From the NCBI GenBank assembly GCA_963663765.2, contig CAXXUA010000005.1, positions 704,001 through 768,000 of the forward strand: DNA of 64,000 nucleotides. Direction: 5' to 3'. Each line of letters starts with the position of its first letter. Position 1 is the first letter of the stretch. The notes under the pieces were generated by a model. It did not search any database and had not been told where the DNA came from. It saw nothing but the letters and a program-made list of their open reading frames with translations. Positions 1-64,000 of the stretch are shown one piece after another. Both the position numbers and the translations under genes were made by a program. The stretch comes from Candidatus Poribacteria bacterium. Its GTDB lineage: Bacteria > Poribacteria > WGA-4E > WGA-3G.

Positions 1-359
1 TTACCTTCAACTTCTACAGATTGATTATTTGTGGTGAATGCGTCCTTTTTGCCACGCTTCTTGAACTTCGGAAACTTCGCACGCTTACCAACCCAATTCG
101 CAAGCGCAGCAGACAAGTTACCAAATATGCTTTTATTGGCTACAACCTGATCCATATCTTTAGTCCAAGCATGTGCTTTCTTAGCAATATTAAATCGAGT
201 GTTTAACTTTGCAGCGGTTAAGAACTCATCATTTGCCAATGCAGACTTGAAATCTGCTAATGCATGATTATATGCAAATCTCGCATAGCCACACTGTTGT
301 GCAAACCATTTTCGTTGATTGTTATTTGGATTCAATGCAATCTTATGTGTTTTTAGCAT
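1..359 (-). CDS. tnpB: IS200/IS605-family RNA-guided endonuclease TnpB, N-terminal part (runs off window edge; absent from ORF track)
   Basis: Manual translation from ATG at 359: MLKTHKIALNPNNNQRKWFAQQCGYARFAYNHALA...AKFPKFKKRGKKDAFTT, with the typical TnpB N-terminal HTH (G.ARF.YN.AL) and FPKFKK motif; open to base 3. Confidence 0.9.
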   Translation of the reverse strand, partial: MLKTHKIALNPNNNQRKWFAQQCGYARFAYNHALADFKSALANDEFLTAAKLNTRFNIAKKAHAWTKDMDQVVANKSIFGNLSAALANWVGKRAKFPKFKKRGKKDAFTTNNQSVEVEG

Positions 360-406
360 GATGATATTCCAGTCCTATGAAGACGTCAGTTCCCTCTACT
401 AAAGGT

Positions 407-549
407 GTGTAGGTGTTAGTAGCACCTACACTGAACTGGTATAATGAGTATCTCATGTTTTAAACCAAAAATCAAGTTTTTTCTTGACACAAGCACTTAG
501 CACGACTACATCCCACTACCTAAAGGTAGGGGTTTTGTCGTGATTCTTG
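407..549 (-). mobile_element. Left end of an IS200/IS605 (IS1341-like, tnpB-only) element with subterminal hairpins
   Basis: Hairpins gtgtaggtg..cacctacac (407-431) and cacgac..ctacc-taaa-ggtag..gtcgtg (501-542) upstream of tnpB; no tnpA ORF between them and tnpB. Confidence 0.65.
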
Positions 550-717
550 ATAAGAAACTATGATAAAGTATAGCAAATTTCTTGTATTCGTGTCATCAAT
601 TATATTGCAAATCAAAAGGAAACATGCGTTATGTTATTTTCTTCATGAAATTTCTTTCATATATTTTCTATCTTATGGTATACTACAAAGCGAAATTAGT
701 GATTATTGGAGGAAGGA

Positions 718-1689
718 ATGAAACCAACGGATAGAAAGTGGGATGGAACGATAACACGTTATCCTGAACCAGCTGTTGAAGTACTTGATTCCCGGTTTAA
801 TAAGTACAAAATTGGGAATGCAGCCGTAGAAAGACTTTGGACTGGTGCGCGTTGGTCCGAAGGTCCCGTCTGGTTTGGTGATGGTGGTTACCTACTATGG
901 AGTGACATTCCAAACAACAGAATACTGAAGTGGGAAGAGGCAATTGGGAAAGTATCTGTATTCCGCAAACCCTCTAACTATAGTAACGGACATACAAGAG
1001 ACAGACAAGGAAGACTCATTAGTTGTGAACACGGATCACGAAGCGTCACTCGTACGGAATATGACGGTACAATTACAGTTCTAATGGATGCTTATACTGG
1101 AAAAAGGCTTAACGCACCAAACGATGTCGCAGTCCATACAGATGGTGGTATCTGGTTTACCGATCCAGGTTACGGGATTATGCTCAACTATGAAGGTCAT
1201 ATTGCAGAATTTGAATTACCTACTTCGGTTTACAGACTTAACCCAGAATCCAATGAAGCTACCGTTGTAACTGATGAACTTGAAAAACCCAATGGGATAT
1301 GTTTTTCACCTGATTATAGTAAACTCTATGTTGTGGATACAGGGGTGACCCACAAAGAAGGCACACCAAGAAACATCTATGTCTTTGATGTTGCTAATTG
1401 CGATCACTTAGAGAACAAACAGGTGTTTTGTGATATGGCACCAGGTATTGCAGATGGTATCAGGTGTGATATCGATGGTAATTTATGGGCAAGTGCAGGA
1501 TGGGTAGGAGAGGGTTACGACGGTGTACATATATTCGCTTCGGATGGAACGATGATCGGTAAAATACACTTACCAGAAATCTGTTCTAACCTATGTTTTG
1601 GTGGCGTAAAACGTAATAGACTCTTTATGACTGGTAGCCAATCGCTCTATTCTGTCTATGTGGAAGCACAAGGACTACCGTTATTCTAA
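718..1689 (+). CDS. SMP-30/gluconolactonase/LRE family protein
   Basis: W.EGP.W, NAPND, PNG..FSPD and DG...D..GNLW motifs; ATG at 718 after GGAGG preferred over TTG 706. Confidence 0.92.
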   Translation: MKPTDRKWDGTITRYPEPAVEVLDSRFNKYKIGNAAVERLWTGARWSEGPVWFGDGGYLLWSDIPNNRILKWEEAIGKVSVFRKPSNYSNGHTRDRQGRLISCEHGSRSVTRTEYDGTITVLMDAYTGKRLNAPNDVAVHTDGGIWFTDPGYGIMLNYEGHIAEFELPTSVYRLNPESNEATVVTDELEKPNGICFSPDYSKLYVVDTGVTHKEGTPRNIYVFDVANCDHLENKQVFCDMAPGIADGIRCDIDGNLWASAGWVGEGYDGVHIFASDGTMIGKIHLPEICSNLCFGGVKRNRLFMTGSQSLYSVYVEAQGLPLF

Positions 1690-1712
1690 GTTAGCAGTAA
1701 TTCCTTAGTACA

Positions 1713-2730
1713 ACGAGTTGTGCTAAATAACTATATGTTAATCATTGTTTCACATAAGCATGACGTTTTGCAGGTGTCCTTCATAGTTTGAAACGATCTT
1801 TAGTCCCGTAGGGACGATATGTTTATAGAAATACGCCATAGCACATACTCTTTAGTCCCGACAAATGCCATACGCGCATTTGGCGTTGATTTGGTAGGGA
1901 CGATATGTTTATAGAAATACGCCATAGCACATACTCTTTAGTCCCGACAAATGCCATACGCGCATTTGGCGTTGATTTGGTAGAGACGATATGTTTATAG
2001 AAATACGCCATAGCACATACTCTTTAGTCCCGACAAATGCTATACGCGCATTTGGCGTTGATTTGGTAGGGACGATATGTTTATAGAAATACGACATAGC
2101 ACATACTCTTTAGTCCCGACAAATGCTATACGCGCATTTGGCGTTGATTTGGTAGGGACGATATGTTTATAGAAATACGACATAGCACATACTCTTTAGT
2201 CCCGACAAATGCCATACGCGCATTTGGCGTTGATTTGGTAGCGACGATATGTTTAGAGAAATACGCCATAGCACATACTCTTTAGTCCCGTAGGGACGAT
2301 ATGTTTATAGAAATACGCCATAGCACATACTCTTTAGTCCCGACAAATGCCATACGCGCATTTGGCGTTGATTTGGTAGCGACGATATGTTTAGAGAAAT
2401 ACGCCATAGCACATACTCTTTAGTCCCGACAAATGCCATACGCGCATTTGGCGTTGATTTGGGTAGGGACGATATGTTTAGAGAAATACGCCATAGCACA
2501 TACTCTTTAGTCCCGTAGGGACGATATGTTTATAGAAATACGCCATAGCACATACTCTTTAGTCCCGTAGGGACGATATGTTTATAGAAATACGCCATAG
2601 CACATACTCTTTAGTCCCGACAAATGCCATACGCGCATTTGGCGTTGATTTGGTAGGGACGATATGTGTGCATTATAAACCTAATATATGTAAAAACTTT
2701 GAAAACAATGGGTTAACTAGCACAAGTCGT
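1713..2730. mobile_element. MITE family 1 (ACGAGTTGTGC...GCACAAGTCGT) with 12 tandem 52/86-bp REP-like units
   Basis: Imperfect TIR; flanks tagtaca/tagtact; same shell at 4632, 29297 and 49482; units built on gtcccgtagggac, 8 with and 4 without a 34-bp insert. Confidence 0.9.
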
Positions 2731-2837
2731 TAGTACTGCGAATCTCAGAAATGTGATTTTGTTCAAATTCACAAGATTGTATATCTGGTAAATCGGGGTT
2801 GGCAAACCCTCCTACCATTTATGAGATAGAATGTAGA

Positions 2838-3308
2838 TTAAAGATGCTGCGGTTCCTGATAGGAATAGCTTTGGATGACATCATTCATCAATAGACGTTG
2901 TGCAATTGTCTGTATCATTTCCGAGTTCAAGTCACCATGCAACCAGAACTTTTGACCAGTGCGTACAGCATCGACTCTGGATATACCTATGTCTTTTATC
3001 CCTTTTGCCGTACTATCACCCACTGCATCTGTAACACCAGGTTTGAATTGGACTTCAACAGTCCAATCTGAACTATTATCGTAAACACTGTCAAAAGTGT
3101 AGTTCTGTGTTATTGGATCAGCAAGAAGTTCTGATCCAATTCGGTCAACAGTTTGAGAGTCAAGATCACCTTCAATCCAATAGACCGCTGCAGTTCTGAC
3201 AGATTCCACACCTTGTATTCCAAGGTCAAAAATGTCTTCAACGATACCAAGTCCAATCGTGTCAGGTACATCAGACTTGTAAAATACTTCAACTTTCCAA
3301 TTCTTCAT
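2838..3308 (-). CDS. purS: Phosphoribosylformylglycinamidine synthase PurS-like protein (two tandem PurS domains)
   Basis: Two repeats VEV..K..V.D..G....LL.DP/ND.I. Confidence 0.75.
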   Translation of the reverse strand: MKNWKVEVFYKSDVPDTIGLGIVEDIFDLGIQGVESVRTAAVYWIEGDLDSQTVDRIGSELLADPITQNYTFDSVYDNSSDWTVEVQFKPGVTDAVGDSTAKGIKDIGISRVDAVRTGQKFWLHGDLNSEMIQTIAQRLLMNDVIQSYSYQEPQHL

Positions 3309-3388
3309 AGATGTCTTTCTTATGTTAGTGTAAACGTAGAGATGAAAACTTCAATTGTAGTAACAGATTTTCATGATGGATTTTCAAT

Positions 3389-4225
3389 ATGAATACAAAA
3401 CAGATTCGTATATTAGTATTTGGCGCGCATCCCGATGATTGTGATATAAAAGCTGGTGGCATAGCTGCATTATATGTCAATCAAGGACACCTTGTGAAGT
3501 TCATTTCAGTAACAAACGGTGATGCTGGTCACCATACGATGGGAGGTAGTCCATTAGCTCAAAGAAGAAATGCAGAAGCACAAGCAGCTGCAAAAGTAAT
3601 TGGAATCGCGTATGAACTTTTTGATAATCACGATGGAACGTTGATGCCAACCTTGGAAAATCGTTTACAAGTCATACGCGCTATTCGTGATTTCAAACCA
3701 GATCTGATTATGACCCACCGTCCTAACGACTATCATCCGGATCATCGCTATACATCAATACTTGTACAAGACGCTGCGTATATGGTCACCGTTCCGAATA
3801 TCTGTGCGTTAACGCCACATTTAGAGAAAAATCCGGTGATCGTTTATCTCAGTGACAACTTTCAGAAACCTTATCCTTTTTCACCTGATGTCGTCGTAGC
3901 AATTGATGATGTAATAGAAAAGAAAATAGACATGCTTTATTGTCACGAATCACAGTTTTTTGAATGGCTTCCTTACAACAGCGGTACACTAAAAAACGTA
4001 CCAAACAAACCTGACTCCCGTCGTGAATGGCTTGCAAAAAGAATAAAAAATCGCTTTCATACAATAGCAAAAACGTATCGGGATCGGTTGAAAGAACTAT
4101 ACGGTACGGAACTTGGTAATAACATTCAATATGCTGAGGCATTTGAAGCATGTGAATACGGTTCCTCTCTGACCACAGAAAACTTACCACACTTATTTCC
4201 TTTTTTTCTAAAAAACTCTGAATAA
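3389..4225 (+). CDS. PIG-L/LmbE family deacetylase
   Basis: GAHPDD and DYHPDH metal-binding motifs. Confidence 0.92.
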   Translation: MNTKQIRILVFGAHPDDCDIKAGGIAALYVNQGHLVKFISVTNGDAGHHTMGGSPLAQRRNAEAQAAAKVIGIAYELFDNHDGTLMPTLENRLQVIRAIRDFKPDLIMTHRPNDYHPDHRYTSILVQDAAYMVTVPNICALTPHLEKNPVIVYLSDNFQKPYPFSPDVVVAIDDVIEKKIDMLYCHESQFFEWLPYNSGTLKNVPNKPDSRREWLAKRIKNRFHTIAKTYRDRLKELYGTELGNNIQYAEAFEACEYGSSLTTENLPHLFPFFLKNSE

Positions 4226-4231
4226 GGTCAA

Positions 4232-4428
4232 TTTATGGTAAATTATGGAATTAATTACACACTTGCACAGGTAGGAGCGACCTCCTGGTCGCGACCGTAT
4301 GGAGACCATGTATCAATACCGTCACGACCAGGAGGTCACTCCTACCAAAGAAAAGAATAGGATACTCACAAGACAGCCAATATGGTAAATTGTAGAAATG
4401 TAATCTAATTTTTTAAATTTCGCCATAA
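4232..4428. mobile_element. MITE-like shell (TTATGGTAAATT ends) with GTAGGAGCGA REP doublet
   Basis: ttatggtaaatt...aaatttcgccataa ends; inverted pair gtaggagcgacctcctggtcg / cgaccaggaggtcactcctac; related ends at 46299-47180 and 50554-50583. Confidence 0.65.
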
Positions 4429-4631
4429 TTGGGTAATTCGTCCTAAAACACAACCAAATGGACACTATTTTCGTTTTTTGGTAACAATTTAAATGTAGAG
4501 TAAACCCAGTGGTAGCAAAGTTTTACAGGTATTTTCTTGGAAATTAAATAAATATTTTCTGCAAGTGTAACATTTTGTAATTTCTTGTTAAGATGAGAAT
4601 AATCTGTCAGTATTATTAATGTGTATATATA

Positions 4632-5032
4632 ACGAGTTGTGCTAAATAACTATATGTAAATCATTGTTTCACATAAGCATGACGTTTTGCATGTGTCCTT
4701 TATAGTTTGAATCGATCTTCAGTCCCGACAAATGCCATACGGGGAATGCCTTAATGGCATTCATACCGTTGATTTGGCGCATTTGGCGTTGATTTGGTAG
4801 GGACGATATGTTTATAGAAAAACGTCATAGTACATACTCTTTAGTCCCGACAAATGCCATACGGGGAATGCCTTAATGGCATTCATACCCGGGGAATGCC
4901 TTAATGGCATTCATACCGTTGATTTCTTGATTTGGCGCATTTGGCGTTGATTTGGTAGGGACGATATGTGTGCATTATAAACCTAATATATGTAAAAACT
5001 TTGAAAACAATGGGTTAACTGGCACAAGGCGT
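4632..5032. mobile_element. MITE family 1 copy with nested micro-insertions
   Basis: Same ends and internal sequence as 1713-2730; two REP units, each carrying the 34-bp insert, itself interrupted. Confidence 0.88.
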
Positions 5033-5157
5033 TTATATATTTTGTTACGCATCTGATATGTAATATATATTATTACATATCTAATAATATGTGTCAAGTA
5101 TTTTTCAGGGATATTCAGTTTTCCTAATATTTGGATTTTTCAAAAGAATAACCCCGC

Positions 5158-5505
5158 GGTAGGAGCGACCCGGGGAATGCCAAAAGGCATTCATACCCGA
5201 CGAATGCCATAGGCGCATTCGGCGTTGATTTGGGGGAATGCCTAAATGGCATTCATACCGTTGATTTCTTGATTTGGTGCTTTGTAAGCGCGCTCTTGGG
5301 ACTTGATGTGCCAGCGCGCTTACAAAGCACGCCTACCAGGGTAGGTTAGAGATAATTACCTAATTTATTTTTTAATCTTCATTAAGGCATTCTCCGCCTA
5401 CCAGGGTGGGTTAGATAGAATTATCTAATTTATCTAACTTCATTAGGGACGATATGTTTATAAGTTGGGGTTCGTACATACATATCGTTCCTACAGGACT
5501 AAAGG
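5158..5505. repeat. Composite REP / micro-element cluster
   Basis: GTAGGAGCGA arm, three stacked micro-hairpins (5172-5276), gtgctttgtaagcgcgc REP pair, truncated micro-element (5381-5395), tagggacgatatg pair. Confidence 0.8.
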
Positions 5506-5664
5506 CATGGACAAGATGGCAACACATAAAATTAACGTTATAGCAATAATTCATCAAAATACCTCAAACTAAATAACCCTGCCATCATGATGTTTTTCTT
5601 GTCATTTCTTTGGATATATGGTATTTTATTAAAATATATTTCCCCAAACGAAAAGGACAATCCA

Positions 5665-8040
5665 GTGAGTCTGCCAAAAACGCTAATAAGCATTCTCTTT
5701 TTTTTCAGTCTACTTCCAATAATTGCTACAGCCAAATCGCCAAAAGCGCGTACACATCTCCCCACAAATTCGGTAGCAATGAGCGATGATGCATTAGCCA
5801 CTTTCTTCAACCCCGCAGGATTAGGCACTCACCGCGCTTTGAACTTATACTATCTAAGAACATACCGCAGCGACACCCCCGGCGATGATGCCTTCTTTAT
5901 CTCCGCTCCAAGTAGTGGATTTGGCATGGAGTTTGTGAACGCACCAAACGACATAGACTTTACACGATACAGTTTGGCTGCCGGACAACATCTCGGAGAT
6001 GCTTTGTACTGGGGAACAAACTATAGTTGGATCAACTCGGATAATGAGTCCTATGATAAGTATAAGGCTATATCTATCGGTTTGATGTACCGTCGCCGCT
6101 ATTTTTCAATCGGAGCGATAGGACGCGACCTTAACCGACCCACACTACTCGATCAAAAGATGCCGCGAATCTACGATATGGGGATTGCACTACGCCCAGG
6201 AACATGGCGTACAACTTTCTCATTTGATGTACGAAAAACGCAAAATGTAAGCGAATTAGACCTGAGTTATGGTCTTGAAATTCGTCCCATTCGTGAATTT
6301 ATACTCCGTGGCACATATAACAGCGATAACAGCTATGACATTCGCTTCGGTATCAACATAGGCAATTTCGGTTTCGGTACAGTCAACGACTTTGATCACG
6401 GTGGGGAATCCAACGCAGGTGTCGGTTACATGCACTTCTCATCCGCATCTATAACAAAACCCATATTTCGTAAACGGCTTTTTCTTGATTTAGGAATGGA
6501 ACAAATCGACGCTGCACTCCGAATTGCCAAATGGGACAATGATATCGCAGGTGCTTTAATCCGATTGGATGGCAGCAGCTACGGGATGGGGCAATTCCAA
6601 GAGATACGGGATGCTATAGTGGAATTCAAGGAAGCAGACAAAATCGTTATGTGTTACATTACTGACTGCTCAACGGGTGACTACATCGTTGCCTCAGCAT
6701 GCGACACAATCTTGATGCATCCGAGTGCTGATCTACGACTGATAGGGTTACGATCCGAACGCTCCTTCTACAAAGGTGCCCTGGACAAACTCGGTATCCA
6801 AGCACATCTTGAACACATCGGTGAATATAAATCTGCGGCAGCAGCATATACGCAAGAAAGCATGGCAGAACCACACCGCGAAAACCAAAATGCACTTCTT
6901 GACGATCTATACGACCAACTTACTACAGAGATCGCGACCACACGCGGCTGGACACCGGGAACTGTGATGAAGTTGATTGATAATGGTCCCTATACCGCAA
7001 AAGAGGCACAAAATGCAAATATTGTTGACGAACTACTTTACGATGATAGTCTGAACGTCATTGCCAGTCAACTCGCAGACACTGAAGTTAACCTGATTAA
7101 GCTCAATGATTATCTAAGAAGCGGATTGTACCCACACGACTGGACGGTGCAAAAACCTAAAATCGCAGTGATTGAAGCAACGGGTATGATGTTAACCGGA
7201 GAAAGTTTTTCTGACTTATTGACTGGAACTTCAGTGATGGGGGCAGATACAATTGCCCGCGCCATCAAGTATACGCGAGAAGATGCATCCATTAAGGCAG
7301 TTGTCTTGCGCATTGATAGCGGAGGCGGATTAGTCGTCGCCGCTGATATAATATGGAACGAACTCATGCGGCTCACAGAGGTAAAACCCCTTGTCGTCTC
7401 TATGGCAGATGTCGCTGCCTCTGGTGGATATTATATCGCCGCGGCTGCGGATGTCATTGTCGCAGAACCCGGGACCATTACAGGATCAATCGGTGTTATC
7501 GGTGGAAAGTATAGTTTCAAAGGATTGTATGAAAAAATTGGCATCAAGAAGGAGATAATGCAACGCGGTGCACACGCAGACTTTTACAGTGATTATAGTG
7601 ATTATCCACCACATGAACAGGAGATCGTTCAGAGACAGATCAAGGAGATTTATGACAATTTTATAACAAAAGTCGCATTGGGAAGAGATCAATTGACGAA
7701 GGAAGAAGTTGATAAAGTCGCACGCGGACGTGTCTGGACAGGACGACAAGCAAAAGAAAATGGATTGGTTGATGTACTCGGTGGGCTTAGCGATGCACTC
7801 TCAATTGCAAAAAAACGCGCAGGTCTGGAAAAACAGGTCGTTCAGGTTGTACGTTTACCAAAACCTACTTGGTTCACACAGTTGTTAGGTAACATTAGAC
7901 TGGTTTCTACCGAGAAATTGGCACCGTTGCCAAACATCTATCAGTTCTTTGGTCAATCAACCAGTCTAAAATTGCTGAATATCATAAAGAAACATAGAAT
8001 CTTTCTATTGATGCCTTATGAAGTATCTGTCGGTTCATAA
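5665..8040 (+). CDS. sppA: Signal peptide peptidase SppA (S49) fused to an N-terminal predicted beta-barrel domain
   Basis: GEYKSA (Lys), RIDSGGG, AASGGYY (Ser), ITGSIGV and GRVWTG..A...GLVD motifs; N-terminal signal peptide, FFNPAGLG motif and amphipathic strands; GTG 5665 after AAAGGA chosen as start. Confidence 0.88.
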   Translation: MSLPKTLISILFFFSLLPIIATAKSPKARTHLPTNSVAMSDDALATFFNPAGLGTHRALNLYYLRTYRSDTPGDDAFFISAPSSGFGMEFVNAPNDIDFTRYSLAAGQHLGDALYWGTNYSWINSDNESYDKYKAISIGLMYRRRYFSIGAIGRDLNRPTLLDQKMPRIYDMGIALRPGTWRTTFSFDVRKTQNVSELDLSYGLEIRPIREFILRGTYNSDNSYDIRFGINIGNFGFGTVNDFDHGGESNAGVGYMHFSSASITKPIFRKRLFLDLGMEQIDAALRIAKWDNDIAGALIRLDGSSYGMGQFQEIRDAIVEFKEADKIVMCYITDCSTGDYIVASACDTILMHPSADLRLIGLRSERSFYKGALDKLGIQAHLEHIGEYKSAAAAYTQESMAEPHRENQNALLDDLYDQLTTEIATTRGWTPGTVMKLIDNGPYTAKEAQNANIVDELLYDDSLNVIASQLADTEVNLIKLNDYLRSGLYPHDWTVQKPKIAVIEATGMMLTGESFSDLLTGTSVMGADTIARAIKYTREDASIKAVVLRIDSGGGLVVAADIIWNELMRLTEVKPLVVSMADVAASGGYYIAAAADVIVAEPGTITGSIGVIGGKYSFKGLYEKIGIKKEIMQRGAHADFYSDYSDYPPHEQEIVQRQIKEIYDNFITKVALGRDQLTKEEVDKVARGRVWTGRQAKENGLVDVLGGLSDALSIAKKRAGLEKQVVQVVRLPKPTWFTQLLGNIRLVSTEKLAPLPNIYQFFGQSTSLKLLNIIKKHRIFLLMPYEVSVGS

Positions 8041-8045
8041 ACTTC

Positions 8046-8711
8046 ATGTCCGAAAATCGGGGAAGGCGTATAATGATGCATGCCGATGAATTTGCTAATG
8101 CCAGAAAAAAAATGGTTCGCAACCAAATCGCAAACCGGGATATACGAAATCCTGATATACTGTCTGTTATGGAGAAAATCCAAAGACATCTATTTGTAAC
8201 TCATGAATATCAAGAATGGGCATATCAAGATAGACCGCTGCCAATAGACAAAGGGCAAACAATATCGCAACCCTACATCGTTGCATTAATGACTGATTTA
8301 CTCAAACTGTCACAGAATTCCAAAGTGCTTGAAATCGGAACTGGGTGTGGCTATCAGACTGCAGTTTTAGCTGAACTTGCCAAGGAAGTATATTCTGTAG
8401 AGATATTACCCGAACTCGCAGAAAGTGCTAAAGAAAAATTAGAAGAACTCAACTATGCAAACGTCCATTTTAAAGAGGGTAACGGTTATTATGGGTGGAT
8501 TGAAAATGCACCTTATGACGCGATTCTCGTAACGGCTGCACCCGCAAAAATACCGTATAGACTTACACAACAACTCGCTGACGATGGACGGATGGTCATC
8601 CCTGTCGGTTCTGACATACAACAACTCTTCTTAATAAAAAAATGTTCAGGTAAAGTAGAAACCACAACAATAACAGGTGTCAGTTTCGTTCCGATGACAG
8701 GCACACCGTAG
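8046..8711 (+). CDS. pcm: Protein-L-isoaspartate O-methyltransferase
   Basis: GQTISQPYIVA, VLEIGTGCGYQTAVLA, APYDAILVTAA and FVPM motifs. Confidence 0.96.
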   Translation: MSENRGRRIMMHADEFANARKKMVRNQIANRDIRNPDILSVMEKIQRHLFVTHEYQEWAYQDRPLPIDKGQTISQPYIVALMTDLLKLSQNSKVLEIGTGCGYQTAVLAELAKEVYSVEILPELAESAKEKLEELNYANVHFKEGNGYYGWIENAPYDAILVTAAPAKIPYRLTQQLADDGRMVIPVGSDIQQLFLIKKCSGKVETTTITGVSFVPMTGTP

Positions 8712-8719
8712 GAGAAAGC

Positions 8720-9676
8720 ATGAAAAAATATAGACTGAGATGTAGTTATATACTGTTCATAATCCTTGTCCTCACCCCGTCAACTTTTGCAGCATACAAT
8801 GACATCGGTGTTGGGGCGCGTCCATTGGGTCTTGGCGGTGCATTTGTCGCACTCGCTGATGATACCAACGCTACGCATTATAACGCCGCAGGCTTAGCCT
8901 ATATTGATAAAATACAGTTCGGTGCTACTTATGCACAACGATTTAACGGACTCGTTAACTATAACACCATTGGTGGCATAATCCCTATTGGAGGATTGGG
9001 AACTATCGGGGCTAATATCGGTTGGCTTACGGAAGACTCTGAGGTATATGAGGAGCGAACAATACGGATTTCTTACGGACGCACCCTCATAAGACAGTTG
9101 GGACTTGGACTTAACCTGAAACTATTTGGCACTACGTTTGATGAAGCAAACGAGTTTGTCATAGAGAATCCGTATTTTGCTCAAACATCAAGTTCTGCTG
9201 TTTCACTTGATCTTGGTCTTTTGGCAAAGCCGATCAACAGTCTCAGCATCGGTGTAGCGGTGGAGAATATACTCCCAGTAGACGTAAGTATTTCAGAGAC
9301 AGAAACAGACACAGTCCCAATGAACATCCGAGCAGGGATTGTATACAACCTTGAATCCATTGCAGAAATGAGCACACAGGGGTCAGCAATCACGAACTTA
9401 TTGAAAGGTACTATAGTTGCCGTTGAAGTGGTGTCCCGCGATAGTGAAATATATACACGTTTAGGCTTAGAGATGTGGATGAACAATGCCATCGGAGTTC
9501 GCGGTGGGTATGGAATGAATAATAGTGGTAATCCAGCGACAACCCTAAGCCTTGGTGGTAGTGCCAAGATACCCATCAGCAGTACAACATTCCAACTGGA
9601 TTATGGCTTCCAGTTATTAACTGGTGACTTGCAGGACAACACAACACAACGATTTTCAGTTAATCTCTTGTTCTGA
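8720..9676 (+). CDS. PorV/UPF0164-like outer-membrane beta-barrel protein
   Basis: Signal peptide; GVGARPLGLGGAFVALADD..A..YNAAGL motif; C-terminal barrel strand ending in F. Confidence 0.8.
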   Translation: MKKYRLRCSYILFIILVLTPSTFAAYNDIGVGARPLGLGGAFVALADDTNATHYNAAGLAYIDKIQFGATYAQRFNGLVNYNTIGGIIPIGGLGTIGANIGWLTEDSEVYEERTIRISYGRTLIRQLGLGLNLKLFGTTFDEANEFVIENPYFAQTSSSAVSLDLGLLAKPINSLSIGVAVENILPVDVSISETETDTVPMNIRAGIVYNLESIAEMSTQGSAITNLLKGTIVAVEVVSRDSEIYTRLGLEMWMNNAIGVRGGYGMNNSGNPATTLSLGGSAKIPISSTTFQLDYGFQLLTGDLQDNTTQRFSVNLLF

Positions 9677-9756
9677 TGGCGGAATAAATCGTTATACGTG
9701 TTGCATGAAACCTCATTGTGCATTATAGGAAATGAAACTGTTCTACCAACCCACGA

Positions 9757-10989
9757 ATGCAAAAATCCAGACTCCTCCTGCTGTTCTTAACCCTATTTTT
9801 TGTAATGCTTGGTTTTGGTATAATAATTCCAAACCTCGCTTATTACGCAGAAGATATCGGTGCAACGCCAACTAAAATCGCTCTATTGCTATCTATCTAT
9901 TCTGGCATGCAACTGCTGTTTGCACCCATCTGGGGTAGATTGTCAGACAGATATGGTAGGAAACCAGCGATTCTGTTAGGACTACTTGGGAATGCTCTTG
10001 CTTTAGCAGCTTTCGGTTTAGCAAAAGATTACACTTCGCTTTTCATAGCACGTAGTGCTGCAGGTATCGCTTCGGCAGCTGTGTTACCGAGTGTGATGGC
10101 GTATGTCGCTGATGTTACCAACACAGAGGAACGCGGCAAAGGTATGGGGTTGATGGGAGCAGCCATGGGACTCGGGTTCATCCTCGGACCAGGTATTGGT
10201 GGGATAATGGGGCGACATGATTTACCATTCTTTGTCGCAGGAGGATTGTCATTCTTAACCTTCCTCTTTGTGTTATCACTTCTACCAGAATCACTACAGA
10301 AAGATGCCGAGGCAGCACATCACGCATGGGTTTCTCCACGCCAACTAATCCAGCAAACAACATTGAAATCCCCGCTTATCCCACTTTTTCTTGTTGCCTT
10401 TTTTACCACATTCAGTTTCGCAGGAGTGGAGGCGACGTTTCCACTGTTCATCAAAAAAGGTTGGGGGTATGAACAGCAGCAGATGGGATGGATGTTTATG
10501 GTCATGGGAGTGATAGTTGTACCACTTCAAGGTGGATTTCTCGGTATGTTAATAAACAAGCTTGGAGAGCGGCGTATTATCATCACAGGGCTGTTATTGA
10601 ATGCTCTCGGTATGGTGCTTTTGCTCTATGCGTTTTCATTTTGGACGTTAACAGTGTATCTAACAATTACTGGTATCGGTAATCAATTGATACGTCCGAC
10701 AAATACATCATGGATTTCTAAACAGACCCGAATTGGGCAAGGTGCAGCTATCGGTATAATGGATGCATTCTTAAGTTTGGGACGAGTCTTAGGACCACTT
10801 CTTGGAGGTTGGTTATATGAAACATCTGTCCATCCTGGATTTGTCAAGACGATGTTCGGAGTAATTCTTGACGGTAATTTCTATGGTAATAATGCCTATT
10901 CTTATGCAGTTCTGGCAGTGATCTTGGTGATTGCAACTGTATGTCTGTATGTCCCTTTGCGGCGGGTTGAACAAGGAACATCCACATAG
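9757..10989 (+). CDS. MFS transporter, TetA/DHA1-like
   Basis: WGRLSDRYGRKP motif A, LGFILGPGIGG motif C, multiple TM helices. Confidence 0.92.
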   Translation: MQKSRLLLLFLTLFFVMLGFGIIIPNLAYYAEDIGATPTKIALLLSIYSGMQLLFAPIWGRLSDRYGRKPAILLGLLGNALALAAFGLAKDYTSLFIARSAAGIASAAVLPSVMAYVADVTNTEERGKGMGLMGAAMGLGFILGPGIGGIMGRHDLPFFVAGGLSFLTFLFVLSLLPESLQKDAEAAHHAWVSPRQLIQQTTLKSPLIPLFLVAFFTTFSFAGVEATFPLFIKKGWGYEQQQMGWMFMVMGVIVVPLQGGFLGMLINKLGERRIIITGLLLNALGMVLLLYAFSFWTLTVYLTITGIGNQLIRPTNTSWISKQTRIGQGAAIGIMDAFLSLGRVLGPLLGGWLYETSVHPGFVKTMFGVILDGNFYGNNAYSYAVLAVILVIATVCLYVPLRRVEQGTST

Positions 10990-11126
10990 GTGTCAACTTA
11001 AGAAAATATTGTTTGCATTTTCTCTTGTGGAAGGGGTTTTCAACCCCGATTTGAGCGGAAATGCACTAAAAAATCGGGGTTGAAAACCCCTCCCACAAGA
11101 GGTTAAATCCTTAAGTTGACACCTAT
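10986..11126. mobile_element. MITE family 2 (ATAGGTGTCAACTTAAG TIR, 141 bp) with GTGGGAGGGG REP doublet; followed by partial duplicate 11127-11176
   Basis: 17-bp perfect TIR; inverted copy of the same length at 39728-39868. Confidence 0.88.
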
Positions 11127-11173
11127 GGGGTTGAAAACCCCTCCCACAAGAGGTTAAATCCTTAAGTTAACAC

Positions 11174-11315
11174 CTAATGAAGTTTGACAATCAAAATCGA
11201 TAGTTGAATTCGTAGGGGTTGGGTTCCCCAACCCCTTTGGTTTTTGAGTTTGCGTAGATCATGTGTGGCAACCACGCCCCTACGAATACACAACTTGAAC
11301 GTCAAAACTCATTAG
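11174..11315. mobile_element. MITE-like shell (CTAATGAAGTTTGAC...GTCAAAACTCATTAG) with GTAGGGG REP doublet
   Basis: Imperfect 15-bp TIR; internal ttcgtagggg...cccctacgaa inverted pair. Confidence 0.7.
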
Positions 11316-11363
11316 GTTGAACAAGGAACATCCATAACGGAGCATGAAGTTCAATTTAAAACC

Positions 11364-14300
11364 TCAGTATGGACTCACACTGTTCTTGTCTGTTGACAAA
11401 GGTGGTAGATGGTGTTTCACGCGGCGTGTGTTGTATTTCAGTTGGTATTGTTGATGTTCTTTGTCATCTGGATACTGTTCAGCCTTTGGATATGGATATG
11501 CAGACATGCCGTGGAAAGGCAAAGGTTTAACCGTTTGTGATGTTAACGTGTTTATATCTCCATCTTTGTCCCACCCATCACTGTATAGGATGAAGTCCCG
11601 AATCCAACCCTGTTTGAGTGTGGGAAGTCGTGAAGCGTCAAATTCAACCGTGATTTCATCTCCAGCATTGAGAATGACATACATGTCATCAACCTTTTGC
11701 AGTAATGGATTGACATCTCCGAAACGTGTGTAAAATCCTTCAAGATCGCGCCATAGTTTGTCTTTTGTAACCTTTTGATAGTCAAATAGATGTGGTGCAT
11801 GTGAGTTTGGACGGTACATTTGAGAAAAACCACGGTAGTGTAGGTCAGCACTATCGGGATTCAACTCTGTGATTTGCATCGGTACATCCTGTTTGCCCAC
11901 AGTGAAAAATGCGGCATCCCAATATATTTGCATATATGTTTCAATCCGAACGTGTCTGTCATCAGACAAAAACTTATCTGTCAGATCAATAACAATAGTT
12001 TTGTTTTTTCCTGCGGGAATGCCAATCATATCAATGACGGTTTTCCACTTATCATCTTTGTCCTTCACTGAAACTGAAGGGAACTGCGGATTTATTCCCG
12101 GATTTTGTGATAGTGCTACATTGATACTGGTATCAGTAGGAAAAATCCAACCGTTGAGGTAAAGTATCACAGGTGCTTTGTCAGGAATATCGCCAAGATC
12201 AAGGCCAAGGACAATAGCATGCTTATCCACAACCCCTTGGTAGGGACCTGGCGCATGTTCAATAGCGTATTGATAATCCACTTTTTGTAAGGCATCAGAG
12301 ATGTCATTACCGAGATGGTCTGTTGCAGAAGTTGGGTATCGTTTTTGAGCCACTCCATATATCTTGAAATCAGCAAACGGTGGAGGAGAGTACTGTTCGT
12401 TGACGAAAATATCGGTGTCGGTAGGATGGTCAACTGCTATTAGTTTTACCATATCAAAATATGCTGTTTCCCACAGCTCCTCAGTAATCTGAATAGAATA
12501 CTTGCCGTCTTTTGGTTTCATTTGGGATGCGGATATTCGGATGAAATCCCTTGACTCATCAGGGGCAACAAACCCCATAGATGTGATCAAACCGAGTGGG
12601 GCGCGCCACAGTAGGTCGGTGACAAATTGGTAGTTTTCTCCGTCATAGACATATAGAAACGGACATGACCCTTTCAGTATCTGTTTCTCCTGAATACGTT
12701 GTTTTGCCTTCGGTTCTATTACGTTCTGTGGAACACCGTTTGTCCACACAACACGTACAACATCTGCTGAGTCATGTTGTCCTAATCCGAAATGTGCTAC
12801 CTGTTGTGATGAATACTGCAATTGATAAAGATCACTCACTTTTACCTCAAGTTTTGACCCAATTCCATTCCTATTCACTTTGTTATTGCCAGTTGTGATT
12901 CCTTCTAATTGTATCTGTATCCAGTTGTTCAGATTACCACCGTTGTTCTGGAGTGCGTGTAGTTGTCCGTTGTTGACATAGAATAGGTCTAAATCCCCGT
13001 CGTTGTCGTAATCCGCAACGGCACCTGCTGTGCCGTTTTTCATCTGTGCATCAATTTTTATGATCTCACTGGTATCCGAGAATCTTCCCGTACCGTCGTT
13101 ACGAAATAGGTATAATCCTTGTTTGTTGATGATGATTATGTCCAAAAATCCATCATTATCATAGTCAAAAATTTTTAATATCGTGGAGGAGTCGTAACCT
13201 CTGCTTTCAAGCTGCTCGCTTGAACGTGTGTCGGGGAGAAAAGTACCGTCACCCCTATTACGGAATAGGTCTATACCGGATGCTGTGGCAAAAATCAGGT
13301 CTATGTTGCTATCATTGTCATAATCCGCTGAAGCAACTGCAGAATAGGGTATCCTTTGATAGATTCCTGTTTCGGTTGTCATCGCACGTAGTTTCCCTTG
13401 ACGTAGGTTATCGTATAATGTGCATCCTGTTCCCTTATGTATTGCCAATATATCAATATCACCGTCATCGTCAAAGTCCGCAGCGATAGCATCTTTGTGG
13501 GGCTGCTGAGACTGCAGGTTTTCCTTTTTCAACACAAAAGTTTGTTCGGTTACATCAAGGAAGGTGCCATCTCCGTTATTGCGATACATTGACATGCCAG
13601 ATTGTCCAGAAAAAAGATCAAGGTCACCATCGTGGTCATAATCAATAGGCAGCATGAAAGAAGTATCATCCGTTGGTTGTTCATGTTGAATTAGGGTAGT
13701 TGCTACCCATTGCTGGTTAGCATCTGTGCAGAGATAAGTAATTCCGTTTTGCGTCTGTATAATGAAATCTTGTGTGCCATTTTTGTCCAAATCCGCAAAG
13801 GCAACGGTGTGTGGTATTGCAAAAAGTTGCCTTGCTTTCTCCTGAAAACTCTTGACTGGTGTGTACTTTCCATCATCATGTTCAAGGAGTATCCCCGTTG
13901 TTGTAAAAATGTCAACGTTACCGTCATTGTTGTAGTCAAGTAATGAAACGGTCATATTATCTACTGAGGCACTTCGTATATCAGATAGACCGAGTTGTTC
14001 GGTGCTGTCTATAAATTCTACGTCAATTGGTGGGGTGTGTTTTGCGTTTAAACGTGCTTTGAATCCGTGCCGAAACGCTTCTATCGGATGTCCAAGTATA
14101 TCGGTCACCAGTTCACCGATTCCTTGTTGATAACGTGGACTTGCGCGATGCAAGTTCTCAAATATGCGTATATTTCGCGAGGCAATATTAAGATCATTTT
14201 GCTTTATAGCGTGAATTCCTTGTGTGAGATACGCTAACTTTTCTGGGTCGGTATCTCCTAATAGAATCGTTAGTTCCTGACAATGTTTTTCTGCTGTTTG

Positions 14301-14891
14301 AAGTTGTCCTTGACCAAGTAAAGCTTGTGCTAACTTCAATAGGATTACGATGTTTACGGGTGAACGGCTATAGAGTGCTTGTAAGTGTTGAACTGCTTGC
14401 TGTTGTGCGTCTGTATTGTTCCGTTGTCCGAGGTAGTGGCGGACGAGTTTGTATCGGAATTCCAAGTTGTCGGGTGATAGCCGTACTGCCTCCTTCATTG
14501 CTTCTACCGCTTGTTCGGTTTGCCCTTTTAGCAGATATACCTCAGACATTATGAAATGCAGCTGACTGTTCATGGGTGCGACATTTATGCCGCGCTTTAC
14601 CCATTCTTCAGCGGTGTCCGCTTGCTGTAATCGAATGTGTGCTACGGTAATGTTGCCGTAACCAATTGCCTCATCAGGAAGTAGATCAACAAGTGCAGTA
14701 AATTCTGTGAGTGCTTTTATGGGTTGTGATTCTTCAAGGTATGCTAATCCCAAGTTTTGATGCCGAATTGCTTCTCTGATAGTTATATCAGTGTCTGTTT
14801 CTTGTGTGATTGCATTAAGCAGAATGAAGAAAAAAAACGTGAATATGAGGAGATACAAGCAGTTTTTGGGTTGGAATAAACGGGAAAGCAT
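11364..14891 (-). CDS. Secreted TPR + FG-GAP/VCBS repeat + ASPIC/UnbV (CRTAC1-like) protein with C-terminal GSCPFLY domain
   Basis: Signal-like N-terminus, TPR helices, repeated D(Y/F)DxDGxxD Ca-binding loops, N..GIG.KLEV...AHFGLG ASPIC motif. Confidence 0.88.
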   Translation of the reverse strand: MLSRLFQPKNCLYLLIFTFFFFILLNAITQETDTDITIREAIRHQNLGLAYLEESQPIKALTEFTALVDLLPDEAIGYGNITVAHIRLQQADTAEEWVKRGINVAPMNSQLHFIMSEVYLLKGQTEQAVEAMKEAVRLSPDNLEFRYKLVRHYLGQRNNTDAQQQAVQHLQALYSRSPVNIVILLKLAQALLGQGQLQTAEKHCQELTILLGDTDPEKLAYLTQGIHAIKQNDLNIASRNIRIFENLHRASPRYQQGIGELVTDILGHPIEAFRHGFKARLNAKHTPPIDVEFIDSTEQLGLSDIRSASVDNMTVSLLDYNNDGNVDIFTTTGILLEHDDGKYTPVKSFQEKARQLFAIPHTVAFADLDKNGTQDFIIQTQNGITYLCTDANQQWVATTLIQHEQPTDDTSFMLPIDYDHDGDLDLFSGQSGMSMYRNNGDGTFLDVTEQTFVLKKENLQSQQPHKDAIAADFDDDGDIDILAIHKGTGCTLYDNLRQGKLRAMTTETGIYQRIPYSAVASADYDNDSNIDLIFATASGIDLFRNRGDGTFLPDTRSSEQLESRGYDSSTILKIFDYDNDGFLDIIIINKQGLYLFRNDGTGRFSDTSEIIKIDAQMKNGTAGAVADYDNDGDLDLFYVNNGQLHALQNNGGNLNNWIQIQLEGITTGNNKVNRNGIGSKLEVKVSDLYQLQYSSQQVAHFGLGQHDSADVVRVVWTNGVPQNVIEPKAKQRIQEKQILKGSCPFLYVYDGENYQFVTDLLWRAPLGLITSMGFVAPDESRDFIRISASQMKPKDGKYSIQITEELWETAYFDMVKLIAVDHPTDTDIFVNEQYSPPPFADFKIYGVAQKRYPTSATDHLGNDISDALQKVDYQYAIEHAPGPYQGVVDKHAIVLGLDLGDIPDKAPVILYLNGWIFPTDTSINVALSQNPGINPQFPSVSVKDKDDKWKTVIDMIGIPAGKNKTIVIDLTDKFLSDDRHVRIETYMQIYWDAAFFTVGKQDVPMQITELNPDSADLHYRGFSQMYRPNSHAPHLFDYQKVTKDKLWRDLEGFYTRFGDVNPLLQKVDDMYVILNAGDEITVEFDASRLPTLKQGWIRDFILYSDGWDKDGDINTLTSQTVKPLPFHGMSAYPYPKAEQYPDDKEHQQYQLKYNTRRVKHHLPPLSTDKNSVSPY

Positions 14892-14897
14892 TGATGC

Positions 14898-15158
14898 TTA
14901 TGCCTCTGGTTCTTTAAAGGATTCAGCGGATTTCAGAATGGCTTGTTTGAGTGCTTTTAGTCGAACTCCCAGTGAATCTTCCACTTGTTTTAGATGGAGC
15001 AGCCACGATTCTTTGGAGTCACCTTCTTCAGTACCAAAACTGTTTGTCATTGACAGTCGGAGGTATTTTAGACGTTCCGATTGCAAAATTTTCATTTGGT
15101 CATCGTAGTCTTCAATGCCTGATTCTAACAGGGTTGCGAGTTCTCGTATCTGTTCCAT
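14898..15158 (-). CDS. Hypothetical helical protein (86 aa)
   Basis: ORF with AGGA RBS, stop 6 bp before the next co-oriented gene, coiled-coil-like composition. Confidence 0.7.
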   Translation of the reverse strand: MEQIRELATLLESGIEDYDDQMKILQSERLKYLRLSMTNSFGTEEGDSKESWLLHLKQVEDSLGVRLKALKQAILKSAESFKEPEA

Positions 15159-15259
15159 AGTGTAATCCTAATTCTGGTAATTACTGTTTTTGTCACGACC
15201 AAGAGGTTGCTCCTACCAATAATGTCTTAAAAAGTTTCTATAGTTCAGTTTAGTTTTAG

Positions 15260-15297
15260 GTTCTTGTAGGAGGTTTGTGATGTCCTCCTACAAGAAC
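15260..15297. terminator. Hairpin downstream of the 15316-15909 gene (terminator-like, GTAG-containing)
   Basis: gttcttgtaggagg-tttgtgatgt-cctcctacaagaac, 14-bp perfect stem. Confidence 0.55.
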
Positions 15298-15315
15298 TTG
15301 TGACAGAGTTGTCGT

Positions 15316-15909
15316 TTATTTTTGACTTTTTAATGAGCCCCATGTGGTAGTGATTTTTCCGTTCGGTTCAACAGGTGTTGGCGGATCACCGATTGTTTTT
15401 CGGAAATAAACATCATCGGCAACATCGTTGGGACCTGCCCAAATCCAGAATGCGCTTGAATCCGGATCTGTCAGGGATGCACTTGCTCCAGTGCCCCAGG
15501 CACCTTGGCCGAATGGGGCGAGTTCGATCGCGTTTTCCCAACCACTATCGTCAAAATTAATAGTTTCCCATCCGTCGTCTCGATCTGCAATTAGCACGCC
15601 AGCATTTGACTTCCATGTGTCATCTGATGGTATATAGGTACCGTCGTCAAGAATGACATCAATCAGTGCACCGCCGATCCCTGTTGCACCGGGTTCCAAG
15701 TCGTGGACATAAACTGCAATGACAGCATAACCATCGGGCATCTCAAATTCTGTGACGGAGGCGTTCTGCCAATTATCTCCCGTAGCAACCTGTTCACCGT
15801 TGATGAATCCGACCCAAGAGTTATCGCCATTAATACGAAGTTTTGCTGCCCATAGCGTTGATGCGGTGAGACATAAGACAAAAATTGCGAAAACCAAAGA
15901 TTTTTTCAT
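15316..15909 (-). CDS. Secreted jelly-roll/lectin-like protein with C-terminal PVEPNGKITTTWGSLK tail
   Basis: Signal peptide; GDN....FING, W....FDDSGW..A and A.WIW.....VYFRKT galactose-binding-like motifs. Confidence 0.8.
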   Translation of the reverse strand: MKKSLVFAIFVLCLTASTLWAAKLRINGDNSWVGFINGEQVATGDNWQNASVTEFEMPDGYAVIAVYVHDLEPGATGIGGALIDVILDDGTYIPSDDTWKSNAGVLIADRDDGWETINFDDSGWENAIELAPFGQGAWGTGASASLTDPDSSAFWIWAGPNDVADDVYFRKTIGDPPTPVEPNGKITTTWGSLKSQK

Positions 15910-15975
15910 GTTATTCTCCTTATTTATAAATATAATAGATAATGTAGTAGGTTACATTGCCTACCACTTAGAAAA

Positions 15976-16611
15976 TTATTGAATGTTTCTTTTGATACTT
16001 GCCCACGAAGTCGTGAGCTTACCTTTTGGTTCAACCGGATATTGACCGATAGTATAGCGGAAGTAGATATCGTCTTCCACGTTGTTTGGACCACACCAGA
16101 CCCAATTTGCTGTACAATCTGGATTATTAAAAACTGTTTTCATATTATCTGTGCCACCTGCCCAAGCACCACCACCAAATTTTTGATAAAGTTGGAGTTC
16201 GGTCTCCCAATCACTATCATCGAAATCAATTTTTTCCCAACCATCGTTTCGATCAGCAAGAAGTATGCCAGAATCACATCGCCAACCGTCTTCGCCAGTG
16301 GCGATGTAGTTAGGTTCGTCATCAAGCACGATATCAGCGAGGAAACCACCAACACCTTGACCGCCAGGTTCGGCATCATGAACATAAACTGCGATCACCG
16401 CAAAACCGTTGTCCAGAGTGAACTCGCTTGCAGTGGGTTGATCCCAGTGAATATGTTCCGCTACCTTTTCTCCGTTTACGTAAGCGACCCAAGTGTTATC
16501 TCCGCTAATACGCAATGTTCCTTTTTTCGGTTCGGCGTTTGAGTTATGTATGAGAATTAAGCTACATAATAAAAATATGGCAGTTAAACATGCCATTATA
16601 CGAGTGTTCAT
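15976..16611 (-). CDS. Secreted jelly-roll/lectin-like paralog with C-terminal PVEPKGKLTTSWASIK tail
   Basis: Clear paralog of the previous gene (AVIAVYVHD.EPG..G.GG); ATG 16611 after GGAGG. Confidence 0.8.
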   Translation of the reverse strand: MNTRIMACLTAIFLLCSLILIHNSNAEPKKGTLRISGDNTWVAYVNGEKVAEHIHWDQPTASEFTLDNGFAVIAVYVHDAEPGGQGVGGFLADIVLDDEPNYIATGEDGWRCDSGILLADRNDGWEKIDFDDSDWETELQLYQKFGGGAWAGGTDNMKTVFNNPDCTANWVWCGPNNVEDDIYFRYTIGQYPVEPKGKLTTSWASIKRNIQ

Positions 16612-16762
16612 AAATACCTCCATTTTATTTACTTAAGGGGACAATTCAAGATAGTCCACCGATTTATATTGTATATGGATATACGTTTGATTTCATCTTC
16701 AAGATAAAGCAACGGTTTTGTAGTGAGAAAGCCGTTGCTAATTTAACAATTCAGTTTTAAAT

Positions 16763-16884
16763 CAGGACTTACGAAAAAAAGGTAGGCGTGCTTTGTAAGC
16801 GCGCTGGAAACCCATAAAAACGCTGATAATTGCATCATTTTCATCATAATTCTTGATTATATCAAGAAAACTGCGTAAGTCCTG
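16763..16884. mobile_element. MITE family 3 (CAGGACTTACG(C)A TIR, 122 bp), empty allele
   Basis: TIR caggacttacg/cgtaagtcctg; carries ggtaggcgtgctttgtaagcgcgc REP; TSD imperfect here. Confidence 0.85.
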
Positions 16885-17661
16885 TTAAAATAGTGATGGA
16901 AAGTGTCTATATGGGTCCGCTGGTTCACGGAACAGAATTTTTTGTCGTTCAGTTAATTCTATATCCTTTGGTTGTGCGACACGTCTCGAAGTCCACGCCA
17001 CGTGTGAAACACAGTATTTATATAATAGTGAACGCCTCTGATGTCTTCCGTTCCATGCGGCAGTACCGTGTGTGAGTGCTTCACTGAATAGGATTGCAGA
17101 ACCTGCTGCTGCATTTGGGATGATGACACATGGTGCTTTTTCGGGTGCGGCAGCTATCTCCTGTGGGAGTTTGTAATTGCTTTTGTGGCTACCCGGAATA
17201 CAGCAAAATCCTCCGTGTTCTGGTCCTGTATCAGCGAGGTTCCATGCTACGACGACAAATCCGTTGTGTATTTCGTTATCTCTAAAAGGGAAATACTCCC
17301 CGGGCTGTGCTTTTGATGTCGGTGATGTTGCACCGTAGTCTGCGTGTAGTCCACCCCTTCGCATTCCGTTGCTCATATACATGCCGTAAATACGGTCAAG
17401 TCGAAAACAGTCTCCTAATCGGAAACGTAGAATATCCATGGTTTTTGGATGATCCAACAGTGAGCAAAATGATTTTCCCCATTGCAAAAAACCTGATCCG
17501 TCAGGTGCACTTCCAAATCTTTGCACTTTTCCGGGTGTAGGGAGGTTTTGTTCATCAATTCGTTCATTGAGTTCAGCTACTTCATCCGAATCTAAGACAT
17601 TTTCAACAACTAAATAACCTTGTACGTCAAAGAGGTATTGTTGTATCTGTAAGTCACTCAT
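16885..17661 (-). CDS. Phytanoyl-CoA dioxygenase (PhyH) family Fe(II)/2OG oxygenase
   Basis: FD.QGYLVV.NVL, LHAD (HxD), GGF..IPGSHK and L.HG..W....RR motifs. Confidence 0.92.
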   Translation of the reverse strand: MSDLQIQQYLFDVQGYLVVENVLDSDEVAELNERIDEQNLPTPGKVQRFGSAPDGSGFLQWGKSFCSLLDHPKTMDILRFRLGDCFRLDRIYGMYMSNGMRRGGLHADYGATSPTSKAQPGEYFPFRDNEIHNGFVVVAWNLADTGPEHGGFCCIPGSHKSNYKLPQEIAAAPEKAPCVIIPNAAAGSAILFSEALTHGTAAWNGRHQRRSLLYKYCVSHVAWTSRRVAQPKDIELTERQKILFREPADPYRHFPSLF

Positions 17662-17704
17662 AGATATGTTATCCTAATTATATAGAACTCGGAGCAGTAT
17701 TGTG

Positions 17705-18625
17705 CTAAGATTTCAACTCGTCAATATCCTTTTTATCAATATCCTTCAGTGCGATTTTTCCTGCAAGGTCTGCGACGAACTGAAATGCGACTCGTCCGGA
17801 ACGACCACTGGCGGTTGCTTCCCATTCTAACGCTGCACGATGCAATTCCTCGGTTGGCACAGAGAGTCCCTGTTTTTGTGCGTAATGTGAAACAATTTGC
17901 AAATATGTCTTCTGCGAAATCCGATAAAATGCAATGCGTAATCCGAAACGGTCACTTAGCGAAACTTTCTCCTCTGTTGCTTCACGCGGATAGAGTTCAT
18001 CTTCATCGTTCTGTGGAAACCTATTTTCACTTACCAGTCGCGGCATCAAATGGCGACGGTTTGACGTTGCATAAATCAGCACGTTCTCTGGTTGTGCGGC
18101 AATTCCTCCTTCTAACATCGCTTTCAGTTCACGATATTCAGGTTCATCTTCGTTAAAAGCGAGGTCATCACAGAAAAGCAGGTAACGTTCGGGACGTTCC
18201 CATAACACTTCTGTTATCTCATGGAGATATGCCAATCCCTCTTTTTCAATGCTGATTAGTCGTAGTCCTTCATCGGCATATCGATTCAGCATTGCCTTGA
18301 CGAGAGAAGATTTACCAGTGCCGCGGTCTCCCCACAAAAGTGCATGGTTTGCAGGTGCTTTATGCAAAAACTGGCGAGTGTTCCTATCCAGTGCCTTGAT
18401 CTGTGCGTCAATTCCAATTAAATCTGTTGTATCAACAAGATGTGGATATTTGACAGGTACGATCTGTCCTGTCCCATTTTGGGGACACCACCGAAAAGCA
18501 AAATAATCGTCAAGCACGCCATTCAGTGATTGCGTTGATGGCGTCTGCCATCGGTTTAACAGATCATCCGCTTTTTCCAGTAGTTCTCTAATGAGTTCTT
18601 CTTGATTTCGTTGTTTTTCTGTCAT
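17705..18625 (-). CDS. AAA+ ATPase, DUF815 family
   Basis: GDRGTGKSSLVKA Walker A, FCDDL, YATSNRRHL, EEKVSLSDRFGL and RSGRVA.QF; ATG 18625 preferred. Confidence 0.92.
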   Translation of the reverse strand: MTEKQRNQEELIRELLEKADDLLNRWQTPSTQSLNGVLDDYFAFRWCPQNGTGQIVPVKYPHLVDTTDLIGIDAQIKALDRNTRQFLHKAPANHALLWGDRGTGKSSLVKAMLNRYADEGLRLISIEKEGLAYLHEITEVLWERPERYLLFCDDLAFNEDEPEYRELKAMLEGGIAAQPENVLIYATSNRRHLMPRLVSENRFPQNDEDELYPREATEEKVSLSDRFGLRIAFYRISQKTYLQIVSHYAQKQGLSVPTEELHRAALEWEATASGRSGRVAFQFVADLAGKIALKDIDKKDIDELKS

Positions 18626-18687
18626 TATTGATAATTTGCAACACACAAAAATTTGAATATCGCACAAAAAATGAATTTGTTTTGTTC

Positions 18688-18870
18688 TTATTCTTCAGAT
18701 TGTTTGAAAATCCTTTTTAATCTATATTCAATTTTCGGATCACTGGTAATATCTTTTAACACCCACTTCAAACCCCATCTGATTCCCCATGCAACTCCTA
18801 AGGCAATCGTAGTTACAACTAAAAAGAAAAGGAATATTACCATCAATAGTTCAATTAGACCTGGTCCCAT
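18688..18870 (-). CDS. Small single-pass membrane protein
   Basis: AGGAG RBS, MGPGLIELL start, long hydrophobic segment and basic tail. Confidence 0.6.
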   Translation of the reverse strand: MGPGLIELLMVIFLFFLVVTTIALGVAWGIRWGLKWVLKDITSDPKIEYRLKRIFKQSEE

Positions 18871-18906
18871 AGTAAACTCCTTAATTTAAAAGTCATTTAA
18901 ACCTTA

Positions 18907-19098
18907 CAGGACTTTCGCACCCAACGGTAGGCGCGCTTTGTAGGCGGGGAATGCCAAAAGGCATTCATACCCGGGGAATGCCAAAAGGCATTCATACCGT
19001 TGATTTCTTGATTTGGCGCTGGAAACCGAAAAAATGCTGAAAATTACACCATTTTTGTCATAATTCTTCATAAAATCATGAAAACTGCGTAAGTCCTG
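18907..19098. mobile_element. MITE family 3 copy, 5-bp TSD CCTTA, carrying a 70-bp micro-element insert
   Basis: TIRs, TSD cctta on both sides; 192 bp = 122 + 27 + 43. Confidence 0.92.
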
Positions 19099-19164
19099 CC
19101 TTATAGTCGCGTCTTTCAAATAGTATAACATTCAGTTTTCTTCTCGTCAATAAAATAATTTGGT

Positions 19165-19846
19165 TATAGTGAAATATACAATTAAGTTTACACCTCTTCT
19201 GTAGGAGCGATCTCCGAATCGCGACTGAACAATTTGATAGTCGGGAATCGGAGTTCCCTCCTACCCCTGAAAGTGTAAAAATAATTCTAAAATCCACTTT
19301 AAAGTGAAATATACAATTAAGTTTACACCTCTTCTGTAGGAGCGATCTCCGAATCGCGACTGAACAATTTGATAGTCGGGAATCGGAGTTCCCTCCTACC
19401 CCTGAAAGTGTAAAAATAATTCTAAAATCCACTTTAAAGTGAAATATACAATTAAGTTTACACCTCTTCTGTAGGAGCGATCTCCGAATCGCGACTGAAC
19501 AATTTGATAGTCGGGAATCGGAGTTCCCTCCTACCCCTGAAAGTGTAAAAATAATTCTAAAATCCACTTTATAGTGAAATATACAATTAAGTTTACACCT
19601 CTTCTGTAGGAGCGATCTCCGAATCGCGACTGAACAATTTGATAGTCGGGAATCGGAGTTCCCTCCTACCCCTGAAAGTGTAAAAATAATTCTAAAATCC
19701 ACTTTAAAGTGAAATATACAATTAAGTTTACACCTCTTCTGTAGGAGCGATCTCCGAATCGCGACTGAACAATTTGATAGTCGGGAATCGGAGTTCCCTC
19801 CTACCCCTGAAAGTGTAAAAATAATTCTAAAATCCACTTTAAAGTG
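19165..19846. repeat. Five near-identical head-to-tail 135-bp MITE-like units, each with a GTAGGAG REP doublet
   Basis: gtaggagcgat at 19201, 19336, 19471, 19606 and 19741; imperfect terminal IRs (tagtgaaat...atccacttta). Confidence 0.92.
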
Positions 19847-19932
19847 ATACATATAAGCGGAAAAGCGGTGTTGTTAGGAGGGTGGATTCCGCTGTTTTCA
19901 TGGTTTGTGCGGATTGTGTATGACATACGGTA

Positions 19933-22047
19933 CTAGGGTTTATCGTCTGTTAGTTCTGACATTGATGAGAGGTCCCACACAAGGACTGTGCCATCTTTAC
20001 TCTGACTTGCGAAGGTCCGATTGTCTGTACTAAATGACATACTAACTATCTGATTGACATGTCCTATGAGTATTCTCTTTCGTTCTGCTGTGAACGCATC
20101 CCATAAATTGATAGGTCCCTTCCGTAAACTACACGCGAGAATACTACCATCCGAACTGTAAGCAACATCTCCAACATAAAAGCTATTTTTGTTTGGTAAA
20201 TCTTGTATCACGAATGTTTGTTTCTGTTCACCAATTGACACATCCCACATTCGGACAGTTCTCTCATTCGCGCTGCTTGCCAACATACTACCATCTGGAC
20301 TAAAAGAAATGGATAGAATACTATCAGTATGTCCAATAAGAGTATGCTCCTGCTCTCCTGTCGCAACATCCCATAAACCTATCTGAAGATAATTGGCATC
20401 TGATATTCCTTTGAGCTTAGGCAGCACAGTTGCCACCGTCTGAAAATCTGGACTCAGTTGAGAAAAGTCGTTAGTTATAGTCTCTGCACCCGATATAATT
20501 GTTGTTTTTTTATGTTTACCAGTAGCAACATCCCATAGGAGGAAAGTACCATTCCGATTTTGACTCACAAGTGTCTTTCCATCCGGACTAAATGCAATTT
20601 TATAGATACCTCCAGTACCATCAGTGTATGCCTTGATCACTCTTTTATGTTTGCCCAAGAGAACATCCCACAAGCGAATAGTACCGGAAAGTCCGCTACT
20701 TGCGAGTATTCTCCCATCCGAACTGAACACCAGCGTGGTGACAGGTTTTCTATGTCCTTTAACCGTTTTCTTGTGTTCACCCGTTGAAACATCCCATAGA
20801 CGAACGGTTTTATCTGCACTTGCTGTAGCGAGGATTGTTCCATCCGGACTAAATGCCACGTCCGTAATTTCTTTCTTATGTCCTATAAGTGTTTTCTTAT
20901 ACTCGCCTGTTGCAGCATTCCAAAGATGAATTGTATTATCTTCTTTACATATTTGAATTGCTAAAGTTTTTCCATCTGAACTGAGCAATACTGTGCTAAA
21001 TTCAATCGTATGCCCCGAGATTGTATGCTTCTGCTTTCCTGTAGCAACATCCCATAGATGGAGCGGACCGTGTTCACTCCAACTCGCTAAAGTTTTTCCA
21101 TCCGGACTAAATGCTACTATTTTGACAGGAGATGTATGACCGGTGATAGTTTTCTTAAGTGTGCCAGTGGCGACATCCCAGAAATGTATAGTATTGTCAT
21201 TGTTCGGACGCGCGAGGATTGTTCCATCTGGACTAAACGCTACCGTAGAATCGTAATTCCGATCGCCTTGTATTGTGTGTTTGTATTTGAGTGTTGCGAC
21301 ATCCCATAAGTGGATACTACTGTCAGAAACCACAGTTACAAGTGTTTTGCCATCAGGACTAAATAAGAAACTTGAAACAGTATTTACATGTTCAATAACA
21401 TATTTCCTTTGCTTCCCTGTTGGAACATCCCATAGCCTGAGTATCCTATCATAACTTTCGCTTGCAAGTATCTTACCATCCAAACTGAATACAGTGTTAG
21501 AGCGTGAATAACCTTCTGTAAGAGATTTCTCAAGCTTACCTGTTGCGACATCCCAAAAATCCAAAGTACGATAGTCTGCCGCACTGACTAACGTTTGTCC
21601 ATTGTCAATGAATGTAAGACTGCTAATTGACCACATCCTTTCTTTAATAAAGGATTGCTTGTAGGTACCAGTGGGTACATCCCACAATTGGATAGAGCCG
21701 TCCCTGTTCCCACTTGCGAGGGTTTGACTATCTGGGGTGAATCTTATATCAGTTATCTGTGCTGATTGTCCCGGAAGGAATGATTTCGTCTCACCACTAT
21801 GTGCATCATAAAGCCATATACCAATGGAACTAACAACAGCTAAAACATTGCCATCAGGGGAATACTGCATCATTATTACAGTCCCTTTACCGATGCGAGC
21901 TTTTGCACCCTCTGGCAAATACCATTGCGGATTTTCAGGGATAAATGTTTCAAGTTCAGGTTGATCCTGTCTTGGAACAATAGTTAGTACCACAATAACT
22001 GATGCTAATGCGATGACTAAAAGGGTAAAAATCAGTGTCTTTTTCAT
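19933..22047 (-). CDS. WD40-repeat protein with N-terminal signal/anchor (array gene 8)
   Basis: GH...V..VAFSPDG..LAS....I.LWD repeats; QWYLPEGAKARIGKG leader motif. Confidence 0.95.
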   Translation of the reverse strand: MKKTLIFTLLVIALASVIVVLTIVPRQDQPELETFIPENPQWYLPEGAKARIGKGTVIMMQYSPDGNVLAVVSSIGIWLYDAHSGETKSFLPGQSAQITDIRFTPDSQTLASGNRDGSIQLWDVPTGTYKQSFIKERMWSISSLTFIDNGQTLVSAADYRTLDFWDVATGKLEKSLTEGYSRSNTVFSLDGKILASESYDRILRLWDVPTGKQRKYVIEHVNTVSSFLFSPDGKTLVTVVSDSSIHLWDVATLKYKHTIQGDRNYDSTVAFSPDGTILARPNNDNTIHFWDVATGTLKKTITGHTSPVKIVAFSPDGKTLASWSEHGPLHLWDVATGKQKHTISGHTIEFSTVLLSSDGKTLAIQICKEDNTIHLWNAATGEYKKTLIGHKKEITDVAFSPDGTILATASADKTVRLWDVSTGEHKKTVKGHRKPVTTLVFSSDGRILASSGLSGTIRLWDVLLGKHKRVIKAYTDGTGGIYKIAFSPDGKTLVSQNRNGTFLLWDVATGKHKKTTIISGAETITNDFSQLSPDFQTVATVLPKLKGISDANYLQIGLWDVATGEQEHTLIGHTDSILSISFSPDGSMLASSANERTVRMWDVSIGEQKQTFVIQDLPNKNSFYVGDVAYSSDGSILACSLRKGPINLWDAFTAERKRILIGHVNQIVSMSFSTDNRTFASQSKDGTVLVWDLSSMSELTDDKP

Positions 22048-22086
22048 CTGAAAACTTCCTTTCCATTAATTAAATAATCCAATTAT

Positions 22087-24300
22087 CTAATCTGACTTGT
22101 CTGTAGCATTAAGTATAGAAGAAAGATCCCACACAAGCACTGTGCCATCGCCACTCATACTTGTAAGTGTAAGTCCATCAGCACTAAATGAAATCTCCTT
22201 TATCAATTTGGTATGTCCACTGAGTATTTTCTTTAGTTGTCCCGATTCGGTATCCCATAAGTAGATAGGTCCGCGACCAATGCCATTTGCGATTATTCTT
22301 CCATCCGGACTGAAAGACAACAATTTGATGCGCGCATCACGGATAGGATTGTAATGAATCCAAGACTGATCTCTAAGAACATGCTTTTGTTGACCTGTAG
22401 CAACATCCCACATACGGAGAGTATTGTCTTCACTACCAGTGGCGAGTGTTTTCCCATCTGGACTGAAAATGACATTTGTAACATCATTTGAATATCCAAT
22501 ATAAGTGTGTTGCTTCGTTGCATCAGCAACATTCCACAACTCTATTTGATGAGACCTTTTTGGTTCATCTGAATTTGTTTTATCATAATCACGTTTGAAA
22601 GTTATCGCCAAAGTGGTTCCGTCCGGACTAAATACCGCATTTGATACATTATTCAGTTGTTCGGAGAATAATTCAATTTGTTTACCTGTTGACACATCCC
22701 ACACGTAGAAATCATCCTTACAACTCACATAGACAAGGTGTTTTCCATCAGGACTGAAGAACAGTTCAGGACTGAAGAACAGATGCTGGGTATCATTTAT
22801 AACGCCAGTTAGGGTTTTCTTGCGTCTCCCTGATTTGGCATTCCATAGATATATTTCCTCATTTTTACTTGCTGCTGCAAGCGTTTTTCCATCAGGACTG
22901 AATGCCAGATTATAATAGATTTCTTTTTTTACTCTGATTGTTTTCAATTTTTTGCCCGTAATGACATCCCACAGACGGATAGTATCATCTTCACTGCAGG
23001 TTGCAAGTATAGTTCCATCTGGGTTAAATTCAGTATCTCTAATCAGACCTGTATGTCCATCATATATTTTTATCTGTTTTCCTGTTGTTATATCACTTAG
23101 ATAGAAGTTATATCTAATAATTATACCGTCACGGCTGGCAAGGGTTTTTCCATCAGCACTTAATGATGATGATGGGATATGTGGACAAGAAGGATGTCCT
23201 GTGATTATTTGCTTAGACTTTCCTGTTGAAATATCCCAGAGGTAGAAGGACGCTTCATCACTCCAACTCACGAGCGATTTCTCATCCGGACTGATGGATA
23301 CGAAACGCGGTCTATGCGGATCGCAAAAGACCGTTTTCTTTTCCTGTCCTGTTTCCACATCCCACAGACTCAGTGTACTTTCTATTACATCCGCAGTAAT
23401 GAGTGTTTTGCCATCTGCACTGAACGTCATACTTTTGACATTATATCTGGATGTATTTTTGATTTTTTTCACCAATTCCCCTGTATCAACATTCCTTAAG
23501 AAGATAGAATTGTCTTTTTTCAAATAGTCTTTACTTTCTTTACTTTCTTTACTTTCTTTACCTTCATACGCAAGAACTTTTCCATCCGGACTGAAAGCCA
23601 TTGTCCATAATAATGGCAGATAGGCATCAAATGTTTTATTCTGGTTTTCATTACCCATATATTCTATTTCAACAGTATTAGCAGTACTATCAACCTCAGT
23701 GACGACGACTTGTTCTCCATTTAATGTAATGTGTGTGTCTTTATTGAGAGGAAATTTATGAAAGGATTGCTTATGTGTGTTTGTTGTTATATCCCATAGA
23801 TTGATTTCGCTGGTGCTGGTACTTGCAAGGGTTTTTCCATCAGCACTGAATACAACATTAATAATTTTATACCTGTGACCGATGAACGTTTGTTTAAGTG
23901 TGCCTTCAGGCATGTTCCATAGGCTAACTAATTTGTTATCACCTCCACTTGCCAGGGTTTTCCCATCAGGACTGAATGCGATTGTATTGACAGAAATATG
24001 TGGCATCAACAACGCAAGTTCCTTTCCGCTCTGTCCATCATAAAGCCATAGTCCGATTGTGGTTGCTACTGCTAACGTGGTGTTATCATGTGAAAATGCA
24101 ATCTTATTGATTGCTCCTTTACCATATCTCAATTTTGCACTTTCTGGTAAGTGCCACTGTGGGGATTTATGAAAACTGATTTCAATTTCTGGTTTTTCTT
24201 GCTTTGTACTGGGAATTTGCATAAGAATAATAATAGTGATAAAAACAAAGAATACCATAGTATAAATTTGCCTATCTTTTTCATAATACTTTTTTTTCAT
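22087..24300 (-). CDS. WD40-repeat protein (array gene 7)
   Basis: WD40 repeats, N-terminal hydrophobic segment, QWHLPESAKLRYGKG. Confidence 0.95.
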   Translation of the reverse strand: MKKKYYEKDRQIYTMVFFVFITIIILMQIPSTKQEKPEIEISFHKSPQWHLPESAKLRYGKGAINKIAFSHDNTTLAVATTIGLWLYDGQSGKELALLMPHISVNTIAFSPDGKTLASGGDNKLVSLWNMPEGTLKQTFIGHRYKIINVVFSADGKTLASTSTSEINLWDITTNTHKQSFHKFPLNKDTHITLNGEQVVVTEVDSTANTVEIEYMGNENQNKTFDAYLPLLWTMAFSPDGKVLAYEGKESKESKESKDYLKKDNSIFLRNVDTGELVKKIKNTSRYNVKSMTFSADGKTLITADVIESTLSLWDVETGQEKKTVFCDPHRPRFVSISPDEKSLVSWSDEASFYLWDISTGKSKQIITGHPSCPHIPSSSLSADGKTLASRDGIIIRYNFYLSDITTGKQIKIYDGHTGLIRDTEFNPDGTILATCSEDDTIRLWDVITGKKLKTIRVKKEIYYNLAFSPDGKTLAAASKNEEIYLWNAKSGRRKKTLTGVINDTQHLFFSPELFFSPDGKHLVYVSCKDDFYVWDVSTGKQIELFSEQLNNVSNAVFSPDGTTLAITFKRDYDKTNSDEPKRSHQIELWNVADATKQHTYIGYSNDVTNVIFSPDGKTLATGSEDNTLRMWDVATGQQKHVLRDQSWIHYNPIRDARIKLLSFSPDGRIIANGIGRGPIYLWDTESGQLKKILSGHTKLIKEISFSADGLTLTSMSGDGTVLVWDLSSILNATDKSD

Positions 24301-24660
24301 TTGATAATCCCTTTTTGATCATGCCATTTCAGTTACATTTCCTGCTTATTACGACTTACAGTTCTACAGTATTTTACAAAATCCATTTAATTTTGTCTCA
24401 ATATAGAACTCCACTTTAATCGCTGATTGTAGGTCGTTCCTACCGATGAGATCAGGGTTATTTAGTTTTCAATATTTTTGATAATATTTTGCTATGTCGT
24501 TAATTTTATGTAATACCATCTTGTTCATGTCTTTAGTGGTTTTCTTGCTAAGTATTTATTATATGTTTCCATTGACGATCTACTACTTAAACAGATGACT
24601 ACTGGGTTCTTCAGCATTGGAATTTTATTTTATGCTAAAATTAATTGCCGAAAGAACCAT

Positions 24661-24819
24661 TTAGTTCCGTAGGAACGATATGTTTATAGAAAATGTTTTC
24701 CACTCCAATTGAGTTCCGTAGGAACGACATAGAAGAATAAACATATCGTCCCTACGGGACTAAAGAACTGAGGAGGGTATTAGTTTTCTATAAACATATC
24801 GTCCCTATGGGACTAAAGA
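24661..24819. repeat. Cluster of four gt(t/c)ccgtagg(a/g)ac REP-like units (two forward, two reverse)
   Basis: Same unit as family-1 MITE cargo, arranged as a large inverted structure. Confidence 0.75.
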
Positions 24820-25009
24820 GCGATGTTCATGTTTCAATAATCTAAAATTGATGCATAAAGTTCGGTTAGGTAACCAAACCCGTGTATTAACTTTCAGTAA
24901 ATCTAAATAACAGAAAACTCTTAAAACTAAATAACCCTTTGATGAGATAACCTCTAACCAACAATAACAGTGTAATTCTATAATGGAACAGGAATTATTA
25001 GAAATGCTA

Positions 25010-27205
25010 TTACTCCACCTCATCTGTAACATTATGTATAGAAGCGAGATCCCATACAAGCACTGTGCCATCCCAACTGCTACTTGTAAGTGTACGTCCA
25101 TCTGCACTAAATGAAATGTCATTTACCCACCGTGTATGTCCTTTGAGTATCTTCTTTATTTGTCCAGCTGCAGTATCCCATAAGTAGATAGGTCCGCGAC
25201 TAATCCCATTTGCGATTATTTTTCCATCCGGACTGAAAGACAACAATTTGATGTTCTCATCACCGATAGGTCTATCATGAATCCAAGACCGATCTCGGAG
25301 AACATGCTTTTGTTGACCCGTGGTGACATCCCACAAACGGAGGGTATTGTCTTTACTACCAGTGGCAAGTGTTTTTCCATCTGGACTGAAAATGGCATTT
25401 GTAACCACATCTGTATGTCCAATAAAAGTGTGTTGCTTCGTAGCATCAGCAACGTTCCACAACTCTATATCATGGGACTTTTTTGGTTCATCTGAATACA
25501 ACGATTTGTAAACACGTTTGAAGGTTATCGCCAAGGTAGTTCCATCCGGACTGAATACCGCATTTGATACATTTTTCAGTTGTTCAGAGAATATTTCATT
25601 TTTTTCACCTGTTGACACATTCCACACATAGAAATTATTTTTATAGGATGAGCTGGCAAACACATTGCCAGATATACTGGCAATGTGTTTGCCATCAGGA
25701 CTAAAGACCAGTCGGTGTACATCATTTGTACCGCCGGATAGGGTTTTCTTGCGTCTCCCTGAGTTGGCATGCCATAGATATATTTCCCCTTTATTTCTAC
25801 TTGCTACTGCAAGCGTTTTTCCATCAGGACTGAATGCCAGATTAAAACTGATTTCTTTTCTTGCTCTGATTGTTTTCAATTTCTTGCCCGTAGTAACATC
25901 CCATATACGGATAATATCATCTTCACTACAAGTTGCAAGTATCGTTCCATCTGAGTTAAATTCAGTATCTCTAATATGTCCCTTATGTCCATCATATACT
26001 TTTATCTGTTTTCCTGTTGAAATATTACTCATATAGAAGCTGTTTCTACCACCCCAACTATCCATGCTTGCAATAGTTTGTCCATCTGTGCTCAATGGTG
26101 CGAAATAAGACCAAGATGGGTGTCCAGTGATTATTTGCTTATGTTTTCCTGTTTCCACATTCCATAAATAATAGGACATTTCAACACCCCAGCTCGCGAG
26201 TGTCTTGTTATCTGGACTAACAGATACGTTTTGCGGTTTATGCGGATAGCAAAAGATCGTTTTCTTTTCCTCTCCAGTTTTGACATCCCACAGACTCAAT
26301 GTATATTCTATTAGATTCGTAGTAATGAGTGTTTTGCCATCTGCACTGAACGTCATACTACAAACATCATATTTTGATGCATCATTTCTTTCTGTATTGA
26401 TTTTTTTCACCAATTCCCCTGTATCAACATTCCTTAAGGTGATAAAACTGTCTTTTTTCCTATAATCTTTACTTTCATACGCAAGTAATTTTCCATCCGG
26501 ACTGAAAGCCATTGCCTGTATTGACGCATGATTATTTTCAATTGTAATTAATGTCTTTTCAGTATCCACATAGTTTGTCTGTCTTTCACTATCCAGATAA
26601 TTTATTTCAAGAGTATTATCCTCAACATTAGTGAGGACAACTTGTTCACCATTTAATGTAATGTGTGTTCCAGTTGGGGTAAATCTATCGAAAAATTGCT
26701 TGTGTGTACTTGTTTCAATATCCCACAGATTGATACTGCCGTTACCGGTACTTGCGAGTGTTTTGCCATCTGCACTGAACCTAACGTCAACGATTTCATG
26801 TCTATGACCGATTAATGTTTGCTTATATGTACCTTCAGGTATATTCCAGAGTCTAACTAAATTGTCATCGCCGCCACTGGCAAGTGTTTTCCCATCAGGA
26901 CTGAATGCGATTGTATTGACAGAAATATGTGGCATCAACAATGCAAGTTCCTTTCCGCTCTGTCCATCATAGAGCCATAGTCCGATCGTGGTTGCCACTG
27001 CTAACGTGGTGTTATCATGTGAAAATACAATCTTATTGATTGCTCCTTTACCCAATCGCAATTTTGCACTATCTGGTAGATGCCATTGTGGAGATTGATT
27101 ATAACTGATTTCAACTTCTGGGGCTTCTTGTATTGATATGACAATGAGCACAATAAGAGCAGCAAAAACAAGGATTGCCAAAGCATACAACAACATTTTT
27201 TTCAT
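25010..27205 (-). CDS. WD40-repeat protein (array gene 6), close paralog of 22087-24300
   Basis: WD40 repeats; blocks shared with the downstream paralog. Confidence 0.95.
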   Translation of the reverse strand: MKKMLLYALAILVFAALIVLIVISIQEAPEVEISYNQSPQWHLPDSAKLRLGKGAINKIVFSHDNTTLAVATTIGLWLYDGQSGKELALLMPHISVNTIAFSPDGKTLASGGDDNLVRLWNIPEGTYKQTLIGHRHEIVDVRFSADGKTLASTGNGSINLWDIETSTHKQFFDRFTPTGTHITLNGEQVVLTNVEDNTLEINYLDSERQTNYVDTEKTLITIENNHASIQAMAFSPDGKLLAYESKDYRKKDSFITLRNVDTGELVKKINTERNDASKYDVCSMTFSADGKTLITTNLIEYTLSLWDVKTGEEKKTIFCYPHKPQNVSVSPDNKTLASWGVEMSYYLWNVETGKHKQIITGHPSWSYFAPLSTDGQTIASMDSWGGRNSFYMSNISTGKQIKVYDGHKGHIRDTEFNSDGTILATCSEDDIIRIWDVTTGKKLKTIRARKEISFNLAFSPDGKTLAVASRNKGEIYLWHANSGRRKKTLSGGTNDVHRLVFSPDGKHIASISGNVFASSSYKNNFYVWNVSTGEKNEIFSEQLKNVSNAVFSPDGTTLAITFKRVYKSLYSDEPKKSHDIELWNVADATKQHTFIGHTDVVTNAIFSPDGKTLATGSKDNTLRLWDVTTGQQKHVLRDRSWIHDRPIGDENIKLLSFSPDGKIIANGISRGPIYLWDTAAGQIKKILKGHTRWVNDISFSADGRTLTSSSWDGTVLVWDLASIHNVTDEVE

Positions 27206-27277
27206 GTGATAATCTCCTTTTGACTATACAATTTAAGATATATTTTCTCCTAACCACTTCTTACGGTTCTGTCCTGA

Positions 27278-29263
27278 TTATTTTCTATCCGGTGTGTTAA
27301 CTATAGATGATACATCCCACAACAGTATTGTTGCATCTGATCCTCCGCTTGCGAGCGTGCTTCCATCTGGACTAAATATTACATCCAGGATCCTGTGTGT
27401 ACGTCCTCTGTATATCTTCATTTGTTCACCATTAACAACATCCCATAGACGGATACCCCTCAACATATTAGGCGTTAATAAGAACGGATTACTTTCACAA
27501 GCGAGTGTTTTTCCATCCGGTGTAAACATCACATTCCAATCTGTTTGATATATCCCTGTCAGTGTGTGTTCTTGTTCATGTGTGGTTAAGTTCCATAAAC
27601 GGAGTGTGTTGTCCTGACTTGTACTTGCAAGCGTTTTTTCATCCAAACTGAAGGAGAGATTGTCTACTTCATGCGTATGTCCTATAAGTGTTTGCGTGTG
27701 TTCACCACTTGTTGCGTCCCAAATCCGTATTTTACCGTTCTGACTACCACTGGTAAGTAGCTTCCCATTTGGACTAAAAGATAGACTTGTAATGGGTTCA
27801 GTATGTCCTATAAGTGTTTTTGCATGAGTGCGTGTAGCCATATCCCAGAAGAAGATAGTATTGTCTGCACCTCCAGTTGCGAGAATTTTTCCATCCGGAC
27901 TAAATGCAACACTTTCTACGAATCCTGTATGTTTTTTGATGGTTTTTAGCAGTTTTCCAGTTTCAGTATCCCATAAGTAAATATCTTTTTTCCCATTTTT
28001 TTCGCCAAAATCATCAGTAAAATTTATATCTTCGAAAATTCCAGTTGAGCTGACAAGTGTCTTTCCATCCGGACTAAATGCAATATTTTCAACATAGTAG
28101 TTTCGTTTAGTTTGGGTGTCAAACAGGTATTGATTCGTAAGGTCTTTTTTGTGTCGTCCGGTTCTTGCATCCCACAAGCGAATGGTGTTATCATCACTTG
28201 TACTTGCAAGTGTTTTGCCATCGGGACTAAAAAAGATGTTCCTAACAGAGTGACCATGTCCTTTCGTCATATTTATCTGTTTTCCTGATTTAACGTCCCA
28301 CAAGCGGATTGTGTGGTGTAAATTGGCACTTGCGAGCGTTTTACCATCAGGACTAAACGCAACATGACCCACATGATCTTCAAAGTTAAAAAGTTTCATC
28401 TGTTTTTTTGTTGTTGTATCCCATAGACGAATCGTTTTGTCTTCGCTACCACTTGCAACCGTCCGTCCATCAGGACTGAATGCGATACTATAGACCGATC
28501 CGGTATGTCCTTTCAGAAGGTGCTGCTGTTTGCCTGTTTCAGCATCCCATAGACGAATCGTTTTGTCTTCGCTGCCACTTGCAAGCATCTGTCCATCAGG
28601 ACTGAATGCGATACTGTACACCTTTTTCTTGTGTCCAGTGAGTTTTCGCTGTTCTTTACCTGTATTGACATCCCATAAATACATATCTCCCACGCCATTA
28701 CCCGTTACGATGGTTGTGCTATCCGGACTGAATGTTGCACAAGAGATACCGTCCTGATGCGCTATCTCGGTTTCTTGTTCACTGCCTGATTCAGCATCCC
28801 AAAACTTGATTTTGTTGTAACCCACCCCTGCAATAGTTTTACCATCCGGACTATACAAGACAATATTATAGCTGCCTTTGAGATATTTCTTACTCTTTTT
28901 ATTGGCAACATCCCAAAGTTTAATACCAATGCCAAAACGTGCCGAATGATTTGCACTTACAAGCGTTTCACCATCTGGACTAAACGATACGCTCGTGCTT
29001 CCAAAACGTCCAATCTTTTCCGTTAGGAGAGCAATTTCATTTAGTGTATGTGCGTCATAGAACCAGATGCCTATTGAACCTGATACTGCTAACAATTTGC
29101 CATCTGGTGAATACTCCATATCACGTATTGTGCCTTTACCGAGACGGATTTTTGCATCATCGGGTAAATGCCATTGTGTGTAGTCTTGAGCAGATGTATA
29201 CGGTATGCAAAGCAGGAAGAAAATAAGCAACAACCAAAAACTTGAAAAGAACGTTTTTTTCAT
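27278..29263 (-). CDS. Secreted WD40-repeat protein (array gene 5)
   Basis: Signal peptide ..AQDYTQWHLPDDAKIRLGKG, WD40 repeats, AGGAG RBS. Confidence 0.95.
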   Translation of the reverse strand: MKKTFFSSFWLLLIFFLLCIPYTSAQDYTQWHLPDDAKIRLGKGTIRDMEYSPDGKLLAVSGSIGIWFYDAHTLNEIALLTEKIGRFGSTSVSFSPDGETLVSANHSARFGIGIKLWDVANKKSKKYLKGSYNIVLYSPDGKTIAGVGYNKIKFWDAESGSEQETEIAHQDGISCATFSPDSTTIVTGNGVGDMYLWDVNTGKEQRKLTGHKKKVYSIAFSPDGQMLASGSEDKTIRLWDAETGKQQHLLKGHTGSVYSIAFSPDGRTVASGSEDKTIRLWDTTTKKQMKLFNFEDHVGHVAFSPDGKTLASANLHHTIRLWDVKSGKQINMTKGHGHSVRNIFFSPDGKTLASTSDDNTIRLWDARTGRHKKDLTNQYLFDTQTKRNYYVENIAFSPDGKTLVSSTGIFEDINFTDDFGEKNGKKDIYLWDTETGKLLKTIKKHTGFVESVAFSPDGKILATGGADNTIFFWDMATRTHAKTLIGHTEPITSLSFSPNGKLLTSGSQNGKIRIWDATSGEHTQTLIGHTHEVDNLSFSLDEKTLASTSQDNTLRLWNLTTHEQEHTLTGIYQTDWNVMFTPDGKTLACESNPFLLTPNMLRGIRLWDVVNGEQMKIYRGRTHRILDVIFSPDGSTLASGGSDATILLWDVSSIVNTPDRK

Positions 29264-29296
29264 CTGAAACTTCTCCTTATGGCATTCTACAATATT

Positions 29297-29573
29297 ACGA
29301 GTTGTGCTAAATAACTATATGTTAACCATTGTTTCACATAAGCATGGCGTTTTGCAGGTGTCCTTCATAGTTTGAAACGATCTTTAGTCCCGTAGGGACG
29401 ATATGTTTATAGAAAAACGGCATAGTACATCCTCTTTAGTCCCGTAGGGACGATATGTTTATAGAAAAACGGCATAGTACATCCTCTTTAGTCCCGTAGG
29501 GACGATATGTGTGCATTATAAACCTAATATATGTAAAAACTTTGAAAACAATGGGTTAACTGGCACAAGTCGT
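29297..29573. mobile_element. MITE family 1 copy (277 bp, three empty REP units), 6-bp TSD AATATT
   Basis: Paralogous empty site cattctacaatattgtattgg at about 33811-33831 defines the boundaries and TSD. Confidence 0.95.
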
Positions 29574-29588
29574 AATATTGTATTGGTA

Positions 29589-31730
29589 TTATTTTGCGTC
29601 ATCTGTTTCGTTCATTATGGATGCGATGTCCCATTGCAGTACTGTGCCATCCCTACTTCCACTCACAAGCATCAAACCGTCTGAACTGAATGATAAGTTG
29701 GTTACCAATCCAGTATGTCCTTTGAGCATTTTCTTTTGTTCTCCAGTAATAGTGTCCCACAAATAGATTTGACCAGTCGACATCCCGTTAGCAAGTGTCC
29801 GACCATCTGGACTAAAAGTGACTCCATGGACGCTCTGGAAATGGACGTTCGGGAATTTCAGTACCCCTGTGGAACGTTCATTATTCCAGTTTGTGTCCGA
29901 GAGCATTTGCTTTTGCTGACCGGTCGTAACGTCCCACAATCGGACCGTCAGGTCCAAACCTCCACTTGCAAGTTTTTTCCCATCAGGACTGAAAGACATA
30001 CTTGAAATAGCTTTTGCATGTCTAAGAGTGTATTTGTGTTGTCCAATAGGAACATCCCACAAATCTATCTGATTAGTTTGATTATCCTTGTCTCTATCAT
30101 TGAAATGCCAAAAAAAGATTATTGCAAGTGTTTTACCATCTGGACTAAACAACATCTTAGCTACATCTCTTTTGTCGTTCATACGAAAATACTTGTATTT
30201 ACCAGTAGCAACATCCCAAACACTTAAACCCCCAATCTGCCTATAACGATGACTAAAACCCACAAGCGTTTTCCCATCTGGACTAAACACTGCTTTAGAA
30301 ATGGCTTGATACGATCCTGTGAAAGTCCTCTTGTGTTTGCCCGAAACTGCATCCCATAAGCGGATAATATAGTCCTGATGAACGCTTGCGAGCGTTTTAC
30401 CATCTGGACTGAACAACACCTCATGAACAGCAGTACGGTTTCCCTTAATTGTCATCATGTTCTCGCCTGTAGCAACGTCCCAAATACGGATAGTATTGTC
30501 GGAACTTCCACTTGCGAGTGTTTTACCATCTGGACTAAACACCACATCAGAAATTGTTTTCTTATGTTCACCAAGTGTTTTTTTGTATTTTCTTGTTTTG
30601 AGAGACCATAGATAGATGTCTTTGTTCCCTTTCACTGCAAATGTTTGCATATCTGGACTGATTTCTAAGTTCCAGTGCCAGAATGCAGTCAGATGTCCTT
30701 TGATTAATTTCTTTTGTTTTCCTGTAACAACATCCCATAAACAGAAAGTGCCATTGTTGCTATTCCAACATGCAAGGTTCTCTCCATCCGGACTAAACGC
30801 CACTACGCTCATAGGTGTATGGTTATTCCCTTTGATTATTTTGTTCTGTTTTCCTGTAGCAACATCCCACAAACGGATAGTTCTATCCTCTAACTCACTT
30901 GCGATTGTTTTACCATCTGGGCTGAACACCAAACTCCCCATATTTTTTCGCACTTTTATCGTATTTTTATGTTTTCCTGTGTTGACATCCCAAAAAAATA
31001 TCTTTTTTTCATACCCAACACTTGCGAGTGTTTTCCCATCTGGACTAAAAGATATCCCTGTAATAGATTCTTCATGTCCTTTGAGTATCAATTCTTGGTC
31101 ATCAACAGGACTATTAGACAATCTAATAGTCTTTCCATTTATAGTTGCGACTGTTAACTTATCGTTGTTGAACGACATTTGAGTTTGAACAGATGTATAC
31201 CCATCGAATATTTGCTTATGTGTGCCGGTGTTGATATCCCATAGATTGGTATCATGGATACTTGCACTTACAAGAGTTTTTCCATCCGGACTGAACACCA
31301 CCCTAAAGATTTCTGCTTCATGTCCTATGAAAGATTGCTTATGTGTACCAGAAGGAAGATCCCACAAGCGGACAATACCATCACCTCCTCCACTTGCAAG
31401 TGTTTTTTCATCCGGGCTGAGAGCTATAGTCTTAATACCGGCTGTGTTTGCCATCAGAATAGTGGATTTTTTACCATCAATTAAATCATAGAGCCAAATA
31501 CCAATACTCGTAACAAATACCAATAAATTGTTTTCATGTGAATACACTCTCTGATAGACATTACCTGAACCGATACGTGCTTTCGCACTGTCGGGAAGGT
31601 GCAACTGTGAGAAATCATAGGTAATGATTTCCGGTTCAAGTAATTCTTGCCTTGGCACAATATTTAGTACCACCAGAATGGAAACGATACCGATAATGAT
31701 AAAAAAAGTAAAAAACAGTGCTTTCATCAT
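29589..31730 (-). CDS. WD40-repeat protein (array gene 4)
   Basis: WD40 repeats; ATG 31730 after AAGGAG. Confidence 0.94.
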   Translation of the reverse strand: MMKALFFTFFIIIGIVSILVVLNIVPRQELLEPEIITYDFSQLHLPDSAKARIGSGNVYQRVYSHENNLLVFVTSIGIWLYDLIDGKKSTILMANTAGIKTIALSPDEKTLASGGGDGIVRLWDLPSGTHKQSFIGHEAEIFRVVFSPDGKTLVSASIHDTNLWDINTGTHKQIFDGYTSVQTQMSFNNDKLTVATINGKTIRLSNSPVDDQELILKGHEESITGISFSPDGKTLASVGYEKKIFFWDVNTGKHKNTIKVRKNMGSLVFSPDGKTIASELEDRTIRLWDVATGKQNKIIKGNNHTPMSVVAFSPDGENLACWNSNNGTFCLWDVVTGKQKKLIKGHLTAFWHWNLEISPDMQTFAVKGNKDIYLWSLKTRKYKKTLGEHKKTISDVVFSPDGKTLASGSSDNTIRIWDVATGENMMTIKGNRTAVHEVLFSPDGKTLASVHQDYIIRLWDAVSGKHKRTFTGSYQAISKAVFSPDGKTLVGFSHRYRQIGGLSVWDVATGKYKYFRMNDKRDVAKMLFSPDGKTLAIIFFWHFNDRDKDNQTNQIDLWDVPIGQHKYTLRHAKAISSMSFSPDGKKLASGGLDLTVRLWDVTTGQQKQMLSDTNWNNERSTGVLKFPNVHFQSVHGVTFSPDGRTLANGMSTGQIYLWDTITGEQKKMLKGHTGLVTNLSFSSDGLMLVSGSRDGTVLQWDIASIMNETDDAK

Positions 31731-31805
31731 GTGAAAAATCTCCTTTTGATGCTTATATAGCATAGGATCATGTTCCGCACCTGTTCACTTCCCACTACGT
31801 TTAGG

Positions 31806-33791
31806 TTATTTTGAACTACCCGAAGTGTTAAGTATGGATGTGGTGTCCCACAGCAGTACCGTGCCATCTCCTCCTCCACTTGCAATTGTTTTTCCATCCG
31901 GACTGAACGCCACACTCCACACCATTGAGGTATGTCCTTTGAGTGTCCCCATGTGCTGTCCTTTGACAACATCCCAAAGATGAATCATCTTCCACAATTT
32001 AGTCCTATGTTTTACATCACCACTTTCACTTGCTAATGTATTTCCATCGGAGTTAAACATTATGTTCCATTTAATTGGGTAATGTCCTAAAGGTTTTTTG
32101 TATCCTGCAAGTGCATGCTTCTGCTCAGCTGTTTCTAAATTCCATAAACGGACGGTACAATCCACACCTGTGCTTGCTATCGTATTTTGATCTGGACTGA
32201 ATATGACGGTTTGGACCTCATCAGTATGTCCAGTGAAGGTTTGTAAGTGTTCTCCTTTGCTCGTGTCCCACAAACGAATGTTCCCGTTCTGGCTCCCACT
32301 CAAAAGCATTGTTCCATCGGCATTGAACGAGAGACTTGTGACACTTGCGGAATGTCCTGTTAGGGTTTTGATTTGTTTTTTTGAAGCAGAGTCCCAAAAC
32401 CGTATTGTTTTGTCGCGACTGCCACTGGCTAAAATTTTCCCATCGGGACTAAATGCCACACTTTCAACAAAATCCGTATGTCCATCAAGTTTATCCGTAA
32501 GTTTTCCAGTATGTGTATCCCATAAGTAGATAAGTTTGTCTCCCTTCTGATGTTTAGTGCTGCCATGTATCTTCATATCCCCACTTGTGCTTGCAAGCGT
32601 TTTTCCATCTGGACTAAACGAGACGTTTTCAACAGACATTTTATTTTTCGGATCATCACTAATCAAGTTTTGATTTATAAGATCTTTTTTATGTTTTCCA
32701 GTTTTTGTGTCCCATAAGCGGATGGTCTCGTCTTCACCTGTACTTGCAAGTGTTTCACTATCCAGACTAAACGAGATTCCTCTTACAATGTAAGCATATC
32801 CTTTGAGTGTTTTTTTACGTTTCAATGTTTTTATGTCCCACAAGTGGATGATATGGTGCGAACTTGCGCTTGCGAGGGTTTTCCCATCTGGACTAAACGC
32901 CACGATAGCAACATGTTCCGTGTGGTGAAATATTTTCTTAAGCTTTCCACTGTGGACATCCCATAAACGGACAGTTTCATCTGTACTTCCAGATGCAAGT
33001 ATATTTCCATTCTTGCTGAAAGAGATGCTATTGACAGTTTCCGTATGTCCATTAAGTGTATTCTTGAGTGTTCCCGTTTCTATATCCCATAAACGGACAG
33101 ATAGGTCTTTACCACAACTTGCGAGCATTTTACTGTCGTTACTGAACACTACACTTATTACATCTTCTGTATGTCCTGTGAGTTCTTGTTTTACTTTTCC
33201 AGTGTTAACATCTAATAGTCGGATGATATCATCCCCACTACCACTTACGAGTGTTTGTCCATCCGGACTGATAGTCATACATGTGAGAAAATTTGGATGC
33301 TCTACGGTTGTCCTAATTTTAGACCCTGTTTCTACATCCCACAAGTGAATCTCATAGAAATCTTGAATAGCGAGTGTTAACCCATCAGGACTAAGCATGA
33401 CATGTTGGAAACGACTCAGAGCATCTTTGAATGTTCGTTTGTGTGTTCTTGTTGTAATATCCCACAGTGTACCGTATCCATAACTCCCACTTGCAAGGAT
33501 TACGCCATCTGGACTAAACGAGATGCTACTAACAGAATCTACGCCATTCGTAAGTAAAGCAATCTCTTGCAAGGTATTCGCCTCATATAGCCAGATACCG
33601 ATTGAACCTGACACTGCTAACAAGTTGCCATCTGGTGAATACTTCATATCATTGATTGTGCCTTTACCGAGACGGATTTTTGCATCATCGGGTAGATGCC
33701 ATTGTGTGTAGTCTTGGGCAGGGGTAGACGGTATGAAAAGCAGGAAAAAAATAAGCAACAACCAAAAACTTGAAAACAACGTTTTTTTCAT
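31806..33791 (-). CDS. Secreted WD40-repeat protein (array gene 3), paralog of 27278-29263
   Basis: Same 661-aa length and near-identical N-terminus. Confidence 0.95.
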   Translation of the reverse strand: MKKTLFSSFWLLLIFFLLFIPSTPAQDYTQWHLPDDAKIRLGKGTINDMKYSPDGNLLAVSGSIGIWLYEANTLQEIALLTNGVDSVSSISFSPDGVILASGSYGYGTLWDITTRTHKRTFKDALSRFQHVMLSPDGLTLAIQDFYEIHLWDVETGSKIRTTVEHPNFLTCMTISPDGQTLVSGSGDDIIRLLDVNTGKVKQELTGHTEDVISVVFSNDSKMLASCGKDLSVRLWDIETGTLKNTLNGHTETVNSISFSKNGNILASGSTDETVRLWDVHSGKLKKIFHHTEHVAIVAFSPDGKTLASASSHHIIHLWDIKTLKRKKTLKGYAYIVRGISFSLDSETLASTGEDETIRLWDTKTGKHKKDLINQNLISDDPKNKMSVENVSFSPDGKTLASTSGDMKIHGSTKHQKGDKLIYLWDTHTGKLTDKLDGHTDFVESVAFSPDGKILASGSRDKTIRFWDSASKKQIKTLTGHSASVTSLSFNADGTMLLSGSQNGNIRLWDTSKGEHLQTFTGHTDEVQTVIFSPDQNTIASTGVDCTVRLWNLETAEQKHALAGYKKPLGHYPIKWNIMFNSDGNTLASESGDVKHRTKLWKMIHLWDVVKGQHMGTLKGHTSMVWSVAFSPDGKTIASGGGDGTVLLWDTTSILNTSGSSK

Positions 33792-33833
33792 CTGAAACTT
33801 CTCCTTATGGCATTCTACAATATTGTATTGGTA

Positions 33834-35789
33834 TTACTTTGCGTCATCTGTCTCGTTCATTATGGATGCGATGTCCCATAGCAGTACTGTGCCATCCGCA
33901 CTTGCACTTGCGAGGGTTTGTCCGTCAGGACTGAATTTTACACTGAAGACCCAGTGCTTATGTCCTCTGAGTGTTCTCTCGTGTTCGCCTGTTGAAACAT
34001 CCCATAGGCGTATAGTTACATCCCAACTCCCACTTGCTAACGTTTTTCCATCTGGACTGAACGACAAACTATTTACAATAGAGATATGCCCATTAAGTGT
34101 TTTTAAGTGTTCACCTGTGGCAGTATTCCACAATTTAACATCATTCTGGTCACTGCTTGCGAGTATCTTCCCATCTGGGCTGAATGCCACACTTGAAATA
34201 CCAGATGTATGTCCAGTGATGGTTTTCTTATGTTCACCGGTCACTACATCCCACAATCGGACGGTTTTGTCATCCCCGCCGCTCCCACTTGCAAGCGTCT
34301 GTCCATCCGGATTAAATGTAATTATCCTAACAGCATCTGTATGTCCCTTTATAGTTTTCTTATGTCTGCCTGTTGCTGCATCCCACAACCGGATTGTTCT
34401 ATCGTTACTTGAACTTGCAAGCGATTTCCCATCTGGACTAAACGTCACGCTTCTGATAGTGGAATAAGTATCTTTCCCAGAGACATGTCCCTTTATGACT
34501 TTCTTAAGCTTACCTGTGTTGGTGTCCCATAGTCGGATGGTTTCGTCCACACTTCCACTCGCGAGGGTATACTCTTTAGGATTGAACGTTATGCAATCAA
34601 CCGATCCTTTATGACCTGTAAGTGTTTTCTTGTATAGCACTTCAACAACATCCCAAAGTTGTACCTCTTTGGAGGCACCAATTGCGAGGATTTGTCCATC
34701 AAAACTAAAGGATACACATGAGATAGGTGCTATATGTCCAGTAATTGTTTTCTTGTGTTTTCCTGTCGTAATATCCCACAGGTGTAAGATATGGTCGTTG
34801 CTCCAACTTGCAAGCGTCTTTCCATCAGTACTGAAGGCTACATGCTCCACATCAGCCGTATGTTTATTAAATGTGTACTTGAGTTTACCTGCATCAATAT
34901 CCCACACACGGACGGTATCATCTCGACTTGCACTTGCCAACAAGCGTGCATCGCTACTAAACACCATGCTGTTGATACTTTTTTTATGTCCCTTAAAAGT
35001 TCTCTTATGTGTGCCAGACGCGACATTCCATAAACGGATGGTTGTATCCCAACTTCCACTCGCAAGTGTCTGTCCATCTGGACTGAATGATAGACTTTTG
35101 ACCCTTTTATTATGTCCAGTAAGAGACATCTTAACCTGTTTTGTGATTAGATCTGATAATTGAACGTCTTTATCATCTCCAGAGGCAAGCATCATATCAA
35201 TTCCATCGATCCATAACGTATTTTCCTGAGCTGTATATCCTCGTATTGTTTTTTTGTGTGTGCCAGTGGTAACATCCCACAAATTAGTACCATGTATACT
35301 CATGCTTGCAAGTATTTTCCCATCACGACTAAATAACACCTTAGAAATACTTGCTTTATGTCCTACAAAAGACTGTTTACGTTTACCCGTAGCAACATTC
35401 CATAAGTAGACGATTTTGTCTGCTCCTGCTCCAGCAAGCGTTTGCCCATCGGGACTGAATGAAATACTTGAGATACCGTAGTTATCCCCTTTTAGCAGCA
35501 TGTGTGTTTCATAGGTGGAAGTATTATAGAGCCAAATACCGGTAGTGGTAGCAACGGCTAAAACGGAACCATCATCAGAAAAAGCCATATCCATTACACT
35601 ACCTTTCCCGATACGAACTTTTGCCCCTGCAGGTAGATTCCATTGCGAGGTTTCACGAAGGATTGTCTCATGTTGTGAAGTTTCATGAAGGATCGTTTTA
35701 GGTTGAAATTGTGTTAAAACAATACCCAGAATTAGAATAGTAAAAACTGCTCCCAGAATTAAATAAATTGAACGCTTCTTCATTTTCAT
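33834..35789 (-). CDS. WD40-repeat protein (array gene 2)
   Basis: Canonical WD40 repeats; ATG 35789 after AAGGAG. Confidence 0.94.
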   Translation of the reverse strand: MKMKKRSIYLILGAVFTILILGIVLTQFQPKTILHETSQHETILRETSQWNLPAGAKVRIGKGSVMDMAFSDDGSVLAVATTTGIWLYNTSTYETHMLLKGDNYGISSISFSPDGQTLAGAGADKIVYLWNVATGKRKQSFVGHKASISKVLFSRDGKILASMSIHGTNLWDVTTGTHKKTIRGYTAQENTLWIDGIDMMLASGDDKDVQLSDLITKQVKMSLTGHNKRVKSLSFSPDGQTLASGSWDTTIRLWNVASGTHKRTFKGHKKSINSMVFSSDARLLASASRDDTVRVWDIDAGKLKYTFNKHTADVEHVAFSTDGKTLASWSNDHILHLWDITTGKHKKTITGHIAPISCVSFSFDGQILAIGASKEVQLWDVVEVLYKKTLTGHKGSVDCITFNPKEYTLASGSVDETIRLWDTNTGKLKKVIKGHVSGKDTYSTIRSVTFSPDGKSLASSSNDRTIRLWDAATGRHKKTIKGHTDAVRIITFNPDGQTLASGSGGDDKTVRLWDVVTGEHKKTITGHTSGISSVAFSPDGKILASSDQNDVKLWNTATGEHLKTLNGHISIVNSLSFSPDGKTLASGSWDVTIRLWDVSTGEHERTLRGHKHWVFSVKFSPDGQTLASASADGTVLLWDIASIMNETDDAK

Positions 35790-35914
35790 CAAACAATCTC
35801 CTTGTGGCACTTGATATATAGTCGATTTTAGAATATCCTGAACACACGGACTGCGTGTGTTATAGCACAACCTGTATGAATATTAATAAGTACTTTGGGT
35901 AATTCTCCTAATCC

Positions 35915-36050
35915 AACCCTGGTAGGCGGGGAATACCTAAATGGCATTCATACCGTTGATTTCTTGATTTCTTGATTTCTTGATTTGGTGCTTGTAAGTG
36001 CGCTGTTGAGTTTTGACATACCGGCGCGCTTACAAAGCACGCCTACAGGG
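35915..36050. repeat. GTAGGCGTGC REP doublet with a 60-bp micro-element at 35928-35987
   Basis: ggtaggc[insert]gtgcttgtaag ... cttacaaagcacgcctac inverted pair. Confidence 0.85.
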
Positions 36051-36152
36051 TTTGGTGAAAATTAGAATTACCGAATTAGTAAATTAATCTTCATTTAGGT
36101 TGTGCAGAAATGGACAAATTTCTATATCTACAATGTACGTAAATTGAAAATG

Positions 36153-38537
36153 CTATTTCTTGTAATGCCTGTACTTTTCTGAGAAATCAAAAGTGTTAAT
36201 TATAGAAGGCATATCCCACACAAGCACAGTTCCGTCTTTACTCCCACTCACGAGAGTTTTTCCATCAGCACTGAAAGATAGGGTAGAAACATTTTTAGCA
36301 TGTCCGCTCAGTACTTTTTTACGTTCTCCAGTTACTAAATCCCACAACTGGACATTTTCCTGTCCAATACTGGCAAGCTCACTTGCTGCCTTACTTGCCA
36401 GTACCAAACCATTAGGATAGAAAAATACACGCCAATTGGTTTTCTTATATCCAGCGATTGCCTGCTTTTGCTGTCCTGTTTCAACATCCCACAGACGAAT
36501 TGAACCGTCCATACTTGTGCTTGCGAGAGTGAGTCCATCTGGACTGAAAGTTATGCTGGAGATAGCACCTGCATGTCCGTTGAATGTTCCTTTTCGTTTT
36601 GCTGTGACAACATCCCACAAGTAGATGGAACCATCCTGATTACCACTTGCAAGTGTGGCACTATCCGAACTGAAAGCAGTAATAGAGACATTAGAAGAAT
36701 TTCCAACGATAGACTTAACTGGGTTTGAAATAGTTTGCTTGTGTTTACCGGTGACAACATCCCATAAGCGTAAAGTTCTGTCTTGGCTCCCACTTACAAG
36801 TGTTTTTCCATCTGGACTAAACGCGACACAGTTAATCTTATTCGTATGGCCTTTGAGTATGCCTTTAAGCTTTCCTGTTGTGGTATTCCATAAATGGATG
36901 TTATGCTCATTACTCACATTTGTAAATGTGCGACCTGGTTTGTTCACGTTGGTCGTTTTGGTCCTTTCTTGATCAATACTCACATTTGCAAGTGTGCGAC
37001 CATCAGGACTGAAGGAAACACCAGAGATAGTTATCGGATTATAGACTGAAGCTTTTGCTTTCTGTTGTGTCATAAGGGTGTGTTTGTATTTACCTGTATT
37101 TGCATCCCACAGTTGTATGATACCTTCTGCATTCGCTGCCACGAGGGTATCACTGTCTGGACTAAATAAAATGTTACTTCCCCGTAGGTAAATAACCTTC
37201 TGAGCTTCTGTTACAAGAGATTGGTACTGTCCCGTGCTTGTATCGCATAGGAAAATTGTGTTGTTACGGTTAATGCTTGCAACTTTACTACCATCAGGAC
37301 TCAGCGAGATACTTGTGTGATCGGGTATTAAACCTGCGTAATCTCTATAATAATATCCTATAATACTTTTCTCGTGTTTGAGGTTAGTGAGATCCCACAA
37401 GTGAATGGTATGATCCATACCCGCAGTAGCGAGTGTCTTCCCATCAGTACTTAGGCAGATGTTTCTGAGATAATAGGTGTGGTCCGCGAATTGTTTGTGT
37501 TTACCTGTAGCAATATCCCATAGGCGAAGTGTGCCGCCTTGAGTAAAACCTATAACAGACCGTTTATCCGGACTGAACAGCAAGGTTTTTATCTTTTTTT
37601 CATAGTCGGTTTGCGTTACATCTGTATCTTGGCTGGAGAAAGTTTGCTTGAGCGAACCTGTCGTTGTATCCCACAAGCGAATCGTATTGTTGAGTTCCAC
37701 AGTTGCAAGTGTGCTACCATCCGGACTGAAAAAAAGTTCTTCAATTATTTCTGTCGGTTCAAGTGGTTCAGTTATCAAACCTTGATCGGCAAATGTCCTT
37801 TTACGTTCTCCTGTGGATATATCCCATAAATAGACTGTCTTGTCATCGCTGACACTTGTAAACGTGCTACCATCCGGACTGAATGAAAGTTTGGTGACAG
37901 ATGCTGTATGTCTTGTGAGTGTTTTCTTGTGTTCCCCAGTGTCAACATCCCAAAGGCAGATTGTGTGATCCTTACTGCCACTTGCAAGTGTTTGACCATC
38001 TGGACTAAACGACAAACTACGTAAATATTCCTTATGTTTTTTGAGGATGTGTTTGGACTCACCTGAACCCACATCCCATAGTTGAATATCTTTGTAATCT
38101 ATACATGCAAATGTCTGTCCATCTGGACTGAACAAAATGAAATCGCTACTAAAAAGACTATTTGTTGGGATTTTCTTAAATGTTCCCGCGTTTACATCCC
38201 ACAGTTTAATTCCTCCTCTACCCCTAGTACTTGCAAGCGTATTTCCATCCGGACTGAAAGAGAAGATCCTATTAGCGTAATATGGGTAATTACTATCACT
38301 AAATAGAGCGAGTTCTTTGAAAGTATTGGTATCATATATCCAAATACCGAAAGATGTAGCAACAGCGAGTCGAGTATCATCTGGCGAATACTTCATATTC
38401 TCTATTAAACCTTTTCCAAGTCGTAACTTAGCACCATCGGGCAAACTCCAACGCGTGTGATCTTGTGCAGAGATATTCCAGGCAAATGAAAAAGTTGTAA
38501 TAAGGATGGTTGAAAACAAAAATATTCTGTTTTTCAT
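36153..38537 (-). CDS. Secreted WD40-repeat protein (array gene 1)
   Basis: Signal peptide ..SAQDHTRWSLPDGAKLRLGKG; WD40 repeats. Confidence 0.95.
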   Translation of the reverse strand: MKNRIFLFSTILITTFSFAWNISAQDHTRWSLPDGAKLRLGKGLIENMKYSPDDTRLAVATSFGIWIYDTNTFKELALFSDSNYPYYANRIFSFSPDGNTLASTRGRGGIKLWDVNAGTFKKIPTNSLFSSDFILFSPDGQTFACIDYKDIQLWDVGSGESKHILKKHKEYLRSLSFSPDGQTLASGSKDHTICLWDVDTGEHKKTLTRHTASVTKLSFSPDGSTFTSVSDDKTVYLWDISTGERKRTFADQGLITEPLEPTEIIEELFFSPDGSTLATVELNNTIRLWDTTTGSLKQTFSSQDTDVTQTDYEKKIKTLLFSPDKRSVIGFTQGGTLRLWDIATGKHKQFADHTYYLRNICLSTDGKTLATAGMDHTIHLWDLTNLKHEKSIIGYYYRDYAGLIPDHTSISLSPDGSKVASINRNNTIFLCDTSTGQYQSLVTEAQKVIYLRGSNILFSPDSDTLVAANAEGIIQLWDANTGKYKHTLMTQQKAKASVYNPITISGVSFSPDGRTLANVSIDQERTKTTNVNKPGRTFTNVSNEHNIHLWNTTTGKLKGILKGHTNKINCVAFSPDGKTLVSGSQDRTLRLWDVVTGKHKQTISNPVKSIVGNSSNVSITAFSSDSATLASGNQDGSIYLWDVVTAKRKGTFNGHAGAISSITFSPDGLTLASTSMDGSIRLWDVETGQQKQAIAGYKKTNWRVFFYPNGLVLASKAASELASIGQENVQLWDLVTGERKKVLSGHAKNVSTLSFSADGKTLVSGSKDGTVLVWDMPSIINTFDFSEKYRHYKK

Positions 38538-38802
38538 AGGAAGGGACTCCAGTTATACTAATTGGGATGTTATAACATTGTAGACACAATCTGTTGAGGA
38601 TGTAGTTAGTATATCATATAACAGTTTAATCTCAAGTTATTTTGTTCAATGAGGGTGTGGAATGTCTTTGGTATTTGTCTTTTCAGAATCGCGGATTACG
38701 CGGATTGCGCGGAATATTGAGTCTTCACTTACAAATCCCGTTTCAAACATTGTATGCAAACTCTTTAGGACTTACGCAGTAATGCTTGATTTTCCCATAC
38801 CC

Positions 38803-39705
38803 ATAGGTGTCAACTTAGCGATTCATATTATTGTAGGAGGGAAACCTTGAAATCCCGATTTTCTCACTCAAGGTAGGCGTGCTTTGTAAGCACGCCACCC
38901 AACTGCCACCCACCTGCAGGCGTGCTTTGTAAGCGCGCCACTCAACTGCCACCCAACTGCACCCCAATTGCAGCCGTGCTTTGTAAGCGCGCCACCCAAG
39001 CGCGCCACCCAACTGCAGCCGTGCTTTGTAAGCGCGCCACCACCTGCCACCCAACTGCAGGCGTGCTTTGTAAGCGCGCCACCCAACTGCAGCCGTGCTT
39101 TGTAAGCGCGCCACCTAACTGCAGCCGTGCTTTGTAAGCGCGCCACCCAATTGCAGCCGTGCTTTGTAAGCACGCCACCTAACTGCAGCCGTGCTTTGTA
39201 AGCACGCCACCTAACTGCAGCCGTGCTTTGTAAGCACGCCACCCAACTGCACCCCAATTGCAGCCGTGCTTTGTAAGCGCGCCACCACCTGCCACCCAAC
39301 TGCAGCCGTGCTTTGTAAGCGCGCCACCCAACTGCAGCCGTGCTTTGTAAGCACGCCACCCAAGCGCGCCACCCAACTGCAGCCGTGCTTTGTAAGCGCG
39401 CCACCACCTGCCACCCAACTGCAGCCGTGCTTTGTAAGCGCGCCACCCGACTGCAGGCGTGCTTTGTAAGCGCGCCACCAATGATAGCAGTGCTTTGTAA
39501 GCGCGCCACCCAACTGCACCCCAATTGCAGCCGTGCTTTGTAAGCGCGCCACCAATGGTAGCAGTGCTTTGTAAGCGCGCCACCAATGGTAGCAGTGCTT
39601 TGTAAGCGCGCCACCCAACTGCACCCCAATTGCAGCCGTGCTTTGTAAGCGCGCCTACCGAGATGGGGTATTTAGCAGTTGACTTTTTCTTAAGTTGACA
39701 CCTAT
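38803..39705. mobile_element. MITE family 2 shell with about 21 tandem gtgctttgtaagc(g/a)cgcc units (31-55 bp period)
   Basis: TIR ataggtgtcaactta/taagttgacacctat; array 38872-39660 opened by ggtaggc and closed by gcctacc. Confidence 0.88.
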
Positions 39706-39727
39706 GGGTTTTAATTTTCCCATACCC

Positions 39728-39868
39728 ATAGGTGTCAACTTAAGGATTTTACCTCTTGTGGGAGGGGTTTTCAACCCCGATTTTTTAGTGCATTTCCGCT
39801 CAAATCGGGGTTGAAAACCCCTCCCACAAGAGAATATGCCAACACTTTTTTCTTAAGTTGACACCTAT
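39728..39868. mobile_element. MITE family 2 copy (141 bp)
   Basis: Inverted near-copy of 10986-11126. Confidence 0.9.
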
Positions 39869-40082
39869 AGGTTTTAATTTTCCCATACCCCAAACAGAGG
39901 TATTTGATACCTTCATATATTAAAGACACAGTATTAGATTGAAAAGGGTGCATAATAAGAAAATTTTTACTAAATTTACGACTTGTGTCAGTTAATTATA
40001 TTTATGTAATATTCTATTTTACTTGGTTTATCAATTTGCTGATTTCTCTTTACTTTAATCCATCCTTATGCTTTTCTTTATT

Positions 40083-41145
40083 AGACATTATAATGATTTA
40101 GTTGCAAAGTTTAGTTAACCTCTGTTATATTAATTACAATCTTATAAATGGAGAATTACAATCTTATAAATGGAGGTTATCACATGATCATTTTTGAAAA
40201 TATCAAAGACAAAGCTAATACGCTTCTATCCCTCACTGGATATACTTTAGAGGAGTTTACAGCACTATTGCCTCATTTCTCTAAGAGTTTTTTAGAGTAT
40301 ATGGAAACACATACACTTGATGGAAAACCGCGTAAAAATCGGAAATATAAACCCTACAAGAATAGTTGTTTTGCTTCCCTTGAAGATATGTTGCTATTTA
40401 TATTAATTTACCTTCATGAAGCTCCGAAGCAAGTTCTATTCGGCACGCTCTTTGGTATGTCTCAACCTCTTACCAATAAATGGATCCACTTGCTTTTGCC
40501 GATATTGAACACCGCATTAGCAGAACTTGGAGAGGTGCCATCTCGGGATACAGACCCCGCATCTCTGCGTGGTGCTTGTGAGGTATCAACTCAAAGTCAA
40601 GAAGGAGAACTTTTTTTCATGATGGTGTAGAGCGACCCATACTGCGTCCAAAAGACCCGCAAACTCAAAAGGCGTATTATAGCGGTAAAAAGAAATGCCA
40701 TACAGTAAAAAACAATCTGATAATCAATGAACACTGCAAAGTCGTTTTATTGACACCCTCTTTTGAAGGAAGACACCATGACAAACGGATAGCTGATATC
40801 GTAGGTTATTGTGTGCCACCGGGAAGCACATTGTATCAAGATACCGGTTTTCAAGGGTTCGACCTTCCTGATGTAAACATTGTTCAACCGAAGAAAAAAC
40901 CAAAAGGTAGAGAACTTACGGATGAAGAAAAAGAAAACAATCGGAAGATAGCATCCATACGCATACGTATTGAACATGTGATTAGTGGTATCAAAAGATA
41001 CCGCATCGTCAAAGATAAACTCAGAAATTGGAAGAAAGGGTTTAGTGATTCCGTAATGGAAACCTGTTGTGCCTTACACAATTTTCGACTAAATTTCAGA
41101 CCATGGCGATATGAAACTCCTGCGATTTAATTCATTATAATGTCT
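40083..41145 (+). mobile_element. IS5-family-like (DDE_Tnp_4, ISL2-type) insertion sequence, 14-bp TIR, 3-bp TSD ATT
   Basis: agacattataatga / tcattataatgtct; att on both flanks. Confidence 0.88.
40184..41130 (+). CDS. Transposase split by a -1 frameshift at the T7 run 40611-40617
   Basis: ORF1 HTH (LTG.T.EEF..L, LFGMSQ); the -1 frame continues FHDGVERPILRPKD...YYSGKKKCHT...HD...DTGFQG...RIRIEH. Confidence 0.88.
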
Positions 41146-41210
41146 ATTACAAATCCCATAAAAAAGGAAGCAAAGTTTATACCAATTCAAATAAATCTTG
41201 TCTCATTAAG

Positions 41211-42667
41211 CAATACCTTCGCCAAAAATTAGTTGAATAAAATGGGCTTTTGTCCTATAGTGTTTACACTGTAATAACAAAACAAAAGGACAAATTCCCA
41301 TGTTAGAAATTATAGCACTTTTCTCAATTCTTAATCCATGTATTTCAAAAACAACGATCCATCAGTTATGTCAAGTTGTATTCGCACTGCTTGCGATGAC
41401 AGGACGGGTCACCATGTTAAATATCTCTCGTTGGACATTAAAAGGAGGTAGTTACCGCACTATACAACGCTTTTTCAACACAGTTCTTCCTTGGACGACA
41501 ATGTGTTGGACTTTTTTTCGCACACACTTGCTTGATCATGAGAGTGTTTATATCTTAGCAGGCGATGAAGTTGTCAGAAGCAAAGATGGAAAATGCACCT
41601 ATGGTTTATCACGCTTTTTTTCCTCATTGCATGGGAAAAGCATACCCGGTTTATCGTTCTTAGCCGTGTCCTTAGTCAGTGTATCTCAGCGACGTTCCTA
41701 CCCCATGGCTATTGAGCAAATCGTTCGGTGTGAAAAAACTTCAAAGCCTGCTGCCGCTCCGACTAAACAGTCAGACATCACCAACAAGACAGCAAAATCT
41801 AAAGGTGGACGTCCAAAAGGGAGCCGAAACAAAAATAAAAGAGATGTCGTTCTCAGTGATACTTTGAAACAACTTCAAACGCTGCTCAAAAAAGTGCTAC
41901 AACTAATAAATAACTTGATACCCATCCGTTATTTTGTCCTGGATGGCTATTTTGGAAATAATAACGCTCTACAAATGGTAAATCAATGTGGTCTCCATCT
42001 TATTTCAAAACTACGCACCGATGCTGCGTTGCATTTTCCACCGACAACACCTTACAAGGGACGCGGACGGCGTGCGATCTATGGAGAACGTGTCAATCCA
42101 CATAAGATTGATGAAAAATACTCTATTTTTACACAGACAGCGGACAATCTGAGAACTGATGTGTATCAAATGGAACTACACCACAAAAAGTTCCCCGACC
42201 CATTGAATGTCGTTTGTATCAAAAAAACAAACCTAACCACTAAACAGCAAGCTTACGTCTTATTATTCAGTTGTGATTTAGAACTTGACGCAGAAAAAAT
42301 GATAGATTATTATTCGCTTCGTTTTCAAATTGAGTTCAACTTTCGTGATGCAAAACAGTATTGGGGTATGCAAGGTTTCATGAATGTAAACAAAACCCCA
42401 GTGAACAATGCAGCGAATATGTCAATGTTTATGATAAATGTAAGTGCAAAACTCTCGGAAAAATACAGATGTCAAAATCCCGTATATAGTGTATTAGATC
42501 TTAAATCGCACTACCGAGGTCTGAAATATATACACGAAATATTAAAAATACTTCCGCAAAAACCTGAACCTATTGTTATTCAGCAAATCACTGAACGCCT
42601 GAGTTCAATCGGTGCTATTCACAACACTCAAGCAAATCTTAATCCTGGATAATTGGCGAAGGTATTG
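41211..42667 (+). mobile_element. IS4/IS701-like insertion sequence, 15-bp perfect TIR, 6-bp TSD ATTAAG
   Basis: caataccttcgccaa / ttggcgaaggtattg; attaag on both flanks; empty site present in neighbouring repeats. Confidence 0.93.
41300..42652 (+). CDS. DDE transposase
   Basis: AGDE, LDGYFG and YSLRFQIEFNFRDAKQ (Y-2-R-3-E-6-K) motifs. Confidence 0.93.
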   Translation: MLEIIALFSILNPCISKTTIHQLCQVVFALLAMTGRVTMLNISRWTLKGGSYRTIQRFFNTVLPWTTMCWTFFRTHLLDHESVYILAGDEVVRSKDGKCTYGLSRFFSSLHGKSIPGLSFLAVSLVSVSQRRSYPMAIEQIVRCEKTSKPAAAPTKQSDITNKTAKSKGGRPKGSRNKNKRDVVLSDTLKQLQTLLKKVLQLINNLIPIRYFVLDGYFGNNNALQMVNQCGLHLISKLRTDAALHFPPTTPYKGRGRRAIYGERVNPHKIDEKYSIFTQTADNLRTDVYQMELHHKKFPDPLNVVCIKKTNLTTKQQAYVLLFSCDLELDAEKMIDYYSLRFQIEFNFRDAKQYWGMQGFMNVNKTPVNNAANMSMFMINVSAKLSEKYRCQNPVYSVLDLKSHYRGLKYIHEILKILPQKPEPIVIQQITERLSSIGAIHNTQANLNPG

Positions 42668-43337
42668 ATTAAGGAATTCTACTGGTTACTGGCAGGGGGT
42701 TACTCTCTTCGGTAGGAGCGACCTCCCGGTCGCGAACGGGAGGTCGCTCCTACCAGATTTCCGCTACTAATGAGACATTATCACATGAAAATGGTATTAT
42801 ATGCGATATCAACTCTCAAATCCTTCAATAATCTTTGAGACTGCGTAAGTCCTCCTCTTGATAGGATGCTTGAAGAATCGAATTCAGAAATTTGAGGACT
42901 GTTAAATGGCAATACCAATTCAAATAAATCTTGTCTCATTAAGGAATTCTACTGGTTACTGGCAGGGGGTTACTCTCTTCGGTAGGAGCGACCTCCCGGT
43001 CGCGAACGGGAGGTCGCTCCTACCAGATTTCCGCTGCTAATGAGACATTATCACATGAAAATGGTATTATATGCGATATCAACTCTCAAATCCTTCAATA
43101 ATCTTTGAGACTGCGTAAGTCCTGCTCTTGATAGGATGCTTGAAGAATCGAATTCAGAAATTTGAGGACTGTTAAATGGCAATACCAATTCAAATAAATC
43201 TTGTCTCATTAAGGAATTCTACTGGTTACTGGCAGGGGGTTACTCTCTTCGGTAGGAGCGACCTCCCGGTCGCGAACGGGAGGTCGCTCCTACCAGATTT
43301 CCGCTGCTAATGAGACATTATCACATGAAAATGGTAT
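42668..43337. repeat. 270-bp-period tandem of a 156-bp nested-palindrome MITE (family 4, ATACCA ends); first copy starts at 41179 and is split by the IS
   Basis: Copies at 42912-43067 and 43182-43337; central hairpin ggtaggagcgacctcccg..cgggaggtcgctcctacc; inner IR tgtctcatta/taatgagaca. Confidence 0.9.
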
Positions 43338-43399
43338 TATAATACTGTAGATTTGAATCTACAAGACTGTAAGTATATTATAGATAACAATATAAGGAC

Positions 43400-44767
43400 T
43401 CATATTATGTCTTCTTCGGGTTCATTTTCGTGCATGATTTCCTGTAACCCGATTGCGAAGCGGAATGCGATAAGACAGATGCCGAAGCAGATAGCAAACA
43501 ACCATTGATATCCGATTCTTGGTATGAGGAGTCCACCTATGACAGGCGCGAAACTTGCCGGTAAAAGGATAGTGTTCATGAACCCGATGTAACTTGGTCG
43601 GCTGCGTGGTGGAGCGATGTTTAGCATATACGCCATAAATCCAACCATTACACCGTTTGCTAAAATGCCCCCTACTGTGAAGATTAGCAGATAAACAGAT
43701 ACGTATAAAGAAGGTTGCAGCATTCCAGATATGGATGCAATGAAAGGTGGAACCGCCATGAGTCCCGCTGTGATAATCAACAACCAGCGCACACCATATT
43801 TTTCTCCGATGTATCCCCATATTGCGTTTGAAACGACTCCACTCAATTGGGAGCATACGATGAAGAACCCGATGGTGGCTTCTGGCACACCTAATTCATA
43901 GATTGCATACGGGACAAAAAAGGGGGATGCCATTCCAGAAAAATGTGCTCCGATTCGGAAGAAAATGAAGCGGCGATAATTCTTGTCTGTGCGTAAAAAA
44001 TGGGGTCCCTGCTTTAGATGTTTCCATATCGGTTGACGTTTCGTGTTGACAGGGTGGATGGGTTCCCTAATTCCTAAGAAGCTGATAAAGGAGAGGAATG
44101 CAGCAATCACCGAACAGATAAAGAGAACCGCATAATTAGAAGGAAATCCGAGTTCAGTTTCTGTTTGGAAGATGAATTTGATGACATCTAATGTGAGTGT
44201 TCTAAATATTAGTGTTATCCATCCGAGTATGCCAGTAAATTCGTCTTCTTTTCCGAGCATAGCGCGTACAAGGAAGCCGACCCAGATTCCGAAGAAACCA
44301 CCGAAGAGTTGTCTTAGACTAAAGAAACGTGCGCGTCTATTCGGTTCAATGGATTTTGAGACGATGTCCATGTAGGGTAGGGTTGATACACCCATAGCAG
44401 AGGAGGATAGGAAATAGAACCCCAAGAAACAGCATGCAAGAATGAACGGGTTTTGTGAGCCGATTTGCACGGTGCAAAGGAATATTGCAAGCCATGCGAA
44501 CACACGGATACTCATTCCGATCGCGTAATACGGCATTTTGCGTTGCCGATGTTCCAGTAGATTGGACACCAGCAGTTGTGGCCACATCCAACCTGCTGTC
44601 ATCATTGAACCTGTCAAACCCACTAAAAGATAAGATTCGGTGAGTTTATGCACAAAGGCGGAAAGCACTATTCCTGGATCTACAAAGGCGAGGTTGATTC
44701 GCATGAAAGTACCTTGCAGCAGCGCGAATCCGAAGTTACGTCGTTGATTGTTTCTTTTTTTGTGCAT
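43400..44767 (-). CDS. MFS transporter
   Basis: About 12 TM segments; WGYIGEKYG motif; APP..RP.YIG. Confidence 0.88.
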   Translation of the reverse strand: MHKKRNNQRRNFGFALLQGTFMRINLAFVDPGIVLSAFVHKLTESYLLVGLTGSMMTAGWMWPQLLVSNLLEHRQRKMPYYAIGMSIRVFAWLAIFLCTVQIGSQNPFILACCFLGFYFLSSSAMGVSTLPYMDIVSKSIEPNRRARFFSLRQLFGGFFGIWVGFLVRAMLGKEDEFTGILGWITLIFRTLTLDVIKFIFQTETELGFPSNYAVLFICSVIAAFLSFISFLGIREPIHPVNTKRQPIWKHLKQGPHFLRTDKNYRRFIFFRIGAHFSGMASPFFVPYAIYELGVPEATIGFFIVCSQLSGVVSNAIWGYIGEKYGVRWLLIITAGLMAVPPFIASISGMLQPSLYVSVYLLIFTVGGILANGVMVGFMAYMLNIAPPRSRPSYIGFMNTILLPASFAPVIGGLLIPRIGYQWLFAICFGICLIAFRFAIGLQEIMHENEPEEDII

Positions 44768-44979
44768 TCTCTTTTGTGATCAGTGTGATAGGTAAATGAT
44801 TTTTGTGAAATGCGCGCGTTGTCTTTTGACAGAATTCCAGCGAATTGGTTGAGTTAAATATCTATCGGATAAATACAGTTCAAACTATTGTTTTTTCTTT
44901 ACAGAGAAGTGTGGGTATGGTAATTTGGTATAAATCTTATTTTACTATACACGCTTTGAAAGCGTATGAAGGAAAAAAT

Positions 44980-45933
44980 ATGGAACCTCTTCGAATTGGA
45001 TTTTTGGGTGCTGGTGGTTTCGCGAGACACACGATCTATCCTGCGTTGCACTTAGCACCAGTTGCATTACAAGCGGTTTGCGATGCAGATGAAAATCGTG
45101 CAAAAGCTGCCGCTGGGAAATTTGGTACGGGTAAATATTACTTGGATCGTCATGAGATGTTTGAAAAAGAGGATTTGGAAGCGGTAATAATCAGTATGGG
45201 ACCGGATCCAAGGCAACCGTTGGTGCTTGAAACGCTTGCGGCAGGCTATCATGTTTTTACACCGAAACCGCCTGCACCATCTCTTGAAGAAACGCTTGTT
45301 TTGGCAGAAGCAGCGGAAAAGCATGGCAAAACTTTGATGGTGAACTTCCAACGTCGTTTCAGTCTGGGTGTGCGCGAAGCAAGACGTATCATGCAGACCG
45401 AGTCTTTTGGTCAACTTACACAACTTTTCTGTTCGTTCTGTAGTGGTGCGTATGGGTCGGTGAAAGCGTATCTTCTTGATTTTGCTATCCATCATTTTGA
45501 TTTAGCACGGCACATTGCTGGCGCAAATGTCAATGAATTGTGTGTATTTCACAACGAGGTTGGCAATCAGGGTTCATTTGCTGTTGCTGTTGAATATACG
45601 AACGGTGCGGTTGGGACTTTGCAACTTTCAAGCCAACGTTTGTGGCAGCGTAATTATGACCACATTGAAATAACCGGGCAGCATGAATATATCGTATTAG
45701 AAGGTCTATGGGGTTTTGAACACTATACAGGTAGTGGAAATACCTTTAAGTCGAACTTTTCTGATGAACGTAATGGGGAGTTGACAGGCGATGGTATTAG
45801 TCTAACTGAGTTCGTGAATGCAATACGAGAGGACCGTCAACCTATATCGAGTATTCATGATTGCGTGGGTACGATGCGGTTCTATGATGCTGTTCTGCAG
45901 CGTAAGAAGGGTGTTATTTCACTTGCTGGTTAG
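44980..45933 (+). CDS. Gfo/Idh/MocA family oxidoreductase
   Basis: LRIGFLGAGG Rossmann motif, HVF.PKPP, VNFQRRF and IHHFD; ATG 44980 preferred. Confidence 0.9.
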   Translation: MEPLRIGFLGAGGFARHTIYPALHLAPVALQAVCDADENRAKAAAGKFGTGKYYLDRHEMFEKEDLEAVIISMGPDPRQPLVLETLAAGYHVFTPKPPAPSLEETLVLAEAAEKHGKTLMVNFQRRFSLGVREARRIMQTESFGQLTQLFCSFCSGAYGSVKAYLLDFAIHHFDLARHIAGANVNELCVFHNEVGNQGSFAVAVEYTNGAVGTLQLSSQRLWQRNYDHIEITGQHEYIVLEGLWGFEHYTGSGNTFKSNFSDERNGELTGDGISLTEFVNAIREDRQPISSIHDCVGTMRFYDAVLQRKKGVISLAG

Positions 45934-45955
45934 CATAACTTTTTTCTTATAGTTG

Positions 45956-46286
45956 TGTGCTGTTAGGAAACCGCACCATAGGCGTCAATTTAAAAAAAGT
46001 GTTTGCATTTTCTCTTGTGGGAGGGGTTTTCAACCCCGATATAACAGAAGATGAACATAAAATCCAAATCAACGTCAGAAGCGTGTTTGGCTTCTGTCGG
46101 GGTTGAAAACCCCTCCCACAATACGTGAAAATCCTAAAATTGACGCTTATGGTGCTGTTAGGAAACCGCACCCATAGGCGTCAATTTTAGGATTTTAACC
46201 TCTTTTGGGAGGGGTTTTCAATCTCTCCCAAAAGAAAAACGATAACATTTTTATTGACGTTTATGGTGCGGTTTCCTAACAGCACC
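45956..46286. repeat. Two family-2-variant MITEs (ATAGGCGTCAATTT TIR) interleaved with gtgctgttaggaaaccgcac palindromes
   Basis: Shells at 45978-46150 and 46174-46264; GGGAGGGGTTTTCAA cargo. Confidence 0.8.
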
Positions 46287-46298
46287 GGTCTTCTTATA

Positions 46299-47180
46299 TA
46301 TGGTGAATTATTTCTATGGTGAATTATTTCTATGGTGAATTATTGAAATAATTATACGCTTCTTCTGTAGGAGCAACCTCCCGGTCGCGATCGTTCCCTG
46401 CGTTGGTAGGAGCGACATCCCGGTCGCGACCGTCACCTGCGTTGGTAGGAGCGACATCCCGGGCGCGACCGTCACCTGCGTTGGTAGGAGCGACATCCTG
46501 GTAGCGATCGTCCCCTGCGTTGGTAGGAGCGACATCCTGGTAGCGATCGTCCACTGCGTTGGTAGGAGCGACATCCTGGTAGCGATCGTCCACTGCGTTG
46601 GTAGGAGCAACATCCTAGTCTCGACCGTCACCTGCGTTGGTAGGAGCGACCTCCCGGGCGCGACCGTCACCTGCGTTGGTAGGAGCGACCTCCCGGGCGC
46701 GACCGTCACCTGCGTTGGTAGGAGCGACCTCCCGGGCGCGACCGTCACCTGCGTTGGTAGGACCAACATCCTGATCGTGATCGTCCCCTACGTTGGAAGG
46801 AGCGACCTCCCGGTCCCGACCGTCACCTGCGTTGGTAGAAGCAACATCCTGGTCGCGAGCGTCCCCTGCGTTGGTAGAAGCGACCTCCCGGTCGCGAGCG
46901 TCCCCTGCGTTGGTATGACCAACATCCCGGGCGCGACCGTCCCCTGCGTTGGTATGACCAACATCCTGGTCGTGATCGTCCCCTGAGTTGGTAGGAACGA
47001 CATCCTGGTCGCGATCGTCCCCTGCGTTGGTATGACCAACATCCCGGGCGCGACCGTCCCCTGCGTTGGTAGGAGCGACCTCCCGGTCGCGACCGTATGT
47101 AGACCATATTTCAATACAATCATGACCATAAGGTCCCTCCTATCAACGCGAGAGTGTAATTAATTCCATAATCTACCATA
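46299..47180. mobile_element. MITE shell (TATGGT ends) with 19 tandem 39-bp GTAGGAGCGA REP units
   Basis: 39-bp period from 46367 to 47069; single degenerate closing arm at about 47125-47143. Confidence 0.88.
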
Positions 47181-47305
47181 AATTACCGAAATTATTTATT
47201 GATCTTCTAATGGCATTCATACCGTTGATTTCTTAATTTGGTGATTCAGACAAAAACCGCGAACCAAACAAAAAACTAAATATACCTGCCTTACGATTTC
47301 AACTC

Positions 47306-47334
47306 TTGACACATTCCACGTGATGCTATAAAAT
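47306..47334 (+). promoter_or_regulatory. Sigma70-type promoter for acs
   Basis: TTGACA-17 bp-TAAAAT about 50 bp upstream of the ATG. Confidence 0.65.
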
Positions 47335-47383
47335 AGAATCAAAAGAATGGAAGCACAGACACAGTTCATACAGGAGAGAATAG

Positions 47384-49327
47384 ATGGCTAACAACGTTTT
47401 TCCACCGGTGGAGACTGCCTATCCAATCGGTGAGGCTCACGTCAACAGCTTGGAAGCATACCAGAAACGATACGCTGAATCAATTCAAGACCCAGAATCA
47501 TTTTGGGAAAAAATTGCAGAACGGTTGACGTGGTATAAAAAATGGGATACAGTTCAGAATTATGACTTTGTGAAAGCACAAATTAAGTGGTTTGAAGGTG
47601 CTACGTTAAACGCCTGTTATAACTGCCTTGACAGACATGTAGAAGCAGGACATGGAGACACAACGGCTATTATTTGGGAAGGCAATGATCCTTCCGAAGA
47701 TAAGACTTTCAGTTTCAGCCAACTGCTTGCAGAAGTCAAAAAGTTTGCTAATGTCCTAAAATCGTTGGATGTTGAAAAAGGGGACCGCGTCTGCATATAC
47801 CTGCAAATGGTGCCAGAATTGGCAATTGCAATGTTGGCGTGTGCAAGGATTGGCGCAGTCCATTCCATTGTTTTCGGTGCGTTTTCTGCGGAATCATTGC
47901 GAGATCGAATCAACGACTCCACCTGCAAACTGCTGATAACACAAGATACAGCGTTGCGTGGCACACGTAGTGACATTCCAATGAAAGCAAACGCCGATGC
48001 AGCAGTAGAGAATTGTCCATCAATTGAGAAGGTCGTTGTCGTGAAGAGAACAGGTGATGAAGTAGAATTTGACACAACGCGCGATGTGTGGTGGCACGAA
48101 GCAATGGCTACTGCAGAGACCGAATGTGAACCAGAAGTCATGAACGCAGAAGACCCACTTTTCATCCTTTATACATCAGGTTCAACAGGAAAACCGAAAG
48201 GCGTTTTACACACTACTGGCGGTTATATGGTATACACATCCTATACCCACCAGCAGGTTTTTGACTACCATCAAGGCGATGTGTATTGGTGCACTGCCGA
48301 CATAGGATGGATTACTGGACATTCCTATATCATCTACGGACCTCTCGCGAATCGTGCAATTACCGTCATGTTTGAAGGTGTTCCGAATTATCCAGACTAC
48401 GGACGTTTTTGGCAAGTCGTAGAAAAACATAAGATAAACCTATTTTATACCGCGCCAACAGCACTGCGTGCATTAATGAAGGAGGGAAATACCTGGGTAG
48501 AAAAATATGATAGGTCTACGCTCAGATTACTTGGTACAGTCGGTGAACCTATAAAAGAACCTGAATGGCTATGGTATTATAATATCGTCGGTGAAAAACG
48601 GTGTCCAATTGTTGACACTTGGTGGCAGACAGAAACAGGTGGCATTCTGATTACACCCTTACCAGCTGCAACCCCACTAAAACCCGGTTCGGCAACGTTC
48701 CCGTTCTTTGGCATAGAACCTGTAATTTTAGACGAAGAAGGAAACGAAGTGGAAGGCAATCCTGCAACCGGTTATCTCTGCATCAAAACAGCTTGGCCCG
48801 GTATCATGCGGACAGTGTATGGTGACCATGAACGTTTTATAGATGTTTATTTTCGACGATTCCCTGGTTATTACATGACAGGTGATGGCGTGTTGCGTGA
48901 TGAAGATGGGTATTATTGGATAACGGGTCGTGTAGACGATGTGTTGAATGTCTCCGGACATAGATTAGGAACAGCCGAAGTTGAAGGGGCTATCGGGCAA
49001 CATCATGCCGTTGCGGAAGCCGCAGTTGTCGGATACCCACACGACATTAAAGGACAGGGTATCTATGCCTATGTTACGCTTATGACAGGTGAAACCGCAT
49101 CTGATGACGTAGCATCAGGTATCAAACTGGCAGTCCGTCAACATATCGGACCTATTGCTACACCAGACAAGATTCAGTTTACACCAGCGTTGCCGAAAAC
49201 ACGATCTGGAAAGATCATGCGCCGAATCCTACGCAAAATAGCCGAAGGTGACATATCTGATCTCGGTGATACGTCTACACTCGCTGATCCGACAGTCGTT
49301 GACGCATTGGTTGAAGGCAGACAGTAA
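47384..49327 (+). CDS. acs: Acetyl-CoA synthetase
   Basis: [21 protein letters not shown] and [11 protein letters not shown]; AGGAG RBS. Confidence 0.98.
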
Positions 49328-49335
49328 AATGTACC

Positions 49336-49470
49336 AGGACTTACGCACCCAACGGTAGGCGGGGAATGCCTAAATGGCATTCATACCGTTGATTTGGTGC
49401 TTTGTAAGCGCGCTATTGGGACTTGATGTGCCAGCACGCCTACCAGGGTGGGTTAGATAGAATCACCTAA
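49336..49470. mobile_element. Chimeric element: family-3 left end, 36-bp micro-element (49361-49396), right part matching 5277-5360
   Basis: caggacttacgca start without the matching right TIR; tgggacttgatgtgccagc shared with the 5.3-kb element. Confidence 0.75.
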
Positions 49471-49481
49471 TTTATTTATTA

Positions 49482-49758
49482 ACGAGTTGTGCTAAATAAC
49501 TTTATGTTAATCATTGTTTTACATAATCAGAACGTTTTGCAGGCAACCTTCATAGTTTGAAACGATCTTCAGTCCCGTAGGGACGATATGTTTATAGAAA
49601 AACGGCATAGTACATCCTCTTTAGTCCCGTAGGGACGATATGTTTATAGAAAAACGGCATAGTACATCCTCTTTAGTCCCGTAGGGACGATATGTGTGCA
49701 TTATAAACCTAATATATGTAAAAACTTGGAAAACAATGGGTTAACTAGCACAAGTCGT
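49482..49758. mobile_element. MITE family 1 copy (277 bp), 7-bp TSD TTTATTA
   Basis: Same length and structure as 29297-29573; tttatta on both flanks. Confidence 0.92.
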
Positions 49759-49914
49759 TTTATTAATCTCCATACAGTTTGTGCTACAATAACTTGTGAA
49801 AAGGACATTATACTAAGAATAAACGGTATCTGCAGGTCTATAATCCTATAGGTAGCAACTTGCGTTATTAAAGTAGAAATGGTATTAAATAAAGCGCATG
49901 AATGAGGAGTACGC

Positions 49915-50409
49915 GTGGCATCAGCAATAAGAATCGTAGATGCATTGAAAAAACAGAATATCACACATGCCGTTGGGGTACCAGACAACGGCAGCGCAAA
50001 GATTTACGAGTTATTATGCAAAGACAAGGAAATTGATGTAATCACAGTAACACGAGAAGGGGAAGCATTCGCAATCGCAGCCGGTTTATATATCGGTGGA
50101 AAGAAACCCGTTATCATCATTCAAAATACTGGTTTCTTAGAATCAGGTGATGCAATACGCGGCACAGTCATCAACATGAAAATACCTGTCGTTGTCCTCA
50201 TCGGGTATCGTGGTTATCACAACCGTGATGCTGATGGCAAGTGGGTTGACTCTGTTGCCACCTTCCTTGAACCGACACTCAAAGCATGGAACTTGCCCTA
50301 TCATAAGTTAGAAACAGACACTGATATTGAAAGCATTGATTGGGCATTCAATAAGTCTACAAAAACGTCCCTACCTGCTGCAGTACTCCTCATCGGACAT
50401 GCAAAATAA
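49915..50409 (+). CDS. TPP-enzyme N-terminal (Pyr) domain; sulfopyruvate/phosphonopyruvate decarboxylase alpha-subunit-like
   Basis: GVPD, VTREGEAFAIAAG, QNTG and GYRG; GTG start after GAGGAG. Confidence 0.8.
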   Translation: MASAIRIVDALKKQNITHAVGVPDNGSAKIYELLCKDKEIDVITVTREGEAFAIAAGLYIGGKKPVIIIQNTGFLESGDAIRGTVINMKIPVVVLIGYRGYHNRDADGKWVDSVATFLEPTLKAWNLPYHKLETDTDIESIDWAFNKSTKTSLPAAVLLIGHAK

Positions 50410-50430
50410 AGAAAAAGGAAAGTATAAGTA

Positions 50431-50583
50431 ATACCAATTCAAATAATACTGTCTCAATAAGGAATTCCACTTCTATTGCTGGTTGGATGTTCTTCTCATC
50501 GGTAGGAGCGACCTCTCGGTCGCGACCGGGAGGTCGCTCCTACCTGTGTAAGTGTGTAATTAATTCCATAATTTACCATAAAT
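50431..50583. mobile_element. Chimeric MITE: family-4 left end, GTAGGAGCGA hairpin, TTATGGTAAATT-family right end
   Basis: ataccaattcaaataa start; gtgtaattaattccataatttaccataaat end is the reverse complement of 4231-4260. Confidence 0.75.
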
Positions 50584-50607
50584 AACCCTGTGACTGGAGC
50601 GAATTAA

Positions 50608-51810
50608 ATGTTAAGCGTTGAAGAAGCACGTCAACAGATGTTAGACACCATTCCCGTTCTACCGACAGAAAAACTTGAGATACTTGATTGCACGAATTAT
50701 GTACTCGCAGAAACACTGCATGCAACTGAGAATATCCCTCCGTTTGACAACTCAGCAATGGACGGTTTTGCAGTTCGTTCATCAGATGTAAAGAGTGCAT
50801 CCAAAGAGAATCCCGTTGTGCTTTCTGTCATTGAAACAATCGCAGCAGGATATGCACCTGATAAACATGTCAATTCTGGACAAACATCACGGATTATGAC
50901 AGGTGCGATGATGCCAGATGGCGCAGACGCGGTCGTGATGCAAGAAGTGACTGAACTCGTTGGTGATGAAGTCAAAATCTATGAAAGTGTTGAGGAAAAT
51001 GAAAATGTTCGCTTCACTGGCGAAAGCGTCCAACAAGGGGATTGCGTAATGTCTCCCAGTAAAGTTCTACGTCCACCTGAAATCTCAATGCTCGCTTCCC
51101 TCAATTGTGGAGAAGTAACTGTTCACCAAAGACCAAAAGTCGCCATTGTCTCCACAGGTGATGAACTTACACCACTTGGCCAACCTTTGACACCCGGTAA
51201 AATACGGGATAGCAATCGGTACGGTATCTATGCACAAGTGCAGAGTGCGGGTGGTATTCCAGTTGATATGGGAATCGCACCTGATGATGAAGCAGAAACT
51301 GAACGTATCTTCCGAGAATCCCTTACAAAAGCAGATGCGCTTATTACAAGTGGTGGTGTTTCAGTCGGAGAACATGATGTTGTGAAAAACGTCCTGACGA
51401 AATTGGGTGAAATGAACTTTTGGCGTGTCGCAATGAAACCAGGAAAACCACAAGTTTACGGCTTTATTGACAGAAAACCAATTTTTGGATTACCCGGCAA
51501 CCCTGTCTCTTCACTTGTAGTATTTGAGCTGTTTGTCCGTCCTGCGCTCCTGAAGATGGCTGGACATACTGACCTATTAAGACCCACCTTCACAGCGGTT
51601 CTCGCTACAGACGTTACGAACAGAGATGGACGCGTAAACTATATGCGCGCAATTCTCACAAAACAGGATGGACAATACATTGCCAAAACAACCGGTCCGC
51701 AAGGGTCTGGCATCCTCCATTCACTTGTATTGGCAAACGGTTTAATCACCATTCCTGCGGGTGTCACCTTACATGTTGGTGAAACTGTGGAAGCACAATT
51801 CTTGCACTAA
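50608..51810 (+). CDS. moeA: Molybdopterin molybdotransferase
   Basis: PPFDNSAMDGFA, RIMTGA, STGDEL, SGGVSVG and GLPGNPVS. Confidence 0.97.
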   Translation: MLSVEEARQQMLDTIPVLPTEKLEILDCTNYVLAETLHATENIPPFDNSAMDGFAVRSSDVKSASKENPVVLSVIETIAAGYAPDKHVNSGQTSRIMTGAMMPDGADAVVMQEVTELVGDEVKIYESVEENENVRFTGESVQQGDCVMSPSKVLRPPEISMLASLNCGEVTVHQRPKVAIVSTGDELTPLGQPLTPGKIRDSNRYGIYAQVQSAGGIPVDMGIAPDDEAETERIFRESLTKADALITSGGVSVGEHDVVKNVLTKLGEMNFWRVAMKPGKPQVYGFIDRKPIFGLPGNPVSSLVVFELFVRPALLKMAGHTDLLRPTFTAVLATDVTNRDGRVNYMRAILTKQDGQYIAKTTGPQGSGILHSLVLANGLITIPAGVTLHVGETVEAQFLH

Positions 51811-51821
51811 ACAGAATTATT

Positions 51822-52574
51822 ATGTCAGAAAAAACAGCACTAACAAGAAATTGGGGAGAGATGGCTTTTGCTGATTCAGACGGATCAGGCACTCCTTTGC
51901 TTTTCTTACACGGCACAGGTTGTGATTCAGCAGATTGGTCAGCTGTAACAGAAGGTTTCACTCAGAATCAACGGTATATTACGTTGGATTTTCGCGGACA
52001 TGGACAAAGCAGCACCCCTTTCAACTCATTTACATTATCCGATCTTGCTGATGATGTGGTGAAACTTCTTGCATATCTCAGCATATCAAAGGTAATACTT
52101 GCTGGACATAGCCTCGGCGGTATGGTCGCAATGGAAGTAGCAAGACGTTCCTGCAGTGTCAATGGACTTATTTTGCTTGAAGGATGGACAAGCTTGTCTA
52201 ATGTTCGCAGTGCATTTGATCAGGGACGCTTTTACGGTTCACTTTCCCAAACGGAGATTGATCAGATTCAACACAAATCACAGCAGACACGATCCCGTTT
52301 TGAACAAAGTGTCTGGCAGAGTTTTTGGTCAACTGTCAGAAACTTTGACGGCTACGCTTATCTTGAGCAGGCACAAATTCCTATCTATGAAGTATTTGGC
52401 GAAATGGGTAGGCATGAGTCAACAGAAAGGTTGTTACGCATACCCCCTAATCCCAATATCCAGTGGAAATGGGTGCAGAATGCTGGACATTATCTGCCGC
52501 ACGAATGTCCAGCAGAAGTTGCGGAAATTTGCTGTAGTGTTGTAGAGATATTATCGCAAGGTGATCTTCTCTGA
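51822..52574 (+). CDS. Alpha/beta hydrolase
   Basis: FLHG, DFRGHGQS, GHSLGG nucleophile elbow and AGH; overlaps the nuoN 3' end by 24 bp. Confidence 0.9.
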   Translation: MSEKTALTRNWGEMAFADSDGSGTPLLFLHGTGCDSADWSAVTEGFTQNQRYITLDFRGHGQSSTPFNSFTLSDLADDVVKLLAYLSISKVILAGHSLGGMVAMEVARRSCSVNGLILLEGWTSLSNVRSAFDQGRFYGSLSQTEIDQIQHKSQQTRSRFEQSVWQSFWSTVRNFDGYAYLEQAQIPIYEVFGEMGRHESTERLLRIPPNPNIQWKWVQNAGHYLPHECPAEVAEICCSVVEILSQGDLL

Positions 52575-54047
52575 AAGTGTATAGAAAATAGGAAGAAACC
52601 CAATAAGGATTGTTGGTACAGCAAAGATCGTTAAGAGAGCAAATGATCCTTTTGTAAAGGAAAAATCCTCTGTTTCCTCAACAGATTCAAAGTACATAGC
52701 TTTGACAATGCGTGCGTAGTAGTAGAGGGAGACGACACTGTTTATTAGACCAACAAACGCAAGCCAATATAATTTGCCTTCAAGTACTGCAGCAAATAGT
52801 ACCCATTTTCCAAAGAAACCGGCAAAGGGTGGGATGCCTGTCAATGAGAATAGGAAAATCGCCATTGCACCGGCGACTAATGGTGCACGTGAAGAAAGCC
52901 CGCGAAAGCCATCAATCATTTCACTTCCCGACTCATTCGCAATTAGGACAACAACGTAAAACGCGCCCAAGTTCATAAAGAAATAGATCACAAGATAAAA
53001 GATGATAGCACCGATCCCTTTATCAACAAACGCGGTATTACCAGTCGTCAGCAGGACAGCCGCCATCAATAGGTAACCACCGTGTGCAATGCTTGAATAT
53101 GCCAATAATCGTTTGACGTTGCGTTGTGGTAGTGCAGCGAGATTTCCAACAGTCATTGTCAGTGCAGATACTATGGCTAATAGCAAACCCCAATCAATTG
53201 CTTGCATAACTTGCGTGTTCCCAAATCCTGTATAGAAAAACCTGAGGAAAAGTGCGAATCCTGCGGCTTTTGATGCAACAGATAGGAAAGCGGTTATAGG
53301 AATAGGCGCGCCTTCGTAGACATCTGGTGACCACATGTGGAAAGGCACTGAGGCGATTTTGTAACCGACACCCGCAAGAATAAAGGTAATTGCAATCAAG
53401 ACACCGAGCGCTGTTACGTTACCATTAGCAAGCACTTCCGGTAGTTTCTGACCGATTATTGCAAGGTCACCGGACCCTACCATTCCAAAAATCAAGGACA
53501 ATCCAAATAGCATCGTTCCGGATGCCACTGCACCATAAGTGATGTATTTGAATGCTGCCTCGCTTGAACGCGGACTGTGTGTCAAAAACCCAGCGAGGAT
53601 GTAAGACGTGAGACTGACTGTCTCCAACGAAATGAATATCATCAACAAGTTTGTGGATGATGCCATTAAAAACATACCGAAGGTGACAGCTAATAATAAA
53701 GCGTAGTATTCACCTTTCAATTTTGCATCAAGTTCTTCAGAACGAAGGGAGAAAAGAATCGTTGCTGCAGTAGCGAGTAGCAAGAGGATCTTGAAAAATA
53801 CAGCGAAACCATCCAACCGAATCATACCCAAAAACAGATTCCTTGGTTCGTTAGTATCAATAACTGAATTTGTGATGATGATTGCTACTAAAGTACATCC
53901 GAGTCCAACGAGTGAGAGATAAGCGGTCTTTTGACTTTCCTTGTTTTTTATGAGCAGATCAAGGATGATAACCGCAGCAGCGAAGACAACGAGGAGTATC
54001 TCTGGCGTGAAATAAGCAAGACTTTGTATATTTTCTATGTAATCCAC
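52551..54047 (-). CDS. nuoN: NADH-quinone oxidoreductase subunit N
   Basis: EAAFKY, KIASVPFHMWSPDVYEGAP, KRLLAYSSIAH. Confidence 0.97.
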   Translation of the reverse strand: MDYIENIQSLAYFTPEILLVVFAAAVIILDLLIKNKESQKTAYLSLVGLGCTLVAIIITNSVIDTNEPRNLFLGMIRLDGFAVFFKILLLLATAATILFSLRSEELDAKLKGEYYALLLAVTFGMFLMASSTNLLMIFISLETVSLTSYILAGFLTHSPRSSEAAFKYITYGAVASGTMLFGLSLIFGMVGSGDLAIIGQKLPEVLANGNVTALGVLIAITFILAGVGYKIASVPFHMWSPDVYEGAPIPITAFLSVASKAAGFALFLRFFYTGFGNTQVMQAIDWGLLLAIVSALTMTVGNLAALPQRNVKRLLAYSSIAHGGYLLMAAVLLTTGNTAFVDKGIGAIIFYLVIYFFMNLGAFYVVVLIANESGSEMIDGFRGLSSRAPLVAGAMAIFLFSLTGIPPFAGFFGKWVLFAAVLEGKLYWLAFVGLINSVVSLYYYARIVKAMYFESVEETEDFSFTKGSFALLTIFAVPTILIGFLPIFYTLSEKITLR

Positions 54048-54056
54048 TCACTTCTC

Positions 54057-55583
54057 CTATAATCCAGCTTGGAATGTACCCATGAGTCTGGTAAGTTCAA
54101 CGACAGATTCTCTGAACATGTCAAGTGCAAAGTTGGGCCATACACCGAGAACAATGGTGAGTATTCCGAGGGGTACCAAAGTCAGGATTTCACGTTTATT
54201 TATTTCAGGCAGTTCTTCATATTTGGGATTGAGTTTCCCAAGGAAGACTCTTTGAAGTGTCCAGAGGAAGTATGCTGCCCCTACTACAATGCCAATTGTA
54301 GACAAGATAGTCAATAGTTGGAATTTTTCAAAAGCGCCGATAAGAGATAGCACTTCGCCGACAAAACCGCTTAGGCCGGGTAAGCCCAATGATGCCATAA
54401 ACGCGAGCGTTGTAATACCTGCATAAATAGGCATTCTACCTGCCAATCCACCGAAACCGTTGATTTCACGGTGATGTGCACGGTCGTAGAGGACACCGAC
54501 AAGTAGGAAGAGCATTGCACTGATGACACCGTGATTGAACATCTGTAGGATGGCACCGTTAACCCCCATCGTATTTCGAGCGGCAAGTCCTAAGATAACA
54601 AACCCCATGTGTCCAATACTGGAATATGCGACTAACTTCTTAAAATCAGTTTGTGCCAACGCGCAGAAGGATCCATAAACAATATTAACAAACCCAAGCA
54701 ATGCCAGACTATTCCCCCAGAAACCTACACCATTGGAGAAGAATGCCATCCCTTCAGGAAACATCGCCATGTTAATCCGCACCAGTCCGTAAGTTCCCAT
54801 CTTTAAAAGGACACCTGCAAGAATAACACTAATCGCAGTTGGAGCTTCAACGTGTGCATCCGGTAGCCATGTATGGAATGGGAAGATTGGTACTTTGACA
54901 GCAAACCCGATAAAGAAACCGAGGAAAACCCACATTTGGAAGGTTGGATCAGCCAGAGCATGTCCGGGTGTACTCGCCAACGTGATGAGTGTTGGAATGT
55001 CAAATGTCCGTTCTCCCGGAATACCACTGTTAAGGTACACAGCAATCAAGGCAACTAACATCAGTACGCTGCCAAATAGCGTATAGAGGAAGAATTTAAT
55101 TGCAGCGTATTCCCTACGCGGTCCGCCCCACACACCGATCAGGAAATACATCGGTAAAAGAGTGAGTTCAAAGAAAACAAAGAACAGGAACAGATCCATC
55201 GCAGCGAAAAAGCCTAACATCCCTGTTTCTAATAACAGGAACAATGCCATATATGCCTTAATGCCTTTTTCTATATTTCGCCAAGAGGCAAGGACACAGA
55301 TAGGACCTAACAGAGCAGTGAGAAGTACTAACGTTACGCTTAAACCGTCAAGAGCGACGTAATACTTGATATTGAATGTCCCAATCCAATTAAAAGGACC
55401 GAGTGCGTATTGATCCCCCGACAATGTACGATCATAGTCAATAAACATATATACTGCGATCAGGAGCGGAATTAGCGTAAAACCCAGCGTGACGCGTTTG
55501 ATAAGTTCCTCAGAGTCACGTGGTAAGAGTAAGACAACGATCATCCCAAGCAGGGGGACAAAAATCATTAGAGACAATAACAT
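54057..55583 (-). CDS. nuoM: NADH-quinone oxidoreductase subunit M
   Basis: KFFLYT, PFHTWLPDAHVEAPT, LLKMGTYG. Confidence 0.97.
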   Translation of the reverse strand: MLLSLMIFVPLLGMIVVLLLPRDSEELIKRVTLGFTLIPLLIAVYMFIDYDRTLSGDQYALGPFNWIGTFNIKYYVALDGLSVTLVLLTALLGPICVLASWRNIEKGIKAYMALFLLLETGMLGFFAAMDLFLFFVFFELTLLPMYFLIGVWGGPRREYAAIKFFLYTLFGSVLMLVALIAVYLNSGIPGERTFDIPTLITLASTPGHALADPTFQMWVFLGFFIGFAVKVPIFPFHTWLPDAHVEAPTAISVILAGVLLKMGTYGLVRINMAMFPEGMAFFSNGVGFWGNSLALLGFVNIVYGSFCALAQTDFKKLVAYSSIGHMGFVILGLAARNTMGVNGAILQMFNHGVISAMLFLLVGVLYDRAHHREINGFGGLAGRMPIYAGITTLAFMASLGLPGLSGFVGEVLSLIGAFEKFQLLTILSTIGIVVGAAYFLWTLQRVFLGKLNPKYEELPEINKREILTLVPLGILTIVLGVWPNFALDMFRESVVELTRLMGTFQAGL

Positions 55584-55633
55584 TTAGTGGGAATCCTCCT
55601 TATCCCATCAGGACAGTATTTCATGGGTTTCAA

Positions 55634-57844
55634 CTACAATGCCCGAAAAATCAAAATTATCAACACGATCCCTCCGAGAACAACGAAGAGATATGTTTGT
55701 ATTGCTCCTGTTTGTATTCTGCGGATTCTACCGCCAGCTGCCCACGTAACCTCTGCTACTCGGTTGACGATTCCATCAATAACACGATTGTCAAAGAAGC
55801 CGATAAATGCAGCGAATATTTGCCGTGTGATCGTTGAAACACCGTTGACGATACCGTCAACGACAGAAAGGTCAAATTTTGCAAGAAGTCGGGACTTCCA
55901 TACCGTCAGCGCGACTAAAACGCCATCGTAAAATTCGTCAAAATAGTATTTGTTCCAAAAAAGGTTGTAGACCGGACTGAACTTTGTTGCGACTGCTTCG
56001 GCAGAAAACCTTCGTCTATGATAGAACAACCAAGAAAGTAGTATGCCTAAACCTGCGACAATGATAGACAGAGCCATTGCAATATTATGTGCAACCTCAT
56101 GTATATGATGTGCATCATCAGCATGTTCTGAGTCTTTTCCGCTATCTTCTTCAGCTGCTTCTGCATCGGAAATACCGAAGAGTGAGATGGCAATTTTAGC
56201 GTCACCTGTTTTAGAGTCAGGTGAAACATAAGCATGTGTCGGTGCATGAAGATGGACTTGTTCTGGTGGTTTAAAATTGTCTTTGTTGAACCAGAAATGG
56301 TTGACGACAGGAAAACTCAAGGCTGCTAAAACGATAAGCGGCACTGTCATTGTCCACGGGGATTCGTGTGCCATATTGTGCATTTCTTGATTACGCGGTT
56401 CACCGAAAAAGGTCATGAATATCAGACGAAACATATAAAATGCTGTTATACATGCTGCCAGAAGTGCAATGCCGAATAGGATATAATGATGGATAGAGTT
56501 CCATTCCATTGCGCGTCCGAGCACACCCCCTAAAATCTTATCTTTACTCCAGAAACCTGAAAAGATAAAAGGCACACCAGAAATAGACAAAGTTGCGATG
56601 AGCATTGTAATAAAGGTAATTGGCATCTTGCGACGGAGTCCACCCATATTACGCATATCTTGGTCCGGTGGGATTTCAGAACCGTGTGCATGAACTAATC
56701 CGTGGTCATCGTGTTCATGTTCTGCATTGTCTTCGTGTTCGTTGTCATCATGATGTGCGTGCATTGCGTGGAAGGCGTGGATGACGCTTCCAGAACCGAG
56801 AAACAGTAGTGCCTTGAAAAATGCGTGTGTGGTAAGATGAAAAAGACCGGCAACATAACTACCAGCACCAATTGCCAGCATCATATACCCCAATTGGCTA
56901 ATCGTAGAATATGCCAAAACGCGCTTGATGTCAAACCGGACGATGGCTATGGTCGCGGCGACGATAGCGGTAATACCTCCAACATAAGCGATGACCAGAG
57001 AGGAGGTCGCTGTCAAAATAGGGAACATCCGCGCCGTTAGATACACGCCTGCGGCAACCATTGTTGCGGCGTGAATTAACGCACTGACAGGTGTAGGACC
57101 TTCCATCGCATCAGGTAGCCATGTGTGCAGTGGCATCTGTGCGGATTTACCTATAGCACCACAGAAGATGAGAATGCCAGCGATAGAAAGCCAGACCATA
57201 TCTCCAGTTGTTAATGATGCCGCAAGTGTAAAGATGCCGTCTTGTGCACCATCGTAAAGCGAAAACGTCCTGAATTTAGTAAAGAGCATCATCATGCCGA
57301 TAAACATACCGACATCACCGACACGTGTTGTCAGAAACGCTTTCTTACATGCATTTGCAGCGGTGTCCTTTTCAAACCAAAACCCGATGAGCAGATAGGA
57401 GCAGAGACCGACAAGTTCCCAACCGATATAGATACCGAGTAGGTTATCCGACACCACCAAGAACAACATTGAAAATGAGAAGAGTGAAAGATATGCAAAG
57501 AACCTTGGATACCTCGGATCCCCATGCATATAACCTATAGAGAAGATATGCACAAGACTACTGACCAGTGTAACCACAATCAGCATAATCACGGTAACAC
57601 TGTCGAGGTAAAATCCCATTGATAAAGTGATGTTCCCGAGTGAAAGCCATTTGACAGTATGCGGTTTTGGATCGGGTGCTATCTCATTCATTAAATAGAG
57701 GGAACAACCGAGAGCAACCAGCATTGCAGCGGTTGACAAAAGGTCTTGGCGTGGGAAACTCCGTTTTGCTAAACCCAGAAATGCAAAGATCGCAAAGGAT
57801 GCAAGTGGAGCAAGTAAGATGATACTAATTAAGGGAACAACCAT
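55634..57844 (-). CDS. nuoL: NADH-quinone oxidoreductase subunit L
   Basis: GKSAQ.PLH.WLPDAMEGPTPVSALIHAATMV, HAFFKALLFL. Confidence 0.97.
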   Translation of the reverse strand: MVVPLISIILLAPLASFAIFAFLGLAKRSFPRQDLLSTAAMLVALGCSLYLMNEIAPDPKPHTVKWLSLGNITLSMGFYLDSVTVIMLIVVTLVSSLVHIFSIGYMHGDPRYPRFFAYLSLFSFSMLFLVVSDNLLGIYIGWELVGLCSYLLIGFWFEKDTAANACKKAFLTTRVGDVGMFIGMMMLFTKFRTFSLYDGAQDGIFTLAASLTTGDMVWLSIAGILIFCGAIGKSAQMPLHTWLPDAMEGPTPVSALIHAATMVAAGVYLTARMFPILTATSSLVIAYVGGITAIVAATIAIVRFDIKRVLAYSTISQLGYMMLAIGAGSYVAGLFHLTTHAFFKALLFLGSGSVIHAFHAMHAHHDDNEHEDNAEHEHDDHGLVHAHGSEIPPDQDMRNMGGLRRKMPITFITMLIATLSISGVPFIFSGFWSKDKILGGVLGRAMEWNSIHHYILFGIALLAACITAFYMFRLIFMTFFGEPRNQEMHNMAHESPWTMTVPLIVLAALSFPVVNHFWFNKDNFKPPEQVHLHAPTHAYVSPDSKTGDAKIAISLFGISDAEAAEEDSGKDSEHADDAHHIHEVAHNIAMALSIIVAGLGILLSWLFYHRRRFSAEAVATKFSPVYNLFWNKYYFDEFYDGVLVALTVWKSRLLAKFDLSVVDGIVNGVSTITRQIFAAFIGFFDNRVIDGIVNRVAEVTWAAGGRIRRIQTGAIQTYLFVVLGGIVLIILIFRAL

Positions 57845-57855
57845 ATTGTTTCGTT

Positions 57856-58185
57856 TTAACCTTTCAAGGTATCCACGTCATCTGGACGTATACTACCGAA
57901 TTCACGGTAAATAGCGAGAATAATTGCGAGAAAAACTGCTGCTTCTGCTGCTGCAAGGACAATACCAAAGATTGCTATAATTTGACCGTCAATGTTTTGA
58001 ATTATTTTCCCATCAACTTCTTTAATCGTAACAAAACGTGAAAACGCAGCGAAATTGAGATTACATGAATTGAGGATGAGTTCAATACCCATCAAAATGC
58101 TGATAGCGTTTCGCCGAGTCAGTACTGCGAAAATACCGAGTGTAAAGAGAATGGAACTGATGACCAAATAGTGTTGTAGACTCAT
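57856..58185 (-). CDS. nuoK: NADH-quinone oxidoreductase subunit K
   Basis: RRNAI.ILM.IEL.LN, AAAEAAV. Confidence 0.96.
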   Translation of the reverse strand: MSLQHYLVISSILFTLGIFAVLTRRNAISILMGIELILNSCNLNFAAFSRFVTIKEVDGKIIQNIDGQIIAIFGIVLAAAEAAVFLAIILAIYREFGSIRPDDVDTLKG

Positions 58186-58209
58186 GTTATCCTAAAGACT
58201 CAACGGGAA

Positions 58210-58728
58210 TTAGTCCCGAACCTCCTTGCGAGAAATAAGAGCAGCACCGATCAACGCCACTAACAGCAGAACGGAGACGACTTCAAACGGTAGTAAAAAC
58301 TTTTCTTGCAGAATCAGTTCTCCGATTCGTTCAGTTGTCGGCGCGAGTTGTATCCCGTCATCCGTTCGATTTTTCCAACCGGGTGTATTTGCGATAACTG
58401 TTAGCAGCAACATTAATAGTGCCAATGAAATACCGGCACCTAATAACAGTTGTCCGCGTTCTATGTGGATACGCATCTCTAACCTTCCGCTTGTCATCAT
58501 CACACCAAAAAGGATAAGCACAAGAATACCACCGACATAGACAATCACCTGTGTTGCAGCGAGGAAGTCTGCCTGTAGAAAGACATATAATCCTGCTACC
58601 CCAAACAGAGTAACCATCAGCGCAAACGCCGCGTGTACAATGTTTCGAACAGTGACGACTGCGAACGCCGAGGCAATTGTTATGAGTGCGAATCCATAAA
58701 AGATAAAGGTTTTAAGTGTAAAATCCAT
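58210..58728 (-). CDS. nuoJ: NADH-quinone oxidoreductase subunit J
   Basis: QVIVYVGGI.VL.LF, PFE..SVLLLVA.IGA. Confidence 0.96.
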   Translation of the reverse strand: MDFTLKTFIFYGFALITIASAFAVVTVRNIVHAAFALMVTLFGVAGLYVFLQADFLAATQVIVYVGGILVLILFGVMMTSGRLEMRIHIERGQLLLGAGISLALLMLLLTVIANTPGWKNRTDDGIQLAPTTERIGELILQEKFLLPFEVVSVLLLVALIGAALISRKEVRD

Positions 58729-58759
58729 ATCATGTAGTTCTCAGCGAATCAATCAAATA

Positions 58760-59335
58760 CTATTCTCCAGGAACTAACCTTAATTCTGATGGTTCACCTA
58801 CCAGATAGTAAGAGAATTGAAATCCTTGTGGAACGACGTATCCATCGTCAAGTTGAAATGGTGGAAGATCTAGAGCACCAATACCATCATCTGTAAAACG
58901 ATTGAGTGCATAATTTATCGTAGTGTTTAGTCTCATTATTTCCCGAGACCCGCTACCTTTTGCTTTGTCATATTTTATTTCCATAGAGGTGTTTTCAAAA
59001 TTGAGTATCGCTACATACATAGTGCTATAGGCGGCATCACCAGATAAAGCCCAATCTTCACGGTCTAACCCTACAACTAAATCCCCATGTGAAGGAGCGG
59101 GAGCCGCCTTAAGTCTCCACCAAATATTTTCCGCATCCTCACGAGTTTTCTCAATAGTGATGACTGGAATTTCATCTCGTGGTATTAAGCTGTTTACAAT
59201 TGGCGAGTTTTCTCCTTCTAAGCCGTTCTGAGGGTCAAGCACGTTGGCATTATTGTCTTCTGCGTCGCCACCGCAACCCAAAATAACTAATCCACTCAAC
59301 AAAAACAAGATTGAAAAAAATGTGTAAAATCTCAT
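58760..59335 (-). CDS. Hypothetical lipoprotein inside the nuo operon
   Basis: Signal peptide with lipobox ILGC followed by an acidic linker. Confidence 0.75.
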   Translation of the reverse strand: MRFYTFFSILFLLSGLVILGCGGDAEDNNANVLDPQNGLEGENSPIVNSLIPRDEIPVITIEKTREDAENIWWRLKAAPAPSHGDLVVGLDREDWALSGDAAYSTMYVAILNFENTSMEIKYDKAKGSGSREIMRLNTTINYALNRFTDDGIGALDLPPFQLDDGYVVPQGFQFSYYLVGEPSELRLVPGE

Positions 59336-59447
59336 AGACGAATTCCTTTTTAAAATATAGAATAGCATTGCAATTGCTATCTTGCAAATTGTCGTAAAAC
59401 TTTCCTAATCTGCAGCCTCTGTGTTATCCGCTTCGTCTTTATCGTAC

Positions 59448-59569
59448 CAGGACTTACGCACCCAACGGTAGGCGTGCTTTGTAAGCGCGCCGGAAACCGA
59501 AAAAATGCTGAAAATTACACCATTTTCGTCATAATTCTTCATCAAATCATGAAATCTGCGTAAGTCCTG
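59448..59569. mobile_element. MITE family 3 (122 bp, empty allele), 5-bp TSD CGTAC, inserted in the nuoI 3' end
   Basis: 13-bp perfect TIR caggacttacgca; cgtac on both flanks. Confidence 0.95.
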
Positions 59570-60251
59570 CGTACATCTCTTGTTTGTCAAAATTGAAAAT
59601 TAAGTCTGTGCGGTCAAAACTTGAGTACTCAATACCTTCAAGTGAATCTTTCATAACAAGGCATTGTGTAGGACACACTTCCGTGCAAAGTCCGCAATAC
59701 ATACATAACGACATATCAATATCAAACTGGTCAAGATAGAAAACAACAGGGTTTCGGGTAATGACACTGGAGATTTCATCTGTAGTAACGGTCTGTGTCC
59801 TGCTTTCATCTTCTGATGCTTCCAAACGATCAACTACCTCTTGCGATCCTAAACGCGTGCTGATATTTGTAATCGTTACAGACTCTTCTGACATAATCTT
59901 TTTGTCGTCGCCTTCAATGATGCCGATGATTTCGCGTCCATCCTTGAGATGCACGACGTTCATGCTGTCCCAGAGTTGTTCACCTTTAGGCAGTTTTGTG
60001 CCGGTGATCGTAATACAATCCACAGGACAAATCATTTCACACTTTTTACACCCGATGCAATCCTCAATTCGATTGTAGAGTTGACCGCGATACCCTTTCG
60101 GAATCTCTCGGACGTTCTGTTTTTTCTCAAAATCGTGTTCGTAAGGATATTGGTGTGTCACATTGGGTTCAAAGAACTGGCGAATTGTAATCCGCATGCC
60201 AACGAGAACGGTGTAAACCCCTTTGTAAATGTTACGTATATATTTGTCCAT
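59547..60251 (-). CDS. nuoI: NADH-quinone oxidoreductase subunit I (internal insertion; C-terminus altered by MITE)
   Basis: VT.QYP, YRG, CIGCKKCEMICP and CMYCGLCTEVCP 4Fe-4S motifs. Confidence 0.93.
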   Translation of the reverse strand: MDKYIRNIYKGVYTVLVGMRITIRQFFEPNVTHQYPYEHDFEKKQNVREIPKGYRGQLYNRIEDCIGCKKCEMICPVDCITITGTKLPKGEQLWDSMNVVHLKDGREIIGIIEGDDKKIMSEESVTITNISTRLGSQEVVDRLEASEDESRTQTVTTDEISSVITRNPVVFYLDQFDIDMSLCMYCGLCTEVCPTQCLVMKDSLEGIEYSSFDRTDLIFNFDKQEMYAGLTQIS

Positions 60252-60301
60252 AACAAACGTTCCTTTGTAGGTCTATAGTTTCCTACCATTAAAGATGTTG
60301 A

Positions 60302-60604
60302 CTACCAACCGTAACCCATGTTAACCAATTGTTCAAGAAGTTTATAGATAAATACTGTACTAAAACTTCCACACATAAACATATTAAATTTGGGAAATAT
60401 ATTCGCTAAAATGAAAATTAAGGATCCTATTAAACTAAATCCACTAACAATTAATTGCATTATATTCTTTTCCCATCCAACTGAATCACCGACAAGACCG
60501 CCTATAATTCCAAAACATATTAATAACAACGCGATTACACCAAATACAACTCGTAATTTCACATCCGATTTCATAAGGTTCAAAACATTTTTTGCAGTGT
60601 TCAT
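60302..60604 (-). CDS. Small AT-rich membrane protein inside the nuo operon
   Basis: GAGGA RBS, 2-3 hydrophobic segments. Confidence 0.65.
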   Translation of the reverse strand: MNTAKNVLNLMKSDVKLRVVFGVIALLLICFGIIGGLVGDSVGWEKNIMQLIVSGFSLIGSLIFILANIFPKFNMFMCGSFSTVFIYKLLEQLVNMGYGW

Positions 60605-60650
60605 AATGTCCTCTGAATTAACTTAGCAATTTCTATCCACAAAAACCAAT

Positions 60651-60816
60651 CAGGACTTACGCACCCAACAGTAGGCGGGGAATGCCTAAACGGCATTCAT
60701 ACCGTTGATTTCTTGATTTGGTGCTTTGTAAGCGCGCCGGAAACCTAAAAAATGCTGAAAATTACATCGTTTTCGTCTTAATTCTTGATTGGATCATGAA
60801 AACTCCGTAAGTCCTG
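60651..60816. mobile_element. MITE family 3 copy, 5-bp TSD CCAAT, with a 44-bp micro-element (60677-60720)
   Basis: TIRs, TSD ccaat; 166 = 122 + 44. Confidence 0.93.
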
Positions 60817-60899
60817 CCAATGTATTTATTGTAGATAATGTTTTTTTACTGAACTCGGTTGTGGTTCCGGTTTTTGTACCAGACATCTTCCTGAATAAA

Positions 60900-61436
60900 C
60901 TACAACCCGAAACCTAACTCCAAAATTACAAAAACAAGTAGTAGACCGCTCATTAAAAAACCCGATTTATGTAACTTCCGATCTCCTGCAAATAGCTCAC
61001 TAAACAATGCCCCAAACCAAATCCCGATGCACGCCAAACTTTGTCCTAAAATCAGTCCCCAAGTATCTAGCCAGTGAATATTAAAAACCAAAGCCATTGA
61101 ATTGTTTAGAGCCACAATTAATACGCCGGAGAGTAGTAGTGAAAAGCCTGATATTAAAACGGTTTTTTCACGTATGCTATCAAGTATTATTCTTTTACCA
61201 CATTCTTTACAACGTCTTCTGATAAACGCTAATACAACGAAACCAAGACATGCAAAACATATACCTAAAACCAGACCCAGAATAGGTAACCAACGAGAAG
61301 TAACAGCGTCTACTACAATTAAATCGTCAAAGACCACAATCGCAAATATGAGTAAAACAGTTGACGCTCTTTTTGCATAACTGACAATTCTTTCCTGTTT
61401 CATACTACTCAAAACTTTCGTACCAGTAGTCACCAT
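60900..61436 (-). CDS. Hypothetical membrane protein (about 5 TM, CKEC) inside the nuo operon
   Basis: AGGAGG RBS, hydrophobic segments. Confidence 0.7.
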   Translation of the reverse strand: MVTTGTKVLSSMKQERIVSYAKRASTVLLIFAIVVFDDLIVVDAVTSRWLPILGLVLGICFACLGFVVLAFIRRRCKECGKRIILDSIREKTVLISGFSLLLSGVLIVALNNSMALVFNIHWLDTWGLILGQSLACIGIWFGALFSELFAGDRKLHKSGFLMSGLLLVFVILELGFGL

Positions 61437-61482
61437 ACACCTCCTATTACAGACACATAAACTATTATTAGTGCTGTTCTAT

Positions 61483-62709
61483 CTATACTGTGTTTGGTTG
61501 TGGTTCAGGTTTTCGTGCAAGATTCCTTCCAGCAAATGCATAAGCTCCGATGAGTCCCACATAGATAATTGCACAACTGATGCCAATACTCCACACATCA
61601 TCATGTTCAAAGATCAATCCCCAAACACCTGTACCTAAGATATTAAAGAATGAAATTGGGATAAAGTATTTCCAGCACAAGTTCATGAGTTGGTCAACGC
61701 GCAGACGTGGGAGTGTCCATCTCAACCACATCATCACGAAGACAAGTCCTAATGATTTGAGAACAAACCCTGGTAATCCTCCGAGGAAGTCATAACCCGG
61801 TAAGATTCCTTCATATCCACCGAGGAACAGTGTTACACCGATTGCACTTACCGCAAACATATTCGCATATTCAGCGATAAAAAAGAGGGCAAAACGCATA
61901 CCACTATATTCGGTGTGGAATCCAGCAACGATCTCCGACTCGGCTTCTGGTAAATCAAATGGCGTTCTGTTCACCTCAGCAATAGATGAGATAAAGAAAA
62001 TAAAGAATGCAATAAACGTGAAAGGTGACCGAAAAATGAGCCATGTGAAAATACCGCCATCTTGACTCCCGACAATTTCACTCATACTCAAACTTTGAAC
62101 AAGCATGACGACTGTCAAAATGGAGAGTCCAAGAGGGATTTCATAACTGACAATTTGTGCAGCAGAACGTAATGCACCTAACAGAGACCATTTGCTATTT
62201 GATGACCAACCTGCCATTATGACTCCCATAACAATCACAGATGAGATCGCCATAATGTAGAAAATACCGATATTAAAGTCGCTTACTAAGATGTTCTGAC
62301 CAAATGGTATTGCAGCGAAAACTGCAAAGGAACAAGCAAATATAATATAAGGAGCAAGTAAGAAAAGGACTTTATCGCCTTGTGGTGGGATAAAGTCCTC
62401 CTTGAATATGAGTTTTATGCCATCCGCTAAGGTTTGCAATGTTCCCCAAGGTCCAACACGCATGGGACCAGTTCGATTTTGAAAACGTGCAGCGACTTTC
62501 CGCTCTGCGAGCACTAACACCAATGGGAGTAATGGCACAAGAGCGACAAAAATACCTGCACATGCTATCATCACAAGAACTGAACCCAACTGCACAGGAA
62601 AATCAGGAAATATGGGAAGAATTACATTCTGTACAATATCTGTTGCCCAATTTGTTCCATCCTGCACGCTTATATTGTGAAAGAAACCATCCGAAAAAAT
62701 ATCTGGCAT
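61483..62709 (-). CDS. nuoH: NADH-quinone oxidoreductase subunit H
   Basis: ERK..A..Q.R.GP, AD.IKL..KED, R.PFDLPEAESE. Confidence 0.97.
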   Translation of the reverse strand: MPDIFSDGFFHNISVQDGTNWATDIVQNVILPIFPDFPVQLGSVLVMIACAGIFVALVPLLPLVLVLAERKVAARFQNRTGPMRVGPWGTLQTLADGIKLIFKEDFIPPQGDKVLFLLAPYIIFACSFAVFAAIPFGQNILVSDFNIGIFYIMAISSVIVMGVIMAGWSSNSKWSLLGALRSAAQIVSYEIPLGLSILTVVMLVQSLSMSEIVGSQDGGIFTWLIFRSPFTFIAFFIFFISSIAEVNRTPFDLPEAESEIVAGFHTEYSGMRFALFFIAEYANMFAVSAIGVTLFLGGYEGILPGYDFLGGLPGFVLKSLGLVFVMMWLRWTLPRLRVDQLMNLCWKYFIPISFFNILGTGVWGLIFEHDDVWSIGISCAIIYVGLIGAYAFAGRNLARKPEPQPNTV

Positions 62710-62753
62710 CTTACCTCCAATCCCATAGGTAACATCATCTGTGATAAGACAGT

Positions 62754-63959
62754 TTACCTATCCACTTCTCCCATAACAATATCAATACTTCCGATAATAG
62801 CAATAATATCTGCGACCATCAAACCACGACTTAATTCCTGCAAAGCACTCAACGCACTGAAACAGGGGGAACGTCCTTTGACGCGTACTGGCTTCGGCGT
62901 GCCATCACTGACGATGTAAAATCCGAGTTCACCGCGCGGTGCTTCACTGCGGAAATAGATTTCACCTTTTGGCGGACGCACAGCCTTCATTTCTGCCATA
63001 ACAGGACCGTCAGGTAGACCCTCTGCTAAAATCTGTCGGACAATCTTAACAGATTCTTTCATTTCATCCATGCGTATTTTGTAGCGACTCCAGCAGTCCC
63101 CGACAACAGCCCCTAATTCCGGAATATCTTTTGCAACAGGCACATCAAACTCAAATCGGTCATAGATAGAATAGGGTTCGTCCCGCCGTAAATCCCAATC
63201 AACACCTGAACCACGAAGGTTCGGACCGGTTGCACCGTAACTAATTGCCATCTCTTCGGACATCACAGCGACCCTCATTGTCCGTTCAGAGAAAATGCTG
63301 TTTGATGTCAGTAAGTCGTTGTAGTCGTCAATCTTCGGTTCAAAATAATCGAGAAAACTTTCTATTTCATCTAAATAATTTTGTTCATCAACGGATCCAG
63401 ATTCCAATGGGATGATTTCGGAGACACCACCGATACGTATATAATTATATGTGAGTCGTGCGCCACAAATTTTTTCAAATAGCAGAAGCAGTCGTTCACG
63501 ATCCCGAAAAGCATAGAGAAACGGTGTGAATGCTCCGATGTCCATGCCGTAAGTGCCGAAAGATAGGAGGTGACTCGCAATCCGATTTAATTCGCAGATA
63601 AGTACCCGCAAATATTCTGCGCGTTCTGGTATTTCAAAATCCTTTTTTTCATCTGCTTCAAGTAACTTCTCAACAGCGAGGCAAAACCCCCAATTTTGGT
63701 TCATCGCAGCAACATAATCCATTCTGTCAGTGAAGGGAATGATTTGAGGGTAAGAAAGGTTTTCGGAGTGTTTCTCAAAACAGCGATGCAGATACCCAAT
63801 ATGTGGAATGGCTTCCCGTACCACCTCACCATCCAGTCTCAATTCCAGACGCAACACCCCGTGTGTACTTGGATGCTGAGGTCCCATATTAACTATCATC
63901 TCATCCGTGAAAGGTTTGAGTTCAATGATCTTTGATTCGGTTTGTTGTGTGCTTTCCAT
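62754..63959 (-). CDS. nuoD: NADH-quinone oxidoreductase subunit D
   Basis: NMGPQHPSTHGVLRL, GYLHR..EK, DRMDY, GEVDR. Confidence 0.97.
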   Translation of the reverse strand: MESTQQTESKIIELKPFTDEMIVNMGPQHPSTHGVLRLELRLDGEVVREAIPHIGYLHRCFEKHSENLSYPQIIPFTDRMDYVAAMNQNWGFCLAVEKLLEADEKKDFEIPERAEYLRVLICELNRIASHLLSFGTYGMDIGAFTPFLYAFRDRERLLLLFEKICGARLTYNYIRIGGVSEIIPLESGSVDEQNYLDEIESFLDYFEPKIDDYNDLLTSNSIFSERTMRVAVMSEEMAISYGATGPNLRGSGVDWDLRRDEPYSIYDRFEFDVPVAKDIPELGAVVGDCWSRYKIRMDEMKESVKIVRQILAEGLPDGPVMAEMKAVRPPKGEIYFRSEAPRGELGFYIVSDGTPKPVRVKGRSPCFSALSALQELSRGLMVADIIAIIGSIDIVMGEVDR

Positions 63960-64000
63960 AATACGGATTCTACGGTTTGATTTTATCTAATATGTCTATT

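What the first reader, a model, noticed from the sequence alone, without database searches (positions are those of the whole stretch)
1860..60720. Candidate new system: 34-60 bp hairpin micro-elements that insert precisely at C^G inside REP hairpins
Seen: two related modules. Type B is gacaaatgccatacgcgcatttggcgttgatttg (34 bp). Type C is ggggaatgcc-N4/5-ggcattcatacc-gttgattt(cttgattt)n-g (36-60 bp). Both have an AATGC/GCATT stem and end in CGTTGATTT..G. Every complete copy sits between a C and a G, with no duplication beyond a 1-nt G ambiguity. B occurs at CCC^G (1860-2652 x8, 4727, 4849, 5199). C occurs at TAGGC^G (18946, 35928, 49361, 60677) or TAC^G (4741, 4863). Exact empty alleles are in the window (gtccc^gtagggac; ggtaggc^gtgctttg at 16781, 38872 and 59467). 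Orientation follows the host hairpin strand. Established: TSD-free, strand-specific insertion of hairpin DNA is typical of HUH transposases (IS200/IS605 TnpA, TnpA-REP/RAYT, IS91). Inference: these are very small non-autonomous elements parasitising REPs. On the minus strand both have AACG directly 5' of the hairpin, analogous to the GTAG guide whose AG selects CT in TnpA-REP, which would fit a CG target. I know of no description of this class.
Basis: partly seen in the sequence, partly recalled or inferred. Interest (0 to 1): 0.88.

Follow-up and report, generated by a model that had tools for sequence, protein, structure and literature searches.

The report
Tiny hairpin insertion modules in Poribacteria
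A sponge-symbiont genome carries hundreds of 34-60 base hairpin-plus-tail DNA modules that have been inserted precisely into other repeats and into each other, much like the very small mobile repeats known from Nostoc, and the enzyme that moves them is still unknown.

Summary
Types B and C sit at the stated coordinates. They are far above chance and have exact empty sites.

Genome-wide there are 582 C heads and 136 B tails. Further families D, X, E and a long form share the tail CGTTGATTT. The tail motif occurs in 35 of 39 other genomes of the same Poribacteria genus and in 0 of 136 other genomes of the phylum.

Insertion is orientation-specific and shows no target duplication. It lies 3' of a C in 194 of 211 distinct contexts, with consensus A-S-S-C^. 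Identical head subtypes occur in several host repeat classes, so there were many insertions. Much of the copy number, however, comes from host-repeat and block duplication.

The hosts are GTAG-type REPs with a RAYT.

The HUH mechanism is not shown. No Y1 gene is bracketed by modules, no gene correlates with module load, and there is no replichore bias. G000 has no reverse transcriptase.

The class has precedents: Nostoc SDRs and REPs inserted in palindromes. I file it as a new variant of a known kind, with the mechanism open.

The parts
1808..2667 (+). Tandem array of 52-bp REP1 units (hairpin GTCCC-GTA-GGGAC). Eight units carry the 34-bp B module, making 86-bp units, and four are empty. B copies lie at 1860-1893, 1946-1979, 2032-2065, 2118-2151, 2204-2237, 2342-2375, 2428-2461 and 2619-2652.
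   Evidence: TRF gives periods of 52 and 86 plus higher-order 138 and 224, so filled units were copied as blocks.
4727..4796 (+). B module with a one-head, one-octamer C module (4741-4776) nested in its loop at CATAC^G.
   Evidence: The fold of 4726-4797 gives -15.2 kcal/mol, z -3.3.
4849..4954 (+). B module with a two-head, two-octamer C array (4863-4934) nested in its loop. The heads are identical, in a 28-bp x2 tandem.
5172..5276 (+). Compound of a tail-less C head (5172-5197), a linker C, a B variant with tail (5199-5232), and a C module with two octamers (5233-5276). It sits between a GTAG REP arm (ggtaggagcgaccc) and gtgctttgtaagcgc.
18946..19015 (+). Two-head, two-octamer C array at gctttgtaggc^gcgctgg.
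35928..35987 (+). C module with four octamers at ggtaggc^gtgctt. It lies inside a 221-bp palindromic composite (35874-36094) that is absent from a closely related strain.
   Evidence: a contig of run X6 (record 17) joins 35873 to 36095.
46065..46098 (-). Type D module (GACAGAAGCC-AAACA-CGCTTCTGAC plus GTTGATTTG) at caacccc^gatttt.
   Evidence: The family has 15 copies genome-wide.
47200..47240 (+). 3' arm of the long form (…ttattgatcttctaatGGCATTCATACC) with a two-octamer tail. It is not a complete C head.
49361..49396 (+). C module with one head and one octamer at ggtaggc^gtgcttt.
   Evidence: Fold z -2.7.
60677..60720 (+). C module with one head and two octamers at agtaggc^gtgcttt.
16781..16795 (+). 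Empty target GGTAGGC^GTGCTTTG. The same sequence occurs at 38872-38886, 59467-59481 and 5323-5337(-).
49572..49688 (+). Three empty REP1 units (GTCCC^GTAGGGAC). Other empty units lie at 1803, 2285, 2510, 2562, 24748(-), 29387, 29439 and 29491.

Best explanation
B and C belong to one genus-restricted family of miniature non-autonomous insertion modules.

**Anatomy.**
- Each module has a 25-27 nt hairpin 'head' whose stem sequence varies but keeps pairing.
- The head is followed by a conserved tail, G-TTGATTT-(C-TTGATTT)n-G.

**Behaviour.**
- Modules integrate in one orientation, without target duplication, 3' of a short motif (A-S-S-C^, usually followed by G).
- Most integrations lie in GTAG-type REP repeats and in resident modules, which gives nested and stacked forms.
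- After insertion most copies multiply passively, together with their host repeat.

**Favoured mechanism.**
- An element this short cannot form a double-stranded circle, and only about 1 nt is shared between its ends and the target.
- I therefore favour single-strand cut-and-join by a trans-acting HUH-type enzyme (RAYT or IS200-like) acting on the folded strand.
- This step is inferred, not shown, and the enzyme is unidentified.
For: **Shown.**
- Boundaries are exact and empty sites exist.
- There are 582 C heads in G000.
- The left base is C in 194 of 211 distinct contexts. L-4 is A in 148 of 211, and L-2 and L-3 are mostly C or G. In loci of other genomes the left base is C in 59 of 60 contexts and in 91 of 97 arrays.
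- In flank clusters taken in element orientation, no reversed host class appears among the 40 largest of 65 clusters.
- The same exact head subtype occurs in up to 7 of 14 host classes, and one host class holds at least 6 exact head sequences.
- Copy number of the C-head pattern ranges from 0 to 151 in the 24 congeners searched, against 361 in G000.
- The family is confined to one genus: 35 of 39 other congeners against 0 of 136 other genomes of the phylum.
- Stems keep pairing: 46 double Watson-Crick changes against 4 double mismatches. Families B, C and D have different stems and the same tail.
- Hairpins fold with z of -2.2 to -3.3 on the + strand (-1.5 and -3.3 on the - strand), and in B (both strands) and in C's minus strand the flanking C pairs with the first tail G.
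- The hosts are GTAG REPs. G000 encodes a RAYT (121 bits against a cut-off of 80) flanked by 31-nt inverted REPs, plus IS200-type TnpA.
- The modules are intergenic and their orientation is independent of gene direction (80 against 86).

**Inferred.** A single-stranded intermediate follows from the size and from the roughly 1-nt shared core. The HUH proposal rests on analogy with IS200/IS605 and RAYT: insertion 3' of a tetranucleotide, no duplication, hairpin recognition.
Against: **No bracketed gene.**
- No Y1 gene is bracketed by modules. In G000, 5 of 6 loci have no module mark within 2.5 kb, and the sixth is a fragment at a contig end about 0.5 kb from a C module.
- Among relatives, 0 of 25 fetched Y1 loci are bracketed.

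**No gene correlation.**
- Y1_Tnp is absent at E<=0.001 from G024 (closed, 91 C heads), G001 (65) and G010 (67), and present in G003 (0 heads).
- By my own tally, a RAYT over cut-off occurs in 14 of 22 genomes with at least 10 tail motifs and in 11 of 18 with fewer.

**No replication bias.**
- In the closed relative G022, orientation is 14+/23- before dnaA and 29+/34- after it, counted over the 100 of 121 hits that were listed.
- In G000 the bias against GC skew is modest after collapsing clusters (OR 0.43, p 0.008).

**No structural rule and an atypical architecture.**
- Insertion points are not enriched in predicted loops. 69 of 286 contexts lie in a loop against 122 of 600 control CG sites.
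- A one-hairpin element whose left cut lies at the hairpin foot does not match the two-hairpin architecture of IS200/IS605.

**Much copy number is passive**.
Confidence: 0.5

Rival explanations
1. The modules are relics. A small number of old insertions occurred, and the modules are now immobile. Today's hundreds of copies arose only because the host REPs, MITE-like composites and tandem arrays were copied, helped by gene conversion between host copies.
For: - 483 compounds fall into 65 flank clusters, about a dozen of them large.
- Each host class is dominated by one head subtype, for example 35 of 60 in B loops and 23 of 36 in one H2 variant.
- The window array has 138- and 224-bp higher-order periods.
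- A whole 221-bp composite carrying C is present or absent between strains.
- No enzyme correlates with module load.
Against: - There are 211 distinct 8+8 contexts, 60 of them from other genomes, and all share the same exact left boundary.
- Identical head subtypes recur in 6-7 host classes, and several subtypes occur within one class.
- 56 of 85 adjacent head pairs differ, 51 of them by at least 3 nt or in length.
- C-head copy number ranges from 0 to 361 within one genus.
Confidence: 0.22
2. Insertion happens without a dedicated transposase. A stalled nascent strand ending in C switches template by microhomology to a module elsewhere, copies it and returns, or hairpin-provoked repair has the same effect.
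For: - Only 1-2 nt are shared at both junctions: a C on the left and a G on the right.
- The targets lie in highly structured repeat DNA.
- No enzyme gene correlates with module load.
- The octamer tail varies in number as slippage would produce.
Against: - Template switching should give ragged boundaries, yet the left boundary is identical in 211 contexts.
- Orientation relative to the host motif is fixed.
- Stem pairing and the tail are conserved across families, as expected for a recognised substrate.
Confidence: 0.12
3. The modules move through RNA, by transcription of the module and reverse transcription into the target. As I recall it, this is the route proposed for the Nostoc SDRs.
For: - The variable 3' octamer repeat resembles the 3' repeats of retroposed elements.
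- The hairpin would also fold as RNA.
- Single-sided stem changes are more often G.T (31) than A.C (17) on the + strand. This is weak evidence.
Against: - G000, the genome with the most copies, has 0 RVT_1 matches at E<=1e-5, and only 18 of 40 congeners have one.
- Orientation shows no relation to flanking gene direction.
- No 5'-truncated series was seen. The apparent truncated copy at 47212 is a long-form arm.
Confidence: 0.06
4. The modules are an ordinary MITE or a site-specific recombinase substrate that moves as double-stranded DNA (DDE, IS110-type, serine or tyrosine recombinase).
For: - The head can be read as two terminal inverted repeats.
- A 182-nt long form exists with the same tips.
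- Orientation-specific, duplication-free insertion also fits IS110-like elements.
Against: - No target duplication is seen.
- A 34-36 bp duplex cannot circularise or synapse its ends (established knowledge).
- The shared core is at most 1-2 nt.
- No gene bracketed by head and tail was found among the orphan half-heads and long forms examined in G000.
Confidence: 0.05

Closest known systems
Small dispersed repeats (SDR1-8) of Nostoc punctiforme and relatives (Elhai et al. 2008, Genome Res 18:1484)
   Same: - Very small size (21-27 nt there; 25-27 nt heads here).
- A hairpin supported by compensatory changes.
- Precise insertion at a fixed point of another short repeat.
- Nesting within copies of themselves.
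- Residence in tandem repeats and mini-transposons.
- Confinement to one lineage.
- No known enzyme.

   Basis: my recall of the abstract, plus citing passages seen in PMC4390886 and PMC5861425. The paper itself is not held.
   Different: - A different phylum: Poribacteria, a genome with only 29 HIP1 sites.
- These modules carry a conserved 3' octamer-repeat tail shared by all families, and an A-S-S-C^ left target.
REP / BIME / REPIN elements with RAYT (TnpA-REP)
   Same: - Short extragenic hairpins in hundreds of copies.
- Clustering and mosaic arrays.
- A HUH Y1 enzyme acting on folded single strands.
- REPs found inserted inside other palindromes (PMC3733652 sections 7, 16 and 17).
- The hosts here are GTAG REPs, and G000 has a RAYT flanked by them.
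   Different: - B and C lack the GTAG tag. On the minus strand C has GTAT at that place.
- They carry a one-sided tail.
- None of 25 fetched Y1 loci of relatives (20 of them RAYT-like) is flanked by them.
- RAYT presence does not track them.
IS200/IS605 family and its gene-less derivatives (PATEs)
   Same: - Insertion 3' of a short specific motif.
- No target duplication.
- Fixed orientation.
- Hairpin-based recognition.
- IS200-type TnpA is present in G000.
   Different: - IS200/IS605 ends have two subterminal hairpins, with cleavage sites set away from them (recalled). Here there is one hairpin, with the left cut at its foot.
- The resident IS copies have unrelated ends.
- No lagging-strand orientation bias is seen in a closed relative.
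Bacterial MITEs (nested MITEs such as Nezha, Correia/NEMIS, ERIC)
   Same: - Non-autonomous.
- Inverted-repeat termini.
- Intergenic.
- Nested in one another.
- A long form of 182 nt exists.
   Different: - No target-site duplication.
- Five to ten times smaller.
- No related transposase gene was found.

Membership tests
IS200/IS605-derived non-autonomous element (PATE) | Insertion 3' of a fixed tetra- or pentanucleotide without target duplication, in one orientation | tested here: met
   The left flank is A-S-S-C^ (C in 194 of 211 contexts, A at -4 in 148 of 211). Empty sites are exact.
IS200/IS605-derived non-autonomous element (PATE) | Left and right ends each with a subterminal hairpin like those of a resident IS that encodes TnpA | tested here: not met
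   Most copies have one hairpin (323 one-head arrays against 67 multi-head). The ends of the four IS200/IS605 copies of G000 are unrelated, and no module lies within 2.5 kb of them.
IS200/IS605-derived non-autonomous element (PATE) | Orientation bias relative to replication (active strand on the lagging-strand template) | tested here: not met
   In G022, orientation is 14+/23- before dnaA and 29+/34- after it. G000 shows only a modest bias.
REP/REPIN mobilised by RAYT | Conserved GTAG at the 5' foot of the hairpin | tested here: not met
   The B, C and D heads lack GTAG on either strand. The C minus strand has GTAT. The host repeats do carry GTAG.
REP/REPIN mobilised by RAYT | A RAYT gene flanked by members of the same repeat family (REPtron) | tested here: not met
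   The G000 RAYT is flanked by GTAG REPs, not by modules. Of 25 Y1 loci fetched from relatives (20 RAYT-like), none is bracketed by B or C, and at least 8 are flanked by GTAG REPs.
REP/REPIN mobilised by RAYT | Co-occurrence of the repeat family with its RAYT across genomes | tested here: inconclusive
   By my tally, a RAYT over cut-off occurs in 14 of 22 genomes with at least 10 tail motifs and in 11 of 18 with fewer. REPs are known to persist without a REPtron (PMC3733652 section 16).
Nostoc-type small dispersed repeats (SDR) | 20-30 nt hairpin unit with compensatory stem changes, inserted precisely in other short repeats and nested in itself | tested here: met
   The definition of the family is taken from recall and from citing passages.
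Nostoc-type small dispersed repeats (SDR) | Sequence relatedness to SDR1-8 | not testable with these tools
   The paper and its sequences are not held. The modules were not found outside one Poribacteria genus among 176 genomes of the phylum.
MITE of a DDE transposon | Target-site duplication flanking terminal inverted repeats | tested here: not met
   The excision test allows at most a 1-nt ambiguity.
Retroposed element (RT-dependent) | A reverse transcriptase in the genome that holds active copies | tested here: not met
   G000 has 0 RVT_1 matches at E<=1e-5 after 4 candidates were scored.
Catalogued RNA family | Match to an Rfam model at its gathering score | tested here: not met
   0 matches in the 64-kb window.

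The most novel reading that the evidence does not exclude
These are among the smallest DNA insertion elements known. They would be moved by an enzyme that is neither a Y1 HUH transposase nor a reverse transcriptase, for example a core host enzyme or an undescribed transposase. That enzyme would recognise a hairpin foot plus TTGATTT heptamers and integrate 3' of A-S-S-C. The one-for-one stacking of heads and octamers, (H.C)n-1 H.G (hept.C)n-1 hept.G, would then be the footprint of a new nested integration reaction at the head-tail boundary.
Probability: 0.2. Interest if true: 0.85.

Novelty: new variant of a known kind. Interest (0 to 1): 0.6.

Why it matters
How very short repeats (REPs, SDRs) spread is a long-standing open question. 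This family offers unusually clean material for it:
- exact boundaries;
- many filled/empty pairs;
- several hairpin families that share one tail;
- a defined left target motif;
- stacked forms that constrain the reaction;
- forty congeners with 0 to several hundred copies, suitable for association tests.

It also shows that genomes of Poribacteria, which are uncultivated sponge symbionts, are shaped by layered palindromic elements. I found no paper describing this in four text searches.

Tried and rejected
**Cyanobacterial origin and identity with the Nostoc SDRs.** Rejected. The genome has only 29 HIP1 sites, and 79 of the 80 listed records holding the C core are titled Poribacteria.

**IS or gene ends sharing the tail.** Other sequences that precede GTTGATT belong to unrelated repeats.

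**Split elements with a gene between the C tips.** The orphan 3' halves turned out to be family E or arms of a long palindromic form. The longest complete form found was 182 nt.

**Replication-strand bias.**
- Raw counts in G000 looked striking.
- The bias shrank after clusters were collapsed.
- It was absent in the closed relative G022.

**Transcription-linked orientation.** None was found.

**Insertion in hairpin loops as a rule.** Predicted structure around 286 contexts does not differ from 600 control CG sites.

**Orthologous comparison with other species.** Coding identity is 70-90% and the intergenic regions have turned over. Only whole composites could be scored as present or absent, plus one plausible orthologous C^G filled/empty pair (L027).

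**Read evidence.**
- Only Logan contigs were on offer.
- They break inside the repeats, so module-level polymorphism, circles and RNA ends could not be seen.
- Parts of the stretch without contig cover say nothing.

**Simple nested-insertion models for stacked heads.** None reproduces the C linkers (reasoning).

**Tools and papers not available.**
- Elhai 2008 could not be read, so everything I say about it is recall or comes from citing passages.
- The additional files of PMC3733652 were not seen and may list REP families of PVC bacteria.

Full report

Yes. Reading the window shows the 34-bp module B (GACAAATGCC ATACG CGCATTTGGC GTTGATTTG) eight times between 1860 and 2652. It appears again at 4727 and 4849, and as a variant at 5199. 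Module C (GGGGAATGCC-N4/5-GGCATTCATACC-GTTGATTT(CTTGATTT)n-G) lies at 4741, 4863, 5233, 18946, 35928, 49361 and 60677.

- The B-tail motif matches 11 times against 0.02 expected.
- The C core matches 8 times against 0.00 expected.
- All sites lie between long ORFs, except one empty site inside a doubtful ORF.

The modules are not an assembly artefact. The C core is found in at least 91 stretches of independent MAGs and in contigs of four public runs.

**2. Organism and distribution**

The genome (6.35 Mb, 15 contigs, about 41% GC) is not a HIP1-rich cyanobacterium. It has only 29 GCGATCGC sites.

- Of the 80 listed records that hold the C core, 79 are titled Candidatus or uncultured Poribacteria, and one is titled 'uncultured bacterium'.
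- The C-head pattern occurs in 23 of 24 other genomes of the genus that were searched, with 0-151 copies, against 361 in this genome. It occurs in 0 of 16 genomes from three other families.
- The hairpin-independent tail motif CGTTGATTTCTTGATTT occurs in 35 of 39 other congeners. It occurs in 0 of 136 other genomes of the phylum, including 0 of 72 from other genera of the same family.

**3. Anatomy, genome-wide**

There are 582 C heads, allowing one mismatch per arm. 222 are followed by GTTGATTTG, 173 by GTTGATTTC and 89 by C plus another head. There are 136 exact B tails and 792 CGTTGATTT.

Sorting what precedes the tail reveals further families:
- D: GACAGAAGC-CAAACGC-GCTTCTGAC, 15 copies at ACCCC^G.
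- X: a C/B hybrid, about 30 copies.
- E: a 51-nt head, about 40 copies, also found with its inner segment inverted.
- A long form of 182 nt, in which the C tips enclose AT-rich arms and a whole REP hairpin.

The stems differ between families but always pair. Within C there are 46 double Watson-Crick substitutions against 4 double mismatches. As single-stranded DNA the hairpins fold with z of -2.2 to -3.3 on the + strand (-1.5 and -3.3 on the - strand). In B, on both strands, and in the minus strand of C, the host's flanking C pairs with the first G of the tail. No Rfam family matches the window.

**4. Are they insertions?**

*Excision test.* Excising a simple element exactly as defined gives an exact 11+11 empty site elsewhere in the genome for 158 of 298 C and 47 of 54 B.
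- A shift of +1 does equally well, which is the 1-nt G ambiguity.
- Shifts of -2, -1 and +2 give 18, 19 and 44 of 298.
- With a permissive parser, 304 of 516 arrays have an empty site.

*Exceptions.* In one host the element ends at the last T and the junction is C^C. In another the empty site fits only with a 1-nt difference.

*Contexts.* From 211 distinct 8+8 contexts that do not abut another module, 60 of them from other genomes:
- the base before the element is C in 194;
- position -2 is C or G in 172;
- position -3 is C or G in 166;
- position -4 is A in 148;
- the first host base after the terminal G is G in 145.

The target is therefore best written A-S-S-C^(G) and is specified mainly on the 5' side. 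In flank clusters taken in element orientation, no reversed version of any host class appears among the 40 largest of 65 clusters.

**5. One event copied, or many events?**

Both processes occur.

*Evidence for passive copying.*
- 483 compounds fall into 65 flank clusters, with about a dozen large host families.
- Each host family is dominated by one head subtype.
- The window array has 52- and 86-bp units but also 138- and 224-bp higher-order periods, so its eight B copies are few events.
- In a strain about 98% identical (identity estimated from the word share; run X6), a contig joins 35873 to 36095. The whole 221-bp composite that carries the four-octamer C module is therefore missing there.

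*Evidence for many insertions.*
- Identical heads occur in several host classes. The TAAAT-loop head is in 7 of 14 classes and the AAAA-loop head in 6.
- The main host class holds at least six exact head sequences, among them four loop types that differ by more than a point change.
- Loci from other genomes add about 60 further contexts.

**6. Stacked forms**

Heads also occur without a tail in front of another head, joined by a C (79 of 85 pairs) or an A (6 of 85). 29 pairs are identical and 56 differ, 51 of them by at least 3 nt or in length. Tandem duplication therefore explains only some of them.

The number of octamers follows the number of heads:

| Heads | Octamer counts | Mean |
|---|---|---|
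| 1 | one octamer 224, two 78, three or more 21 | 1.41 |
| 2 | one octamer 3, two 46, three 9 | 2.10 |
| 3 | (7 arrays) | 3.14 |

The pattern is (head.C)n-1 head.G (TTGATTT.C)n-1 TTGATTT.G. I could not derive it from any simple nested insertion. It remains unexplained and is the best clue to the reaction.

**7. The hosts**

The abundant host repeats all carry GTAG next to a stem: GGTAGGCGTGCTTTGTAAGCGCGC, GGTAGGAGCGACC…, and GTCCC-GTAG-GGAC. They are GTAG-type REPs in the sense of Di Nocera et al. 2013 (PMC3733652; I read the abstract passages and sections 7, 12 and 15-17).

G000 encodes one RAYT (NF047646, 121 bits against a cut-off of 80) at C4:621634-622047. It is flanked by 31-nt inverted copies of CTGTAGGAGGGAACTCCGATTCCCGAC. 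There are also four IS200/IS605 tnpA copies, one of them 15 kb upstream of the window.

**8. Tests of mechanism**

*HUH.*
- None of the six Y1 loci of G000 is bracketed by modules. Five have no module mark within 2.5 kb. The sixth is a fragment at a contig end, about 0.5 kb from a C module.
- Of 25 fetched Y1 loci of relatives, 20 of them RAYT-like, none is bracketed by B or C. At least eight are flanked by GTAG REPs.
- Y1_Tnp is absent at E<=0.001 from G024 (one contig, 91 heads), G001 (65) and G010 (67), but present in G003 (0 heads).
- By my tally, a RAYT over cut-off occurs in 14 of 22 genomes with at least 10 tail motifs and in 11 of 18 with fewer. REPs are known to outlive their REPtron, so this weakens the HUH model but does not exclude it.
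- Raw orientation counts in G000 looked replichore-like. After collapsing clusters the link to GC skew is modest (79+/38- where skew is below 0, 32+/36- where it is above 0; p 0.008).
- In the closed relative G022 there is no bias around dnaA: 14+/23- before it and 29+/34- after it, over 100 of 121 hits listed.

*Other tests.*
- Orientation is independent of flanking gene direction (80 against 86).
- G000 has no RVT_1 match, and only 18 of 40 congeners have one.
- Insertion points are not enriched in predicted loops: 69 of 286 against 122 of 600 controls.

**9. Best explanation**

The modules are true miniature insertion elements that also hitch-hike on their host repeats.

The following points to a single-stranded cut-and-join reaction on a folded strand:
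- fixed orientation;
- no duplication;
- a target specified 5' of the cut;
- a conserved hairpin with free stem sequence;
- a conserved one-sided tail;
- a length too short for a duplex circle.

The only well-known enzymes of that kind are the HUH Y1 transposases, and this genome has two sorts of them. That step is inference. The architecture (one hairpin, with the left cut at its foot), the lack of association and the lack of strand bias all count against a textbook IS200/IS605 or RAYT reaction.

The rivals are relics multiplied passively, template switching, RNA intermediates and double-stranded recombination. I rank them in the Rival explanations section.

**10. Comparison and novelty**

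The nearest precedent is the SDR families of Nostocaceae. As I recall the abstract of Elhai et al. 2008, these are 21-27 nt elements with hairpins, compensatory changes, nested self-insertion, residence in tandem repeats and mini-transposons, and lineage restriction. Passages in PMC4390886 and PMC5861425 confirm precise insertion of SDR5 inside HIP1 and confinement to Nostocaceae. REPs inserted within palindromes are also on record.

New here are:
- the phylum;
- the shared octamer-repeat tail;
- the A-S-S-C^ target;
- the head/octamer stacking rule.

Four text searches found no paper on such repeats in Poribacteria or on this architecture. I therefore file it as a new variant of a known kind, with an open mechanism.

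Noticed in passing
window 35874-36094: A 221-bp palindromic composite with tips ATGAAtATTAAT…ATTAATCTTCAT and a GTAG REP hairpin in its centre. It sits in the loop of another inverted repeat (gcacaacct…aggttgtgc). In run X6 a contig joins 35873 to 36095 with one letter between, so the composite is absent from a closely related strain. The same unit placed inside a C head gives the 182-nt long form (G000 C2:89668).
   Followed up: partly
window 1700-2730, 4620-5030, 49483-49760: The REP1 arrays lie inside a larger MITE-like element with inverted ends ACGAGTTGTGCTA…TAGCACAAGTCGT. At 49483 it interrupts an AT-rich arm, and TTATTAA appears on both sides, which may be a target duplication.
   Followed up: no
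G000 genome-wide (for example C4:926249, C5:1653670): Family E has a 51-nt head, GGGGAATGCC-TAAA-GAAGCATGCGCGTATGGCATGCTCC-ATGATTCATACC. The segment between GGGGAAT and ATTCATACC also occurs as its reverse complement (for example C8:38926 on the minus strand), as if the inside of the hairpin can flip.
   Followed up: partly
G000 genome-wide: The number of tail octamers tracks the number of stacked heads (means 1.41, 2.10 and 3.14 for 1, 2 and 3 heads). Both blocks use C as the internal linker and G as the terminal linker. No simple insertion model reproduces this.
   Followed up: partly
G000 C4:621634-622047: A REPtron: a RAYT gene (225-aa ORF, HIH motif) flanked on both sides by arrays of GTAG REPs (CTGTAGGAGGGAACTCCGATTCCCGAC). 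Similar REPtrons occur in at least 8 of 20 RAYT-like loci of relatives.
   Followed up: yes
G000 C5:688634-688987, 15 kb upstream of the window; also C3:287718, C5:550867, C5:353059: Four IS200/IS605 copies, each with a 139-150 aa TnpA followed by what looks like a TnpB-like ORF (my reading, not tested). The left end starts at TTAACACTATTCCGTCAAATCCCCATGC. The ends are unrelated to the modules.
   Followed up: partly
window 46900-47100: A tandem run of GTAG REP units (…gtcccctgcgttggtaggagcgacctcccggtcgcgacc…) directly upstream of the long-form arm at 47200.
   Followed up: no
G000, all large contigs: Modules and REPs are about twice as common between divergent genes (67 loci for C heads) as between convergent genes (30).
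   Followed up: no
G000 C4:100838 (- strand) and C4:1092277, C5:1822161, C10:15979, C13:649183: Another repeat (…GGTGTGTAAAGTTTTTGCACA…) interrupts C tails after GTTG. Its other end abuts CATACCGTTGATTTG. This hints at a 10-nt duplication of module sequence, or at use of the module as a target.
   Followed up: no
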